Shown: positions 1 to 64,000 of the stretch, piece after piece | How positions within the stretch are numbered: the first letter of the stretch is position 1 | How the letters are laid out: each line of letters starts with the position of its first letter | Assembly (NCBI GenBank): GCA_043228905.1 | Contig: JBHGNT010000022.1 | Span: forward strand, 9,982,001-10,046,000 | Source of the DNA: Azolla caroliniana | Lineage: Eukaryota > Plantae > Polypodiophyta | Length of the DNA: 64,000 nucleotides | Reading direction: 5' to 3' | Program-made: the position numbers and the translations under genes | Notes under the pieces: model-generated | Seen by the model: only the letters and a program-made list of their open reading frames with translations | Databases searched by the model: none | What the model was told of the DNA's origin: nothing

Positions 1-487
1 TGGGCCGACCGGATGGTCGATGACCAGACCGACTAGTCAGACCGACCAGACAATCCACGGGATGAGTCGGTTGATTAGTAAGACTATTATTAATATTAGA
101 TAATAATAGGAATGACAATAGAAGTGGCTACATTTGTAAATATCCCATACAGGGTATAAGTATAAAATACACTTAGGGCAAACACTTTGATAAGTAGGGA
201 AAATAGTGAAGAGTGTGAATGTGAGAAGTGAGAGCAAGCGGAACCATAGTTGTGTTCAATAACAACATATGCCAAGAGCCCTACGAGGTTGTTTTACACT
301 TTGTGTAAAAAGTGTTGTACTCTAATCTCGTCATTGTAAATCCACTGTATAGTGAAGCTCCATTCTTTGTGGTTTTCTCCCGTTTTAGGGTTTCCACGTT
401 AAATTTGTCTACATTTTTTTCTATGTATCAGAGTTGTTTATTTCAGCGTATTCTCTTTCTTGTGGATTGATGATTCATTTCTCAACA
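1..487 (+). mobile_element. 3' part of a Copia-type LTR (3' LTR or solo LTR, cut by the window edge)
   Basis: Ends in TCAACA at 487 with no PBS after it. The segment ~370-404 (ggttttctcccgttttagggtttccacgttaa) closely matches the reverse complement of the motif ttaacgtggaaaaccctaaacgggaaaaaacc in the LTRs at 58267 and 63004. Confidence 0.5.
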
Positions 488-1011
488 GTTAGTACCCTAA
501 AGGTTGTGGAAAATGTCCCCATAGTAGGTTTAGGTGTAGAAGGCATAAGAGTGGGTGGTTGGTTTGGGACTTGGTAAAGTTTCTTTATCGAGGAAAGAAT
601 TTTAGGAACCCATAAATTAAATGATTTTTTATATGTATAGGTTGTGGAAATAAAGATATTCAAATGGAAAACCCAACAAAAGTTTGAATCTTTGTAATTA
701 TTGATAAAAAAACACGGTCACTGAAGGACTCCACTAATTGACTCCACTCTCTTATGGTTTATGGGTGTATAAGAATAGAACATATGACAAATTTGTACAG
801 ACTTAATGTATTGATTCCATTCAATTCAAACGAAATGTTAATGAGGCAACAAGTAGTTGCCAATGTTGTTCATGCCTTTTGCATAAGGCATGTTATTTAG
901 GTGTCTCTTTGATGAGACGCCATATCCATTAAATATTTATAAATGTTTATTTGTTTTATTGTTTTATTGTTTTATTTAAATATTCCGACTCCTAGAAAAC
1001 ATTTCTCGGTC

Positions 1012-3648
1012 TTAATTGGCCCCAATACAATGAGCACAATTCTCCTTGCCAATCGCATTAGCAACACACGGAGCAACAACTTTGGTGCCTGCGAAACAAG
1101 CTAACCTATTCTGAACCAAGTCTTCAATGAACTCATCCAGCTTCTCTATTGTGTCACTAGGCATCACAACTGCGTGCGCGACGTTCCCCTGGCAAGGGAG
1201 GTGCCATTTGCGAACGAAAGAGTCATTGGGAGGTCTTTCGAATACCACAGTAGTGCTAGGCTTGTTAAGCATAACACCGAATCCTGCCTCTCGCAACCGA
1301 TCCTTGAGATAGCGAGCATTGCGAAGGCAACGCCGAACGTCTTTTTGGAACCCTCCATAGCCCCTCCGATTCAATGTGTACCACATGAATATGGGCATGT
1401 GGATATTCATGTTGCCCACTAGAGTTGCATCTGATGTCCATGCGCAATATTGGTCCGCATTCCTCGATAGCACATTTACGAATTTCTTTCTTGCGATTTG
1501 AACACCACATGGTATAGGGCACCCAAGAAATTTATGTCCAGAGACACTCATACTGCTGATAGGCTTCTTGAAGGTCACCTTTGGAGCCTAATTACAAATA
1601 TCATAAACAAAAGAACAATGTTAGTGACATTGAATGAGATCAGTGTTAACAATAGACCTGACCTAAACCCTAGCATAGAAGCAAGGATTTGACTACCTTG
1701 TCCACAAAAGGCATCATAAAACCGAAGAGGGCTCCGTCACAATGAATATAGAATCGATCCTCGGTGAAACCCGTCTCCGACAATGTCTTGATCACTAGGT
1801 CTAAATCATCCACGGCTCCTTTCACAGTTGTGCCTGCATTTTAAATCAATTGTACAATCAAAGATCTCCTTCCTCCAACAAAAAAATCTGACACATGCAT
1901 TCTTCATTTGTGGCATAATAGGCATCTATCTATCTATCTATATATATATACCAAAAAAGTATGTACATATGGTAGGTACATGACAAGAGCACAAAGATCA
2001 TCATCATCATCCATGCAAAACAAAGAGAGAGTTTGCTTTAATACCAATGTTCACTACGATTATTGCAGCTCTGTGTTTCCTCTGTTGCAGCTGAGCCTTC
2101 AAATCCGAGCAATCCATTGCACCTGATACCAGACTCTCCAATTTCACAAGCTCCATCCTATACATTCTAGCGGCCTTGAATATGGAGTAGTGATATTCCT
2201 TGGAAGCATAAAGGACACCATCTGGATATGCCTCCCTCCTGTCGATTAAATCCATCCAGACATTCCAATGATTAAGCCATAGTTAAGCACAATTAAGCAT
2301 AATTAAGCATCATTAAGGATAAACAGATGGAAGGGGAGAGGTAGATGTGGATATATTGATTACCCGAGGAGTATGCCATGGAGGTTCCCCTCTGTACCGC
2401 TGGATGTGATATATCCCCAGTAATCTTCCTTTCCGATTCCCCACAGCCCAGCAAACCAGTCCAACACTTCGGCCTCGAATTTCTTCGCATGGACGCCATG
2501 GCTGCTACTCTCCATAAATGTACTACTGAAATGCTCGGTGTAGAAGTGTTGAAGCTGTGACACTGCTCCATACTCAGAATTCATCGTGCAGGGATAACCT
2601 GAGATCAAAGTTTTCTCTTAAATCATATGCAAGTTCTTCTACTGCGGCAAACATTTCTAGCAAATAACATGTAACATTTCTAGCCGCAGTCCCCAATTCG
2701 CATATCAGTTGACTATATGCAGGAAATCAAATGGCAGCTTCGACATGAGCTTCTCGGATGAACGTAATAATAATGTGGTCACAATTATGATCTGAGAATT
2801 CATGTATGATATCATAGTTAATTAATTAAACATGATTAAGCATAATTAAGCAATAACATAACATTAAGCTTGGGTCTTCAGTCAGCATTGCAGTTGACTA
2901 TGTGCAAATCGAAATCCCAGCTTCTATATGAGCTTCTCGGATCGACGTTATAATAATGTGGTCACAATATGATCTGAACAGTCATATCATGTTCATAGTC
3001 GAAGATTCAAATTACTTGCATAAAAGAATGCAGTCGCGCTACCTAAAAGATATTCCGATCGAATCAAAGCAAAGTAAGGTTATCGGCCACAGGCTCAGAA
3101 ATGCGGCTGTATGAGAAGGAATAAGAAGAAGATTAATCATGAATGCATCTTGTGAGCCACAGCATATTTCCTCCCTCCGCGCATAATTACCACAATCTTT
3201 TCTAAATGCCTAAACCATTGTCTAGATCTGTTCTTGATTAATGGGCCTAAGCATTGGTTTTCAGCTCTGTGTATATAGTAATTACCACAAACTTGTCTAA
3301 ATGTCTAAACTATTGTCTAAATCTGTTATTGATTAATTGGCCTAAGGATTGTTTTTTTTTAGCTCTGTGTATTATTCAGATCAGGAAGGGGCGGTGGAGA
3401 AGAGAGACATGGGAGCTTCGGCGAAGGTTTTTACCGAGCTGATATTTGCTGCGTGTCACGAGCGTTTCACGATATGTGGCAAGAACAGAAGCCATGGAAG
3501 CTTCTTTCTCCTTTCTGATTTCATCGTCCATGGAAGGCTCAGTGATGGCATAAGAAGAAGAAGAATCATCCGGAATCGATCCGACTACTGTAGCTTTTAC
3601 TTCTTCTGCTTCATCTGCTGCAGCTATGGCGTTTCTAGAAGCTTCCAT
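1012..3648 (-). CDS. SDC: Serine decarboxylase-like group II PLP-dependent amino-acid decarboxylase (SDC/HDC family), 5 exons, 451 aa
   Basis: Exons 3648-3435, 2598-2364, 2238-2045, 1833-1697 and 1587-1012 all have GT-AG introns with compatible phases (1,2,1,0), giving 1356 nt with no internal stop. Motifs: [82 protein letters not shown] (PLP lysine), VVMPS..IEKLD, matching plant SDC1 as I recall it. Confidence 0.93.
2706..2995. repeat. Diverged direct duplication (~110 bp, two copies) in SDC intron 1
   Basis: cagttgactat.tgca...atgagcttctcggat...ataatgtggtcacaat.atgatctga occurs at ~2706 and ~2891. Confidence 0.8.
3186..3372. repeat. Tandem duplication (~93 bp x2) in SDC intron 1
   Basis: aattaccacaa...tctaaatg.ctaaac.attgtcta.atctgtt.ttgattaat.ggcctaag.attg...agctctgtgtat is repeated head to tail. 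Confidence 0.8.
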
Positions 3649-3739
3649 GTGTAACGAAGACAAAAAAGAAGGGGGAAGAGAGAAAAAGATAGAAGAATGA
3701 AAGATGACCAAGAAAGTGATTGGGCAGACTTGACTTAAA

Positions 3740-3740
<1 letters not shown>

Positions 3741-3778
<38 letters not shown>

Positions 3779-3792
3779 GAAGAAGAAGAAGA
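3741..3792. repeat. (GAA)n/(TTC)n microsatellite in the probable SDC 5' UTR
   Basis: Run of gaa units ~90-140 bp upstream of the ATG at 3648. Confidence 0.9.
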
Positions 3793-3989
3793 CCATAACG
3801 CGGGCGGTCATTGGGACCTATAGACCCCACACATTTTGCTTGCACATGTGCTTTTCCCGTCTAACGAACCAACAACAAATGCCGTCGATACTTTGCTTCT
3901 CTTTGTTACCGAAACCTGTCCCTGTCGACCACCACCTAACAATCTCGGTTTGCTCAATTAATGTTTGCTATATATATATATATATATAC

Positions 3990-6780
3990 TCACATGTGGT
4001 GTATACTTCCTAATGTGTGCTATAATATATTCACATGTCCCACTAATGTGTGCTATATATATTTACAGATCGCATATACTTCCTAATGTGTGCTATATAT
4101 ACGCACATGTTGCATATACTTCCTAACGCGTGTTATATATACATACTCACAATGTCCCATCATTCCTAATGTGTGCCATATATACTCACATGTTACATCC
4201 ATCGCCGTCGCCGCCACCCTCAAGTGGGAAAACAACACAATATTCAACATTGCTCTTATTGACAATGCAACAATCTTTGGGAACGTAAATTATAGACCAT
4301 ACATACAATCATACCACCTTTTGTGAAGTGTTCCCCCAACACACTCGCGCACGCACACACGTGTTACATCGACCACCATCCACGAGGACAAGCACACAAC
4401 AATGAATATCACCTTCTTTCTAAATCATGGACCATACATACAATCATACCACCTTATGTGAAGTGTTCCTCCAACACACTCACGCACGCACACACGTGTT
4501 ACATCGACCACCATCCACAACCAGGACAAGCACACAACAATGAATATCACCTTCTTTCTAAATCATGCTATGTATACACACAGTACATCATTGGCCACGG
4601 TCCCTGAAGTAGCTAAACGACACAATAGTTAGCATAGCAACCAATGTGTGTCATATACACACATTATATCAATGGTCGCCAACACACACATAAAAAGGAT
4701 ACAATAAAGTGTTATACACACACATGCATGTTGCATCGATGCCAAACGTGATGTAGCACAAGCGACACAATTATTGCCAACTTCGCTCCTAAAGAGTGTT
4801 ATCTACACACATGTTGTGGTGTGCTCAATCTATGCCAAGTTGTAGAGAGTCCTAAAACTTAATGGGACTCACCAGACAACCTAGTCCAAGTCCCAGGTAG
4901 CACACCCCCCAATCGTTTGCCATGAAATACTTAGGCCCAACAATTCGTCCCAACAGTTAGCTCCAATGGCCATATAAGGCCCTATATAAAGGAATTGCAT
5001 GTGAAAGAAGATTCATTTGCATATTTCACATGTTGGTCTTTGGTGCTCTATCTCCGTTAGATCAGGTTGTTGTTTTCCCAACTCATCATGTGTTGTCCAA
5101 GCTCACCTTGTGGTTTTGTCCCAAATATTGGGATTACTTTGTAACATTTTGAGTGTATAATATGAAAGAGAATTTTGTCCCTTGTGTTGTTTCAATCACA
5201 TGATCATTGTTGCTATTAAGTCTAACGATATTTTAAGGGCGTAATGAGTAGCTTTGGTCAAGCTCCTAAAGTGCTATATTCAATATCAATGTCAAGTATT
5301 TTATGCACCAATAATATATATGTTGTATATACCCCAGTAGCATAAAGTGGTATGTACACCAACATAACATGTTAGGGTGTTTGGCATGCTAGTCACGTTC
5401 CTTCCCTCTTTCTTCTTCTTTCTTCCACATGTCTCCCTCTTTTGGACTTAGCAAGGTCGGAACAAACATCTTCACCTAGCTAGGCCCAAAGTGTGAACAA
5501 TTAGGAACGAAACATTTAGCTATTAACGAAGAGCATCAGAGCGACGTTGAGCTCCTCTCCTTAGCCATCCTTAAGTACATATAGGGTTAGGATTATGCTT
5601 ATGTATTTCTTTACACACACATAAAGGCACCGAAATTAACGTTCATAAAGATGAGCACTCTTGCATACAGATTTAACAAATAATCAACATACACATACAT
5701 AGTTAGGTTTAGGAATAGTATTAGGTTAATTAGCCATAAAACACAAAAAAGTTAGTAATCATACCGTACACACAAACACTAATTAATGTAGGGTGAAATT
5801 ATACTGATAGATATACACACTCTTAAACTTATACTTAAACACATACACGTACACATACACACACACACACACACTAATTAACACATGATGTTACGCATGC
5901 ACATATCATGCATACATACATACACACATACACACAGACATACACATGCACATACATACGCATATCGAGGTAACTTGTAAGGAAAAAATGTGAATTTCAA
6001 GAGAAACTTTTAGTCCACTAGTGTCATGTGAGCAACATCAAAGTTCTTTGAATGCTATCTCTAAAGGGCCTTTCCCTAATTTGAGGAAAGCACCCCACAA
6101 CCAAGAAAAAGATGCAACAAATAACTAGCTTACTTCCTAATGTGTGCTATATTTACACACTTTATGTGTGGCTACCCTGAAGTAGGAAACGACACAATAT
6201 GTATTCAACATGTAATAATCTTGGGGGAGTTAAATTATGGACCATAAAATTCATATGAGCTTATATAAAGTGTTCTAGACATGCACACACACACATGTGT
6301 TACATCATTCGCCACCCACAAAACGAAAAAGGTTGCAACAATAAATCAATATATTTCCTTAAGTGTGCTATATGCACAAATATTACGTCCATCATCAACC
6401 TTTATTAGCAAAATGACAAAATTTTTATTATAGTTCTTGTCAACCTCCTAACAATCTCTGCGAATTTAAATTATGAACCATTCATATTCATATAACCTTA
6501 TATAAAGTGTTCAACACACTCACGCACGCATGCACATATGTGACACTTGTGGACACCCACAACCAAAAAACGAAGACAATATTCATCATAGTTCTTAATG
6601 TGTGTCATATATACACATTGTATTATTGGTTCTCTACAAACACATGTTGTCATGTGCTCAATTTTGTCCAAACTTGCAAGGAATGACAAAACTAATTGGG
6701 ACTCATAAGACAACCTAGTTGTAGTCCCAACAAGCATGCCCCACCAGTTAGCTTGAATATTGAGTGTCAACAATTAATCC
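3990..6780. repeat. Degenerate complex repeat array upstream of SDC, including a ~135-bp tandem duplication at 4295-4567
   Basis: Recurrent acttcctaatgtgtgctatat, aaattat.gaccat...aagtgttc...cacacatgtgttacatc motifs at ~4000-4600 and ~6130-6620. Blocks ~4810-4950 and ~6640-6780 are homologous. Confidence 0.6.
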
Positions 6781-6859
6781 CAAAGGAGTATTCCAAAAAC
6801 TAGCCTCCAACAACTAGTCTTAACTTCCACGTAAGGTAGTAGATAGGGAGATGGCATGG

Positions 6860-9800
6860 GAAGTGTAAAGAAATGGGAGGCGTAGGTGATGTTGTGCAAC
6901 AGAAGTGAGTTGTGTGTGTGTATGTAAGACAATTAGAGAGAGAGAGAGAGAGAGAGAGAGCTTAGAACAAGAAGCTATATTAGTTAAAAAGATGAAATTA
7001 CATCCAACAATAACTAAGTTACAAACAGTTGGTTTAAATACGAACTAACCTAGGGCAACTGCCCTTTCTATTATTTACAAAACTAGCCTAGTATGTCCAC
7101 TTGCTAGTGTGAAAGCCACTTCATTAGGGAAGTTGGGTTTGATTCTCAATACGCCCCTTCGAACACAACTGGTCGTTGGAGATATTGTCTTGTTGTTCGG
7201 CTCGTTTCGGCTTTTTGGGTTTCTCGGCTTTGTGGCTGGTGCGACTTGTTCAACTTCGTGCTTCAACTATTCTTCTTCATTCGAATTAGTTGGTTGGGTT
7301 ACTCGGCGTTTGTTGTCGTGCTCCCCCTCAAGGTTGTTAGGTACGATACGGATACCATACGTATGTAACGTATTAATACCCGTATAGTACCTCCCAATTT
7401 AAAAATACGTTAAATACGATTTTTTAATATGTTAAATACTTATAAAATACGTAAAATACGTATTTTACGTATAGTACGTTAAATACTTCTAGAATTTGAA
7501 AATTATTTACCTTCCTAAAAAATATCTATAATATTGTAAAAAACATCTATGTTTACACAATTTTGTGATGTACAATATAGTTCTACATCCTAAAATGCAT
7601 ATAAGACATTTGAACATTTCACATCCTAAAATATTTGTAGTAATATGGATGTCGACATTCCCTTATTCTATAAATCAGTGTAAGTGTGTATAACGATTTT
7701 CTACTTCAACTTGTAATTATTTACAATTATGCCTTCATAGATTGAGGAATCGTCTATGATTATCACACTCATGATAGGTTTCTCTTTTCTTCATTTTCTT
7801 ATTTTTCATCTTCTATCTACTGCGATTATCACACTCAGGACAGGTTTATGTCTTCTTTTCTCTCTTCTTCTTCTTCTTCTTCTTCATCTTCTTCATCGTC
7901 GTCTATTCTATTCTTCTTTCTTCCTTCCTTTGGCTTCTTTTTCACTAAAATCTTTTTTTCTTTTGCTTTTTATTAGGGTTTTACTTACATTTTCTTTATA
8001 AATACGTATTATACCTGTTATTTTATAAATACGTTAAATACTGTATTGGACAAATGTACATGATATTTGACTGAATAACATTGAGGTATAGTACGTACTA
8101 TACAAATCATGAGGTACTATATGTATTTAAACGTTAAATACGGGTACGTAAACAACCATGCGATTCCCCCTCAAGCTCAGCAATGCAGAGATCATGAGAC
8201 CAAGGTCAGATGAAAATTGCCCGAGCATGTTGACTCCTAAGGTCTTCGTGAAAATGTCAGCAATATGAAGGTTTGTGGTAATGTGCTGCAGGTTGACTTG
8301 TCGAGCCTGAACGTGCTCTTAGATGAAGTGATAGTACACTTCGATATGCTCCGTGCGCGTGTGGAACACGAGGTTCTAAGCCAAATGAATATTGGTCATG
8401 TTGTTGCAATATAGGAGAATTGGATCCTTGATGGGAACGCCTAGATTCTTCAATACACGCTTCACATGTGGTGACGACCGAGCCCCTGTATTCAGCTTCT
8501 ATTCTCGATAGGGCAACTATCGATTTTTTTTTGCTGTTGCAGGAGATTGCTTCGTTGCTGAGGTTCCCTTCAAGTCAAACGATCGTGTTCAACTTATACA
8601 TGATGTTGTAATCCATTGTTCCAGTGACATACTTGAGTACCCTCTTAGCGCAATCCAGATGAATATCTCGGGGTTTTCTGCATGAATTGGCTAAGTAGAC
8701 CGACCAGATAGCTGGGGTTGAGAGCTGTGATGGTTAGATAGATTAGGTTGCTGAGTCGGCTCACACTCTTCTCTCCTTGAGTCGACATCAAGCTTAGGGT
8801 TTCGATCGACTTAGTCATCCCGAACTTGTAGAGCAAGTTAAGGATGTAGTGTCGCTAAGAGATCATAATCCTGATTGGTATCCTAATTATGTCTATACCG
8901 AGGAAGTAATAGAGCTAGTGCATATCTTTCATTTCGAATTTGTCAAATAGGAGTGATTTGACCAGACTAATATCGGCTAGATTCTTTCCTCCGATGACCA
9001 GATCATCCACATACAGGATGATGACAATGTTTGACTCGCTTCTAATGTAGAGGGAATTATCCGATTTCGACATTCGGAAGCCGATTTGGTGAAGGTATTG
9101 AGTGATCTTCGAGTGGCAAGCACGTGGTGCTTACTTGAGTCTGCACAATGGCTTATTGAGTCGGCACACTGCGGTCGAATGCTTGGGCGAGTCGAAACTA
9201 GGTGGTTGAACAATGAAGACATCCTCTTCTAATTCACCTTGAAGAAAGGAGTTCTTTACGTCCATTTGGTGGAGATGCCACCCTTTAGTAGTTGCGAGAG
9301 CAATAGCTATTCGAATAGTCGTCATCTTTGCCATCGAGGCAAAGGTCTCCTCATAGTTGACTCCGTGTGTTTGAGCATATCCCAAAGCTACGAGTTGTGC
9401 CTTGTAGCGGTTGACCGAGCTGTCAACATTATATTTAACCTTGACGATCCATTGATACCCAATCGCTTTCTTATATGGAAAACGAGGAACGAGGTCCCAT
9501 GTCTCGTTCTTGCATAGCGCCCACACCTCTTCGTTCATGGTTCGATCCATCATGGATCCTTGGCTACCTCGGAAAAAGTTTCCGGTTCTTGGACTGTCAC
9601 GACCTTCATCATAAAGGTATAGTGATATGCCATATAATCATCCTAGTCGAATATGTTAACCAAATTCTATTTTCAGGTGGAGCGACGAAGTTTCTCGTTT
9701 GCTGTGATAATAGCAATCGAGGCCTTTGAGCTCACTATCGAGTGAGTGTGTCGACTTGGTCCTCATATTCCGGCATTTTGGCCGTCCCTTTGTCCAACTT

Positions 9801-11900
9801 CGGACTTGGCCGAGATGTGCATTGATTGCTTGGAGGCTCTTGAGGTCCACTCAATCTGGTCGTAATTCGACTTTCTTTGATATTTGTCTTCTAAATCCTG
9901 GTCAACCAAGTGTGGGTCGACTAGGGTTAGAATCAGAGTTGTCTCTAGTTCATACCAGGATGTCGATTCGTCGAAGACGACATCACAACTTACTCGAACT
10001 TTTTGGTTAGATGGGCTATAATACTTGTACCCCTTTTGTTTGAGAGAGTACCGTACGAGGATACATTTCTCCGACTTGGGATCGAGCTTTTGTTGCTTCT
10101 TGTCGAGAATATGTACATAAACAATTGAGCCAAATATCCTGACGTAGGATAAGTTCAGCGTCTTTTCGAAGAACTTCTCGTGGGGAGTAACGTCGTGTAC
10201 CCCAGAGGTTGTACACCTATTCATGGGTGGAGGACTGTGTTAACCGCTTCTGCCCAGTATGACTTCAACAAGTTCTTTTGGTTCATCATTGCCCTTGCCA
10301 CCTCTACTATGTGTTGATTCTTTCGTTCGACAACTCCATTTTGTTGAGGTTTGTGTCAACAAGAGAATTCTCGTCGAATTCCTTCCTTTCAGAGATAAGC
10401 TGTGAATTCATCTAAGAAATACTCCTTCCCTCCATCTGATAGGACACATCGGACATGCTAACCTGTGGCTTTTTCAACTTCATTCTTAAATTTTTGGAAG
10501 TGTCTAAATAGTTCACTGTTTGGTCGCATAGTGTAGATCTAGTTGTGCTTGGAGAAGTGGTTGACGAATGTGACATAATATTGGCATCCACCAAACATGG
10601 TTGTCTGTGTTGGTTCCCATACATCAGAGTGGATTACGTCCAAGACTCCTTTGCTCACATTCCTCTCTATCGAGAATGGATGTCGATGTTTTTTGCCGAA
10701 TTGGCATGCCTCATCTATGCCAATGCTCTCTCTTTTTGTAAAATTCAGGAGTCTGATGACGAGTCCTTTCGATTGCATGTTCTGGAGGTTCTGGAGATTG
10801 ACGTGGCTGATTCTCTTCTGCAACAATTTCAAATTGGTGTTGACTTTAACGCCTTTTCCAAACATGGTTGACTTCACCTTGTTTGACTCAAGGATAAACA
10901 TTCGTCCTTCTGGTCGATCGTGAGCTATGAGTCGATTGTCTTTTACAATAAAACACCCTTCATTGTTGAACCACACTTGCATGCCTTGTTCTACTATCTG
11001 GCCGACTGAGACCAGATTTTTCGTGATGGTTAGGACATGCAAGATTTTCTTGAGGTACGTTTGTTTGCCGTCGTTCCCGAATGGGACATTTCCGATATGC
11101 CGAATTGGGCGAGTTGTGTGATCTCTGGTTTCCACATAGTCGTGTTGATCGGGCTTCCTCAACTCTCGGAACCAATCTTCATGAGATGTCATGTGATTGG
11201 ACGCTCCAGAGTTTACAAACCATACATTTTCGGAAGAGGTGATAGTCGAACCCTGTGTCGACATCGAGTGTGCTTTATGCCTCATTACAAACATTCCGCC
11301 ATGATCTTCATAATCGGAATTTGTGGCATAGTTCGTGAGTTGTTGGCTGGTCGAAGCCAATTCTCGTTTCTTCTTTCGACATTGTTCTTCAAAGTGGCCG
11401 AGTTTTCCAAAGTACTCGCATTTGATCGGGTGGTTTTGGTGACTTGGTCTGGCAGGATGGCCCCCCATGTACCGAACTCCCTTTTTGTGTTACTAGCCTA
11501 CTGCCAATGATGAGACTTGTGTTCTTGGGCCGACTGATTATGTCGACCTCTGTCCAACTAGGTCAAATCCTCTTCCCTCGTCCCACTAGGAGTAGAGCAT
11601 CTGGCCATCTGGTGCACCGCTCCTGGATCAGATATGTATTTCCTCGACCAACAATATTGACTAAAGGTCGAAAAATGAGGGAGGATTCTCCCTTGCAAGG
11701 ATGGCCGATCTGATTGTGTCGAATCATGGTGCCAAGCCACATAGGCATATTTGCACGATTTCATCATCGTCGGTGATGACATTGATCGATTTGAGGGCAT
11801 CACATAACTCCTTGATCTTCAAGATATAGTTGGTGATCAACATATCCCTTTGCTGAATATTGTTCAACTCTTGACGGAGCTGAAGCTTGCGTGCAACCGT
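6860..11900 (-). mobile_element. Degenerate Ty1/Copia element H (host of the 38-kb nest): gag C-terminus, PR, IN, RT, RH and a probable 3' LTR. Its gag N-terminus resumes at 50237-51270.
   Basis: Fragmented ORFs: VARKLQLRQELNNI, CEYFGKLGHFEEQC, WFVNSGASNHMT, IHSDVW, KLDPKSEKCILV, NRYKAQLVALGYAQ, LHQMDVKNSFLQG. A decayed LTR end and PPT (ctcaata|cgccccttc) lie near 7151. The left LTR boundary is uncertain. Confidence 0.85.
7329..8160. mobile_element. AT-rich non-autonomous DNA-transposon-like (MITE-like) insertion in the 3' region of Copia H
   Basis: Imperfect terminal inverted repeats CAAGGTTGTT...AACAACCATG, inverted subterminal blocks (tatagtacctc / gaggtactata) and many aaatacgt motifs. 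No clean TSD was found. Confidence 0.5.
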
Positions 11901-12240
11901 TGTCGTGTGGTTTTTCACACACGATATGAAAAATAGAAAAATAATTATTTAAGATTAGCTTAATGTATTGATATGGGAAGATAGATGTCTTCAAGAGCTT
12001 CATAACGTATTTACTACGCATAAAACGGATAAACAAGTATCAAGTTATGTGAGTGTGAAGTTTGAAGGAAAAAAAGAAAAGACAAAACTGAGAGATATCC
12101 CACATAGATAGGACAACATTGAAACCCTAGATATATAAGGGAAACCAAAACATATTCATTCTATCAATGTGTGGAGCATAGAATGTTCAAGGTGACTTGG
12201 GCCACACTGTGTAGTGTGGACGTTTTGGGCGTACGCACGT

Positions 12241-12953
12241 TGTCGTGAAGATTTTTGTCCACAAGCGGAAACCCGAGCAAAGAGAGCCAAAGAGCGATGT
12301 GCAACGTTGCACACGTACATAATGTATTTGTAATAGTAATAAGGGTAAATTGTATGGTGCTAGAAATGCCCCATAGGATCCCTAAGGTATAAAGGTGATG
12401 TGGTCTTGTGCGCACATCCACGCGAGAGAGAGAGAGAGGTACTATGCGGTACATAGGTACCTAGTTGTTTGTGTGGAGGTGGGAGTTAAGGGGCCATCAA
12501 TCTCACCCTCCCCAAATCAAGGCCAATATCCCCTTTGAAGGAAAGGGGATATTTTAGTCTCACTTTTGTAAATAGTCTTCCCTCCTTGTGCTATAAAAGG
12601 AGAGGGAAGGCACCATTGTGGGGGTTGCCTATTTTGAGTGTGAGAGGTATACCACATAGGTCGAGCATTACGGTTAGGGTTTCTTTATCTTTATCTTCAT
12701 CTTCGTCGGTTAGGGTTTCGAGTAGTCGTTTGGTGCGGCCTATGCGGCCACCATTTTGTAATCGTTCATTTCGTTTTAATATATCTTGTTGATCATCTTG
12801 TCTCCATCTTCCTCTTGTTCGATCTAATCTCTTGTTCATTCTTCTTCTTCTTGAGCAAAGCTTCATTCCATGTCCGATTCCTTCTCCTCTACTCCTTAGT
12901 CCAAGACCCCCGTGGTCCCGCCCTTCTCCACGCACGCGCGTAGCAACGCGACA
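12241..12953 (+). mobile_element. Solo LTR Y (713 bp) of the tRNA-Trp Gypsy group, inserted in the 5' LTR of X
   Basis: TGTCGTGAAG...CGCGACA ends, 4-bp TSD ACGT (12237-12240, 12954-12957), TATA-like ctataaaagg, and the shared U5 motif gacccccgtggtcccgcc. Confidence 0.88.
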
Positions 12954-14117
12954 ACGTATGCGTGGCCATGTGGATGCTTTAGGCGTATGCGAGTGTACAC
13001 GGCCGTGTGGACGTTTTCAGACGTACGTGTGTGTGCACGTTTTCGGACGGATGCGTGTGTGCGGACAACTGTGCGGATGCATACACAGTGCGGTCGGGAT
13101 GCGCGAATGCGTGGTTGGGATTTTTGCGCGCGGATGTGTCTACGGTTTAGTTGCGACGCACGTATGGATTGCGCACGGGCTAAACTTGTTATGTACACAT
13201 AACGTTGGTGAGGGTAGGTCACTAATATTTACATTAGTGAAGGGTATGTTCACTATTATTAAAAAGGGGACTAATGATTGGATAGAATGAATGATATGTG
13301 CATGCACTATCATGATTTAGACAACCAATGAATAGAGAGCCTTTTAGAAAGGCACATCTATTCAAGGGGCCTAGGAAAAGGTATAAATATGAGGCTTAGC
13401 TACCCTCATAGGGATTATCACGTCGGAAGGCTGCTGTCGTAGACACCGGTGGTGCGGGCTAGGCTTTCGTCTCGACGATCGTGTTTATCTCTTCCAAGGT
13501 ATTAGTCATCCTAATATCCGGCGGTATGGGACGTCGGTGGTAGGTTGGCTATGTCTAGATCATAGCTCGGGGGTGGTCGGGTGGAACGGGTTCTTCTATC
13601 CAATCTATTTTCTTCCTTTTTACTTGATTTGGTCTATTGATTAGTAATAGACTCTTAACAGTGGTATCAGAGCTTTTACTAACAATTTTTTTGTTGTTTT
13701 GATGTTTTTTGCGTGTGAGCGAGGGGGATCTAACAAGGCTCGTCATGCTCTTCTCAGGATCAAAACAACACTCTAAACCCGGTATTCTTCTTTGATCTCT
13801 TCTCTTTTTCTATTATGCGTTCTTTATGGTCGAATCAAATTGGTATTACGTTTTATTCTCTTTCTTTCTACCTCCTACTACGCTACGATTTTACTTATTA
13901 TTATGCATCGGGCCGAGCGTGTTTGCACTAATCGCACACGCTCAACTCATGGCCTTTTGCATATTGCGATATATATCCCACTCTCTCCTCTCTTGAACTC
14001 TTACGATAATAATTATTCTTGTGCATTGGGTCGAGCGTGTTTGCTCTAATCGCACACGCTTATCTCATGGCCGTTTTGCATATGATGTTGAGTATACCAC
14101 TCTTCCCCTCTACTGAG

Positions 14118-14600
14118 CCATCACTTGGCCGATTCTAAGGGATGATGTGGCCTTGACGAGGTGTATGTTGCCTACCTATGCCACTCTACTCTCTATTAAG
14201 CCATCAATTGGCCGATTCTATGGGATGTTGTGGCCTTGACAAGGTATATGTAGCTTACATATGCCACTTTCCTTTTTAATTAGCCATCAATTGGCCGATT
14301 CTAAGGGATGATGTGGCCTTGACGAGGTGTATGTTGCCTACCTATGCCACTCTACTCTCTATTAAGCCATCAATTGGCCGATTCTATGGGATGTTGTGGC
14401 CTTGACAAGGTATATGTAGCTTACATATGCCACTTTCCTTTTTAATTAGCCATCAATTGGCCGATTCTAAGGGATGATGTGGCCTTGACGAGGTATATGT
14501 CACTTACCTATGCCACTTTCCTCTTTAATTAGCCATTACTTGGCCGATTCTAGGGATATGTGGTGGTCTTGAGGAGGTGCATGTCAACTACCCTAGGGTT
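14118..14600 (+). repeat. 83-bp tandem array (about 6 units, A-B-A-B higher-order 166-bp dimer) in the 5' leader of chromovirus B
   Basis: Units starting ccatca.ttggccgattcta at 14118, 14201, 14284, 14367, 14450 and 14533. Confidence 0.9.
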
Positions 14601-15577
14601 TCGTATCTTAGGGCATGTTTGATTCCATACACCTAATTGTTGATTATTCTAATTAAATTTTAATTTCATAAGTATTGTTTCACTTATATGATTTTCTAGT
14701 AATTATTATTTACCCGCCCATAATTAACTCTCCTTTTTCCACTTCCTTTTCATGTATAAAGTATTTACATCGTTTATTTTTAATGTAACCTTTACGTGTA
14801 GACTATTTTTCGTATGGAGTGGCTTGTTGAACGATTTTTTTTTTCAACGGGTCATCTAGGTTTAACTCTTATCATCAAGCCTTAGAAAACGAGTAAAACC
14901 ATATGAGTTCCCTTATTGATGTTTTACTCATGGATTTGAGTATTACATCTTTGCGCACAACACCGTCATCACTTGTATCAATTTGTGGTTTATGTCACAA
15001 TTGTGCAAGTTATAACAATCATATTGGGATGTATATGTGCATACCTTGCACTTCCCATTTATTTGTGACATTGTTTTTTTCGTAGGTAACACATGGGTTC
15101 TTTTTTTTTACCCTTGTTTTCGTCACTACTTAACTCTTATGAGTAGTGCCTTATTTTATCATTTTATCATCACGTTTGCTTATTGCTCGCAAGACTAGAA
15201 TATTACTTGTGAGTGCACTTGTTTTTTCACGTAATACACTTTCTCGACCATATAATACATGATGGGTTGGCATTAATATAAGGCTATCTAGGAAATTTCA
15301 TTGATGTAAGAACCATGGTTGAGCCTCGGGGAGCCGCCATGATTACTCAAGATAGAGATCCGAGAAATACATCTTAGCTATGTTTTCCCCCATGGTTTTT
15401 AAAACACCATAGTGTTACCATAGTTATCGGATCTCGAATCACATCTCATATGTCTAGAGGGGTAAAGACATGAGATACTTTCTTGGATAAAGTTCTTTCA
15501 ATCAAAATTTCAAGCATTCATTTTGCTTGGGTATTTTCTGAACCTCCTTATTTTATTGCATACCCACAGCGTGCATC

Positions 15578-18500
15578 ATGGAACAAGTTTTGAACGCAGT
15601 TGGAACGATCTCTCCAAATGAGACCTCTCAACCCCAATCCGCATCTCGCACACAAGCTGAGATCACTATTGAGCAATTGCTCACTACTACCTTGAATCAA
15701 TTGGCCGAAATGAGACAGACCAATATGGCATTGGAAAAGAAATTCCAAGAATTAACTATTGAGTCCAAGAAAGAAGGTGAACCTTCCTTCGTAGTCACGC
15801 CTTTCAAGGGAGATAAGAAAGAAAGAACCGAGGAGGCTATTAGCACTTGGCTTGGTCGTTGGGAGTCTCACTTTGAGCTTCATCCCAAGCCCGATGCAGT
15901 AAAAATTGGTTATGTCGATCGTGAATTAGGTGGCCGAGCTGCTGCTTGGTGGCGTGGCCTAAGGACCGCAAAAAACTTACCCACAACTTGGGAAGGTTTT
16001 GTTGATGTTTTTAAACAATTCTTGCAGCCACCTTCTCAAACCGAACAAGCGCAACACTTGCTCACATTGTCTAGTAAGCCATTTACCTCTCTCGAGGATT
16101 ATGTGCATCACGCTCGGACCCAGATCCAAAAATCGGGACTTACGGGTGAGAAATGGTTTGTCGCTTGTTTTTTGAATGGTATTCCCAATGGGGATTATCA
16201 TTGGATTGTCCATGACAAGGACCCCACAACTTTCGAGGAAGCCGTCAACATTGTGCTGCGATACCATAGGACTTCCAAGAAAGACCACAATAAACCTGAG
16301 TTCGCCAAAACTCCGAATGTCAAGTTCATTGGGAAACGTAAGCAATCCAGTGACACTCTTGACCGCGACTCAAAGAAACCGAACCTCTTCTGTGCATATT
16401 GCAAGAAGCGGGGCCACACAAAGGATACCTGTTGTCGTCTTGAGAGGAAGTCAATGAACACCCCTCCTCAAGACAAATCTACGAGTCACACAGGTGAGTC
16501 TTTTGATATTGTTGAAGTTCATACCGATCACTTAAGTTTATGTGAATGCACTTTTCCTTCACATTTACTTGGACCTAATGATTTACTCCGAGCAGTCGGA
16601 TATATCAATGGAACACAAGCACATTTCTTGTTTGATTCCGGTAGTTCTCACAATTTTCTTAATAATCACTTTGTGCAGCAAATGGAGCTCCACATAAACG
16701 CAAGTGATCATATCTATCAAGTTCACATGGCAAATGGAAACGTTCAATACATCAGTGGCATTGTTTGTCAACTGCCAATTCAAATAGATACTTATTTGGA
16801 GAAGCTTGACTTTCATGTTATGAAATTACAATCCGCAGATGTCATTTTAGGATATCCTTGGTTTTTTAATAAAAACCCTTCTTTGTCCATTGATTGGGTT
16901 GATCACTCAATCACATTTGAACTTAATAATTGTAAACATTTTATTCAATGTTCCAAACTTCCTTCTCATTCACTTGTGTCTTCTAAATCATTAAGTGAGT
17001 ATTCTAGTTCATTAATTTATTCGTGTGTAATTGATCCTGCGGTTCAATTTTATTATTTTAATATTGACGCCACACAATTACCACATTTTGAGCAACGATT
17101 ACTCGACTCTATTTTAGAGGATTTTCAAGATGTGTTTCCTACTGAATTACCGCTTACTTTACCACCTAAACGTAATGTGGACCATCAAATTGAACTCATC
17201 CCTGGGGCTGCTCCTGTGAGCATTCCACCTTACCGACTTAGTCGATTAGAAGAGGATGAGATCGCTAAACAACTTAAGGAATACTTGAGTATGGGCCACA
17301 TTAGGTATAGTAAATCACCTTGGGGTGCGTCAGTTCTATTAGTCAAGAAGAAGGAAGGTTCGTGGCGAATGTGTATCAATTATCGCCGTTTGAATAAAAT
17401 GACAATTAAGAATGCATATCCATTACCTCGTGCCGATGATTTGATTGATCGTTTGCACGGGGCTCGATATTTTACGAAAATTGACTTACGAACTGGTTAT
17501 CATCAGATTCGCATCGCCGAGGATGATATTCCTAAAACCGTTTTTCGTACGCGCTATGGCCATTATGAGTTTTTAGTCATGCCATTTGGGTTGACTAATG
17601 CTCCAGCCACATTCCAACAAGAATGAATGATGTTTTCCGAGATCAACTCGGTGATTTTGTTGTCGTCTTCTTGGATGATATTTTGATATATAGCCGTACC
17701 TTGCAAGATCATGTTCAACATGTTCGATTTGTTTTGCGAAAGTTGCGTGACAACTCTTTCTATGCAAAACATTCAAAATGTGACTTCTTCCAAAAATCTA
17801 TTGTGTACCTAGGTCATTTAATTACAGAAAATGGCGTTGAAATTGAACCTTCTCGTATTGAAAAGGTTAAACTTTGGCCCATTCCTCGTAATATTCGTGA
17901 ACTTAGATCATTCTTAGGGTTTGTTGGATTTTTACGAAAATCAATTCGTAACTATTCCAAATTGACTACGCCATTAACTGACCTTTTAAAAGGTCATCCA
18001 CGTAAGTCTGTCAAACCAATTTCATGGAATGAACAACTTGACAAATCATTTGAGACACTCAAGGAGCATGTGTGTCAGGCTCCCACTCTTCTATTACCAG
18101 ACCCTTCTAAGCCTTTCTCAATTGAAACCGATGCTAGTGATTATGCTATTGGTGCCGTTCTTTATCAAGGCGGTCACCCTATTGCTTTTGAAAGTAAGAC
18201 GCTTGATGCTGCTCAATCTCGGTATTCGGTTCAAGAGAAAGAGTTGTTTGCGGTGATACACGCACTTAAAACATGGAGGCACTATCTCTATGGAAATAAA
18301 TTTGTGGTTACAACAGACCATCAATCATTAAAGTATTTTTGTGACCAGCCCGATCTTGTTGGTCGTAAAGGCCGTTGGGCTGACCTTATGCAAGATTTTG
18401 ATTTTTCCATACGATATCGCAAGGGTTCTATGAACACCGTTGCTGATGCTCTTAGTCGCATTAAAGAAGTTAACATGCTTAGCTTCACGGAAATAAAATC

Positions 18501-19977
18501 TGATCTTTTAGATCACCTTCGAGGGAAATACCTTGATGACAGTTATTTCTCAAAATACTGGACGAAAGCCGAATCTGGTTTAGATGCCGATACTAGCACC
18601 CTACCCTCGAAGGCGACCTTTCACATTACAAACGGTTTGCTCTACCGTAGTGGAAAGGTCTGTGTTCCAGATTTACCAAATGTTAAACAGAAAATTTTTC
18701 ATGAATGTCATGATGCACCATCTGCTGGTCATCCTGGAATACAACGCACACTCGTTCTCATCTCATGTACTTTTTTCTGGCCTAAGATGCGCTCTGACAT
18801 GCATAAATACGTAACTCAATGCTTACAATGTCAGATTAATAAGTCGGAACGACTTAAAGCTGCTGGTCTTTTACATCCCTTAGATATTCCCAACAATAAA
18901 TGGGAAAGTATCTCGATGGATTTTATTGTTAGTTTACCTCGTACACAGAGGGGTCATGATGCCATATGGGTTGTCGTTGACAAGCTAACAAAATTAGCTA
19001 GATTTATTCCTACAAAAACCACGGTAACCGCTCAACAGTTGGCTTATCAATTTGTTGATGAGTTATTTCGTTTTTATGGATTACCGATGGATATTGTTAG
19101 TGATCGAGATTCCAAGTTTACTAGTGACTTTTGGACTCAGGTCTTTAAGAAACTAGAAACTACGTTGAGCATGAGTTCCGCAGATCATCCTCAGTCTGAT
19201 GGACAAACTGAACGAGTTAATCAAATTATTGAGGACATGCTTCGAGCTTATGTAGCAAAAACCCCTTCTAAGTGGGAGCAATACCTTCCTATCTTAGAAT
19301 TTGCCTATAATAGCTCTAAACATACATCCACTGGATATAGTCCTTTTATGTTGATGTATGGTTTTCAGCCACGTGCCCCAGTTGATGTCACGATTCATCG
19401 TGATACATTAGACAGTACACGCAATTTTTTGCAAGACATGAACCAAATGTTGCATATTGCCAAAGAAAATGTCAAGATAGCTCAAGATCGTGCTCGATTT
19501 TATGCTGATCAGGATAGACGTCCTCGTGCATTTACTATTGGTCAAAAAGTTTTTTTGCGTGTCCCGACTGATTCTACGTCATTATCTACGGGCAAGTGCG
19601 CTAAGTTAGCCCCACGATATTGTGGCCCATTTGAAATCCTTAAGCGAGTTGGGTCATCTGCTTATCACCTTGCCTTACCTCGTAACGTTGGTATTCATCC
19701 TGTTTTTCACGTCAGTCGTCTAAAACCATTTTTAGGCTCTGGTGATAACACCATCACAATCCAAGATCTTGTAACATTAGAGGATTTTTCTTACAAACCT
19801 CATGTTCCTGAACGAATTCTTGATTCTCGTACTAAACGTTTACGTTCTAAAGAGATTCGGCTATTCAAGATCAAATGGATGGATAAACCTATTGATGATG
19901 CCACATGGGAACGCGAGCATTCGCTTAAGGCACAATTTCCTCACTTTATATTGCAAGAGTGCAATCTTTTGAAGTAG
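15578..19977 (+). CDS. Gag-Pol polyprotein of chromovirus B (gag, CCHC, PR, RT, RH, IN, chromodomain), broken by a single 1-bp frameshift near 17620
   Basis: [14 protein letters not shown]; [10 protein letters not shown]; [13 protein letters not shown]|MNDVF...VFLDDIL; [13 protein letters not shown]; [11 protein letters not shown]; GPF motif; C-terminal PERILDSR...IKW...DATWE. Confidence 0.93.
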
Positions 19978-20463
19978 GGGAGTATGTTATGTACACATAA
20001 CGTTGGTGAGGGTAGGTCACTAATATTTACATTAGTGAAGGGTATGTTCACTATTATTAAAAAGGGGACTAATGATTGGATAGAATGAATGATATGTGCA
20101 TGCACTATCATGATTTAGACAACCAATGAATAGAGAGCCTTTTAGAAAGGCACATCTATTCAAGGGGCCTAGGAAAAGGTATAAATATGAGGCTTAGCTA
20201 CCCTCATAGGGATCATCACGTCGGAAGGCTGCTGTCGTAGACACCGGTGGTGCGGGCTAGGCTTTCGTCTCGACGATCGTGTTTATCTCTTCCAAGGTAT
20301 TAGTCATCCTAATATCCGGCGGTATGGGACGTCGGTGGTAGGTTGGCTATGTCTAGATCATAGCTCGGGGGTGGTCGGGTGGAACGGGTTCTTCTATCCA
20401 ATCTATTTTCTTCCTTTTTACTTGATTTGGTCTATTGATTAGTAATAGACTCTTAACAAAACT

Positions 20464-20671
20464 ACACAGTGCGGTCGGGACGCGCGGATGCGTGGTTGGG
20501 ATTTTTGCGTGCGGACGCGTCTACGGTTTAGTTGCGACGCACGTATGGATTGCGCACGGGCTAAACTACACAGTGCGGTCGGGACGCGCGGATGCGTGGT
20601 TGGGATTTTTGCGCGTGGACGCGTCTACGGTTTAGTTGCGACGCACGTATGGATTGCGCACGGGCTAAACT
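20464..20671 (+). repeat. 104-bp tandem repeat within LTR X (a third copy at 13083-13186 is separated by element B)
   Basis: acacagtgcggtcggga...gcgcacgggctaaact at 13083, 20464 and 20568. A 21-bp atgcaactaaaagt repeat follows at ~20716-20800. Confidence 0.9.
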
Positions 20672-21251
20672 TTATGGATCATTGGGTCATTTGGCCGAAT
20701 TATACGGACGGTCGCATGCAACTAAAAGCCAAGGCCATGCAACTAAAAGTAAAAGGCATGCAACTAAAAGTAGAGGCCATGCAGCTAAAAGTGAGATGCA
20801 AAGTAACATTGGGAAGGGGGATCAACAAAGAGCTCGATATATGTTCCATTTTTTCCCTCTATATTTTTTTTCTTTTCTACTTCTCTCTCCCATTCCTTAG
20901 GGAAGAAATCTCTCTCATATTGATATCAGACCACTCCTTATATGGTTGTTGGCTCCTTCCTTTCAAGAATAATCTCTCTTATTCATATCGGACCACTCCT
21001 TACAAGGTTGTTGCCTACTTTCTTTTTTAAGAATGATCCGTCATTTTCATCTCGAACCCGTTTTAACAAGATTCTTGAATTATAAAAGAATCTATTTTCT
21101 TATGCAATAAACTAACATTTTCTCTCATCTACTCGTCTTATATGTGAATTGCTTGTGTTGTACGTGTTGCACTAAATCCTTCCAGTCCATAACCTCGGTG
21201 GTTCCGCCTCACGATCCGCACATAGTGACGGATTTTCACGACATAATTAAC

Positions 21252-21269
21252 TGGTGAACCCGACGTGAA
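21252..21269 (+). promoter_or_regulatory. Primer-binding site of X, complementary to the tRNA-Trp 3' end
   Basis: TGGTGAACCCGACGTGAA is the reverse complement of the plant tRNA-Trp(CCA) 3' end as recalled (TTCACGTCGGGTTCACCA). It is identical at 28684-28701(-), 29753-29770 and 37933-37950. Confidence 0.88.
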
Positions 21270-21292
21270 ACGAGGAGGTAGGAGGATATCTC

Positions 21293-22480
21293 ATGGAGGC
21301 ATATAGATACAAAGAGCCGAAGCAATGTAACCTATACAAGTTCGACCAATGGGTATCATCAGTAAAGACCCACCAAAGTGCCATGCATGCTTTCGTTGAG
21401 TTCGAGTGTCGCTTTGCACAACTCTCGAAGCGGGATCAAAGATTGGTGGGGGTGGAAAAAGTCCTAATGTTTGTGAAGTCAATCGATTGGAAGGAAAGAA
21501 AGGCCATTGGAATCCGACTTGAGGATGATGATGGTGCAAATGGCCTCACTGAGGATTGGACAAAAGTGGAAAGAGTATGTCAACTACAAGATAAGAGGAA
21601 GACAAGATTCTCATCGACAACAACACAACCCACGGCGGATGGTGAAAGGAGGATAGGAAGCAACAACAAACTACCACCTAAAGAAGAGAGCTTGAAGAGG
21701 GAAGGTTCGATGGTACTCGACATAGAGGCCTTCATAAACGAGGCATATGAGAATTTAAAGGTGCAAGTCAAGGCCAAAGAGAATCTTATAATGGAACCAA
21801 AACCAATTAAAATGGTTATCAAGGAAGAAGAGACCTCCCAACAAAGGTGGAGTAATGATACGGCCAATACGAAGGCCCAAGTTCGGTACAACAACACCAC
21901 GGAAGAAGGTGTGGAACAAGACACCTTCTCGTCTTGCAAAGAAACAATGGCGAAGAATGAAACAAATGAATCGAGGGTGGCGAATGCCACTTCAAGCGAA
22001 GACAAATGTTTCAAAACACACATTGTATCTAAAACATCAAGTGATGAAGTGGCAAGCATGAGCAAAGATTGCATGATCAAGGGAAATAAAAAGTGTGAGG
22101 CCAACGTGATTGAGGAGATAGCCATGAAATATGACATCGAGTTAGAGGTGGCTATGGACGAGTCAATGGTGGATGGCTATGTCAAGACTTTTTCCACACT
22201 TGTTCCAAAGACTTGGACAGATGCGTCAGAAAGCAAACGTGAGACCCAAGAGACGGAAGGTGGCGGCGAGGAAGTGAAGGCCGAAGCTAACACATGCGAA
22301 GAAGAGGGAGACGTCAAAATGAAGAGGGTAGACGACGATGATGAAGAGACTTTCCCCACAAAAGTTCTTGAGACTTGGGCATTAACCAATGTAAGACCCA
22401 AGAGACAGAAGGTGGTGGTGAAGAAGCAAAGATCAAAGCCAATGCGAACAACCATAAGGCGGAAGTGGCTAGAAAGATAA
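21293..22480 (+). CDS. Gag capsid-like domain fused to an acidic low-complexity tail (element X), 3'-truncated by a deletion
   Basis: 395-aa ORF. FVEFECRFAQL...KVLMFVKSID...GLTEDWTKVERVC aligns with gag of G (LREFEENFARL...RVLLFVKSVD...GLTTDWAAVKKVC). The ORF runs into LTR C sequence at ~22471. Confidence 0.75.
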   Translation: MEAYRYKEPKQCNLYKFDQWVSSVKTHQSAMHAFVEFECRFAQLSKRDQRLVGVEKVLMFVKSIDWKERKAIGIRLEDDDGANGLTEDWTKVERVCQLQDKRKTRFSSTTTQPTADGERRIGSNNKLPPKEESLKREGSMVLDIEAFINEAYENLKVQVKAKENLIMEPKPIKMVIKEEETSQQRWSNDTANTKAQVRYNNTTEEGVEQDTFSSCKETMAKNETNESRVANATSSEDKCFKTHIVSKTSSDEVASMSKDCMIKGNKKCEANVIEEIAMKYDIELEVAMDESMVDGYVKTFSTLVPKTWTDASESKRETQETEGGGEEVKAEANTCEEEGDVKMKRVDDDDEETFPTKVLETWALTNVRPKRQKVVVKKQRSKPMRTTIRRKWLER

Positions 22481-23058
22481 TAAGAGCAAGAAATAGGAAT
22501 CCGATTACTTAATCAGTAGCTTACAACTCGAATAGTTAAAACAGGCAAACCGGTAGTGGACCTGACATAGGGTCCTACTCATGCACACGGGCGACAACCA
22601 CTCGACTCGAAGAAACAAAAAAAAGGGGGAGAGCCTTTACTGGAAGCACACGGGCTAGCCACGAAGTAGAGGCAGCGAACTCCCGACACCCATAGAGAAC
22701 GACGATCGGAGGAGAGAGAGCTCGGCACTCGGTTCTGCAGCAGCACTTCGTCCTCGCCAACACGCGATACCTTTTTCTTCCTTCTCTCCCTCCTTAAATA
22801 GTTTATTCCATGCCCCTCTCGACAAAGATACGCACAAATCCCCTAATAAATGTGTACTACCTAGTATTTACATCAACCGACCTAGTTATGAATCATGTAC
22901 AAAATATCAACTCTCGCGTCCACCCATGTAAGAGCCGGTTCATGCGCCTTTTTCTCCAATTCCGGCAATGGCCGGTTTTCTTCACGACATCCACCCCCAC
23001 CAAACCGCGCATCCACCGGCATGCGCCAGAGACGGGTAGATACCGAAGAAAACCGGCT

Positions 23059-26000
23059 TCACTCGTTGCTCTGCGATTCTTCGTCGGGCCCGAACTGATC
23101 GTCGTCGTCGCTCTCGTCCACGCCCTCCGGGTCCGGCTCATCCTCGAACTGCTTCTTGAAGGCTTTGATCTGCTTCCCGGCCACCGGTACCGCTAACCGT
23201 GTCCCGTCGAGTTCAGGTAGGTGGTATGTGTCGTTGTCGTTCGCGCTCGTCACCGTGTAGGGCCCGAACCATCTCCTCGCGAACTTTTGCACTGCCTTGT
23301 GCTGATTGTCGAGGCTACTATCGTACACCAAGACCCAATCGCCTTCCTCAATCTTCTTTGGTCGCAACAGGTGCGTCCGGTTGAACCGGGTCTTATTCCG
23401 CTCCCTTGCCGCTCATAGCTTTTCCTCCACCCTTTTCATGTCCTCCGGCCTCCGCTCGAGTTGCCGAATCCGCGCCGCCAGCAACTCCTCCCGGCTCATC
23501 TCGTCCTTCCAATGTACCGCCGCCCACAAAGATACTGTCCGTTCCACCGGCATGATCGGCTTCTGTCCATACATCAGCTTAGCCGGCATAAACCTTGTCA
23601 CCGAACTGTGCGTAGTTTGGTCCGCCCATAGTGCGTAAGGAAGGAGCCGCGGCCAATTCCCGACCTACCCTCCGCATGCACGCACTAATGCCTTTACGAT
23701 CGGCCCGTGCCCACGTTCTACCTTCCCGTTCACCTCCGGATTGTACGCCGTAGTGAGGGAGAGTTTGACCCCTAGCCGGTCGAATAGGTCCTCAGCTTCC
23801 CGCGGATCTAGCTCTCCCCGGTCCGCCACGATCCTCCCGACGCACCCGTATCGACACACTACCTCTTCGATTAGGAACCGGCATACCGCCACAGTTGTCT
23901 TGTTCTGCAGTGCACGGCCTCCCACCTGGTTCGTTAAGTCTTCCCGCGCAAGCACCAGGTATCGCATCTGTCCTACTCCCATCGGCATCGTCACCAAGTC
24001 TACCATCCACTTGAAATAGACCGTAGGCGGGTAGGTCGGGTGTAGGTTGTCCCGATGTCGGACTACGGAGTGCATCTGACCGCTTTCGCAAGTCGTTATG
24101 AACCGATGCACGTCCCGGTACAGCCCCGGCCACCAGTACTTCTCCTTCAGCTTCTCGAATGTGGCCCACATTCCGTAGTGCCCGGCCCAAGGACTCTCGT
24201 GAAATGCCACCAGTAATTGCTCCTGTTCTTCTTTCTTTACCACTACTCTGACTGGGATGCCATTTCTTTTCTTTGGGTGCCTCCATATGCACCCGTCCCG
24301 TAGGAAGAATCGGTACGACTTCTTCCGTACCCGGCTCGCCTCTTCTCTCATCCACGCTGCGTCCGACGCCACCGCCAGTAGGAACCTCCCGATTTGGAAC
24401 CACTCCCCGTCGTACCTACTTTCATCGAATTCGTTAAGCGCCGGAGTGTCCCCTTTCCTCGTCGTCACGTTAGCTGACCCGAAGAAGTCCTCGCCGACTT
24501 CTTCGTCATCCGAAACCATGCCGTCTTCGTCGTTGAAACTCGCTCTCGAAAGCATGTCGGCCATGGCGTTATCTTTTCCGGAGATGTGCCGTATCTCCGG
24601 GTTCAGGGACTTAATGTACGCTATCCACCGGAGCATTGCTAGGTCCGGCGTCGCGCATCCGGAAACCATGCCGAGTATCGGCAGGCAGTCCGTCTCGATG
24701 ATCACTTTCGTCCCGACCAGATAGTCCTTGTCGGCCTTGACTACCGAAACGATACCCCAAAGTTCGCGCTTAACTTGGGCGTATCCTCGCTGTCGCTCGC
24801 TCAATACCTTCGCCACGAACTGGATCGAGAAACGTACACCATCCTTGTCCTCCTGACTGATTACCCACCCAATCCCGATCGGGCTTGTGTCCACCGTCAT
24901 GCAAATGGGGACATCCTTGCCGTAAACCGCTTTTCGGAGAGCCAGTGCTACTGTACTGCTACTGTGCTACTGGACCGACTCCGTGTGCTCCGTCCTCCAC
25001 TCAAAGCTACGCCCCCTTTCAATAGTCCGTAGAGGGGTTTCGCGACATGTGCGTAGTGCGGGATCCAGATGTGGTAGAACGCGCATGCACCCAAGAATCT
25101 GCGAACCTCCGTAACCGATCCGCAATCGTTCCTCATTACAGAGATGGCCTCTACCTTTGCCAGAGACGGTTACCTACCGTAAGGCCCACACAGGTGTCCG
25201 ACCACCAGGATCTCTAACTACCCGAATGCCGATTTTGCTCCGGAGAAGGTGAGTTGTGCGCTCTCGAGCCTCTGCAACAACTTCTCGTAGTTGTTGATGT
25301 GGTTCACGACGAACCTCCGGCATCCGTTTGACCCGACAGTCTCGTCCGCATCTTCCACCGGACACCCCTTTACCGGGATGTTGTCCAAGAATGGCATGGT
25401 GATGTCCGGGATGCAGTCCCTCAGCACCTTGTTCATTGCGTTCACCATATGCACCACCGAATTCGTTCCGCCTTGCGGTAGGGTACACATCCGTACTAGG
25501 CCAAGAGGAGTTCGCATCATCGTGATATCCCTGCTCTCCACGGCTAGCTGGAATTGGTTGTACCCCGAGTATAAGTCACCGACCGAATAGATCGACCTTC
25601 TAGCGAAGGCCTCCGTGAACTCATCTATGGTCAGTCCGATCCCTGCATTACGGATGGTCACCATGGTGACTGGTTGCTGGTCCTGAATGAAGTGTAGCGT
25701 ACCGTTCTTCTTCGGTACCATAAACCACCAATTCGAATATCGGGTACTGGACGGTTTGAGGATGCCCATCTCCACCTTTTTCTTCAGAAGCTCCATCAAC
25801 TTCGGGATGTGAGCTCTCGGCACTGGAATCGGTTTGATATTCCACGGTACATGCGGTACCGTGAAGATCACTATCGGTTCGACGATCGTCGGGTCCACGC
25901 ACCCGATCTCCTCCGGCGAGAACGTGAAGGCTTTCCCATTGCTTCCGAGCATTCTCCGAAACCTGTCCTCCTCCGCCGGTAGTAGAAAGCCACCCCCACT

Positions 26001-28660
26001 GACCTTGAGTTCCCGTAGCTTTATGTCGGTGAACCAGTGCCCTATGCCAGCCGGATTCCGTAAACTTGGGTCCGACGCGACCCCTTTTATCCGCTCCTCG
26101 CTTCCCCTTGTCAAGGGTGCCGCGATTGGCCTCACCTTCCAGTCCACAGTCTTGTACTTTCTATCTACGCGGGCCGTCCGATCCGACCCGATCCTTTCCC
26201 CGAAATCCGCGATGACTTCGTACATTCCCATCGAACTAACCGGAACGGTCTGGTCTTCTCTAAGGTCTTCACAGATCACCTTTTGCAACTTGCCCAAGGG
26301 GTCGTCAAAAGAGACCGCCTCCACGGCGCCACTGATTTCTTCGTCGGGGCAGAGAACTCCGCATCCCCTGAGCCGCTCCTCCGCTCACTTCCTCTCCCGG
26401 CCGCTGACGCCGGCTATAGTACAACCTCCGTTTTCGGAGAACCAAAACTTCCTACCTACTGTACATGTGTGGGATTCTTCCGGTACGTCCGGACTACCGC
26501 GACCCCACGCCTTGATAGCCCTCTCTAAAAATCCCCTCGGTTGTCACCACCGAGGGTCTCGCGATTCCTTTCATGGTTCAGACGTACGGTCATGAACTGG
26601 ACAGAATGCCGACTGTCTTGGCTCTTGACGCGCGTGTATGCCGAACCGTTGTCCAGCACCTTCGTCTCCATGCGTGTTGCCGTAATGTACGGTTCGCCGA
26701 GAATCACCGGGTGCGAGGATATTTCCTGCACGAAGAAATGTTGATCTATCTCGACGTCACCGATCTTTACGCGTACATTTGGGCACGCACCATGCAACTC
26801 CTCCATAGCACGCGTCGCCGTGCATATCTTCCACCCATGCTTGGTGTTGATCGGCCATTTACCCTTCTTGTAGAAATCCATGGACATCAGGTTGATTTCG
26901 AATCCATGGTCTACCAAGGCCACCACCGGTTCCGGAACGTCGCCGATCCGAACAGGGGTTTCCGTAGTTGCCCTGGCCCAATGCGGCTTCTCGTAGTGGC
27001 TTTCCGCCAACTCGTCTTCTAGGGCCGTGTCTTTTTAAGTGCGTAGTTCGCACCTCCACCAGCTTCTCCGGTTCTGGCTCTGTCGAGAGACTCTTCCGCT
27101 TCACCAAGTCTACGATGTTGTCGTGGAACTCCCTCTTGGCGATTCCCAGCACCTCCCGCAACGACAACTCCACTTTACTGTCGAGGATCCGCTCTTCAAG
27201 GACCTTCCGTAGGTCCGTTGCTCTCTCGATTTCGGTGCTCAACTGAAACCCCGCCCGTATCCTCCCATCCGGCGCGCTTGGGTTGCTGACACCGGTCGGT
27301 TTCGGTCCGAACCGGGTTTCGTACCTCTACAGGGGACCGACCCCTCCGACCTTCCCTACCCATTTGTCTTCAACCAGAACCTCGTAGTTCTGGCAAGCGG
27401 CTTCTACGAAGCCCGTTTTCTCTTCGACCGGATCGTCCCATCCGGTGACCTCCTGGACCCGTTGTTCCTCGCGGTCTGCCTCTTCCTTCTTCAACTGAAC
27501 TCCGGAGAGGCCTTCTAGCACTAGCGGCCAGAATCCGAAGTCTTTAGCCTTCTGGGTCTCATCATCGCCGACCCAAATTCCCGCCGACACTGAGTAGTTA
27601 ACGGCTTCTACATGTCGTGTCGCGGCTTCTTCCATCAACCTCTTCATTCCGCTGCACCCCGTATTTAGTTCTACGGCTCTCCAGGTCTCGCTCGCGTGCA
27701 CCCGCCCGTTCCAGAGCTACACCACGTTGGTCTTGAGTGCGTCGGCGTAATCCGCGCAATCCTTCCGAATGTGACCGATCGTGTCACACCACATGCACCG
27801 TTGCCCAGCCGGCGGCCTCCGGTTGCGAGGTTGTTTGTCGTTGTCTCTCCGGGCCTATGCTATCTGCAAGTCGCGCACCATCTGTATCAGCTCCTCTAGA
27901 GCCGCTCCTCCGGATGGGCCTTCGACCACGTCGTTCGATGCAGACCCCGACTCCAGCCAAATTCGGGTCTCTTCCTTCCTACCGGCTGGCACTAATCTCG
28001 GCTCCTCGAGCCTCCTCGCCGGGACCGGTCCTGACTCCGACAAGCTTTCGTCACTCCACTCACGCCCTTTGTCGAATCGGTTGCAGACCCGTTTTACCAT
28101 GGCCCAATCTACCGTGAGCCCTTCGTCCGTCTCCAGTAGGGGACCCACCTTCTCCCTGTCGAGTGCGTCCACCGACTTGACAAACAGTAGTACTCGACTC
28201 GTTTCGAGCATGGTCCGGTCCAACGTCGACAGCCGCGCGAATCGTTTTTCGAACTCCTGGAGGAACGCCGACATGTTCCTCCCTTTTCCGGGCCTTTCCA
28301 CCCACACCATGAAGTCCCGCCGTAACAACCGAAGCGAGTCATCAAACCCGTACTTCTCGAGGAGCTGCAGCTCGAACTCCTCCCAAGTCTGGCATCCGGC
28401 CAGCACCTCGGGCACCTCCGAGTGGATGCTCGGCATCACCACCCGAGGGAATCCGGACAACCGCCTGTCCACCGGGATATCCCTCATGATCATTTGGGCC
28501 CGGTAAGCCTCCAAATAACTTGTGGGATTCTTCCCACCGAATCCGCCTATGCTGCCGACGATCAATTCAATGGCTCTGTCGAGTGTACCCGTCCCCTCGC
28601 GAGCGCTCACCATCCGGTCGACGGCTACCGCCATTGCCTCTACTAGCTTCGATCCCCTCA
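23059..28660 (-). pseudogene. Disrupted gag-PR / RT-RH-IN of element C
   Basis: Multiple ORF fragments collinear with the ORFs of G (MRGSKLVEAMA..., ALVDHGFEINLM, PFLDNIPVKG, TVDTSPIGIGW, IVADRGE, WFGPY), with stops and frameshifts. Confidence 0.92.
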
Positions 28661-28986
28661 TCTTCCGACACCTTTGCCGCTTGTTCACGTCGGGTTCACC
28701 AATTATGTCGCGAAGTTTCACGCATGCGTGTAGGAAGAGGCAGGACCACGGGGGTCTTGGACCAAGGAGAGACTGAGAGAGACTGAGAGAGTTGCGGACA
28801 CACAGAAAGAAAATAAGAGCAAGAAACAGGAATCCGATTACTTAATCAGTAGCTTACAACTCGAACAGTTACAACCGGCAAACCGGTACTGGACCTGACA
28901 CAGGGTCCTACTCACGCACACGGACGAGAGCCACTCGACTCAAAGAAATAGAAAAAATGGGGAGAGCCTCTACTATCAACACATAG

Positions 28987-31900
28987 TGTCGTGAAAATTT
29001 CGGCCAGAAGCGGAAACCAGGAAATATTGGCTACATCGACGGGGTGCAGCATGTGCAATCACCCTTGTACATTTAGTGTGAATAACAAGGGCGCCTTTAT
29101 GGCGCCGAAGAGTAGACAAGTCGGGACAGAGAATCCCATGTAAGTCGGGATTTATCCCACATTGTAACGCATCTCCCTCTTTGTTCTATAAAAGGAAGGG
29201 AGCGCCTCTTGTGAAGGGGTTGCCCATTTTGTGTTAGAGGGTATACCGTTAGATTTAGGGTCAATTCTTCTACTTCTTCTTCCTCTTCTTCGCGGTGTGG
29301 GTGGACTGTGGAGGGTTGTTTCTGCTCGGTCTCCTGTGCAAGACCCCGCTCTGCATGAACAGCCCGAGAGCTCCCCGGACGACGGCTTGGCTGCAGATTG
29401 CTGTTGTAACCTACCCTAGCTTGGTCTGGCTCGAAGCTGGGGTTGTATTATTTCCCTTGTAATACATACATTTGCGTCTGTCTGTGTATATTCGTGTCTC
29501 TGTTGGTGTCGGGTGCTTCCCCTTTCCGGCGTTCCTGCACATAAAGGCGTGAGTCGGGTCGGCATGTGTGTGTGTGTGCGCGTGAGTCGGTGTCAAGCGC
29601 GCGCTCCCTCTCTATCTCCCTCTCTTTCTCTCTCTCGTTCGGTTGCTTCCAGAATGCGTCCGGAATCATCTTCTCGGCTTCCTTCCTTCCCTCGTCCGAG
29701 AGCCCCGTGGTCCCACCCTTCTACACGCACGCGCGAAACTTCGCGACATATTTGGTGAACCCGACGTGAAGGGCGGCAAGGGAGAATGGAGTTAGAAGAC
29801 GACTTCGTGCAACTTTTCGTCGAAGCGGTGAGGGAGTTTGGTCGAGCGACAGCAAGGGGAGAGTCGGCGTAGTAAGCGGTCGAGCGAGTGGTCGAAAGAG
29901 TCGCCGTTTCAACGGGTACAAAGTCCCATCTTACTTGGAAGCCTACAACATGGAAATGGAGGAGTGAGACGTGGACGAAGCGTTGAGGCTGGAGTTCTTC
30001 TGTCGGGCTGTCGCCGTCCGTATGCACGCGGAAGTGATGGAGCTCCGAGAAGCTCATAGTTCGTGGGAGGCCTGTGAAGAGGCGCTCCTGCAGGTATATG
30101 GAGGATGGCGGAAGAGCCGGGGATGACACGCCTTCGACCAGTGGGTAGTATTGGCAAAGAACCACCGGGGCGCAACGAAGGCGTTCCGAGAGTTCGAGCG
30201 ACGGCTTGCTCTGCTCCCGGAGCGGGAACAAGGTTTGGTGGGGGCAGACAAAGTCCTATTGTTCGTCAGGTCGATCGACCGAGCGGAACGGGAGGCCATT
30301 GGGATTGACCTCGAAGGCGATGACGGACCGAATGGGCTTATTGAGGACTGGTCGAAGGTCGGAAGGGTGTGCCAATGGCTAGACAACGAGCGAGCCCAAA
30401 AGGCTAAGAGGAAGGCGCACGATGGCGCGCCATCACAACGGGAAGAGGCCGAACGGCAAAGAGTGTCGGCAAAGGTCGGCGTTGGGGCCAGGATTGCAGA
30501 GGTGTACGCAGCTCTCGAGGCAATGCTCGAGGAAGAGGAAAGATCGAGGCCGCAAGCCAAGACTGAGGAGACGAACTTGCCCCACGCGATGGCGGAAGAT
30601 CAGTACCACGGTACCACGGGAGAGGGTGCGGGACAGAACGCCCTCTCGACTTGCAGAGATAGAACGGCGAAGGACGAGGCCGAGATACCGATCGCGGAAT
30701 CAGATAGTTGGGACCAACGGTTTCGGGTGTGTCAGCCCGAAACCCCGGACATCGGAGAAGCAAGCCCAGGCAGGGCTTATGTGATCAGTAAGGAGACGAC
30801 CGCCGACCATGAAGAGCCGGTGGCTATGGACAAGGGCGTAAAACGGACGGGCGATTCTTTGTGTCTTCCCACACTTGCACCCGAGACGATGGTAGTCGGG
30901 CCCGAGTTCCCACGTGAGTCCCAAGAGGAGGAAGGTGCCGGCGAGAGACCGAGAATCACTGATGAGACGATACGGGGAAGGAGCGGACGAAAGCCCTCGG
31001 ACACGTTTCTAGAGAACTCAACATTCGGGCTCTTATGCTCATGTAAGACCGAGGAGATGGATGGTGGTACCAAGGAGTCCTGGCACGATGCCAGCGAAGA
31101 TGGATGGGGGATGTCCTACAAAAGGGTCGATGAAGAGACCAAGGAACGACCCGACCAAGGACCGAACCGCGAGACGCTCCGATACGGGTGGAGCGTAATC
31201 CGGTCGTGGATTGTTCGATCGGGGCCGGATTCGGCATGAAGGTGGCGATATGGGAGAGGGTGCGGGACGAGCCACCCTCTTTTACATGGGGAGAAAGACC
31301 GACCAGGTGAAGGTCGGGAATTGGAAGGAGGATGCTCAGAGGTTCGGAACGAGTCTGGCAAGGTCAGCATAGGAGCCGAAACTCCGGACATTGGAGAATC
31401 AAGCTCAAGCGGGGCTTGATTGATCATACAACGGATGCTATCCACCGACACCACTAAAAGGGGCGGTGGCCCAGACGAGTTGCCGAAAGACGTTGCGAAG
31501 TCGGTTACGCCACATCCTATTTGGAGACTTCGGTTGTTCGGCCGACATGGCAACGTAAGACCAAAGAGAAGGTAGATTGAGGCGGGAACGCAGCAAGGAG
31601 AGCGATGACGAGTTCGGGAGAAGTGCGGGGAACGAAGATCGGTCCCATGAGATCTTCACACTGATCCGGCCGTCGGCCCAAGTGCTGGCGTGAGTCCTAT
31701 AGGAGAGATCGGTGGCGACAGGAGAACGGGACCCAACAATTCAGAGAATGAAGAACGGACCCGGACGAGAACCGGGCGGAGCGGACTCCCGGATAACCAT
31801 TCCGGGAGGGAGGAAGAGAGCAGGCCTATGAAGAGGCCGAGAACACGGTACGTCGGTACCACAGGAGAGGGTGTGGAGCGAGCCACCCTCTCGGCTTGCG

Positions 31901-33780
31901 AAGGAAAGAAAAACCCGGGATAATCGTCAAGGATACGACGAGCCCAAGGAGGATCCTTCACACCGGTTCCAGAGACTCCGGCGGTCGGCCCGAGAGCCGA
32001 CGTGAGACCTAGAGTGGTGATCGGTGGCGGAAAGGGGACGAAGGCGAGGGAACTGCGGACAGGTGGTCTACGGAGATCGTCACACCGATCCGGCGGTTGG
32101 GCCGAGTGCCGGCGTGAGTCCTATAGGAGAGGTCGGTGGCGGCAGGTGAACGTGATCGGACGACGGAAGCAGAGAAAGAAGGTATCAGGCCGGCGACGCG
32201 GCTACTAACCGAATCGGACCTACCGGCAAGGTCACGAGCATAAGGAAGTCCGGTCCTACGGGATCCCCACACCGATTCCAGAGACTCCGGCTGTTCGGCC
32301 AACGTGGCAACGTAAGATCGAGGGAGAAGGAAGGTGGCAACGGGAAATGAGGCCCGACTACACGGAAGACACGAGGAGAGTCTAGGAGGGACTCAAACAA
32401 AGACACCCTGAATTTCGGCAAGTAACAAAACGAAGACCGGTCCTATGGGATCTTCACACCGGTTCCGGAGACCCCGGTTGTTCGTCCAACGTTGCAACGT
32501 AAGACCGAGGGAGAAGGAAGGTGGCGGCAAGGAATGGGACCCGGCATCGACAAAGGTCGGTAAGACGGGGCAGACGAAGTGCGAAACCCCTACCGGCCGG
32601 TTACGGTTTTGGAAGGAGCCGGTAGGGGCAAACACGGGAAGGTATGTCGGGCCGAAAAGGTACACTTGGGGCGGAACAAGACTCTCGCAAGTGGCCATCG
32701 CGGGCCAGATCGAAGTGTGACTACGGGACGGTGTTCGGCATGGCCGGTGCCAAACAAAGCGAGCGCGAAGAATGGGTTGCACAGTTCCGAGGTCACGCGT
32801 AGAAGACCGGAGAAGGATCCTCCACACCGACGTAAGATCTTGGCAGTCCGAGCCGACGTGGCGACGAAAGACCAAGGATAAGGAAGGTGGCGGCGAGGGG
32901 ACTAAGGTAGTGGGGAACAATGCGAGACGACGACCAGGAACACGCGAATGGTCGACGGAGGCCAGGTGAGCGACTACGGGCGTTCCTCAAGCGGAGGAAA
33001 TCGGGCATACAACGGAGAGTGGAGCGTGCATACGGCCGAACAAGGGCCAACGGAAGTATGCGGACTACGGAGATCGTGGCGAAGGACCCATCGACGGGTC
33101 GAACAAGCCTATGGGGAGGTAAGCGCCAAGGAAGAACCGAAGCCGACGATTCAAACCGGCAACGAGCCGGGATGCGGATTACGGAAGACCGGTTTCTCAC
33201 CAGCCGAAATCTCTCACCCTTCACCAGATTTGGCACGTACCCGTGGACGTGCGGTTTGGTGGGGGCGGATGTCGTGAAGAATTTCGGCCAGAGGCGGAAA
33301 CCGGGAAATATTGGCTACATCGACAGGGTGCAGCATGTGCAGTCACCCTTGTAAATTTAGTGTGAATAATGAGGGCGCCTTTATGGTGCGGAAGAGTAGA
33401 CAAGTCGGGACAGAGAATCCCATGTAAGTCGGGATTTAACCCACATTGTAACGCATCTCCCTCCTTGTTCTATAAATGGAAGGGAGCTCCTCTTGTGAAG
33501 GGGTTGCCCATTTTGTGTTAGAGCGTATACCGTTAGATTTAGGGTCAATTCTTCTACTTCTTCTTCCTCTTCTTCATGGTATGGGTGGGTTGTGGAGGGT
33601 TGTTTCTGCTCGTTCTCTTGTGCAAGACCCCGCTCTACATGACGAGCCCGAGAGCTCCCCGGACGGCGGCTTCGCTGCAGACTGCTGTTGTAACCTACCC
33701 TAGCTTGGTCCAGCTCGAAGCCGGGGTTGTATTCTTTCCCTTGTAATACATACATTTGCGTCTGTCTGTGTATATTCGTG
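28987..33780 (+). mobile_element. Element D: gag-only non-autonomous LTR element of the tRNA-Trp group, inserted in the 5' LTR of C
   Basis: 5' LTR 28987-29748, PBS 29753-29770, PPT ggtttggtgggggcgga 33253-33269. The 3' LTR starts at 33270 and is interrupted by Copia E at 33781. No PR/RT/IN similarity in the 3.5-kb interior. Confidence 0.9.
29900..31239 (+). pseudogene. Degenerate gag capsid plus acidic tail of element D
   Basis: RFNGYKVPSYLEAY...MHAEV...SWEACEEALL (one stop), then ORF 30151-31239 with FREFERRLALL...KVLLFVRSID...GPNGLIEDWSKVGRVC. Tail repeats continue to ~32900. Confidence 0.75.
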
Positions 33781-36700
33781 TGAAAAGTAGCGTGCGGAAG
33801 CAAGTATGAAGACCGAACAGAAGGAAGGAAACTCAGGTTTAATGGAGAGCTTGAGCTTACACAGTATACGCGGGAGAGACAGAGAGAGTGAGAGAGAACA
33901 CAAGAACTATATTCAACAATAATACTCAGTCTGTACATAAGACGTGCTCAGTGAACACTTTTATACAAGTCCTAGAAGGACTGACTGAAGTACTGACAGT
34001 ACTTCAATGCTCATCAAGAGCTCCTACACTAACTCCCAAATATATTCCTCACGGAATATCTTTCCTAACAACCTCCCGGTTTACGCACTCGGCCTAACCG
34101 ATCGGTCCCAACCGATCCGGTCCTCGGCTTCTTCAGCCGATCAGGCCAATGTTGAGCTTGTCTCTCAACACTCCCCCTCAAGCTCAACTCGAGGCTCTTC
34201 GGGATCCTCGGGCTCATAGCTCTGGTTCCTCCTGGCTTCATGCCTAGCTTGCGCTCCTCGACCTGTTCGACTCCGCGCGCTTCGACCCTTCCGGTCGGCT
34301 TGTCTGCTCATGCGGCCCTTATCAGCTCTTCTGCTGTTGCGGTGTTGACGCTTCTCCTGCTGCCTTTTCTTTCGCTTGGGCCTCGGTTGATTCAGCGTAT
34401 CTGAATCAAATATCCGAACCGACTCGGCTACTTCCGATCGGTTTTCACTCTCGTCCGAGTTGGCTGTCTCCAACTCGTCTTCGGTCTTCTCGTCCTCAAT
34501 TGCGTCATCTCCCTCATGCGTGGTTGGCATCGGCTCCCTCCTTCGGTTGCTCCCCTTTTGTCCGCTTTCGGACTTTTCCGTGGGTCCGCCCTCGGCTTCT
34601 TCAGCCGATCCGAACTCGAACTCGACAACCGAGTCAACCGACTCAAACTCGGTTTCGCGGTCTCCGTTCCTTTCCTGCTTCCTTGCTTGGTCGTTCGGGA
34701 CTGTTCTCCCCCTCAAGTAAGCCACGTCGAGGTGGCGCAACTAGAGCACACCGGAGAATTGCCGCAACTTGTCCAGACCATGCGGCTTTGTGAAGATGTC
34801 GGCTGTCTGCCGATCCGTCGACACGTAGTGAATTTCGACTTCACCGGAAAGGACACACTCACGGACGAAATGGTAGTGCACCTCAATGTGCTTGGTCCGT
34901 GCGTGAAAAACGGGGTTCTTCGCGAGTTGGATGCTGTTGAGGTTGTCGCCGTAGATCGTCGTCGGATCTGACACCTCCACGTGCAGGTCCTTAAGTAGCC
35001 GCTTCAACCATATGGCTTCGCATGTCGCGACAGCCGCTCCTCGGTACTCAGCTTCTTACTGGACCGCGCGATCGCGGCACTCCTGAGGGAGAACGCGTAT
35101 CCGGACGTGGATTGGCGATCGGCGGCGTTGCCAGCCCAATCAGCATCGGTGTAGCCGACTAACTGTGTGGCTGCACCGGTCCGATATAGCAGTCCGCGGT
35201 CCTTAGTGCCGCTTACGTATCGAAGTACGCGTTGCGCACACTGAAGGTGCTCCTCGGTAGGTCGCACCATGAACTGACTGATCACCCTGACCGGATAACT
35301 GAGGTCGGGTCGGGTGATGGTCAAGTATATGAGGCTTCCAACAATTTGTCGAAACCTTGTCGGGTCGCATTCCTTTCCCGTATCGGGACGAAGCTTGACG
35401 GTTTTGTCCAGAGGAGTCGAGACGGACTTACAGTCGGCCATCCCGAGCTTGAAGAGCATACCCATCACGTAATGACGTTGGCTGATCAATATGCCTTCGG
35501 GGGTACGGATCACTTCGATCCCGAGGAAGTAATGAAGGTCCCCCAACCCTAAACGTCTCATCGTAGTCGATGCCATGTTTCTGCACGTAGCCCTTTGCCA
35601 CTAGCAAAGCCTTCTGCCGGTTGACCGAGCCATCGGTGTTGTACTTGACCTTGTACACCCACCTACACCTGATCGGTTTTACCCCTCTTGGTGCGTCAAC
35701 CAGGTCCCAGGTCTCGTTCTCCGCCAATGCGTGCATCTCTTCTTCCATCGCGGCACACCAATTCGCGTTTTTAGCCGCTTCTGCGTAGCTCTCCGGCTCA
35801 CGCACTTCCGCTACACGGGTCATGTACGCATAATGATGCGCCATGTACTCGTTGTATCCGAACCGCAAAACAGGATTCTTCTGGCGGGTAGATCGGCATA
35901 ATCTCACATTAGCTGATGTCGAGGCCTTCTCGGTCAACGCGGTCTTCACCTTTAAAGACCCATCACCAGTTCCCTCGGAGTCGGACTCGCGTCGGTCTGA
36001 CTCGTTCTTATCCATGCCGGAATCCGACACCTTCTTCTTCCCTTTCTCTTTGCGCGTAAGCCGTCTCTTCGGCTTCCTATGTAGGGAATGCACGGTCGAG
36101 TCTCCACTACTCGCCGGCTCTTCATCGGACTGATCGTACCGACTCAGTCGTCCAATCGGTCCACTTAAGCGGAGTGAAATCGGACTCTCTTCGCGGGTCT
36201 CGATTTCGGGCTCATCCGAAGGCATCTCGACCTCGCTAACCTCATCGTCAGAACACGGATTGGACTCGGGGTTCGGAGTCGGGGGCTGGTACCAGGACAC
36301 GGACTCGTCAACCACAACGTTGTGGCTAACACGCGCTTGTTTGGTGCGAGGGTTATAGCACTTATAACCCTTCTGCTCGTCCGAGTAACCGACCAAGATG
36401 CATTTCTCGGCCTTTGCGTCCAACTTCCTCCTTTTCTCCTTCGGTATATGCACATACGCAATGCTACCGAACACCCTCAAGTGTCGTAAGTTCGGCTTTG
36501 TTCCGAAGTATAGCTCGTGCGCCGACACCTTGTCTCCGATCCGGTTCTGGATGTATACCGCGGTCCTTACCGCCTCGGCCCAGTAGAACTTGGGCAAGCT
36601 CTTCTCCTCCAGCATTGCCCGTGCCGCTTCCACAACTGACCGATTCTTTCTCTTGGCCACGCCATTCTGCTCCGGCGTGTATCTACAACTGAATTCGCGG

Positions 36701-37972
36701 CGAATTCCCATTTGTTGTAGGTAACCGTTGAATTGACCGGAAAAGTATTCTTTCCCGCCATCCGACCGTAGGCACTTGATCTTTCATCCCGTTTCCGTTT
36801 CCACGAACCCTTTGAGGTCCCGAAAACAGTTGAAGACTTCGCTCTTCCTCTCAATGAGGTAGATCCACGTGTGCCGCGTGTGGTCGTCGATGAAGGAGAC
36901 GAAATATCGGCTCCCGCCAAGACTAACGTTTTGTGGCGGCCCCCATACATCGGAGTGTATAAGGTTGAGCTTATTCCGGCTCCAGTTTCACTCGTTTGGG
37001 AAAGGAAGTCGGTGTTGCTTCCCGAGCTGGCAGGCTTCACAAATTTGTGCCTTTCAGCCACTAAATTTGGGCAATCTGAATACTACCTTTTTCGATTGCA
37101 GATCTTGAAGCCGTTGGTGGTTGACGTGGCCTATCCGCTGTCGTGAAGAAAACCGTCCATAGGCGGAATCGGCAGACCAAGGCGTGGGAACCAGTTCCTC
37201 ACGCGCGCACGCTCCAAGTCGAACATAGAAGCGAGCTAGGAGGATAATCGGCAGGAACGGGCCCTAACACGAGTGGAGACAAAGACCGCGCGAACAGTCT
37301 TTTCGGTCGCGCGCGCGAGCTAAGGGACGGCACGAGTCGGCGGCGTAACTACGCGGATGCGTGAAGAACGGAGCGGATCCCTGTTCGAAAGGGACAGGGA
37401 ATAAAGCTGACATGACGGCTTGCTCGTCGGCCTATATAAGGAGCAAGAAAGAGCTGTTGCGATCATCTCGGGCAGAGAGGACGAAGTGCTGTCGGACCGT
37501 TTCGGGACGCTTCTCTCTCTGTTTCCTTCCTTCTTGAGCTCCATAGCTTTCTGTGCAGGCTTCCGAGGAGGCTCGCGCTGTTTCGAGGAACGCCCGAGTG
37601 CTTCCGGCAGCACCTCCGACCCGCTACCCCTTTGTGCGTCGAAGCGAACAGGCATCGGCATCTGTTCGCCGGCCTGTTCGGTTGCAACCAACCTGTGCCC
37701 CATCGAGGGTTGTAGTCGTGTTAGACATTTTGTTAATATACATATTTAGTCATTCGCATCTGTCTGTGTCGGTGTCTGTTCGCGTTCTCCGTGCTAAAGG
37801 GCCGTGTCCCTGTGTATCCCCGGTCCTGCGTAGCCGGTTCTCTCTCTTTCTCCTCCCTGCTTGCTCTTTGGTTCGAGACCCCCGCGGTCCCGCCTCGTTT
37901 TCACACGCACTTGCGTAATATCTCGACATCTTTGGTGAACCCGACGTGAAAGAGGCGGCAGAAGAGCAGAAG

Positions 37973-40099
37973 ATGAGGGGGTCGGATCTTGCAGAGGCCA
38001 TGGCTTCGGCCGTGGATCGGATTGTAAACGCGCGCGAGGGCACCGGTGCCCTCGACAGAGCTATTGAGGCGGTTGTCGGCACGATCGGCCGGTTCGATGG
38101 GAGGGATGCCACGAAGTATCTGGCGTCCTACGGTGCAGAAATGTTGATGCGGGACATTCCGGAAGAAAGGCGTCTTGCCGGATTTCCCCGAGTGGCAATG
38201 CCGAGCATCCATGCGGAGGTGCTCGTGGTGCGGGCGGAGAGCCGTACCTGGGAGGAGTTCGAAGGTCGGCTCCTAGAGAAATACGGGCTGGACGACGCGC
38301 TCCGGGTTTCGAAGCGAAGGTTCATGGAATGGGTGGAGTCCCCGGGGAAGGGAAGAAACGCGTCGGTACTCCTCCGGGAGTTCGAGGAAAACTTTGCGCG
38401 CCTTTCGGCGCTCGACCGAACCATCCTGGACACGAGCCGGGTCTTGCTGTTTGTCAAGTCGGTCGACGAGCGGGATCGGGAGCAAGTGGGCCTCTTGCTG
38501 GAAACCGAAGACGGGCTCACTACCGACTGGGCGGCTGTCAAGAAAGTCTGTGGCCGTTTCGACAAACGGCGAGAATGGGCGGATAACGGGGTAACCGGGT
38601 CGGGCTCGGTCGCAGCAAGGAAGTTCGAACCAGCGCCACAGGTGGGAAAGGAAGAGACCGGAGAGTGGTTGGAAACCGGTTCGGCTTCGACCGGCGTAGT
38701 CAGAGGCTCAACCGGAGGAGCGGCGCTGGAGGAATTGACGAGGGCGGTAAAGGACCTCCAAATCGCGCAAGCCCGAAGGGAAGGTGGCGAACCGGCTCGT
38801 GACCGACGGCCGGCGGCAGGAAACAGGTGCATGTGGTGCGATGAAGTCGGCCACATTCGGAAGGACTGCGGCGACTTCGCGGAGGCGCTAAGGGACAGGG
38901 TGGTGTACCTGTGGGAAGGGCGGGTGCATGCCAGCGACACCCGAAGGGCCCTGAGCCGAAACGACGGGTGAGGTGGTATGAAAAGGTTGATGGAAGAGGC
39001 GGCGGCCCGACACGCGGAAACCGTCCACTACTCGGCGTCGGCCGGCATTCGAGTCGGGGGCGGCGAGGCCCGAAGGGAAAGCAAAGCCGGATTCTGGCCG
39101 ACGATGCTGGGAGGCCTTGCCGGAGCAAGGCTTAAAGGGGAGGAATCGGACCGCGCGGAGAAACGGGTACGGGAGATAACCGGGTGGAGCGACCCGGTCG
39201 AGGAAAGGACGGGCTTCGTGGAAGCCGCTTGCCAGAACTACGAGGCTCTGGTAGAAGAGAAGCGGGTGGGGAAACCCGGGACGACCGGGCCCTCACAACG
39301 ATACGAGACCCGGTCCGGGCCACGACGGGACGAAGCCGGCGGGGCCGGTACGAAAGATAAACCCCAGAAGGGCGGGTACCGTCTGGGGACGGAGATAGAA
39401 AGGACCACGGACTTACGAAAGGTCCTGGAGGAACGGATCCTCGACAGCAAGGTGGAGCTGTCGTTACGAGAGGTGCTGGGAATCGCCAAGAAGGAGTTCC
39501 ACGACTCCATCGTGGACTTGGTGAAACGGAAGAGGCTGTCAACGGAGACAGAACCGGAAAGACCAGTGGAAGTGCGGACGACGCACCTAGACGACATGGC
39601 GCTGGGAGACGAGTGGGCGGAAAGCCACTACTCGAGACCACACTGGGCCCGAGCGACCACGGAAACCCCGGTGAAGATCGGCGATGTCCAGGAACCGGTG
39701 ATAGCTTTGGTGGACCACGGATCGGAGATCAACTTGATGTCCATGGACTTCTATAAGAAGGGCAAATGGCCGATCAACACCAAGCACGGGTGGAAAATAA
39801 GGGCGGCAACGCGCGCCACCGAGGAGCTGCACGGGGCCTGTCCGAATGTGCGAGTCAAGATCGGCGACGTCGAGATTGACCAGCACTTCTTCGTGCAGGA
39901 AACGTCTTCGCATCCGGTCATACTGGGAGAGCCGTACATCACGGCGGCGCGGATGGAGACCAAGGTGCTGGACAATGGTTCGGCCTACGCGAGGGTCAAA
40001 AGCCAAGACGGGCGCCATTCGGTCCAGTTTCTGACGGTACGGCCGAACCACGAACGTAACCGCGACTCCCTCGATTCCGAAAACCGAGAGGATTTTTAG
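37973..40099 (+). CDS. ORF1 of G: Gag (capsid, CCHC knuckle) plus aspartic protease, with one in-frame TGA at 38969-38971
   Basis: ORFs 37946-38971 and 38978-40099 are in the same frame. CMWCDEVGHIRKDC; ALVDHGSEINLM...VILGEPYI. The equivalent codon in C is sense. Confidence 0.88.
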
Positions 40100-43000
40100 A
40101 GAGGACTGCCAAGGCGTGGGGCCGCGACAGTCCGGATGCTCCGGGAAAACCCCACATCTGTACGATAAAACCGTGTACAATAGGTAGGAAATTTTGCTTC
40201 TCCGACAGCGGAGCATGTACGATGGTCGGCATCGCCGGCCGAGAGAAAACAAAGACGGAGGGGAGACTTCGGGCGTGCGGAGTTCTCGGCCCTGACGAAG
40301 AAATCAACGGAGCCGTGGAGGCAGTCTCCTTCGACGACACCTTGGGAATGCTGGGGAGGGTAGTCGAAGAAGACCTTATCGAAGACCGGACGATACCGGT
40401 ATGTTCCGAAGAAATGTACGAAGTCATCGCGGACTTCGGTCGAGGGCTCGAGTCGGAACGGACGGCCCGAGTTAGCACCAAGTACAAGACTGTGGACCGG
40501 AAGGTGAGGCCAGTTGCGGCGCCCTTACCGGAGGGCAGCGAATCCCGGATCAAAGGGGTTGCGTTGGACCCCAGCTTACGAGATCCGGCCTGCATAGGAC
40601 ACACTTTCACCAACGAGACGCTCCGCGAGCTGAAGATCGGTGGGGGCGGGTTCCTACTGCCGGTGGAGGAAGACCGGTTTCGGAGGATGCTCGGAAGGCA
40701 CGGGAAAGCCTTCACATTCTCACCGGAGGAAATCGGGTGCGTAGACCCGACGATCGTAGAGCCGATGGTGATATTCACGGTACCGCATGTACCGTGGAAT
40801 CTCAAGCCAATTCCGGTTCCGAGAGCTCACATCCCGAAGTTGATGGAGCTGTTGAAGCAGAAAGTTGATATGGGCATTCTCGAGCCGTCGAGCGCCCCGT
40901 ACTCGAACCGGTGGTTTACCGTACCAAAGAAAAACGGATCATTGCGCTTCATTCAGGACCTGCAACCGGTCAATAGGGTGACCATTCGGAACGCAGGGAT
41001 CGGACCGACCATAGACGAGTTCGCGGAGGCCTTCGCCGGAAGGTCGATTTACTCGGTCGGTGATCTATATTCAGGGTACGACCAGTTCCAGCTAGCCGTG
41101 GAGAGCAGAGACATTACGACGATGCGAACTCCCCTCGGCCTAGTGCGGATGTGTACGCTGTCGCAAGGAGGGACCAACTCGGTGGCCCACATGGTGAATG
41201 CAATGAACAAGGTGCTGAGGGACTGCATCCCGGACATCACCATGCCGTTTCTAGACGACATCCCGATCAAGGGATGCCCGGTAGAAGAGAAGGACGAGAC
41301 GATCGGGCCGGACGGATGCCGGCGATTCGTGGTAATGCACATCGACGACTGCGAGAAGGTGCTGCAAAGGCTAGAGGATGCGAGGCTCACCTTCTCGGGG
41401 GAGAAGTCAGCCTTCGGGCAGTCGGAAATCATGGTGGTCGGACATTTATGTGGACCATATGGCCGGAGACCGTCTCCGGCAAAGATAGAAGCCATCTCCG
41501 CGATGAAGCCTGATTGCAGCTCGGTCACGGAAGTACGAAGATTCTTGGGGGCATGCGCCTTCTACCACATATGGATCCCGCATTACGCGCACGTCGCGGA
41601 GCCGCTGTACGGATTATTGAAGAAAGGGCGAAGATTCGAATGGCTAGACAAGCACACGGAGTCGGTCCGGAAGCTGAAGGAGGCTCTTTCGGCAGCACCG
41701 GCGCTCCGAAAGGCCGTCTACAGGGAGGGCACCCCAGTGTACATAACGGTTGACACGAGTCCGACCGGAATCGGGTGGGTCGTCAACCAAGAAGACGAGG
41801 ACGGCAATCGGTTTCCGATCCGATTCGGCGCGAAGGTCCTCAGCGAACGGCAGCGAGGATACGCCCAGGTTAAACGCGAACTCTGGGGTATCGTTTCGGC
41901 GGTGAAGGCCGACAAGGACTATCTGATCGGGACAGAGGTAATCATAGAGACGGATTGCATGCCGATTCTCGGCATGGTTTCCGGATGCGCGACGCCGGAC
42001 CTGGCAATGCTCAGGTGGATAGCGTACATCAAGTCCCTGGACCCGGAAATACGACACATTTCCGGGAAAGACAACGCCATGGCCGACATGCTTTCAAGGG
42101 CGAGATTCGATGACGAGGGCGGCATGGTTTCGGAGGACGAAGAGGTTGGCGTGGACTTCTTCGAGACTGCGTATGTAACAACCGACGGAACAAGCACTCC
42201 GGCGCTTAACGACTTCGACGCGAGCAAGTACGACGGGGAGTGGCTGCAGATCGGTGGGTTTTTGAAGACAATGACGCCCGATGCGTCATGGACGAAGGGC
42301 GAGGCCAACCGGATCCGGAAGAAAGCGTACCGGTTCTTTCTCCGGGATGGCTATCTATGGAAGCACCCGAAGAGGAGGGACGGCGCTCCGCTCCGGGTGG
42401 TGGCGATGAAGGAAGAACAGGAGGAGCTGCTGACGGCCTACCACGACAGCCCTTGGGCTGGACACCGTGGAACATGGGCTACGTTTGAGAAACTGAAGGG
42501 GAAGTATTGGTGGCCGGGGCAGTACCAGGACGTGCATCGGTTCGTGACAACTTGCGAGAGTTGTCAGATGCACTCCATAGTCCGACATCGGGACGAGCTT
42601 CACCCCACGTACCCTCCGACCATCCACTTCAAATGGATGATAGATCTGGTGACGATGCCAATGGGGGTAGGACAGATGCGGTACCTGGTCCTAGCGCGGG
42701 AGGATCTGACGAACCAGGTGGAAGGCCGGGCCCTTCCGAACAAAACGACCGCGGCCGTATGCCGGTTCCTAATTGAGGACGTGATATGCCGGTACGGGTG
42801 CGTCGGGAAGATCGTGGCTGACCGAGGGGAGTTGGACGCCGAAGAAGCCGCGGAGCTGTTCGACCGGCTGGGAGTCAAGCTCTCGCTCACCACTGCGTAC
42901 AATCCGGAGGCGAATGGAAAGGTGGAGCGCGGCCACGGACCGATCGTCAAGGCGTTGGTTCGGGCATGCGGAGGCCGAGTCGGTAACTGGCCGCGGCTGC

Positions 43001-43578
43001 TACCTTATGCTTTGTGGGCAGACCGGACCACGCACAGTTCGGTAACCGGGTACATGCCGACGGAGCTCATGTTCGGCCAGAAGCCGATCATGCCGATAGA
43101 ACGGACGATCTCCTCGTGGGCAACGGTCGATTGGAGGGACGAGATGAGCCGGGAGGAGTTGTTGGCCGCGCGCATACGACAGCTCGAGCGGAGACCGGAG
43201 GACGTGGAACTGGCTGCGGAGAAGCTCCGGGTGGCGAGGAAAAAGAACAAAGCCAGGTTCGACCGAACGCACCGGCTCCGACCGAAGAAAATCGAAGAAG
43301 GTGACTGGGTGCTCGTCTACGACAGCAGCCTCGACAACCAGCACCGAGCTACACGGAAGTTCGCACGAAGGTGGTTCGGGCCTTACGTGGTACGGAGCGC
43401 CAATGACAACGGGACATATCACCTGGCGGAACTCGACGGCACGAGTATGGCGATACCGGTTGCAGGGAAGCGGATCAAAGCGTTCAAGAAGCGACACGAC
43501 GACGAGCCAGACCCGGCTCTCCTGGTCAGCGGTGACGAACGATCCGAAAACGAGGAAGAACCGACGGGCGAGGAATGA
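40090..43578 (+). CDS. ORF2 of G: RT-RNase H-integrase in the -1 frame relative to ORF1
   Basis: Frame is open from the GGATTTT site at 40090. PFLDDIPIKG (RT), TVDTSPTGIGW (RH), HDSPWAGH...CESC, IDLV...ADRGE...VERGH (IN), WFGPY. No chromodomain. Confidence 0.93.
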   Translation, partial: GFLERTAKAWGRDSPDAPGKPHICTIKPCTIGRKFCFSDSGACTMVGIAGREKTKTEGRLRACGVLGPDEEINGAVEAVSFDDTLGMLGRVVEEDLIEDRTIPVCSEEMYEVIADFGRGLESERTARVSTKYKTVDRKVRPVAAPLPEGSESRIKGVALDPSLRDPACIGHTFTNETLRELKIGGGGFLLPVEEDRFRRMLGRHGKAFTFSPEEIGCVDPTIVEPMVIFTVPHVPWNLKPIPVPRAHIPKLMELLKQKVDMGILEPSSAPYSNRWFTVPKKNGSLRFIQDLQPVNRVTIRNAGIGPTIDEFAEAFAGRSIYSVGDLYSGYDQFQLAVESRDITTMRTPLGLVRMCTLSQGGTNSVAHMVNAMNKVLRDCIPDITMPFLDDIPIKGCPVEEKDETIGPDGCRRFVVMHIDDCEKVLQRLEDARLTFSGEKSAFGQSEIMVVGHLCGPYGRRPSPAKIEAISAMKPDCSSVTEVRRFLGACAFYHIWIPHYAHVAEPLYGLLKKGRRFEWLDKHTESVRKLKEALSAAPALRKAVYREGTPVYITVDTSPTGIGWVVNQEDEDGNRFPIRFGAKVLSERQRGYAQVKRELWGIVSAVKADKDYLIGTEVIIETDCMPILGMVSGCATPDLAMLRWIAYIKSLDPEIRHISGKDNAMADMLSRARFDDEGGMVSEDEEVGVDFFETAYVTTDGTSTPALNDFDASKYDGEWLQIGGFLKTMTPDASWTKGEANRIRKKAYRFFLRDGYLWKHPKRRDGAPLRVVAMKEEQEELLTAYHDSPWAGHRGTWATFEKLKGKYWWPGQYQDVHRFVTTCESCQMHSIVRHRDELHPTYPPTIHFKWMIDLVTMPMGVGQMRYLVLAREDLTNQVEGRALPNKTTAAVCRFLIEDVICRYGCVGKIVADRGELDAEEAAELFDRLGVKLSLTTAYNPEANGKVERGHGPIVKALVRACGGRVGNWPRLLPYALWADRTTHSSVTGYMPTELMFGQKPIMPIERTISSWATVDWRDEMSREELLAARIRQLERRPEDVELAAEKLRVARKKNKARFDRTHRLRPKKIEEGDWVLVYDSSLDNQHRATRKFARRWFGPYVVRSANDNGTYHLAELDGTSMAIPVAGKRIKAFKKRHDDEPDPALLVSGDERSENEEEPTGEE

Positions 43579-46261
43579 AGACGGGCCGGTTTTCTCCGTC
43601 CCAACCCTCTTGGCGCATACCGGAGGATGCGCGGTTAGGTGGGGGCGGATGTCGTGAAGAAAACCGTCCATAGGCGGAATCGGCAGACCAAGGCGTGGGA
43701 ACCGGTTCCTCACGCGCGCACGCTCCAAGTTGAACATAGAAGCGAGCTAGGAGGATAATCGGCAGGAACGGGCCCTAACACGAGTGGAGACAAAGACCGC
43801 GCGAACAGTCTTTTCGGTCGCGCGCGCGAGCTAAGGGACGGCACGAGTCGGCGGCGTAACTACGCGGATGCGTGAAGAACGGAGCGGATCCCTGTTCGAA
43901 AGGGACAGGGAATAAAGCTGACATGACGGCCTGCTCGTCGGCCTATATAAGGAGCAGGAAAGAGCTGTTGCGATCATCTCGGGCAGAGAGGACGAAGTGC
44001 TGTCGGACCGTTTCGGGACGCTTCTCTCTCTGTTTCCTTCCTTCTTGAGCTCCATAGCTTTCTGTGCAGGCTTCCGAGGAGGCTCGCGCTGTTTCGAGGA
44101 ACGCCCGAGTGCTTCCGGCAGCACCTCCGACCCGCTACCCCTTTGTGCGTCGAAGCGAACAGGCATCGGCATCTGTTCGCCGGCCTGTTCGGTTGCAACC
44201 AACCTGTGCCCCATCGAGGGTTGTAGTCGTGTTAGCCATTTTGTTAATATACATATTTAGTCATTCGCATATGTCTGTGTCGGTGTCTGTTCGCGTTCTC
44301 CGTGCTGAAGGGCCGTGTCCCTGTGTATCCCCGGTCCTGCGTAGCCGGTTCTCTCTCTTTCTCCTCCCTGCTTGCTCTTTGGTTCGAGACCCCCGCGGTC
44401 CCGCCTCGTTTTCACACGCACTTGCGTAATATCTCGACACCGCTTGTGCCACAAGTCGATGTCCAACTCGGTCTTTTGTCCCTTCGCGAACATTGCGGTG
44501 CCGCCGTCAGTGGAGTTGAGGATGAACATCCTCCCGTCTTTGCGCCCTTGCGCAATCACACGGCCTTCTTCCTCAATGAAGCACCCGAGGTGTGTAAACC
44601 GAACCTCCATCCCTTGGTCGACGATCTGTCCGACCGAGACCAAGTTTTTCGTGATTGTCGGAATGTGTAGCATGTTCATGAGTTTCCCTTTCTGCCCGAC
44701 ATGGTTAAGGGGAACTTCTCCGACATTCGCGATCGGATGTGAAGTGTCGTCTCCAGTTGCGACTACTCCAGGTTGTATCGGTTTTTCGAGGTACGAGAAC
44801 CACTCCTTATGGCTCGTCATGTGGTTTGACGTGCCGGAGTCTACATACCACACCTCGTCCGATCTCGGGGTGCTCTGTTTCATTGAGTTTGCTTCGTGTC
44901 TCGTCACGAAGGCAGACCCTTCTCCGGCTCTCCCGGAGTCTTCGGCGTAGTGCGATCGCTGCCGATTTCCCTTGTCGGTATGTCTGGAGCCGTTCCCGGA
45001 ACCAGTTCTCTCCGAATCGGCGCGCTTCTTCCAGCACTCACTTTCCCTGTGGCCTTTCTTACCACAGTACCAGCACTCCACGATGGACTTCCCTTGCCGG
45101 TTCTCATCGCTTCGACTCCCCCTGTTTCCGAGGGATCCGGAGTTGCTGTCGGCATCACTTCGGTGCCTTCTTCCCTGATCTCGTCAGCCGCCGACTCGCC
45201 TCGTCCTCCACATCCACAGGGCCTATCTACCTCCGTGTACAACATTCTGTTGTTGGCGTGCGTGCTTGTAGACGCACCCGCGTGGTTCTCCTCTACCAGG
45301 AGCATTTACTGTAAGTCAAAAAAGGACGGCGTATTCTCCCGGGTACACATAGCCGTTCGGAACGCTCTGAACTTCGACGCCAAACCTCTGAGACAGATCT
45401 GGACCATCTCGCTCTCCTCGATGTTCACCTCTATGGAGGCGAGGGAGTCACAGATATCCTTGATCTTGGAGGTATAGTCCGCCATCGACAAGTCGCGTTG
45501 TCGTAGGTTTCTCAACTCCTGTCGGAGCTGAAGCTTCCTGGCTGTGGTGCTTGAGGTGAAAATCTTCTTCAAATTTTCCCACGCACCCTTCGGCGTCTTT
45601 GCATCCCGAACATAGCTCAATAGTTGTTCGCCCACACACGACACGAAGCAGTATAATACCCTGCTCGCCGATTGCTCCCACGACGGGAAGTCTCTGTGTG
45701 TCGATTCGGGTGCCGCGTCATTAGCTCCTTCGACATAACTCCAGTAGCCGTGCCCGAGCAGGTACTGGTGCATCTTGTAGGACCAAGACGCGTAGTTGGT
45801 TTTGTCGAGCTTCTCTATTGGAAGCTAGCTCGCCATGCCTCTATCCATCGTTCTTCTTGTTCTTCTTCGTCAAGCTGTGTCGGCTGCAGAGAGGTTCTCA
45901 ACCCTCGCGCTCTGATACCATATGAAAAGTAGCGTGCGGAAGCAAGTATGAAGACCGAACAGAAGGAAGGAAACTCAGGTTTAATGGAGAGCTTGAGCTT
46001 ACACGGTATACGCGGGAGAGACTGAGAGACTGAGAGAGAACACAAGAACTATATTCAACAATAATACTCAGTCTGTACATAAGACGTGCTCAGTGAACAC
46101 TTTTATACAAGTCCTAGAAGGACTAACAATACTTCAATGCTCATCAAGAGCTCCTACACTAACTCCCAAATATATTCCTCACAGAATATCTTTCCTAAAG
46201 ACCTCCCGGTTTACGCACTCGGCCTAACCGATCGGTCCCAACCGATCCGGTCCTCGCCTTC

Positions 46262-47986
46262 TGTCATGAACAGTACTGAGACAGAGAAGGAATTAGTACT
46301 AAACGAAGGATTAGTACTATGAGAGGTGTGGAACTTCTTCGAGAGAAGGAAGAAGTGAGCGAGACAGAGAGAAAGAGAGAGAGAGAGAGGGAGAGAGAGT
46401 GATGATAAGAACGATATTTATTATATGAAGAGAATATACAACGGTGGCTAAAAGGCTTAAGACTGGCGTTGAACCAATTTGGTTCAACATAATGCCTAGT
46501 GCCCTCTTTTATAGTGTTTTCAGGAGTAATCCTGAAGCTTCTAGAATGTTCCAGAGAAATCTGGAATATACACTAATTTCCTATAATAAAATGTAAATGA
46601 AAATAATATTCTACGTATTACAATAGATGGTCTAATGGTCAAGAGCTCGACCCATATAACCTAAGGTCATGGGTTCGAGTCTTGCCATATCATGACACTA
46701 TCCCCCCTTTAAAACGACGAGTGTCACGAGTCGTCTTGGATTGAGGACCCGGTTTGTGTGGATATTGACGATGGAAGTCTTCAAGAAGAGCACGAGCATT
46801 GGTTACATTCTCGATCGGTTCCCAAGTACGTTCGTTGGGACTATAGCCTAGCCAATCGACTAGATAGTAGAGCTTGTTGCGAACAATCTTGGAATCAAGA
46901 ATGGCGGCAACCTCGTACTCCGGCCCATCTTCAAGCTCAATCGGGGGTGGAGGTTGGATAAGACGTTCTGGGATGGTGCTCTCGTGGTAGGGTTCGAAGA
47001 GAGAACTATGAAACACCGGATGTATCCGAAGTTGAGGAGGTAGATCGAGACGAAAAGCAACATCATTAATCTTTCCAATAATACGGAAAGGACCTAATCG
47101 CCGATAATCCAACTTCTCACATGGGCGAGTAGTCTTGATGTGTCGTCGTAGCAACCACACCCGATCTCCAATATTAAAACTAGATGGAAGTCGATGACGA
47201 TCCGCGTAGACCTTGTGTGTTTGTTGAGCTTGCTGGAGATGAGTAGATAAATCCGCTTGTATCTTGCGTAACCGCTCCAAACGATCCTCCGCGCACGGAT
47301 TTGTGGACACCTCTGGGGTTTCAAGTACACTCCACTGGGGGTGACATCCCGTATAAGCATAAAATGGCGTAACTTTAGTGGATGCGTGGATAGAGTTGTT
47401 ATAGGCAAATTCGGCGAGGTGGAGAATATCTGCCTAGTCGTCCTGATGATAGCTGAGAAAGCACCGTAGATACTGCTCCAACGTTTGATTTGTTCGTTCA
47501 GCTTGGCCGTCAGTTTGTGGGTGGTAGCCGGAAGAGAGGTTACAAGTGACCTTGAGCATGTTAAAAAGGTGCTTCCAGAATTTTGACACGAACTGGGGTC
47601 CACGGTCGCTGATGATACTATCGGGGAGTCCATGATGCCGACATACTTCACGCATGACAATTTCGGCAGTGTCTTCACTGGAGATCTCCTTAGTACATGG
47701 CAAGAAATGAGCCATCTTCGTATATCGATCGACCACCGTTAGAATCGCATTGAACCCCTTAGAGACTGGAAGATCTGTGATGAAGTCTAGAGCAATGGAT
47801 TGCCACGGCTTGCTTGGAATTGATAATGGTTCTAGTAAACCATATGGATGATGCCTTGGCATTTTCGCTCTGCAACATGTATCACAAGTCCGAACAAAAT
47901 CCTCGACAAATTGTCGCATACAGGCCACCAGAATGTTCGTTGTACTAAATGTAATGTTTTAGTACTACCAAAATGCCCAGCTGTAT
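46262..47986 (-). mobile_element. 3' portion of a Tcn1-like chromovirus F (integrase, chromodomain, PPT, 3' LTR), inserted in the 5' LTR of E
   Basis: LTR 46262-46697 (TGTCATGA...TCATGACA), PPT aaaggggggatag, LDFITDLP...IISDRGPQF...QAERTN, GPF, and canonical chromodomain EYEVAAILDSK...YYLVDWLGY...TWEP. Confidence 0.9.
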
Positions 47987-48258
47987 AGGATTACTCCTGA
48001 AAACACTATAAAAGAGGGCACTAGGCATTATGTTGAACCAAATTGGTTCAACGCCAGTCTTAAGCCTTTTAGCCACCGTTGTATATTCTCTTCATATAAT
48101 AAATATCTTTCTTATCATCACTCTCTCTCCCTCTCTCTCTCTCTCTTTCTCTCTATCTCGCTCACTTCTTCCTTCTCTCGAAGAAGTTCTACACCTCTCA
48201 TAGTACTAATCCTTCGTTTAGTACTAATTCCTTCTCTGTCTCAGTACTGTTCATGACA
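47987..48258 (+). repeat. Inverted 272-bp copy of part of LTR F
   Basis: Near-exact reverse complement of 46262-46533. Confidence 0.9.
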
Positions 48259-48373
48259 GTTTGAACCAATTTTGCCTACCTTCTGTCTCTCTCATTTCCT
48301 ACTAATCTTTTATTCCTCTTTTCTTTCATACCATGGCCACTGTTAGCGCTGAAGAATATCAATCTGTTTTCTA

Positions 48374-48473
48374 NNNNNNNNNNNNNNNNNNNNNNNNNNN
48401 NNNNNNNNNNNNNNNNNNNNNNNNNNNNNNNNNNNNNNNNNNNNNNNNNNNNNNNNNNNNNNNNNNNNNNNNN
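48374..48473. other. Assembly gap (100 N)
   Basis: Run of n characters. Confidence 1.
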
Positions 48474-48964
48474 ATGGCAACAAATGAAATGCAGCAAAAC
48501 GCTACGATTATGTGCGAAAGAAATCGGAAATGGAAGATTGATTGCCATACAATTCTACAACAAATTAATCTCTGTATATGTGTGTTTTATTTGGTCTGTT
48601 TTTGTCATAAATGTCCGAGAAATGTTGCCAAAAATGTACGAACCGCATTGTGAGTGTGCGAGAATGGCTACAACATATGTGCAAATTTGCAGTTAGCATG
48701 TGTGTGTGCAAGAAAGCATGGTGCGAGAGAAGACCAGAAAGACGGAGACAAGTAACTAGAAAGACGGCCAAATGGTGTTGTAGGTTTTAGGGTTAGGGTT
48801 AAGGACGATGATAATCATGATAAAGATAGACATGGTGGTTATGATGATGATGGAGAGTATGGGATTGATGGTGAGAGAGATCATGTGCATTGACAAGCAT
48901 TGCGGGGTGGGGGGTGGTGCCTAGAATGGCTCCACCCCCCTCCCAAGGGGATTCAACGTTGAGG

Positions 48965-48967
<3 letters not shown>

Positions 48968-49022
<55 letters not shown>
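48968..49022. repeat. (GA)n microsatellite
   Basis: About 27 GA units. Confidence 0.9.
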
Positions 49023-49025
<3 letters not shown>

Positions 49026-50255
49026 AAAGAGATAGAGAGAAATGTTCGTTCATTCATTCATTCATTCCCCATAAAGGGGTTAAATAATACAAGAGGGGGT
49101 AGATACAAAGGGGTGTAAGCCCCCTAGAGCATTCATATTGGACACTCACTCACATCTCATCGTATCCCTCCACATGCACACACGTGTGCATGTGTTCACA
49201 TACATATCGACTCACAATTACATTTATGTTCCCTACACATATACAACATCATCATGATAATATTCGACCCTCACTCATCACACTTGACTCTCCGTACAGC
49301 TCGTACGGGGTAACACAATAATCCCCTAATAAATGTGTACTACCTAGTATTTACATCAGCCGACCTAGTTATGAATCATGTATAAAATATCAGTTCTCGC
49401 GTCCACCGATGTAGAAGCCGGTTCATGCGCCTTTTTCTCCGATTCCGCCTATGGCCGGTTTTCTTCACAATAGCGTGTGTACGGACGAGCATGCGGATGC
49501 GTACACGGCGCAGTCGGGACGCGTGCGTGCGTGGATGCGTACACTGCACGGTCAGGACTTTTGCGCGCGGACGCGTCTACGGTTTGGTTGCGACGCACAT
49601 ACGGATTGCGCACGGGCTAAACTTTATGGATCATTGGATCATTTGGCCGAATTATATGGACGGTCACATGCAACTAAAAGCCAAGACCATGCAAGTAAAA
49701 CTAAAAGGCATTCAACTAAAAATGGAAGCATGCAACTAAAAGTAGAGGCCATGCAACTAAAAATAGAGGCCATGCAACTAAAAGTGGGCATGCAAAGTAA
49801 CATTGGGAAGGGGGATCAACAAATAGCTCGATATATGTTCCATTTTTTCCCTCTATTTTTTTTCTTTTTTGCTTCTCTCTCCCATTCCTTGGGAAAGAAA
49901 TCTCTCTCATATTGATATCAAACCACTCCTTACATGGTTGTTGACTCCTTCCTTTCAAGAATAATCTCTCTTATTGATATCGGACCACTCCTTACAAGGT
50001 TGTTGGCTCCTTTCTTTTTTAAGAATGATCTATCAGTTTCATCTCCAACCCATTGTAACAAGATTCTTGAATTATAAAAGAATCTATTTTCTTATGCAAT
50101 AAACTAACATTTTCTCTCATCTAGTCGTTCTTATATGTGAATTGCTTGTGTTGGACGTGTTGCACTAAATCCTTCCAGTCCAGAACCCCGATGGTTCCGC
50201 CTCACAATCCACACATAGTGACGGATTTTCACGACACCGTGTTGGCCGTGAAAAT

Positions 50256-51010
50256 TGTCAAGAGCTGCACGCTCCTTATACGCAACGCTCGGCCACAACC
50301 GAGCTTAGAATCATACACAGAAAACGGGAAATAGATGCACGACACAGAAAAGAGAAGAGTACACAGGATGTTTACGTGGAAAACCCAAACTAGGGAAAAA
50401 ACCACGGCAGCCCACAGGCTGCAAACTATCACTATGTTAGAATGTACAACAGTGAGTTCACGGAGGCAACGACCTCGTGCTCACGATCTTCGCCACAGGC
50501 GGCGGTTACAATCAGAGGCAACGACCTCTTCCTCTCTCTCTCACTCTCTGTACACTGTTATGCACACTCTCTTCTTACACCAACAAGAAAATGACAACAA
50601 CACTAAAAGTTTGCCCTAAGTCATATTTATACTAATATGACTTTTCGGCTATTTACAAATATAGCCATGATGGACTCTCAGAAACATATTTACGAATATG
50701 TCTCTTCATCCGGTGAACACTCCTCACCGGGTCTGCACCATCCGGCTCTCCGTAGCCGGGTACTCCTCATCCGGTTCTCACTAGGTCTGCACCATCCGGC
50801 TCTCCGTAGCCGGGTACTCCTCATCCGGTTCTCACCGGGTCTGCAACATCCGGTTCTCCGTAGCGAGGTACTCCTCATCCGGTTCTCACCGGGTCTGCAA
50901 CATCCGGTTCTCCGTAGCCGGGTACTCCTCATCCGGTTTCGGCCAAGGCCGAGTTTGTTCATCAGCACTGTTCTTCTCCCTTCCCATCCGGAGGGACCTG
51001 TCTCCCAACA
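50256..51010 (-). mobile_element. Copia solo LTR (755 bp) related to the LTRs of J, with four 54-bp internal tandem repeats
   Basis: TGTCAAG...CCCAACA ends, 5-bp TSD AAAAT (50251-50255, 51011-51015). Shares acgtggaaaaccc and gccctaagtcatatttat...atatgacttt with J LTRs. Repeats at ~50723-50940. Confidence 0.9.
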
Positions 51011-51270
51011 AAAATCTCCTTGAGGTTGCCCCAAGCTTCTTTTGGCCTTTTTGCCTCTTGAATATAGCCAAGCATGTGATCATGAACGCATGATGCAAGG
51101 CAATACAACACATGGTTTGTTGCTTACTCCCATGCTCGGTAGTTGGCGTGTGTTGGGTTGGGTTGCATTTCTTGAACTCCCTCGATATAACTCCAATATC
51201 CTTGACTGACAATGTATTGATGCATCTTGTATTACCAAGATACGAATTTTGTCCTATCTAGTTTCTTTGT
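51011..51270 (-). pseudogene. gag N-terminus of Copia H
   Basis: PTKKLDRTKFVSW*YKMHQYIVSQGYWSYIEG...VLYCLASCVHDHMLGYIQEAKRPKEAWGNLKEIF, continuing through 50241-50250 into 11900. Confidence 0.85.
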
Positions 51271-51282
51271 AGGAAATACGAT

Positions 51283-52768
51283 GTAGGAGTAGCCAACCAA
51301 GATACACTTCTCCGCCTTAGCATCCTGCTTTTTCCGCTTCTCATCTGGCACATGCACATATGCAATGGTAACGAATACCCAAAGGTGCGCCAAATTAGGC
51401 TTCCACTCGAAGTACAATTCGTGTGGCGACAGCTTTGTTCCAGAGGTAGATATTCGATTCTGGATGTAGGCGGTTGTCTAATTTGCTTCGGCCCAATAGA
51501 TCCGGGGCATGCTCTTCTCCTCCAACATTGTCTTTGCCACTTCTACCAACGTCCGGTTCCATCATTCGGCCATGCCGTTCTGCCCTGGTGTGTATCTACA
51601 AGAGAATTCTTGACGGATTCCCATCATCTGTAGATAGCTTGTGAACTGGCTGGAAAATTGCTCTTTACCGCCATCTGATCTCCGACACTTGATCTTTCTT
51701 CCGGTTTCTTGTTCAACATGACTCTTTAGGTCCTAGAAGCACAAGAAGACATCTCTCTTCTTCTCGATTAAATAGATCCAAGTGTATCGGCTGAAGTCAT
51801 CGATGAAGGAGACAAAATATTGATTCCTGCCAATGCTCACATTTTGTGTCAGTCCCCACACATCCGAATGGATAAGATCTAGCTGATTCCAGCTCTGACT
51901 CTTCTCATTTGGGAACGGAAGCCTATGTTGCTTCCTGAGCTGGCAAGCTTTACGAATCTGACCCTTCTGGCCACTAAAGTCCGGCAATCTGGAAACCACA
52001 TGTTTCGAGTGCATCTCCTGAAGCTTCTGGTAGTTGATGTGGTCAATTTTCTTATGCCATAGGTCGATGTCTCACTCAACCCTCTGTCGTTTGCAAACAT
52101 CGCGATGCCCACATCATTGGTTTCGAGGATGAACATTCTTCCATCCCAACGTCCTTGCGCTATGATCTGGCCTTCCTCCTCAATGAAGCACCCATGATGA
52201 GTGAACCGGACATGCATTCCTTGATCCATGATCTGGCCGACTGACACCAAGTTCTTGGTGATTTTCGGAACATGTTGGATGTTCCTCATAATTCCTCTCT
52301 GACCAACATGCCTCAGAGGGACATCTCTGATATGCTCGGTGGGATGTAGGTGTCATCTCTGGTTTCAACCACCCCCGGCTTCTCCGGCTTCTCAAGAAAG
52401 GAGAACCACTCTTTGTGGTTCGTCATGTGATTAGAAGCTTCGGATTCCACATACCACACCTTTTCTAACCTTGAAGTGGATACTCCCATCTGGTTGGCCT
52501 GATACTTCATTATGAGGGCCGATCCTGATCCAACTCTCTTTGAGCCTTTGGTGAAGTGCAATCGATGACGTCTATCTGCATCTCTTCGGCTCGATCCAGC
52601 TTTGTTCGAATCGGCCCTTTTTTTCTAGGAGTCGCTTTCTCTGTGGCCCTTTCGGCCTCGGTACCAATAGTCTGTTGCGGCCTTCCCTTGTCTGCGCCCG
52701 GCGCCGCCTTGACTCCCCTTGCTTGTGGAGGGTCCGATACTGCTGTCAGCGTTCTAGTAGTGTACAAT
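51283..52768 (-). mobile_element. Second degenerate Copia fragment K (gag C-terminus, PR, GAG-pre-integrase, IN); its LTR remnant is at ~53758-54041
   Basis: VWYVESEASNHMT, ITKNLVSVGQI, LIHSDVWG, FIDDFSRYTW, DAKAEKCILVGYS. 53758-54041 resembles the E and I LTRs. Confidence 0.85.
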
Positions 52769-52769
52769 A

Positions 52770-53757
52770 CGTGGTATACTCGATAAAGGAAGTGACTTTA
52801 CACTAATCCTAATTTTATTTCCACCGAAGCCTCTCGAAAAGAAATGGGGGGTCAAAGGGTTTTGATGTGGGTGTGACCCGTGGTTCCAATGTAGAGAGTG
52901 CCCTAGCCATGGCTTCTAGGCGGTGTACCTCACGTTCCCTTATTTTCATTATTGCGTCCACACCAGGTCGAGTTGCTTTGAAACCCGGCACCCGAAGACG
53001 TCTGGTTCTTCTTTGGTTTTCTGCCTCATCAAGGGAAAGGCCGAGTGGTGCAAGTGTGTCGACATTTGTTGGCTCCCTTTGTTCCTGAAAAACTTCATTT
53101 GTTACATGTTGGTGAACATTAGCAACATTATTGTCAACATTTTGTAACTTATTCTCTCTGTGTTGTTTTAGCTCTAGAATGTATTTGCCTAATTTCTTTA
53201 TATCTCGAGTATTTAATAGTTTGGGGAGGGTGGGAGAGGAACCAAGTATGTCTTGGTATTTTGCCCTTATCTTGGCGTAGATTGGGCACTTGCATGTAAA
53301 TTGATACTCATCCTCTATCTCTATGTGACATAACCTACATATCCTTCCCTCCCTAGGGACTCCATTAGTACGGCCATTCTCAATCTCAAGTTGGTGAGAT
53401 GATATTCTAAGTTGTCCAATGGCAACCCTTAGTGCATGTGGTAAGAATACATCTAGATATTTTGGCCGCGTGATAAAACCTAACTCAGAGAAGTGCATGA
53501 AGTGTTCCTTATAGTACAACATTTTAGATGGGAGTGGCTCTCGTGGGGTGATCCATTGATACCGAGTGTAAATTTGCCATATGTCTTGGCGTATTACTTT
53601 ATTGCGGTCCTCATGAGAGATTAAAGTGTTATCAATCGTGTGGTTGTACCTAAGGGGAGGTAGGTTATTAATGTCTAGACCATTCACAAGAAGTCAACTC
53701 ACCATCATGCCATACCATGAGCTAGTATAGCCTGACTCATACAATGATCGAGAGGCC
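52770..53757 (-). mobile_element. 5'-truncated LINE fragment (ORF2 C-terminal zinc-finger region, RTE-X-like)
   Basis: ORF 52815-53687 contains LRISSHQLEIENGR...RICRLC..EIEDEYQFTCKCPIY..IR, the typical non-LTR ORF2 C-terminal CCHC module. AT-rich and compositionally distinct from its flanks. Confidence 0.75.
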
Positions 53758-54041
53758 TTAAAGGACCTACAAAAGTACTAACAAGTACTTCAATGCTCGT
53801 ACCGAGCGACTGACACTAACCCCTAAAAATATGCCTATGTACTAGGCTAGGATCATAGACCTCTAACGGCCTACCAGTTACACTGATCCGTATTACAATC
53901 CGGCTCTCCGATCCAGCTCTTAGTTCCGGATGCCGATCCGGCTCTTCCTTCCGGACACCGATCCGGTTCCTTGTTCCAGATACTGATCCTGCTCTGGCTT
54001 ACTTAGCCGATCCGGATCATGTTGAGCTTATCCACTCAATA

Positions 54042-56830
54042 GGACTTATGGAAAGGTTACCCCATTTCAGATGCCATTTTGGGAATCGGTTACACATTTA
54101 CAAAATGCTCAAATGACCATTCAAGCTTGGGAGGCAGCCCAAGAGGGAGGATAATGTTTGACCTAAATATTAGGTTACATCCTTATGAGATACATTTATG
54201 CTAGGAAGTTGTATCCGGAACACCATATGTGTGATATCCTTGTATGAAATTCAACTTGATGCATTGTATGTTGAACACTAGAACTTTCTTGAAACTTTGA
54301 TAGAATGCATCCTCATGCATTCTCTAGAATATTCCTAGCTTTCACGTATACCTCCACCTTCTTGTATAAATACTTGTCTGTACCTTGATTCCAATCATGG
54401 TGAACAACACGAATTACAAAAACATAAGTTGAGTTCCGATTATCTTCCACTTGCCTCATCTCTCTTAGTATTTAGTCTATTGTCTTGGTTCTACTCTATT
54501 CTACCCATTGGTGACAGATTAGAGCCCACATATTTAATAATCGTAGCAAAACTCTCTACAATTAATCATATAATTTAGTTTTTGTAAATGCTCCAACACT
54601 AATGGAAATAGATGCAATACTTCATTGCATACCATTGTCAAAAGAGTTTAAAGCAATGATGTCGAGCAACACACTTATGTTTATATTGTAGTTGTTCACG
54701 GCATATTGTAGTAAATTGTCCCCATAGGCCAAGACATCGAGTAAACCAAGTTTCTACTATTGATAAACGTAAGTCTATTTCAATAAGGTTATCTAACAAG
54801 ATGAGTGCTCCAAGCTTATGAAATAAATTAGAAGTTCTAAGTCAACTAAATGATGGGTAAAACCATTAAGTTTAGCCAAAATAGAAATTGTTTGGTTGGA
54901 CAATCCTAGATCTTTGAAATCCATCAATGTTTCCATTTCTTCTATAACCATCAAGTGCATGTTCCATCACTCCTATGATTATCTCATTGACTTACAACTA
55001 GGAAAGGTGCCACTATGGGAACCAATCTACAATTTTTCACCAACCAACCTTCAGGGTCTTTGAACATAAATTGAGGAAAATTTGTCAAATGGATTCATTT
55101 GACATTCAAAATCTCCAACTGGTGTACCCATTTTCTTTATTAAGAACAAAGACGTTTCACTTCGTCTAGTGGTGGATTACTAGGGTTTGAATAAAGTTAC
55201 TATCACGAATGGGTATGCACTACCCTTGATCTGTCGTCTGTTAGAATAGATTAGTGGGAACAATTTACAAAGATTAGTTTACAAGGTGCATATAACCTTG
55301 TATGGATTTTGGAAAGAGACAAGTGGAAGACAACTTTTAACACTCGATATGGTCAATTTAAGTATACAAGCATGCCCTTTGATCTCACAAATGCAACAAC
55401 AGTTTCTCAACATAAGGCTTTCGAGATCTCTTGGAGATCTTCCTAATTATCTATTTGGATGATCTATTGATTTATTCCAAAACACAAGAGGAGCATGATT
55501 CTCATGTTTTTCAAGTACTAAAATGAATATGGAAATAGACACATTGTATGGAAAACTAGAGAAGTGGAGTTTTGATTCAAAATAGGTGGAGTTCTTAGGC
55601 CACATTATCTCCGTTGAAGGAATTTCTATGGATCAACTAAAGTCCAAATGTTGTTGGATTGGCAAACTCCACGATCTATGCGAGAAATGCAATGTTTTCT
55701 AGTATTTGCAAATTTCTATCACAAATTAATACAAGATTACTTAAAGCTTAGTCTACCACTTATACAACTCATAAAGAAAAATCAATCATTTGTTTGGACT
55801 ACTAATGTAAAGAAGGTTTTAGTGGATCTCAAGAAGACATTTACATCTGCTCCTACACTAGCTCTTGTTGTTCTACAAAAACCATTTATTTTTGAAGCAA
55901 ATGCATAAGATTTTACACTTGGTAGCATTTTGTCACGACAAGGTGATGATGCAAAGCTACATCCAATGGCTTTCCACTCGCATAAATTTGATACTGACAA
56001 GGAGTTATTAGCTATAGTTGATTCCTTTGAAGAATGCGACATTTTTTGGAGGACTCTCCTTATAAAATAAATATATTAAATGAGCCCAAAAATCTCACCT
56101 ACTTCTAGAGTGCTTGTGTGATAAATAGAAGACAAGCTCGATCGGCACGATTTCTTACTCATTGTAATTTCAAGATAACTTTTGTTCTAAGCAAGCAACA
56201 AGGGAAATAAGATGCATTATCACCACGCCGTCTTAGTGATCCATCATTCGATAATCAAAAATAGGTAATCATATATCTTGTACAGCTTAAAGAAACCATC
56301 ATCTTTGATACTCCACTAGATTCAACCATTATTGATAATATTCGGACTCATGATCTTAGATCATATTGATCCAAATAATACATCTCGCTCTCAGTCACAA
56401 CATTCAAATATGGATTATAAGCAATTCAAGTGCATGATGGATTACTTTTCTACAAAAATCATCTTTATGTTCTTGAAAATCTATCTTTAGAATTTATTAC
56501 AAATCTTCCACATTCAAAGGGGTTTGACGTTATCTTGACATTACTTAATCAATATACTCAAATGGTACATTTCTTGCCATGCAATAAAGCTATCACGAGT
56601 GAGGAAATAGCAAATCTAGTCATGCGTGAAGTATTTTGTGACCAAGGTCTTCCAAACAACATCATAAGTGATAATGAACCACAATTTACATTTGAAATTT
56701 GGAACCATCTCCTTGCCATGCTCAAAGTCTTTTGCAAACTCTCCTGAAGACATTTGCCACAAACTTATGGTCAAACAAGGCATGCAAATCAAACACTAGA
56801 GTAGTATCTTCGATGCTCAATTAGTTAGAT
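54042..56830 (+). mobile_element. Highly degraded Gypsy (Tcn1-like) relic: probable LTR remnant to ~54515, then gag-pol fragments
   Basis: Remnants of RT (atctatttggatgat = YLDD at ~55450), RH (FTSAPTLA...PFIFEANA) and IN (LEFITNLP...IISDNEPQF), similar to F. Confidence 0.8.
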
Positions 56831-58266
56831 TGACTACGGTAGGTTCATGTAAAACTTTCGAATCCTCTATAGGAGGTTCAAGTAACACACAAATACAATG
56901 CAAATCCACATCGACTTCCATCCATTTTTTGTTGAGCGGACAAGCTCAACCGGATCCGGATCAACTAAGTAAGCTAGAGCCGGATCGGTATCCGGAACGG
57001 AGAACCGGATAGGTATCCGGATCGGTATCTGGAACCAAGAGCCGGATCGGAGAGACGGATCAGATTGTAACCGGTAGGCTGTTAGAGGTCTACGAGTCTA
57101 GCCTAGTACGTAGGCATATTCCTTGGAGTTAGTGTTTGTCGCTCGTATGAGCATTGAAGTACATGTTAGTACTTTTGTCAGCCCTTTTAAGGACTTGTAT
57201 AAACGTGCTCACTGAGCACATAGTGTTATTATTTTGAATTGGGTTTATGTTGTTCTGCTCTCTCTGTCTCTCTAGCTCTCTATCTATGTGATTCAAGCTT
57301 CCATTAAACATGTGTGTATTTTTTGTTGTTATCCGGATAAATCGGTTTGTCCAAGCTTCCACATATTAACTTTGACATGGTATCAAAGCGCGAGGGTTGA
57401 GAATCCTCTGCTGTCAACGAATGACACTCACATACAAACCCTAACAACCGGTAAGAAAAGAAAAGAAAGATATGGATAGAAGCATGGCAAGCTCGCTTCC
57501 TACAGAAAATCTTGACCGGAGCAACTATGCCTCCTAGTTGTATAAAATGCACAAGTACTTGCTTGGACACGGATACTCGAGCTACGTAGAAGGAGAAAAT
57601 GGAGTAGTGGCGGATTCGGCACACAAGGACTTCCCGACATGGGAACAAGGAGCGAGCAGACTGTTGTATTGCCTCGTGTCTTGTGTGCACGGGACATGTC
57701 TGTCACTGAGTACACCACCAAGATAAAGGAGATCTGTGATGCGCTCGGTTCCATCAACGTGACGGCGGATGAAGACGAGACGGTCCATGTCTGCCTCGGT
57801 GGTTTAGCACAATGGTACGAGCTTATCGGGATAGAAATTTGCATCCGAGAGAAGCCATCGTCCTTCTTTGACCTACAATCGATGTTGATGGTCGAAACCA
57901 CGTGAGTGGGTCGAGGACCACTCAATTGGACAGCCGGATGTTGTACACAGAGGCGGATTGGCCCCATGGGCATGGAGGACGAGTGAACCGGAGGCACAGA
58001 GATAATGTCGATAGCAGTTACGGACCCTCCACAAGCAGGGGGAATCAAGGTGGCGCTAGAAGCCAACAATCAAAAGAAAAACATGAAATGCTGGTATTAT
58101 GCCAAAGAAAGGCCATCGGGAAAGCTAGTAAGGTCGGACAAGGGAACCCACAAAGCTCGCAGTACGTTGAAGGATCTAGGACCGAAAAGACCGGAAAAGG
58201 GTCAGCCTTTGTGATGAAGCACAAGGCAAACTCGATGAAGAAGACCACTTCCAGATCGGAGGAAGT

Positions 58267-61200
58267 TGTTGATGAAACCGTGCTCGGCCACGACCGAGAC
58301 AACACGGATCAATGCAGCAGAAAATAGGAAATCACAGAGAGAAACACGATAACACGGGGATTAACGTGGAAAACCCTAAACGGGAAAAAACCACGGGAGT
58401 ACAAGACTCCGAACCACCACTATACACAAAGAAGTATACACTGGCGAGCTGCAAGGCGACGACCTTGAGCTCGCTATCCTCGCCACAGGCGGCGGTATTA
58501 CACAGAGACGTCGACCTCTCCCTCTCTCTCTCTCTCTCTCTCGGCTGCTCTCTTCACTCTCTCAAAAGGGTGGGAAACAAAAAATGAGCAACAACATAAA
58601 CTGTTTGCCCTAAGTCATATTTATACACATATGACTTTCGGGCTATTTACAAATATAGCCCCAAGGGCTCTTGGCAAAACATATTCACAAATATGTCCCC
58701 GCATCCGGATCTCTCTCCGGGTACATTAGTCATCCGGCTCCGTAACCGGGGTCTTCATCATCCGGATCCGTATCCGGGTACTCTTCATCCGTCTTCATGC
58801 CGGGTCATCATCCGGTTCCGTAACCGTAACCGGGCTTGCCGTCATTCGTCTCCGGACATCCCATCCGGAGTGACCGATATCCCAACAAACTCCCCCTTCA
58901 CTTCGGCATGGGATGTCTCTCCAATCCGATCCTCTTCCGGCATGCTTCCAGCTTGTCGGGTGTGAGCACTTTGGTCAGCATATCTGAGCCGTTCTCGTCC
59001 GTGTGGATCTTCGTCAGCACGAACTCCTGGTCTTCTATCTTTTCCCGGATCCAGTGGTATCTACGCTGGATGTGCTTCGTCCGGGAATGGTAGGCAGCGT
59101 TCTTTGCAAGGTGGATGGCACTCTGACTGTCGCAGTAGAGTCGGTACTCCTCCTGCCGGATACCGAGCTCTCTAATGAAGTCCTTCATCCATATTATTTC
59201 CTTGCCGGCTTCAGCAGCCGCCATGTACTCCGCCTCCGTGGTTGACAACGCAACCGTCTTCTGCAGCCTTGACTGCCACGAAACGGCTCCCCCTGCATAC
59301 GTCATCACATACCCTGATGTGGACCGGCTGGTATCTTCATCAGCCGACATATCCGAATCGGTGAAGCCGTCGAGTTCGGGCTTACCGGAGCCGAATCGGA
59401 GGCACACGTTCGTCGTGCCCTTCAGGTATCGGAGTATCCACTTGGCCGCGTTCCAATGTTCTTTGCCGGGATTGCTCATGTACCGGCTTACCACTCCGAC
59501 TGCATATCCGATGTCCGGTCTCGTACACACCATGGCGTACATCAAGCTCCCGACGGCTGAGGCATACGGCACTTTCATCATATCCTCCTTTTCAGCCTTT
59601 GTCTTGGGACTTTGCTTGCTGGACAGCTTGCAGTTTGCCGGGAGGGTTGACCCGACCGGTCTTGCTTCCGACATGTTGAACCGGTGAAGCACCTTTGTCA
59701 CGTACTTCTCCTGTGACAGCCACAACTGCTTCTTCTTCCGGTCCCGGATGATGTGCATCCCTAGTATTTGCCTCGCCGGACCCAGGTCCTTCATTGAGAA
59801 GGTTCGGTGAAGAGCCTTCTTCAGCATCCGTATCTTGACCTGGTCCCGACCGACGATCAACATGTCGTCCACGTATAGGAGGAGTATTAGAAAGTCTCCT
59901 CCTTCGAACTTCTTCACAAACACGCAGTGATCGGACTGCGTTTTGTGGTACCCTTCGTCGGTCATGAAGGAGTCGAACTTCCGGTACCATTGCCGGGGAG
60001 CCTGCTTCAGTCCGTAAAGGCTCTTCTTCAACCGGCATACCAGGTGCTCCTTTCCTTTCTTCTCGAATCCTTCAGGTTGTTGCATGTAGATCTCTTCATC
60101 GAGGTCACCGTGAAGGAATGCCGTCTTCACGTCCATCTGTTCTACCTCGAGGTCCATGCTTGCCGCTATGCTCAGCACCGTCCGGATGGAGGTCATCTTC
60201 ACTACCGGGGCAAATATCTCGTCGAAGTCGACGCCCTTCTTCTGCTGAAACCCCTTCACCACGATCCTGGCTTTGTATCTCGGGGGGTTTCCGGCATCTC
60301 CCGGTTTCAGCTTGAACACCCACTTGTTACGGAGTGCCTGTTTTCCTTTCGGCAACTCCACAAGTTCATATGTGTGGTTCTCATGCAGGGAGTCCATCTC
60401 CTCCTGCATGGCACTTAACCACCTGCGGCTATGGGTGTCATGCTTCGCTTCTTCAAAGCTCTCCGGCTCCCCCTCGTCGGTTAGCAGCACGTGCTCTGGT
60501 TCCGGAAATCTCCGGGGGGCCCTTCTCTCTCTTAAAGGATATCTCCGTTCCGGAACTTCGGTAACCGGTTCTTCCGATTCTTCTTCTTCATCCGAATCCA
60601 TTTCGGGATCGGGAACGGTTCCGGTATCATTTTCATCTTCCTCGGCCGGTTCTCTTTCTTCACCGTCTTCGGCCGGATCTTCGAGTGTTAACCGGTCCCT
60701 TGCCGGTCGGGACTGCTCCTCGTAGAGTTGATCCTCACCGGTCGACTTGGAGCTCTTCATCTTCTTCTCCGACTCCCAGTCGGCGAGTGTCTTGTCCTCC
60801 ATGAAGATGATGTCTCGGCTCCTGAATATCTTCTTGTCGACCGGGTCCCATACTCGGTAGCCGAACTCGTCGTCGCCGTAACCGAGGAATATGCATGGCC
60901 GGGTCTTTGGATCTAGCTTTCCTCTCCGGTCCTTTGCCACATGCACGTATGCGAGACACCCGAACACCTTCAGATGCCGGTAGGACACTTCCTTACCGGT
61001 CCACACTTTCTGCGGCGTGTCTCCGTCCAAAGGTACTGAGGGTGATCTATTTATCACATACGTCGCCGTCGACATTGCCTCAGCCCAAAACCCCTTGGGT
61101 AATTTCGCATGCGCCAGCATACTCCGGACCCTCTCCATTATGGTCCGGTTCATCCTCTCGGCCAGCCCGTTCAGTTCCGGCGTCTTCGGCACAGTAAACT

Positions 61201-63624
61201 CGAGCCGGATCCCCTTCGAGCGACAGTACTCCTGGAACTGCCCCCGGTATTCCCCTCCGTTATCCGCTCGTATCGCTTTCAGCTTCTTGCTGGATTCTCT
61301 TTCCACTCTCGCGTGGAGTTCTTTGAAGACGGACAACACTTGGTCCTTTGTCTTCATCGGTGCCGTCCACAGTCTTCGGCTATGATCATCTATGAATGTT
61401 ACGAAGTACTGGGCTCCGCCATGTGACTTCGTTTCTACCTGACACACATCGGTGTGCACCAACTCCAATGGTGCGCTACGTCTCGTCGGTGGCCTTGAGT
61501 GGAAGGAGGTTCGGTTCTGCTTACCGGCCAGGCAATCGGTGCACTTTTCCAGGTGCACATGCTTCACTGGGATAAGGTTGTCTTCTGCAAGCCTCTTCAT
61601 CCCCTTCTCACTCATGTGGCACAGTCTTTTGTGCCACAGCTCACCGGCAGTGTCGGCTGCCACATTCAGCTCTTCCGGGCATAGCCGGGAGTTCATCAGG
61701 TACAGAGTGTTGACCTTCCGGGCCCGAGCCACTATCAGGCTCCCCTTGCTGAACTTCATGACACCGTTCCGGATGCTACCCGTGTAGCCTTCATCATCTA
61801 GCCTCCCGGCCGAGATCAGGTTCAATCGGACTTCCGGAACGTGTCGCACATCCTTCAGCAGCATCTTGCATCCGGTTGATGTCATCAGCCACACGTCTCC
61901 TATGCCGGCAATCCGGCATGTGCCTTCATTTCCCATCCGGACACAGCCATGCTCACCGGCTGTGTAGGATGAGAAGTATTTCTTCTCCGGGGTCAGGTGG
62001 AAGGACGCTCCGGAATCGACCACCCAGGTCATCTCTACACCGGCAAGGTTCAGCTCCCTCTCTTCGGTAATGAGCATTATCTCTTCTTCACTTGCCGCGA
62101 GTGCCGTCGTTCCTTTCCGGTCCTGCCCTCGCCGATCCGGACCTCTCCGGTCCGTCGCTCCCCGGTATGCACTGTTTCTCTCCGGTGACTTCTTCGAATC
62201 GGTGTCGTCGGCTCCGTTGTCTTTTCGGTAATGCCGACAATTCTTCCGGAAGTGCCCCGGCTTCCCACAGTGGAAGCACGTGGGCCTTCCTCTTGACTGC
62301 GACCGGGTCCCCGACTTCTCCCGTCTTTGCGGACTCCGGTTCCATTGTCTTCCCCGATCCGATTCGGTAAATAGCATCTTCGGTTCGGAGGACGGTTCCT
62401 TGTCTCTCCGACGCGCTTCTTCGTTCAAGATACTTGTCTTTACCGTTTGCAAGGACAAGTTATCTTCGGTGCAGGAGGTGCTGAGAGTCACCACCAAGTT
62501 CTCCCAGCTGTCCGGCAATGTACACATCAGGATGATGGCTTGCATTGCATCCTCCAACGGGAACTTGATCGCCGCAAGCTGGTTCACGAATCCCATGAAC
62601 GTGCTTACGTGTTCCACCATACTCTCGCCGTCCCGATACTTGAGATTCACAATCTTCCTCATCAGGGAGGTCCGGTTCAACGCATTCTTCCTCTCATAGA
62701 GGCCAGACAGCTTCTTCCACATCTCGTATGCGTTGGTGTCGTTCGCCACATGTTGCAGGACGCTTACGTCGACATATTGTCGGATCGTCGCTACGGCTTT
62801 CCGGTTCAGGAGCTTCCACTCCGACTCAAGTACCCCCTTCGGTATTTCCGACCTGTCAATCGGTTCGTACAGGTCCCGAACAATGAGCAGATCCTCCATC
62901 TTTATCTTCCAGTCGGCGTAGTTCTGCGCATTCAGCACCATCATGCCCGGAGGCCCACTACCGCCGCCTTCCATTTTCTGTGTAACCTTGCTCTGATACC
63001 AATTGTTGATGAAACCGTGCTCGGCCACGACCGAGACAACACGGATCAATGCAGCAGAAAATAGGAAATCACAGAGAGAAACACGATAACACGGGGATTA
63101 ACGTGGAAAACCCTAAACGGGAAAAAACCACGGGAGTACAAGACTCCGAACCACCACTATACACAGAGAAGTATACACTGGCGAGCTGCAAGGCGACGAC
63201 CTTGAGCTCGCTATCCTCGCCACAGGCGGCGGTATTACACAGAGACGTCGACCTCTCCCTCTCTCTCTCTCTCTCTCTCGGCTGCTCTCTTCACTCTCTC
63301 AAAAGGGTGGGAAACAAAAAATGAGCAACAACATAAACTGTTTGCCCTAAGTCATATTTATACACATATGACTTTCGGGCTATTTACAAATATAGCCCCA
63401 AGGGCTCTTGGCAAAACATATTCACAAATATGTCCCCGCATCCGGATCTCTCTCCGGGTACATTAGTCATCCGGCTCCGTAACCGGGGTCTTCATCATCC
63501 GGATCCGTATCCGGGTACTCTTCATCCGTCTTCATGCCGGGTCATCATCCGGTTCCGTAACCGTAACCGGGCTTGCCGTCATTCGTCTCCGGACATCCCA
63601 TCCGGAGGGACCGATATCCCAACA
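58267..63624 (-). mobile_element. Intact young Ty1/Copia element J (Tork/Tnt1-like)
   Basis: 621-bp LTRs at 58267-58887 and 63004-63624 (2 differences seen by eye), 5-bp TSD GAAGT, tRNA-iMet PBS 62990-63001, PPT tgaagggggag at ~58890-58900. Confidence 0.98.
58898..62974 (-). CDS. Uninterrupted Copia Gag-Pol polyprotein of J (1358 aa)
   Basis: CFHCGKPGHFRKNC; WVVDSGASFH; VHTDV...RADNGGEY...AERMN; QMDVKTAFLHG; LLYVDDML; FTDSD...STTEAEY...YCDSQSA. Confidence 0.96.
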   Translation of the reverse strand: MEGGGSGPPGMMVLNAQNYADWKIKMEDLLIVRDLYEPIDRSEIPKGVLESEWKLLNRKAVATIRQYVDVSVLQHVANDTNAYEMWKKLSGLYERKNALNRTSLMRKIVNLKYRDGESMVEHVSTFMGFVNQLAAIKFPLEDAMQAIILMCTLPDSWENLVVTLSTSCTEDNLSLQTVKTSILNEEARRRDKEPSSEPKMLFTESDRGRQWNRSPQRREKSGTRSQSRGRPTCFHCGKPGHFRKNCRHYRKDNGADDTDSKKSPERNSAYRGATDRRGPDRRGQDRKGTTALAASEEEIMLITEERELNLAGVEMTWVVDSGASFHLTPEKKYFSSYTAGEHGCVRMGNEGTCRIAGIGDVWLMTSTGCKMLLKDVRHVPEVRLNLISAGRLDDEGYTGSIRNGVMKFSKGSLIVARARKVNTLYLMNSRLCPEELNVAADTAGELWHKRLCHMSEKGMKRLAEDNLIPVKHVHLEKCTDCLAGKQNRTSFHSRPPTRRSAPLELVHTDVCQVETKSHGGAQYFVTFIDDHSRRLWTAPMKTKDQVLSVFKELHARVERESSKKLKAIRADNGGEYRGQFQEYCRSKGIRLEFTVPKTPELNGLAERMNRTIMERVRSMLAHAKLPKGFWAEAMSTATYVINRSPSVPLDGDTPQKVWTGKEVSYRHLKVFGCLAYVHVAKDRRGKLDPKTRPCIFLGYGDDEFGYRVWDPVDKKIFRSRDIIFMEDKTLADWESEKKMKSSKSTGEDQLYEEQSRPARDRLTLEDPAEDGEEREPAEEDENDTGTVPDPEMDSDEEEESEEPVTEVPERRYPLRERRAPRRFPEPEHVLLTDEGEPESFEEAKHDTHSRRWLSAMQEEMDSLHENHTYELVELPKGKQALRNKWVFKLKPGDAGNPPRYKARIVVKGFQQKKGVDFDEIFAPVVKMTSIRTVLSIAASMDLEVEQMDVKTAFLHGDLDEEIYMQQPEGFEKKGKEHLVCRLKKSLYGLKQAPRQWYRKFDSFMTDEGYHKTQSDHCVFVKKFEGGDFLILLLYVDDMLIVGRDQVKIRMLKKALHRTFSMKDLGPARQILGMHIIRDRKKKQLWLSQEKYVTKVLHRFNMSEARPVGSTLPANCKLSSKQSPKTKAEKEDMMKVPYASAVGSLMYAMVCTRPDIGYAVGVVSRYMSNPGKEHWNAAKWILRYLKGTTNVCLRFGSGKPELDGFTDSDMSADEDTSRSTSGYVMTYAGGAVSWQSRLQKTVALSTTEAEYMAAAEAGKEIIWMKDFIRELGIRQEEYRLYCDSQSAIHLAKNAAYHSRTKHIQRRYHWIREKIEDQEFVLTKIHTDENGSDMLTKVLTPDKLEACRKRIGLERHPMPK

Positions 63625-64000
63625 GAAGTGTGGTACGTTGACTCAGAGCATCTAACCACATGACGAACCATGAAGAGTGGTTCACGTTTCTAGAAAAGCC
63701 GGAGCAACTAGGAGTTGTCGAGACTGGAGATGACATTCCTCACCTGATCGTGCATGTCAAAGAAGTTCCCTTGAGTCATGTCGGACAAAAAGGGAACCTT
63801 ATGAACCCCGGGGGTTCCACTATATATAAAGAGGTTGTATCACATGCGTTCACGACATCTTTTATAAACCCCATATACATATGATTTTTACTGTTTGAGA
63901 TACCCTTTTGTAAACAAATAGTTAATAAAAATACCGCTTAGTGCCAATATATATTTGGACAACTCATTTTAAAAGCCCTTACATAGAAAACACATGTATG

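What the first reader, a model, noticed from the sequence alone, without database searches (positions are those of the whole stretch)
11897..50240. Gypsy group whose 4-bp target sites are all centred on a CpG
Seen: five insertions of the TGTCGTG...CGACA / tRNA-Trp group. Three have complete 4-bp TSDs: CCGT (X), ACGT (Y) and CCGC (G). C has GCGT on its surviving side (49473-49476). D is preceded by ATAG (28983-28986), where the sister LTR of the host reads ACGG (~22650), i.e. a CpG decayed on both strands. All five fit N-CG-N. The other LTR elements with two-sided TSDs have 5-bp TSDs without CG (AAACT, AAAAT, GAAGT). Established: most plant LTR elements make 5-bp TSDs with weak sequence preference. 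Inference: this chromodomain-less integrase recognises CpG (possibly methyl-CpG) directly, which would steer insertions into silenced TE DNA. n=5 is small and the hosts are CpG-rich.
Basis: partly seen in the sequence, partly recalled or inferred. Interest (0 to 1): 0.8.

Follow-up and report, generated by a model that had tools for sequence, protein, structure and literature searches.

The report
Phygy-type retrotransposon inserting at CpG
A large family of plant jumping genes nearly always lands centred on a CG base pair step, likely because its own integrase reads that sequence, but this habit is already published for the moss Phygy lineage and any dependence on DNA methylation is untested.

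Summary
In the window X (CCGT), Y (ACGT) and G (CCGC) have exact 4-bp TSDs; C and D are one-sided and weak. Of 100 PBS-anchored copies on contig C1, 44 gave both ends: 31 have an exact 4-bp TSD, 0 a 5-bp TSD, and 31 of 31 have a central CG (local background 5%). Genome-wide, 5,083 of 6,925 outer LTR ends follow CGN (73%, background 2.7%). Neumann et al. 2019 already describe Phygy elements as 4-bp NCGN, tRNA-Trp primed, with no chromodomain or aRH. All of these features were met here; placement on a tree with Phygy could not be tested. Refinement from this work: the site is V-CG-B (T first 3.0%, A last 4.5%, against 34% background), which favours direct base readout. The integrase has ordinary NTD-core-SH3 domains and no methyl-CpG reader. 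CpG is itself concentrated in repeats (58-62% of sites against 30% of random positions), so a sequence preference alone biases insertion towards TE DNA. The further excess (84%) is regional, not site-specific. Methyl-dependence is untested.

The parts
11897..11900 (.). Left TSD of X (CCGT)
11901..21243 (+). X 5' LTR (TGTCGTGTGG...CACGACA), interrupted by solo LTR Y and by a chromodomain Gypsy (13187-20458, 5-bp TSD AAACT)
12237..12957 (+). Y solo LTR 12241-12953 with TSD ACGT at 12237-12240 and 12954-12957
21252..21269 (+). X primer-binding site, 18 nt complementary to tRNA-Trp; followed by a gag-like ORF 21269-22480, no pol remaining
22471..28986 (-). Element C: 3' LTR remnant about 22471-22989, frameshifted pol 23062-26561 (76-77% identical to G pol), gag, PBS 28684-28701, part of 5' LTR 28706-28986
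28983..33780 (+). Element D (pol-less, gag-like): ATAG 28983-28986, 5' LTR 28987-29748, PBS 29753-29770, PPT and truncated 3' LTR from 33270
37135..44443 (+). Element G 37139-44439: LTRs 37139-37928 and 43650-44439, PBS 37933-37950, gag/DUF4100/protease region 37919-40099 (one internal stop), TSD CCGC at 37135-37138 and 44440-44443
40060..43578 (+). G pol ORF, 1172 aa: RT, RNase H, integrase (H2C2 zinc finger, DDE core, SH3-like C-terminal domain); no chromodomain, no aRH
49320..49476 (-). Start of C's 5' LTR (decayed terminus 49466-49472) and surviving target side GCGT 49473-49476
49473..50240 (+). Remnant of X 3' LTR ending CACGACA at 50236, right TSD CCGT 50237-50240

Best explanation
These are tRNA-Trp-primed, chromodomain-less Ty3/Gypsy retrotransposons of the Phygy type that make 4-bp TSDs centred on CG, likely because their integrase reads the palindromic target V-CG-B directly. 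Shown: the TSD length, the CG centre, the avoidance of T at position 1 and A at position 4, and the absence of a recognisable reader domain. Inferred: the intasome cuts with a 4-bp stagger and bends the target at the central pyrimidine-purine step, as in foamy-virus and other retroviral intasomes; base contacts narrow that step to CG. Because CpG in this genome survives mostly inside TE DNA, this preference alone roughly doubles the chance of landing in a repeat. After insertion the duplicated CGs decay one at a time to TG or CA (probably by methyl-C deamination), which explains most exceptions.
For: 31 of 31 exact TSDs among 44 two-ended copies are NCGN; 0 of 44 have a 5-bp TSD; 44 of 44 have CG on at least one side; local CG frequency is 5.1%. 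Genome-wide, 5,083 of 6,925 non-PPT LTR starts follow CGN against 2.7% in 40 random windows. CA, TG and TA together give only 1,165, although they are about 8 times commoner than CG in the background, so plain YR flexibility is not enough. TCGN is 150 of 5,083 and NCGA 231 of 5,083 against 34% expected. CG at the ends falls from 42 of 44 (LTRs at least 99% identical) to 16 of 20 (under 97%), and 5 of the 8 non-CG ends are CA or TG. Two autonomous subfamilies (pol about 63% identical, separate branches) and the pol-less copies share the site. Relatives in metagenome contigs show NCG at 12 of 15 validated right ends. The AlphaFold model and Foldseek give PFV and Ty3 integrases, and Pfam finds no chromo, MBD or aRH domain. 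Precedents: Phygy NCGN; intrinsic CGCGCg binding by ZAM integrase (abstract); central YR step (abstract).
Against: No biochemistry: a host tether or cofactor could contribute. The structure model is moderate (pLDDT 75, pTM 0.51), so specificity residues were not assigned. Target flanks are more often repeats (37 of 44) than random V-CG-B sites (58%, window bootstrap 43-70%; P about 0.003), so something regional also acts (chromatin or selection). The less strictly validated left-end hits in metagenome loci gave only 10 of 24 CG. No Phygy reference sequence was available for a tree.
Confidence: 0.72

Rival explanations
1. The integrase prefers methylated CpG and so aims actively at silenced TE DNA.
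For: The strict CG centre is what a methyl-CpG preference would give. Targets are repeat-flanked in 37 of 44 (left) and 36 of 44 (right) cases against 58-62% for random V-CG-B sites. A 1992 paper title on CpG methylation affecting retroviral integration in vitro was seen in a reference list only (the paper was not held).
Against: CpG sites 700 bp or more downstream in the same loci are 81-89% repeat, so the excess is regional and fits TE islands or selection against genic insertions equally well. 6 of 44 targets had no repeat hit on either side, 3 of them with LTRs at least 99.7% identical (limited library). No methyl-binding domain was found. The V/B bias at the outer bases points to sequence readout.
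Confidence: 0.13
2. Sequence readout of V-CG-B is combined with a host chromatin tether that brings the intasome to heterochromatic regions.
For: Regional enrichment in repeat-dense loci beyond the CpG effect. A liverwort genome paper reports Phygy enriched in centromeric regions (passage).
Against: No tethering domain was seen: after the SH3-like domain there is only a short low-confidence acidic tail. Existing copies are filtered by selection, so regional bias need not come from targeting.
Confidence: 0.13
3. Chance from CpG-rich hosts, or mis-set LTR boundaries.
For: Y and C sit in a CpG-rich part of X's LTR (CG frequency 12-13% on one side).
Against: 31 of 31 against at most 9% local CG; boundaries were set from the PPT and PBS, not from the TSD; 73% genome-wide.
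Confidence: 0.01

Closest known systems
Phygy (non-chromovirus Ty3/Gypsy lineage of Physcomitrella patens; Neumann et al. 2019, PMC6317226)
   Same: 4-bp NCGN TSD, tRNA-Trp PBS, no chromodomain, no aRH, no extra ORF, polyprotein filling nearly the whole internal region.
   Different: Autonomous copies here are 6.6-7.7 kb, mostly 7.0-7.4, against 7.7-10.0 kb. The V-CG-B refinement and the many pol-less partners are not stated in the parts of that paper I could read. Whether these copies sit inside the Phygy clade was not testable.
TatI (OTA/Tat subclade; same paper)
   Same: 4-bp TSD, tRNA-Trp PBS.
   Different: TatI carries an aRH domain (100%) and is about 9 kb; no aRH was found here, and no NCGN preference is listed for TatI.
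ZAM/Tirant errantiviruses of Drosophila (Faye et al. 2008, PMC2527525; review PMC5408687)
   Same: Gypsy-group integrase with a CG-containing palindromic target; intrinsic integrase specificity shown in vitro.
   Different: ZAM target is CGCG(Cg), ends are AGT..., it has env, and it belongs to an insect lineage; here the duplication is N-CG-N with TG...CA ends.
Prototype foamy virus and Ty3 intasomes (Serrao et al. 2015, PMC4422553; PDB 3l2q, 7q5b)
   Same: Same integrase domain layout (best Foldseek hits); preference for a flexible YR step at the centre of the site.
   Different: Their sequence preference is weak; here it is close to strict for CG.

Membership tests
Phygy | 4-bp TSD | tested here: met
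   31 of 44 exact 4-bp, 41 of 44 within one mismatch, 0 exact 3-, 5- or 6-bp; definition
Phygy | NCGN target motif | tested here: met
   31 of 31; 5,083 of 6,925
Phygy | tRNA-Trp PBS | tested here: met
   18-nt match for X, C, D and G to the genome's tRNA-Trp(CCA); 3,120 LTR-PBS junctions
Phygy | Gypsy order RT-RH-INT with no chromodomain and no aRH | tested here: met
   Pfam scans of G's three ORFs and six relatives at E up to 0.1; model and Foldseek
Phygy | Short element, no extra ORF, coding region spans nearly all of the internal part | tested here: met
   pol ends 72-194 bp before the 3' LTR in all 23 pol-bearing copies
Phygy | Length 7.7-10.0 kb (descriptive range in P. patens) | tested here: inconclusive
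   6.6-7.7 kb here, but my 10-kb fetch windows could not pair elements longer than about 9-10 kb
Phygy | RT/RH/INT phylogeny within the Phygy clade (the formal criterion) | not testable with these tools
   REXdb fasta and per-element table too large to read; no P. patens protein among the 240 listed hits; my tree has no Phygy reference
TatI | aRH domain | tested here: not met
   no second RNase H family hit and no room for one after the integrase
Chromovirus | C-terminal chromodomain | tested here: not met
   none in G or its relatives, while the window's two chromoviral ORFs do hit PF00385

The most novel reading that the evidence does not exclude
The Phygy-type integrase core senses methyl-CpG at the centre of its target, a reader-less way of aiming retrotransposons at silenced DNA, shared across a lineage that reaches mosses, liverworts and ferns.
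Probability: 0.13. Interest if true: 0.75.

Novelty: new member of a known kind. Interest (0 to 1): 0.22.

Why it matters
The CG-centred 4-bp TSD is published for Phygy, so the headline is not new. What is added is modest. The site is V-CG-B rather than NCGN. The family is large (more than 3,000 PBS junctions) and young, with identical LTRs, so it offers a tractable sequence-specific LTR integrase. And CpG preference alone steers insertions into TE DNA because CpG survives mainly there. If methyl-dependence were shown, it would be a new heterochromatin-targeting route; I found no test of it in the searched literature.

Tried and rejected
Composition artefact: rejected. General YR flexibility instead of CG: rejected. 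TatI and chromovirus: rejected. A first TSD pass missed the TGTCGTAGTG subfamily through a too-narrow PPT pattern (30 pairs) and was redone (44 pairs). The right-end pattern search (165 hits) had no denominator and was not used. The Rfam scan of the PBS was uninformative; the first tRNA pattern found nothing, the second did. The ESM Atlas returned only generic Gypsy integrase clusters. Protein searches gave no P. patens reference. The Fisher tests treat clustered CpGs as independent and were replaced by a window bootstrap and a regional control. No sequencing reads or methylation data were examined.

Full report
Observation. Motif listing, self-BLAST and junction printouts confirm five insertions with TGTCGTG...CGACA ends. 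X spans 11901-50236 (TSD CCGT), Y is a solo LTR at 12241-12953 (ACGT) and G spans 37139-44439 (CCGC; LTRs 99.1% identical). C has a decayed terminus followed by GCGT and has lost its other end. D is preceded by ATAG where the sister LTR reads ACGG, in a locally diverged stretch, and its right end is lost. X's ends lie across an N gap and a deletion. The three other LTR elements with both ends have 5-bp TSDs AAACT, GAAGT and AAAAT. The PBSs of X, C, D and G match 18 nt of the genome's tRNA-Trp.

Genome-wide test. The 523-Mb genome holds 3,120 exact LTR-end plus PBS junctions. I fetched 10 kb around the first 100 listed, all on contig C1. Boundaries were set from the PBS and PPT, not from the TSD. 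44 of 100 gave both ends. The 56 dropped were: 45 with no 3' LTR within 8.4 kb, 5 with no 5' start found, 4 with no PPT-anchored start, 1 with an end not CA, and 1 whose second copy was another 5' LTR. Of the 44, 31 have an exact 4-bp TSD and none an exact 3-, 5- or 6-bp one. 31 of 31 have a central CG, 44 of 44 have CG on at least one side, and 80 of 88 ends read NCGN. Local CG frequency is 5.1% (highest site 9%); 40 random windows give 2.7%.

Whole-genome pattern counts for one terminus type agree. There are 10,370 LTR starts, of which 3,445 follow a PPT, leaving 6,925. Of these 5,083 (73%) follow CGN and 6,248 (90%) follow YRN. The 73% is probably low, since degenerate PPTs stay in the denominator. 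Among the 5,083, T at position 1 occurs 150 times and A at position 4 231 times, against 34% in background NCGN. The target is therefore V-CG-B. Exceptions increase with LTR divergence, and 5 of the 8 are CA or TG, as expected from decay after insertion. In metagenome contigs holding relatives (80 loci), 12 of 15 right ends validated against true LTR ends are followed by NCG; looser left-end motif hits gave 10 of 24.

What it is. G encodes gag/DUF4100/protease and an open 1172-aa pol with RT, RNase H and integrase. Pfam finds no chromodomain, aRH or methyl-binding family. The AlphaFold model (pLDDT 75, pTM 0.51) matches PFV and Ty3 integrases and ends in an SH3-like domain and a short disordered tail. 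Named relatives are from Riccia (up to about 65% identity) and Ceratopteris, so the host is likely a seed-free plant (inference). 23 of 44 paired copies carry pol, in two subfamilies about 63% identical that form separate branches; 21 lack pol. All use the same target.

Mechanism. The best reading is intrinsic readout by the integrase. Retroviral intasomes favour a flexible YR step at the centre of the site, most strongly with short TSDs (Serrao 2015, abstract). Here CA, TG and TA are not used in proportion to their abundance and the outer bases are biased too, which implies base-specific contacts. ZAM integrase is a precedent for intrinsic CG-site binding (Faye 2008, abstract). These steps are inferred, not shown.

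On steering. Random V-CG-B sites are repeat-flanked 58-62% of the time against 30% for random positions, so CpG preference alone favours TE DNA. Targets reach 37 of 44 and 36 of 44, above the window bootstrap (43-70%; P 0.003-0.007). But CpG sites 700 bp or more away in the same loci are 81-89% repeat. The excess is regional and cannot separate methyl sensing, a chromatin tether and selection. The repeat library was only the fetched DNA, and no methylation data were examined.

Comparison with what is known. Neumann et al. 2019 (PMC6317226; passages; Additional file 5 whole) write that Phygy elements are the exception among plant LTR elements, with an insertion preference for NCGN: 4 bp (100%), tRNA-Trp (81%), no extra domain. 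Every structural feature I could test is met. Length is somewhat shorter, and the formal phylogenetic test could not be run because the REXdb files were too large and no P. patens sequence appeared in the searches. TatI shares the 4-bp TSD and Trp primer but needs aRH, which is absent. Other papers were seen as passages only: PMC6911290 (Phygy 4-bp TSDs, nesting in Tcn1), PMC12885004 (Phygy in a liverwort, centromere-enriched), PMC5408687 (errantivirus targets), PMC7466625 (nothing on TSDs). Searches (listings only) showed no test of methyl-dependence for Phygy; most subscription journals are outside the library.

Verdict. Real and strongly supported, but a new member of a known kind. Interest 0.22. 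The open and testable remainder is methyl-CpG dependence, which I put at about 0.13.

Noticed in passing
L013, L026, L027, L062, L068 and others; window D 28987-33780 (X 21269-22480 also shows only a gag-like ORF, but its interior is deleted): 21 of 44 paired copies lack pol (3.2-5.7 kb; the youngest carry a long sense ORF), several with 100% identical LTRs and NCGN TSDs: recently mobilised non-autonomous partners.
   Followed up: partly
44 paired elements on C1: The elements themselves are CpG-rich (GC 54%, CpG O/E 1.17) against 0.68 in random windows; 11 of 44 targets lie in family members against about 12% of random V-CG-B sites, so the family supplies its own landing sites.
   Followed up: partly
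L026, L030: Insertions directly into the PBS of other LTR elements (one Trp-type, one Met-type), both of which contain an ACG site.
   Followed up: no
G000:C2:7902447-7908382: At least 19 matches of an LTR-end plus CCG motif at exact 329-bp spacing: a tandem array probably derived from an LTR junction.
   Followed up: no
G000:C8:17.80-17.82 Mb, C16:4.99-5.11 Mb, C5:10.11 Mb: Clusters of tRNA-Trp 3'-end matches, about 1.2-kb spacing on C8: possible tandem tRNA gene arrays.
   Followed up: no
window 46261-48259 and 48374-48473: A 273-bp, 99% inverted repeat around a chromodomain integrase fragment, next to a 100-N gap; possibly an assembly artefact. The missing ends of C and D map to this region.
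   Followed up: no
L176, L178, L179, L183, L184: Metagenome elements with X's terminus type (TGTCGTGTGG) carry pol (integrase 69-75% identical to G), so X likely belongs to a third subfamily not covered by my genome-wide counts.
   Followed up: partly

What the first reader, a model, noticed from the sequence alone, without database searches (positions are those of the whole stretch)
21293..33269. Two pol-less partner families encode a capsid fused to a conserved acidic repeat tail
Seen: X and D share PBS and termini with autonomous C and G (D also the PPT), but have their own LTR bodies. D has no PR/RT/IN between intact ends. Their Gags share an insertion absent from autonomous Gag (EDDDGANGL / EGDDGPNGL versus TEDGL) and lack the CCHC knuckle. 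Similarity continues into the non-Gag tail: YNNTTEEGVEQDTFSSCKETMAKNE vs YHGTTGEGAGQNALSTCRDRTAKDE, and STLVPKT...KRETQETEGGGE vs PTLAPET...PRESQEEEGAGE. Inference: these are not simple deletion derivatives but an old, separately evolving gag-only lineage (TR-GAG-like) that borrows Pol in trans and may co-assemble with or interfere with helper particles. The 3' interior of X is deleted, so its lack of pol is inferred from its similarity to D.
Basis: partly seen in the sequence, partly recalled or inferred. Interest (0 to 1): 0.75.

Follow-up and report, generated by a model that had tools for sequence, protein, structure and literature searches.

The report
Enzyme-less retrotransposons keeping whole or half capsids
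These two jumping genes belong to one old group that has lost its copying enzymes and likely borrows them from intact relatives; the group keeps its capsid gene under selection, in one family only the predicted C-terminal half, while the long tail behind it stays readable but drifts freely in sequence.

Summary
Core confirmed, with four corrections. X and D are copies of dispersed, pol-less families. No same-strand pol lay between primer site and PPT in 30 of 30 D-type or 32 of 32 X-type copies. Their capsids form one clade apart from all 14 autonomous Gags in the tree (C-lobe tree 100/99). They share the 4-bp NCGN target of the autonomous elements, a Phygy-like trait.

Corrections:
(1) The tail is not conserved as protein (dN/dS 0.8-1.0 against 0.14-0.34 for the capsid); only its open frame is kept.
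(2) The 'insertion' is ancestral; C and G lost it.
(3) X encodes only the capsid C-lobe, family-wide, still under purifying selection; another family keeps only the N-lobe.
(4) X's LTR end matches a third autonomous family, not C or G.

Three TSD-flanked hybrids (autonomous 5' LTR, gag-only interior) point to shared particles. Gag-only partner clades are known (TR-GAG; barley Sabrina/WHAM). The mobile half-capsid and the frame-only tail were not found in my searches. Likely mechanism: the nascent capsid domain docks its own RNA on helper particles. This is untested; expression and binding are not shown. The scan's index held no look-alike.

The parts
11901..21243 (+). X 5' LTR, interrupted by a solo LTR (12241-12953) and a chromovirus (13187-20458); CCGT target site before it
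21252..21269 (+). X primer-binding site, shared with D, C, G (tRNA-Trp type; label recalled, from no call)
21293..21600 (+). X ORF start: capsid C-lobe only, N-lobe deleted family-wide; under purifying selection
21601..22471 (+). X linker and repeat tail, open frame, dN/dS near 1; cut at the deletion junction with C's 3' LTR
22471..28974 (-). C: decayed autonomous Ty3/gypsy element nested in X (start of its 5' LTR at 49320-49468)
28987..29748 (+). D 5' LTR; only its last 64 bases resemble C's LTR (84%)
29753..29770 (+). D primer-binding site
29786..31239 (+). D gag: two-lobed capsid, helical linker, disordered tail, no knuckle; broken in this copy, 479-485 aa and open in many relatives
31240..33269 (+). 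D 3' non-coding region of decayed repeats, some related to the tail module, ending in the PPT; no pol
33270..33781 (+). D 3' LTR, first 512 bases (93.8% identical to the 5' LTR), cut by a Copia insertion
37139..44439 (+). G: young autonomous element (LTRs 99.1%), CCGC target duplication, gag with knuckle, RT-RH-IN, no chromodomain
49473..50236 (+). X 3' LTR remnant followed by CCGT; last 69 bases 87% like autonomous family L283

Best explanation
X and D are copies of an old single clade of pol-less LTR retrotransposons that likely replicate inside particles built by several autonomous Phygy-like families, and their retained capsid domain likely acts in cis to bring their own RNA into those particles.

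Shown: no pol; one clade; same primer site, PPT type and 4-bp NCGN target as the autonomous elements; capsid lobes under purifying selection in replicating lineages, including the lone C-lobe of the X family; tail free to change in sequence but purged of stop codons.

Inferred: (1) RT, RNase H and integrase come in trans. (2) Gag-only and autonomous RNAs share particles, which would explain hybrids joined at the primer site and the swapped U5 ends. (3) The capsid domain folds first and would dock on an assembling helper lattice while the ribosome is still reading the long tail, so the RNA is tethered without a zinc knuckle. The tail would then matter for its length, not its sequence.
For: Pol-less: 30 of 30 D-type and 32 of 32 X-type interiors without same-strand pol, 17 of 17 further relatives, and 0 of 12 gag-only capsids with pol among 40 consecutive primer sites.
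Clade: 100/99 on the C-lobe, 14 rows against 14.
Target site: 15 of 24 elements with both ends called have a 4-bp TSD, 14 of 15 NCGN.
dN/dS on internal branches: D N-lobe 0.34, C-lobe 0.14, tail 0.83; X C-lobe 0.22, tail 0.81; between families 0.29, 0.31 and 1.01; X C-lobe stem 0.23, internal 0.34. The signal holds outside CG/CHG sites (X C-lobe 57:18 singletons against 5:10 shared, p = 0.002).
Stops in linker plus tail: 29 per 590 singleton replacements against 2 per 285 shared, p = 0.001.
Hybrids with matching TSDs: L107, L168, L232. Family Y is a chimera: N-lobe 72/103 identical to autonomous L253, C-lobe 64/94 to D.
Against: Protein and RNA expression are not shown.
Gag-only capsids are far less constrained than G's (0.04) and only about 30-45% identical to any autonomous capsid sampled, apart from Y's N-lobe, which may be too far for co-assembly.
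Tip branches also give dN/dS of 0.46-0.65 in the C-lobe, so my codon model is imperfect or tips hold unsampled replication.
Family Y's tail gave 0.38 (p = 0.03). Family X3 gave erratic values (C-lobe 2.4, tail 8.0) on very short internal branches.
The N-lobe-only family multiplied without a C-lobe and its N-lobe constraint is not significant (0.44, p = 0.09), so neither lobe is indispensable.
The N-lobe tree does not resolve the clade (47% of bootstrap trees).
Only 40 of 5527 primer sites were censused, so an unsampled autonomous member of the clade is possible.
Confidence: 0.55

Rival explanations
1. Full-capsid gag-only families (D, W, X3, Y) build their own shells and recruit only Gag-Pol. 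The half-capsid families ride in those shells, and the lone C-lobe joins a gag-only lattice rather than an autonomous one.
For: The X C-lobe is 63-75% identical to C-lobes of full-capsid gag-only families but 24-39% to autonomous ones. LTR hybrids also occur between gag-only families, for example L150 with a D-type 5' LTR. D has both lobes in the model.
Against: Pol must still enter, and in G it lies downstream of gag-PR in the same element, so some mixing with helper Gag is expected (inference). Compatible with, rather than exclusive of, the best explanation.
Confidence: 0.2
2. Translation matters only for RNA fate. An open frame running to the PPT would protect the RNA from nonsense-mediated decay, and the capsid signal is a leftover of past function or of recombination with full-capsid families.
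For: Intact X1 and X3 frames end within about 100 bases of the 3' LTR or inside it. The tail is neutral but stop-purged. Either lobe can be lost. Recombination is frequent.
Against: dN/dS is 0.22-0.34 on branches inside the N-lobe-less clade, and its 25 C-lobes are monophyletic with X2 (bootstrap 94). The nearest full-capsid C-lobes are only 67-77% identical. D carries 1.8-2.7 kb of 3' non-coding sequence.
Confidence: 0.15
3. The lone C-lobe works like Ty1 p22/p18: it would poison helper lattice assembly and limit helper copy number.
For: Same architecture as p22 (C-lobe without N-lobe; PMC8458377, abstract and Discussion part 1 read). The model matches capsid C-lobes including Drt2 (Z 6.5, rmsd 3.0, 86 residues).
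Against: X is a mobile family (at least 60 exact junction copies) that needs working helper particles. Selection on its replicating branches is hard to explain by harming the helper (inference). Helpers are abundant and young.
Confidence: 0.07
4. X and D are independent recent deletion derivatives of neighbouring autonomous elements with decaying frames.
For: Both window copies are damaged.
Against: AU tests reject nesting. The tails gave no tblastn or blastn match inside 10 autonomous elements except at the PPT end. 25 of 51 frameshift-free D-type copies have no stop.
Confidence: 0.03

Closest known systems
Barley RLG_Sabrina / WHAM / Derami (Wicker et al. 2017, PMC5738225; passages read)
   Same: A clade of high-copy pol-less Gypsy families from one non-autonomous ancestor; gag retained to differing degrees; DNA similarity to the helper limited to the LTR 3' end and primer site.
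   Different: Athila lineage in a grass. The passages read report no selection test, no single-lobe capsids, no frame-only tail and no helper hybrids.
TR-GAG elements (Chaparro et al. 2015, PMC4350172; abstract and Discussion read; mobility shown in PMC8704663, passages read)
   Same: LTRs, primer site, PPT, one gag ORF, no pol, many dispersed insertions.
   Different: Defined as under 4 kb with 5-bp TSD and seen as separate derivatives per species. Here 3.7-5.8 kb, 4-bp NCGN TSD, no knuckle, long neutral tail, one deep clade using several helpers.
Phygy non-chromovirus Ty3/gypsy lineage (Neumann et al. 2019, PMC6317226; passages read)
   Same: NCGN target preference, short elements with the polyprotein filling the interior, no chromodomain in G.
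   Different: Described from Physcomitrella as autonomous elements. RT placement of C and G was not tested here.
Ty1 p22/p18 and Drt2 (PMC8458377 abstract and Discussion part 1; PMC10951436 search listing only; PDB 9rxy)
   Same: Capsid C-terminal lobe without the N-terminal lobe.
   Different: p22 comes from an internal transcript of an autonomous element and Drt2 is domesticated; both restrict transposition. X is a multi-copy mobile family of another superfamily whose C-lobe is the start of its only ORF.

Membership tests
TR-GAG | Two LTRs, primer site and PPT | tested here: met
   30 of 40 D-type and 32 of 40 X-type loci have primer site and PPT
TR-GAG | Single gag ORF, no pol | tested here: met
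TR-GAG | Length under 4 kb | tested here: not met
   D 5.0-5.8 kb, X1 about 4.8 kb; only X3-type copies (3.7-4.0 kb) fit
TR-GAG | 5-bp target duplication | tested here: not met
   15 of 24 have 4 bp, none 5 bp
TR-GAG | Gag precursor with capsid and nucleocapsid | tested here: not met
   No CCHC in four intact ORFs; X lacks the N-lobe
TR-GAG | Transcribed | tested here: inconclusive
   No run on record as RNA was listed
Phygy-like non-chromovirus Ty3/gypsy (helpers and cis signals) | NCGN target preference | tested here: met
   14 of 15 gag-only TSDs; G CCGC, X CCGT
Phygy-like non-chromovirus Ty3/gypsy (helpers and cis signals) | Short element, RT-RH-IN, no chromodomain | tested here: met
   G 7.3 kb; Pfam RVT_1, RNase H, Integrase_H2C2, rve and no Chromo
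Phygy-like non-chromovirus Ty3/gypsy (helpers and cis signals) | RT/RH/INT group with Phygy reference sequences | not tested
Ty1 p22/Drt2-type restriction factor | Capsid C-lobe without N-lobe | tested here: met
   Model pLDDT 90; top 34 VIA rows are all capsid-type domains, best Arc C-lobe Z 8.2, rmsd 2.9, 81 residues; sequence alignment to the second lobe
Ty1 p22/Drt2-type restriction factor | Made from an internal transcript of an autonomous element, or a fixed host gene | tested here: not met
   Dispersed mobile family, 60 exact junction matches
Ty1 p22/Drt2-type restriction factor | Binds Gag and blocks transposition | not testable with these tools
   Needs an experiment

The most novel reading that the evidence does not exclude
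A satellite-like clade of retrotransposons has reduced Gag to a single capsid lobe used as a cis-acting docking tag. The lobe folds on the nascent chain and binds a helper lattice, while a long, sequence-free tail keeps the ribosome and the element's own RNA attached, replacing the zinc knuckle. C-lobe-only (X) and N-lobe-only (Z) families are two independent solutions, and the clade switches helpers by taking their LTR ends at the shared primer site.
Probability: 0.3. Interest if true: 0.78.

Novelty: new variant of a known kind. Interest (0 to 1): 0.52.

Why it matters
Why pol-less elements keep gag is left open in the TR-GAG paper (PMC4350172, Discussion). Here selection can be split by domain: capsid lobes constrained, tail free but stop-purged, knuckle gone. 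That points to a co-translational, cis-acting role and makes it testable with small soluble domains. A mobile element living with a p22-like half capsid would show that the architecture known as a restriction factor can also serve a parasite. About 12 of 40 censused primer sites belong to the clade, so it is a sizeable part of this lineage in the genome, and Pfam found no family in the X or D ORFs, so pipelines would miss it.

Tried and rejected
- Pfam found nothing in the X, D, C or first G gag frames; capsid identity rests on models and fold searches. Foldseek gave no E <= 0.001 match for either model.
- ESM Atlas gave no usable hit for the tail.
- IQ-TREE codon runs did not yield omega, so I wrote a branch-class GY94-type model.
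- The X1-stem test failed through rooting and was redone.
- Mis-framed rows (winD, winC) were my errors; trees were rebuilt. One search dropped 17 rows (16 near-copies and one C-lobe-less row). Its grouping of L253 with the clade is an artefact of the Y chimera.
- The indel control is weak: D's 3' non-coding part has 8 of 8 shared indels out of frame against 1 of 1 in frame in the tail, but it is about eight times more diverged, so I do not lean on it.
- Expression: no RNA holder listed; contigs of a run only guessed to be RNA cover scraps. No evidence either way.
- A degenerate pattern for the N-lobe-only junction found only 5 places; the protein search replaced it.
- Hybrids L136, L150 and L166 could not be tested for TSDs.
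- Literature searches for a precedent of mobile half-capsid elements found none; subscription journals and supplements were not seen.

Full report
Setting. The window lies in a nest of LTR retrotransposons in a 523-Mb genome. X runs from 11901 to 50236 between CCGT target copies and holds a solo LTR, a chromovirus, C, D, a Copia and G. Its interior is cut at 22471, where it meets C's 3' LTR. D starts at 28987 and loses its 3' LTR at 33781. G is young and autonomous. All four share one primer site, of which the genome has 5527 exact copies.

Pol is absent family-wide. I fetched 10 kb around 40 of 111 D matches and 40 of 126 X matches. Thirty D-type and 32 X-type loci had both primer site and PPT; the rest lacked one or the other. 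None had same-strand pol between them; two X-type loci held antisense pol of nested elements. Interiors are mostly 3.3-4.2 kb for D and 1.8-2.4 kb for 29 of 32 X-type. Seventeen of 20 more distant relatives had both signals and no pol. Among the first 40 primer sites of contig C1, 22 had pol, 12 had a gag-only-clade capsid and no pol, 5 had an autonomous-type gag with no pol found, and 1 was unclassified. LTR pairs differ by 0.8-5.6% (27 D) and 0.6-10.2% (19 X-type), so movement went on over a long time. Fifteen of 24 elements with both ends called have a 4-bp TSD, 14 of them NCGN. PMC6317226 (passages read) gives this preference to Phygy alone among plant lineages.

One clade, not nested. On whole capsids, D and X group at 100/100 on a 0.64 branch. 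On the C-lobe, 14 gag-only rows stand apart from 14 autonomous rows at 100/99. AU tests reject D with C and X with L283. The N-lobe tree is unresolved. The three-residue 'insertion' is also in autonomous L253, L255, L283 and L260, so the short form is a loss in the C/G clade. The tails match nothing inside 10 autonomous elements except the PPT end; their origin is unknown.

What the ORFs encode. Intact D-type ORFs are about 480 aa. The model has two helical lobes, a long helix and a disordered tail (pLDDT under 50 past residue 257). Best matches are dArc1 (Z 11.0), Arc and Copia capsids. X is different. Its ORF starts 41 bases after the primer site and enters the second lobe after a few residues. 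None of the 30 best X matches has an N-lobe, and the 23-base junction occurs 60 times exactly. The model of window 21317-21628 has pLDDT 90; the top 34 structural matches are capsid-type domains, led by C-lobes (Z about 8 is middling for helical folds, so sequence alignment carries part of the weight). A mirror family, Z, keeps the N-lobe and has lost the C-lobe: 150 matches listed, junction motif in 18 of 23 copies read, four copies with PPT and no pol.

Selection. With a branch-class codon model on natural copies, internal-branch dN/dS in D (51 copies) is 0.34 (N-lobe), 0.14 (C-lobe), 0.55 (linker) and 0.83 (tail, p = 0.22 against 1). In X1 (28 copies) it is 0.22, 1.05 and 0.81 for C-lobe, linker and tail. 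Between families it is 0.29, 0.31, 0.90 and 1.01. G's capsid is 0.04. With outgroups, 25 X1 C-lobes are monophyletic with X2; dN/dS is 0.23 on their stem and 0.34 inside, equal to full-capsid relatives (0.33). A count of singleton against shared variants agrees, also outside CG/CHG sites. Stops, however, are purged from shared variants in linker and tail (29/590 against 2/285, p = 0.001). These sets were chosen as frameshift-free top matches. Against this reading: tips also fall below 1 in the C-lobe, Y's tail gave 0.38, X3 was erratic, and Z's N-lobe (0.44) is not significant.

Who helps. The last 55-70 bases of the LTR tie D to the C/G clade (40 of 44), Y to L253 (23 of 24), and window X to L283/L255; most X1 copies (23 of 28) match no sampled helper. 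Four of 62 elements with both ends typed, plus L232, carry an autonomous 5' LTR joined at the primer site to a gag-only interior and its own 3' LTR. The three with both flanks readable have matching TSDs: L107 ACGT, L168 ACGG, L232 ACGC. That is about 1 in 4000 by chance given NCGN (my arithmetic); L232 has a complex 5' part. Integration as one unit fits a strand transfer between co-packaged RNAs better than ectopic recombination (inference). Y is a stable chimera with an L253-type N-lobe. An unchecked note (e1-10621211) reports a two-family hybrid in another lineage of this genome.

Mechanism. Purifying selection on replicating branches of a pol-less element implies that the protein helps its own RNA (inference). 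A domain that folds early, followed by a tail whose length but not sequence is kept, and no knuckle, fits co-translational docking on a helper or mixed lattice. I put this at 0.55, with own-shell assembly 0.2, RNA stability 0.15, p22-like interference 0.07 and simple decay 0.03. That the elements are a pol-less clade mobilised in trans is much firmer, about 0.9.

Comparison and verdict. The overall design is known: TR-GAG (PMC4350172, PMC8704663), the barley Sabrina/WHAM/Derami clade (PMC5738225), and 28 GAG/PROT-only families in beet (PMC13570524, passages read). It works like a TR-GAG but fails the size, TSD and complete-Gag features, so I do not file it there. New in my searches: Phygy-like partners, single-lobe families with a constrained C-lobe, a frame-only tail and direct helper hybrids. 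Supplements were not read. No look-alike was in the scan's index. New variant of a known kind; interest 0.52.

Noticed in passing
L268, L270, L280, L281, L291-L310; L259: Family Z keeps only the capsid N-lobe, with open frames up to 1291 codons; L259 shows a second, different C-lobe deletion.
   Followed up: partly
L002, L003, L008, L155, L161: Subfamily X2 has a new leader of about 35 residues before the lone C-lobe; by eye it resembles the Gag start of autonomous L255, and its U5 is of that type.
   Followed up: partly
L118:3734-5731 and L171-L200: Family Y: young, at least 104 matches, N-lobe and LTR from autonomous L253 type, C-lobe and tail from the gag-only clade. Its pol-less state was seen only in the copy nested in L118.
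   Followed up: partly
L136, L166: Tandem LTR-interior-LTR-interior structures joining different families at primer sites.
   Followed up: partly
window 46261-48259: A 273-base sequence in inverted orientation (98.9%) flanks a chromovirus integrase fragment next to the 100-N gap; rearrangement or assembly artefact.
   Followed up: no
window 13187-20458: Very young chromovirus (LTRs 99.8%) inserted in X's 5' LTR, with 83-base tandem repeats at 14025-14592.
   Followed up: no
window 58266-63624: Young Copia element with an intact 1399-codon frame and LTRs 99.7% identical.
   Followed up: no
window 38972-40099: G's gag-protease frame matches Pfam DUF4100; its capsid has no Pfam match.
   Followed up: no
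window 12241-12953: Solo LTR with ACGT target duplication and a D-type U5 end inside X's 5' LTR.
   Followed up: partly
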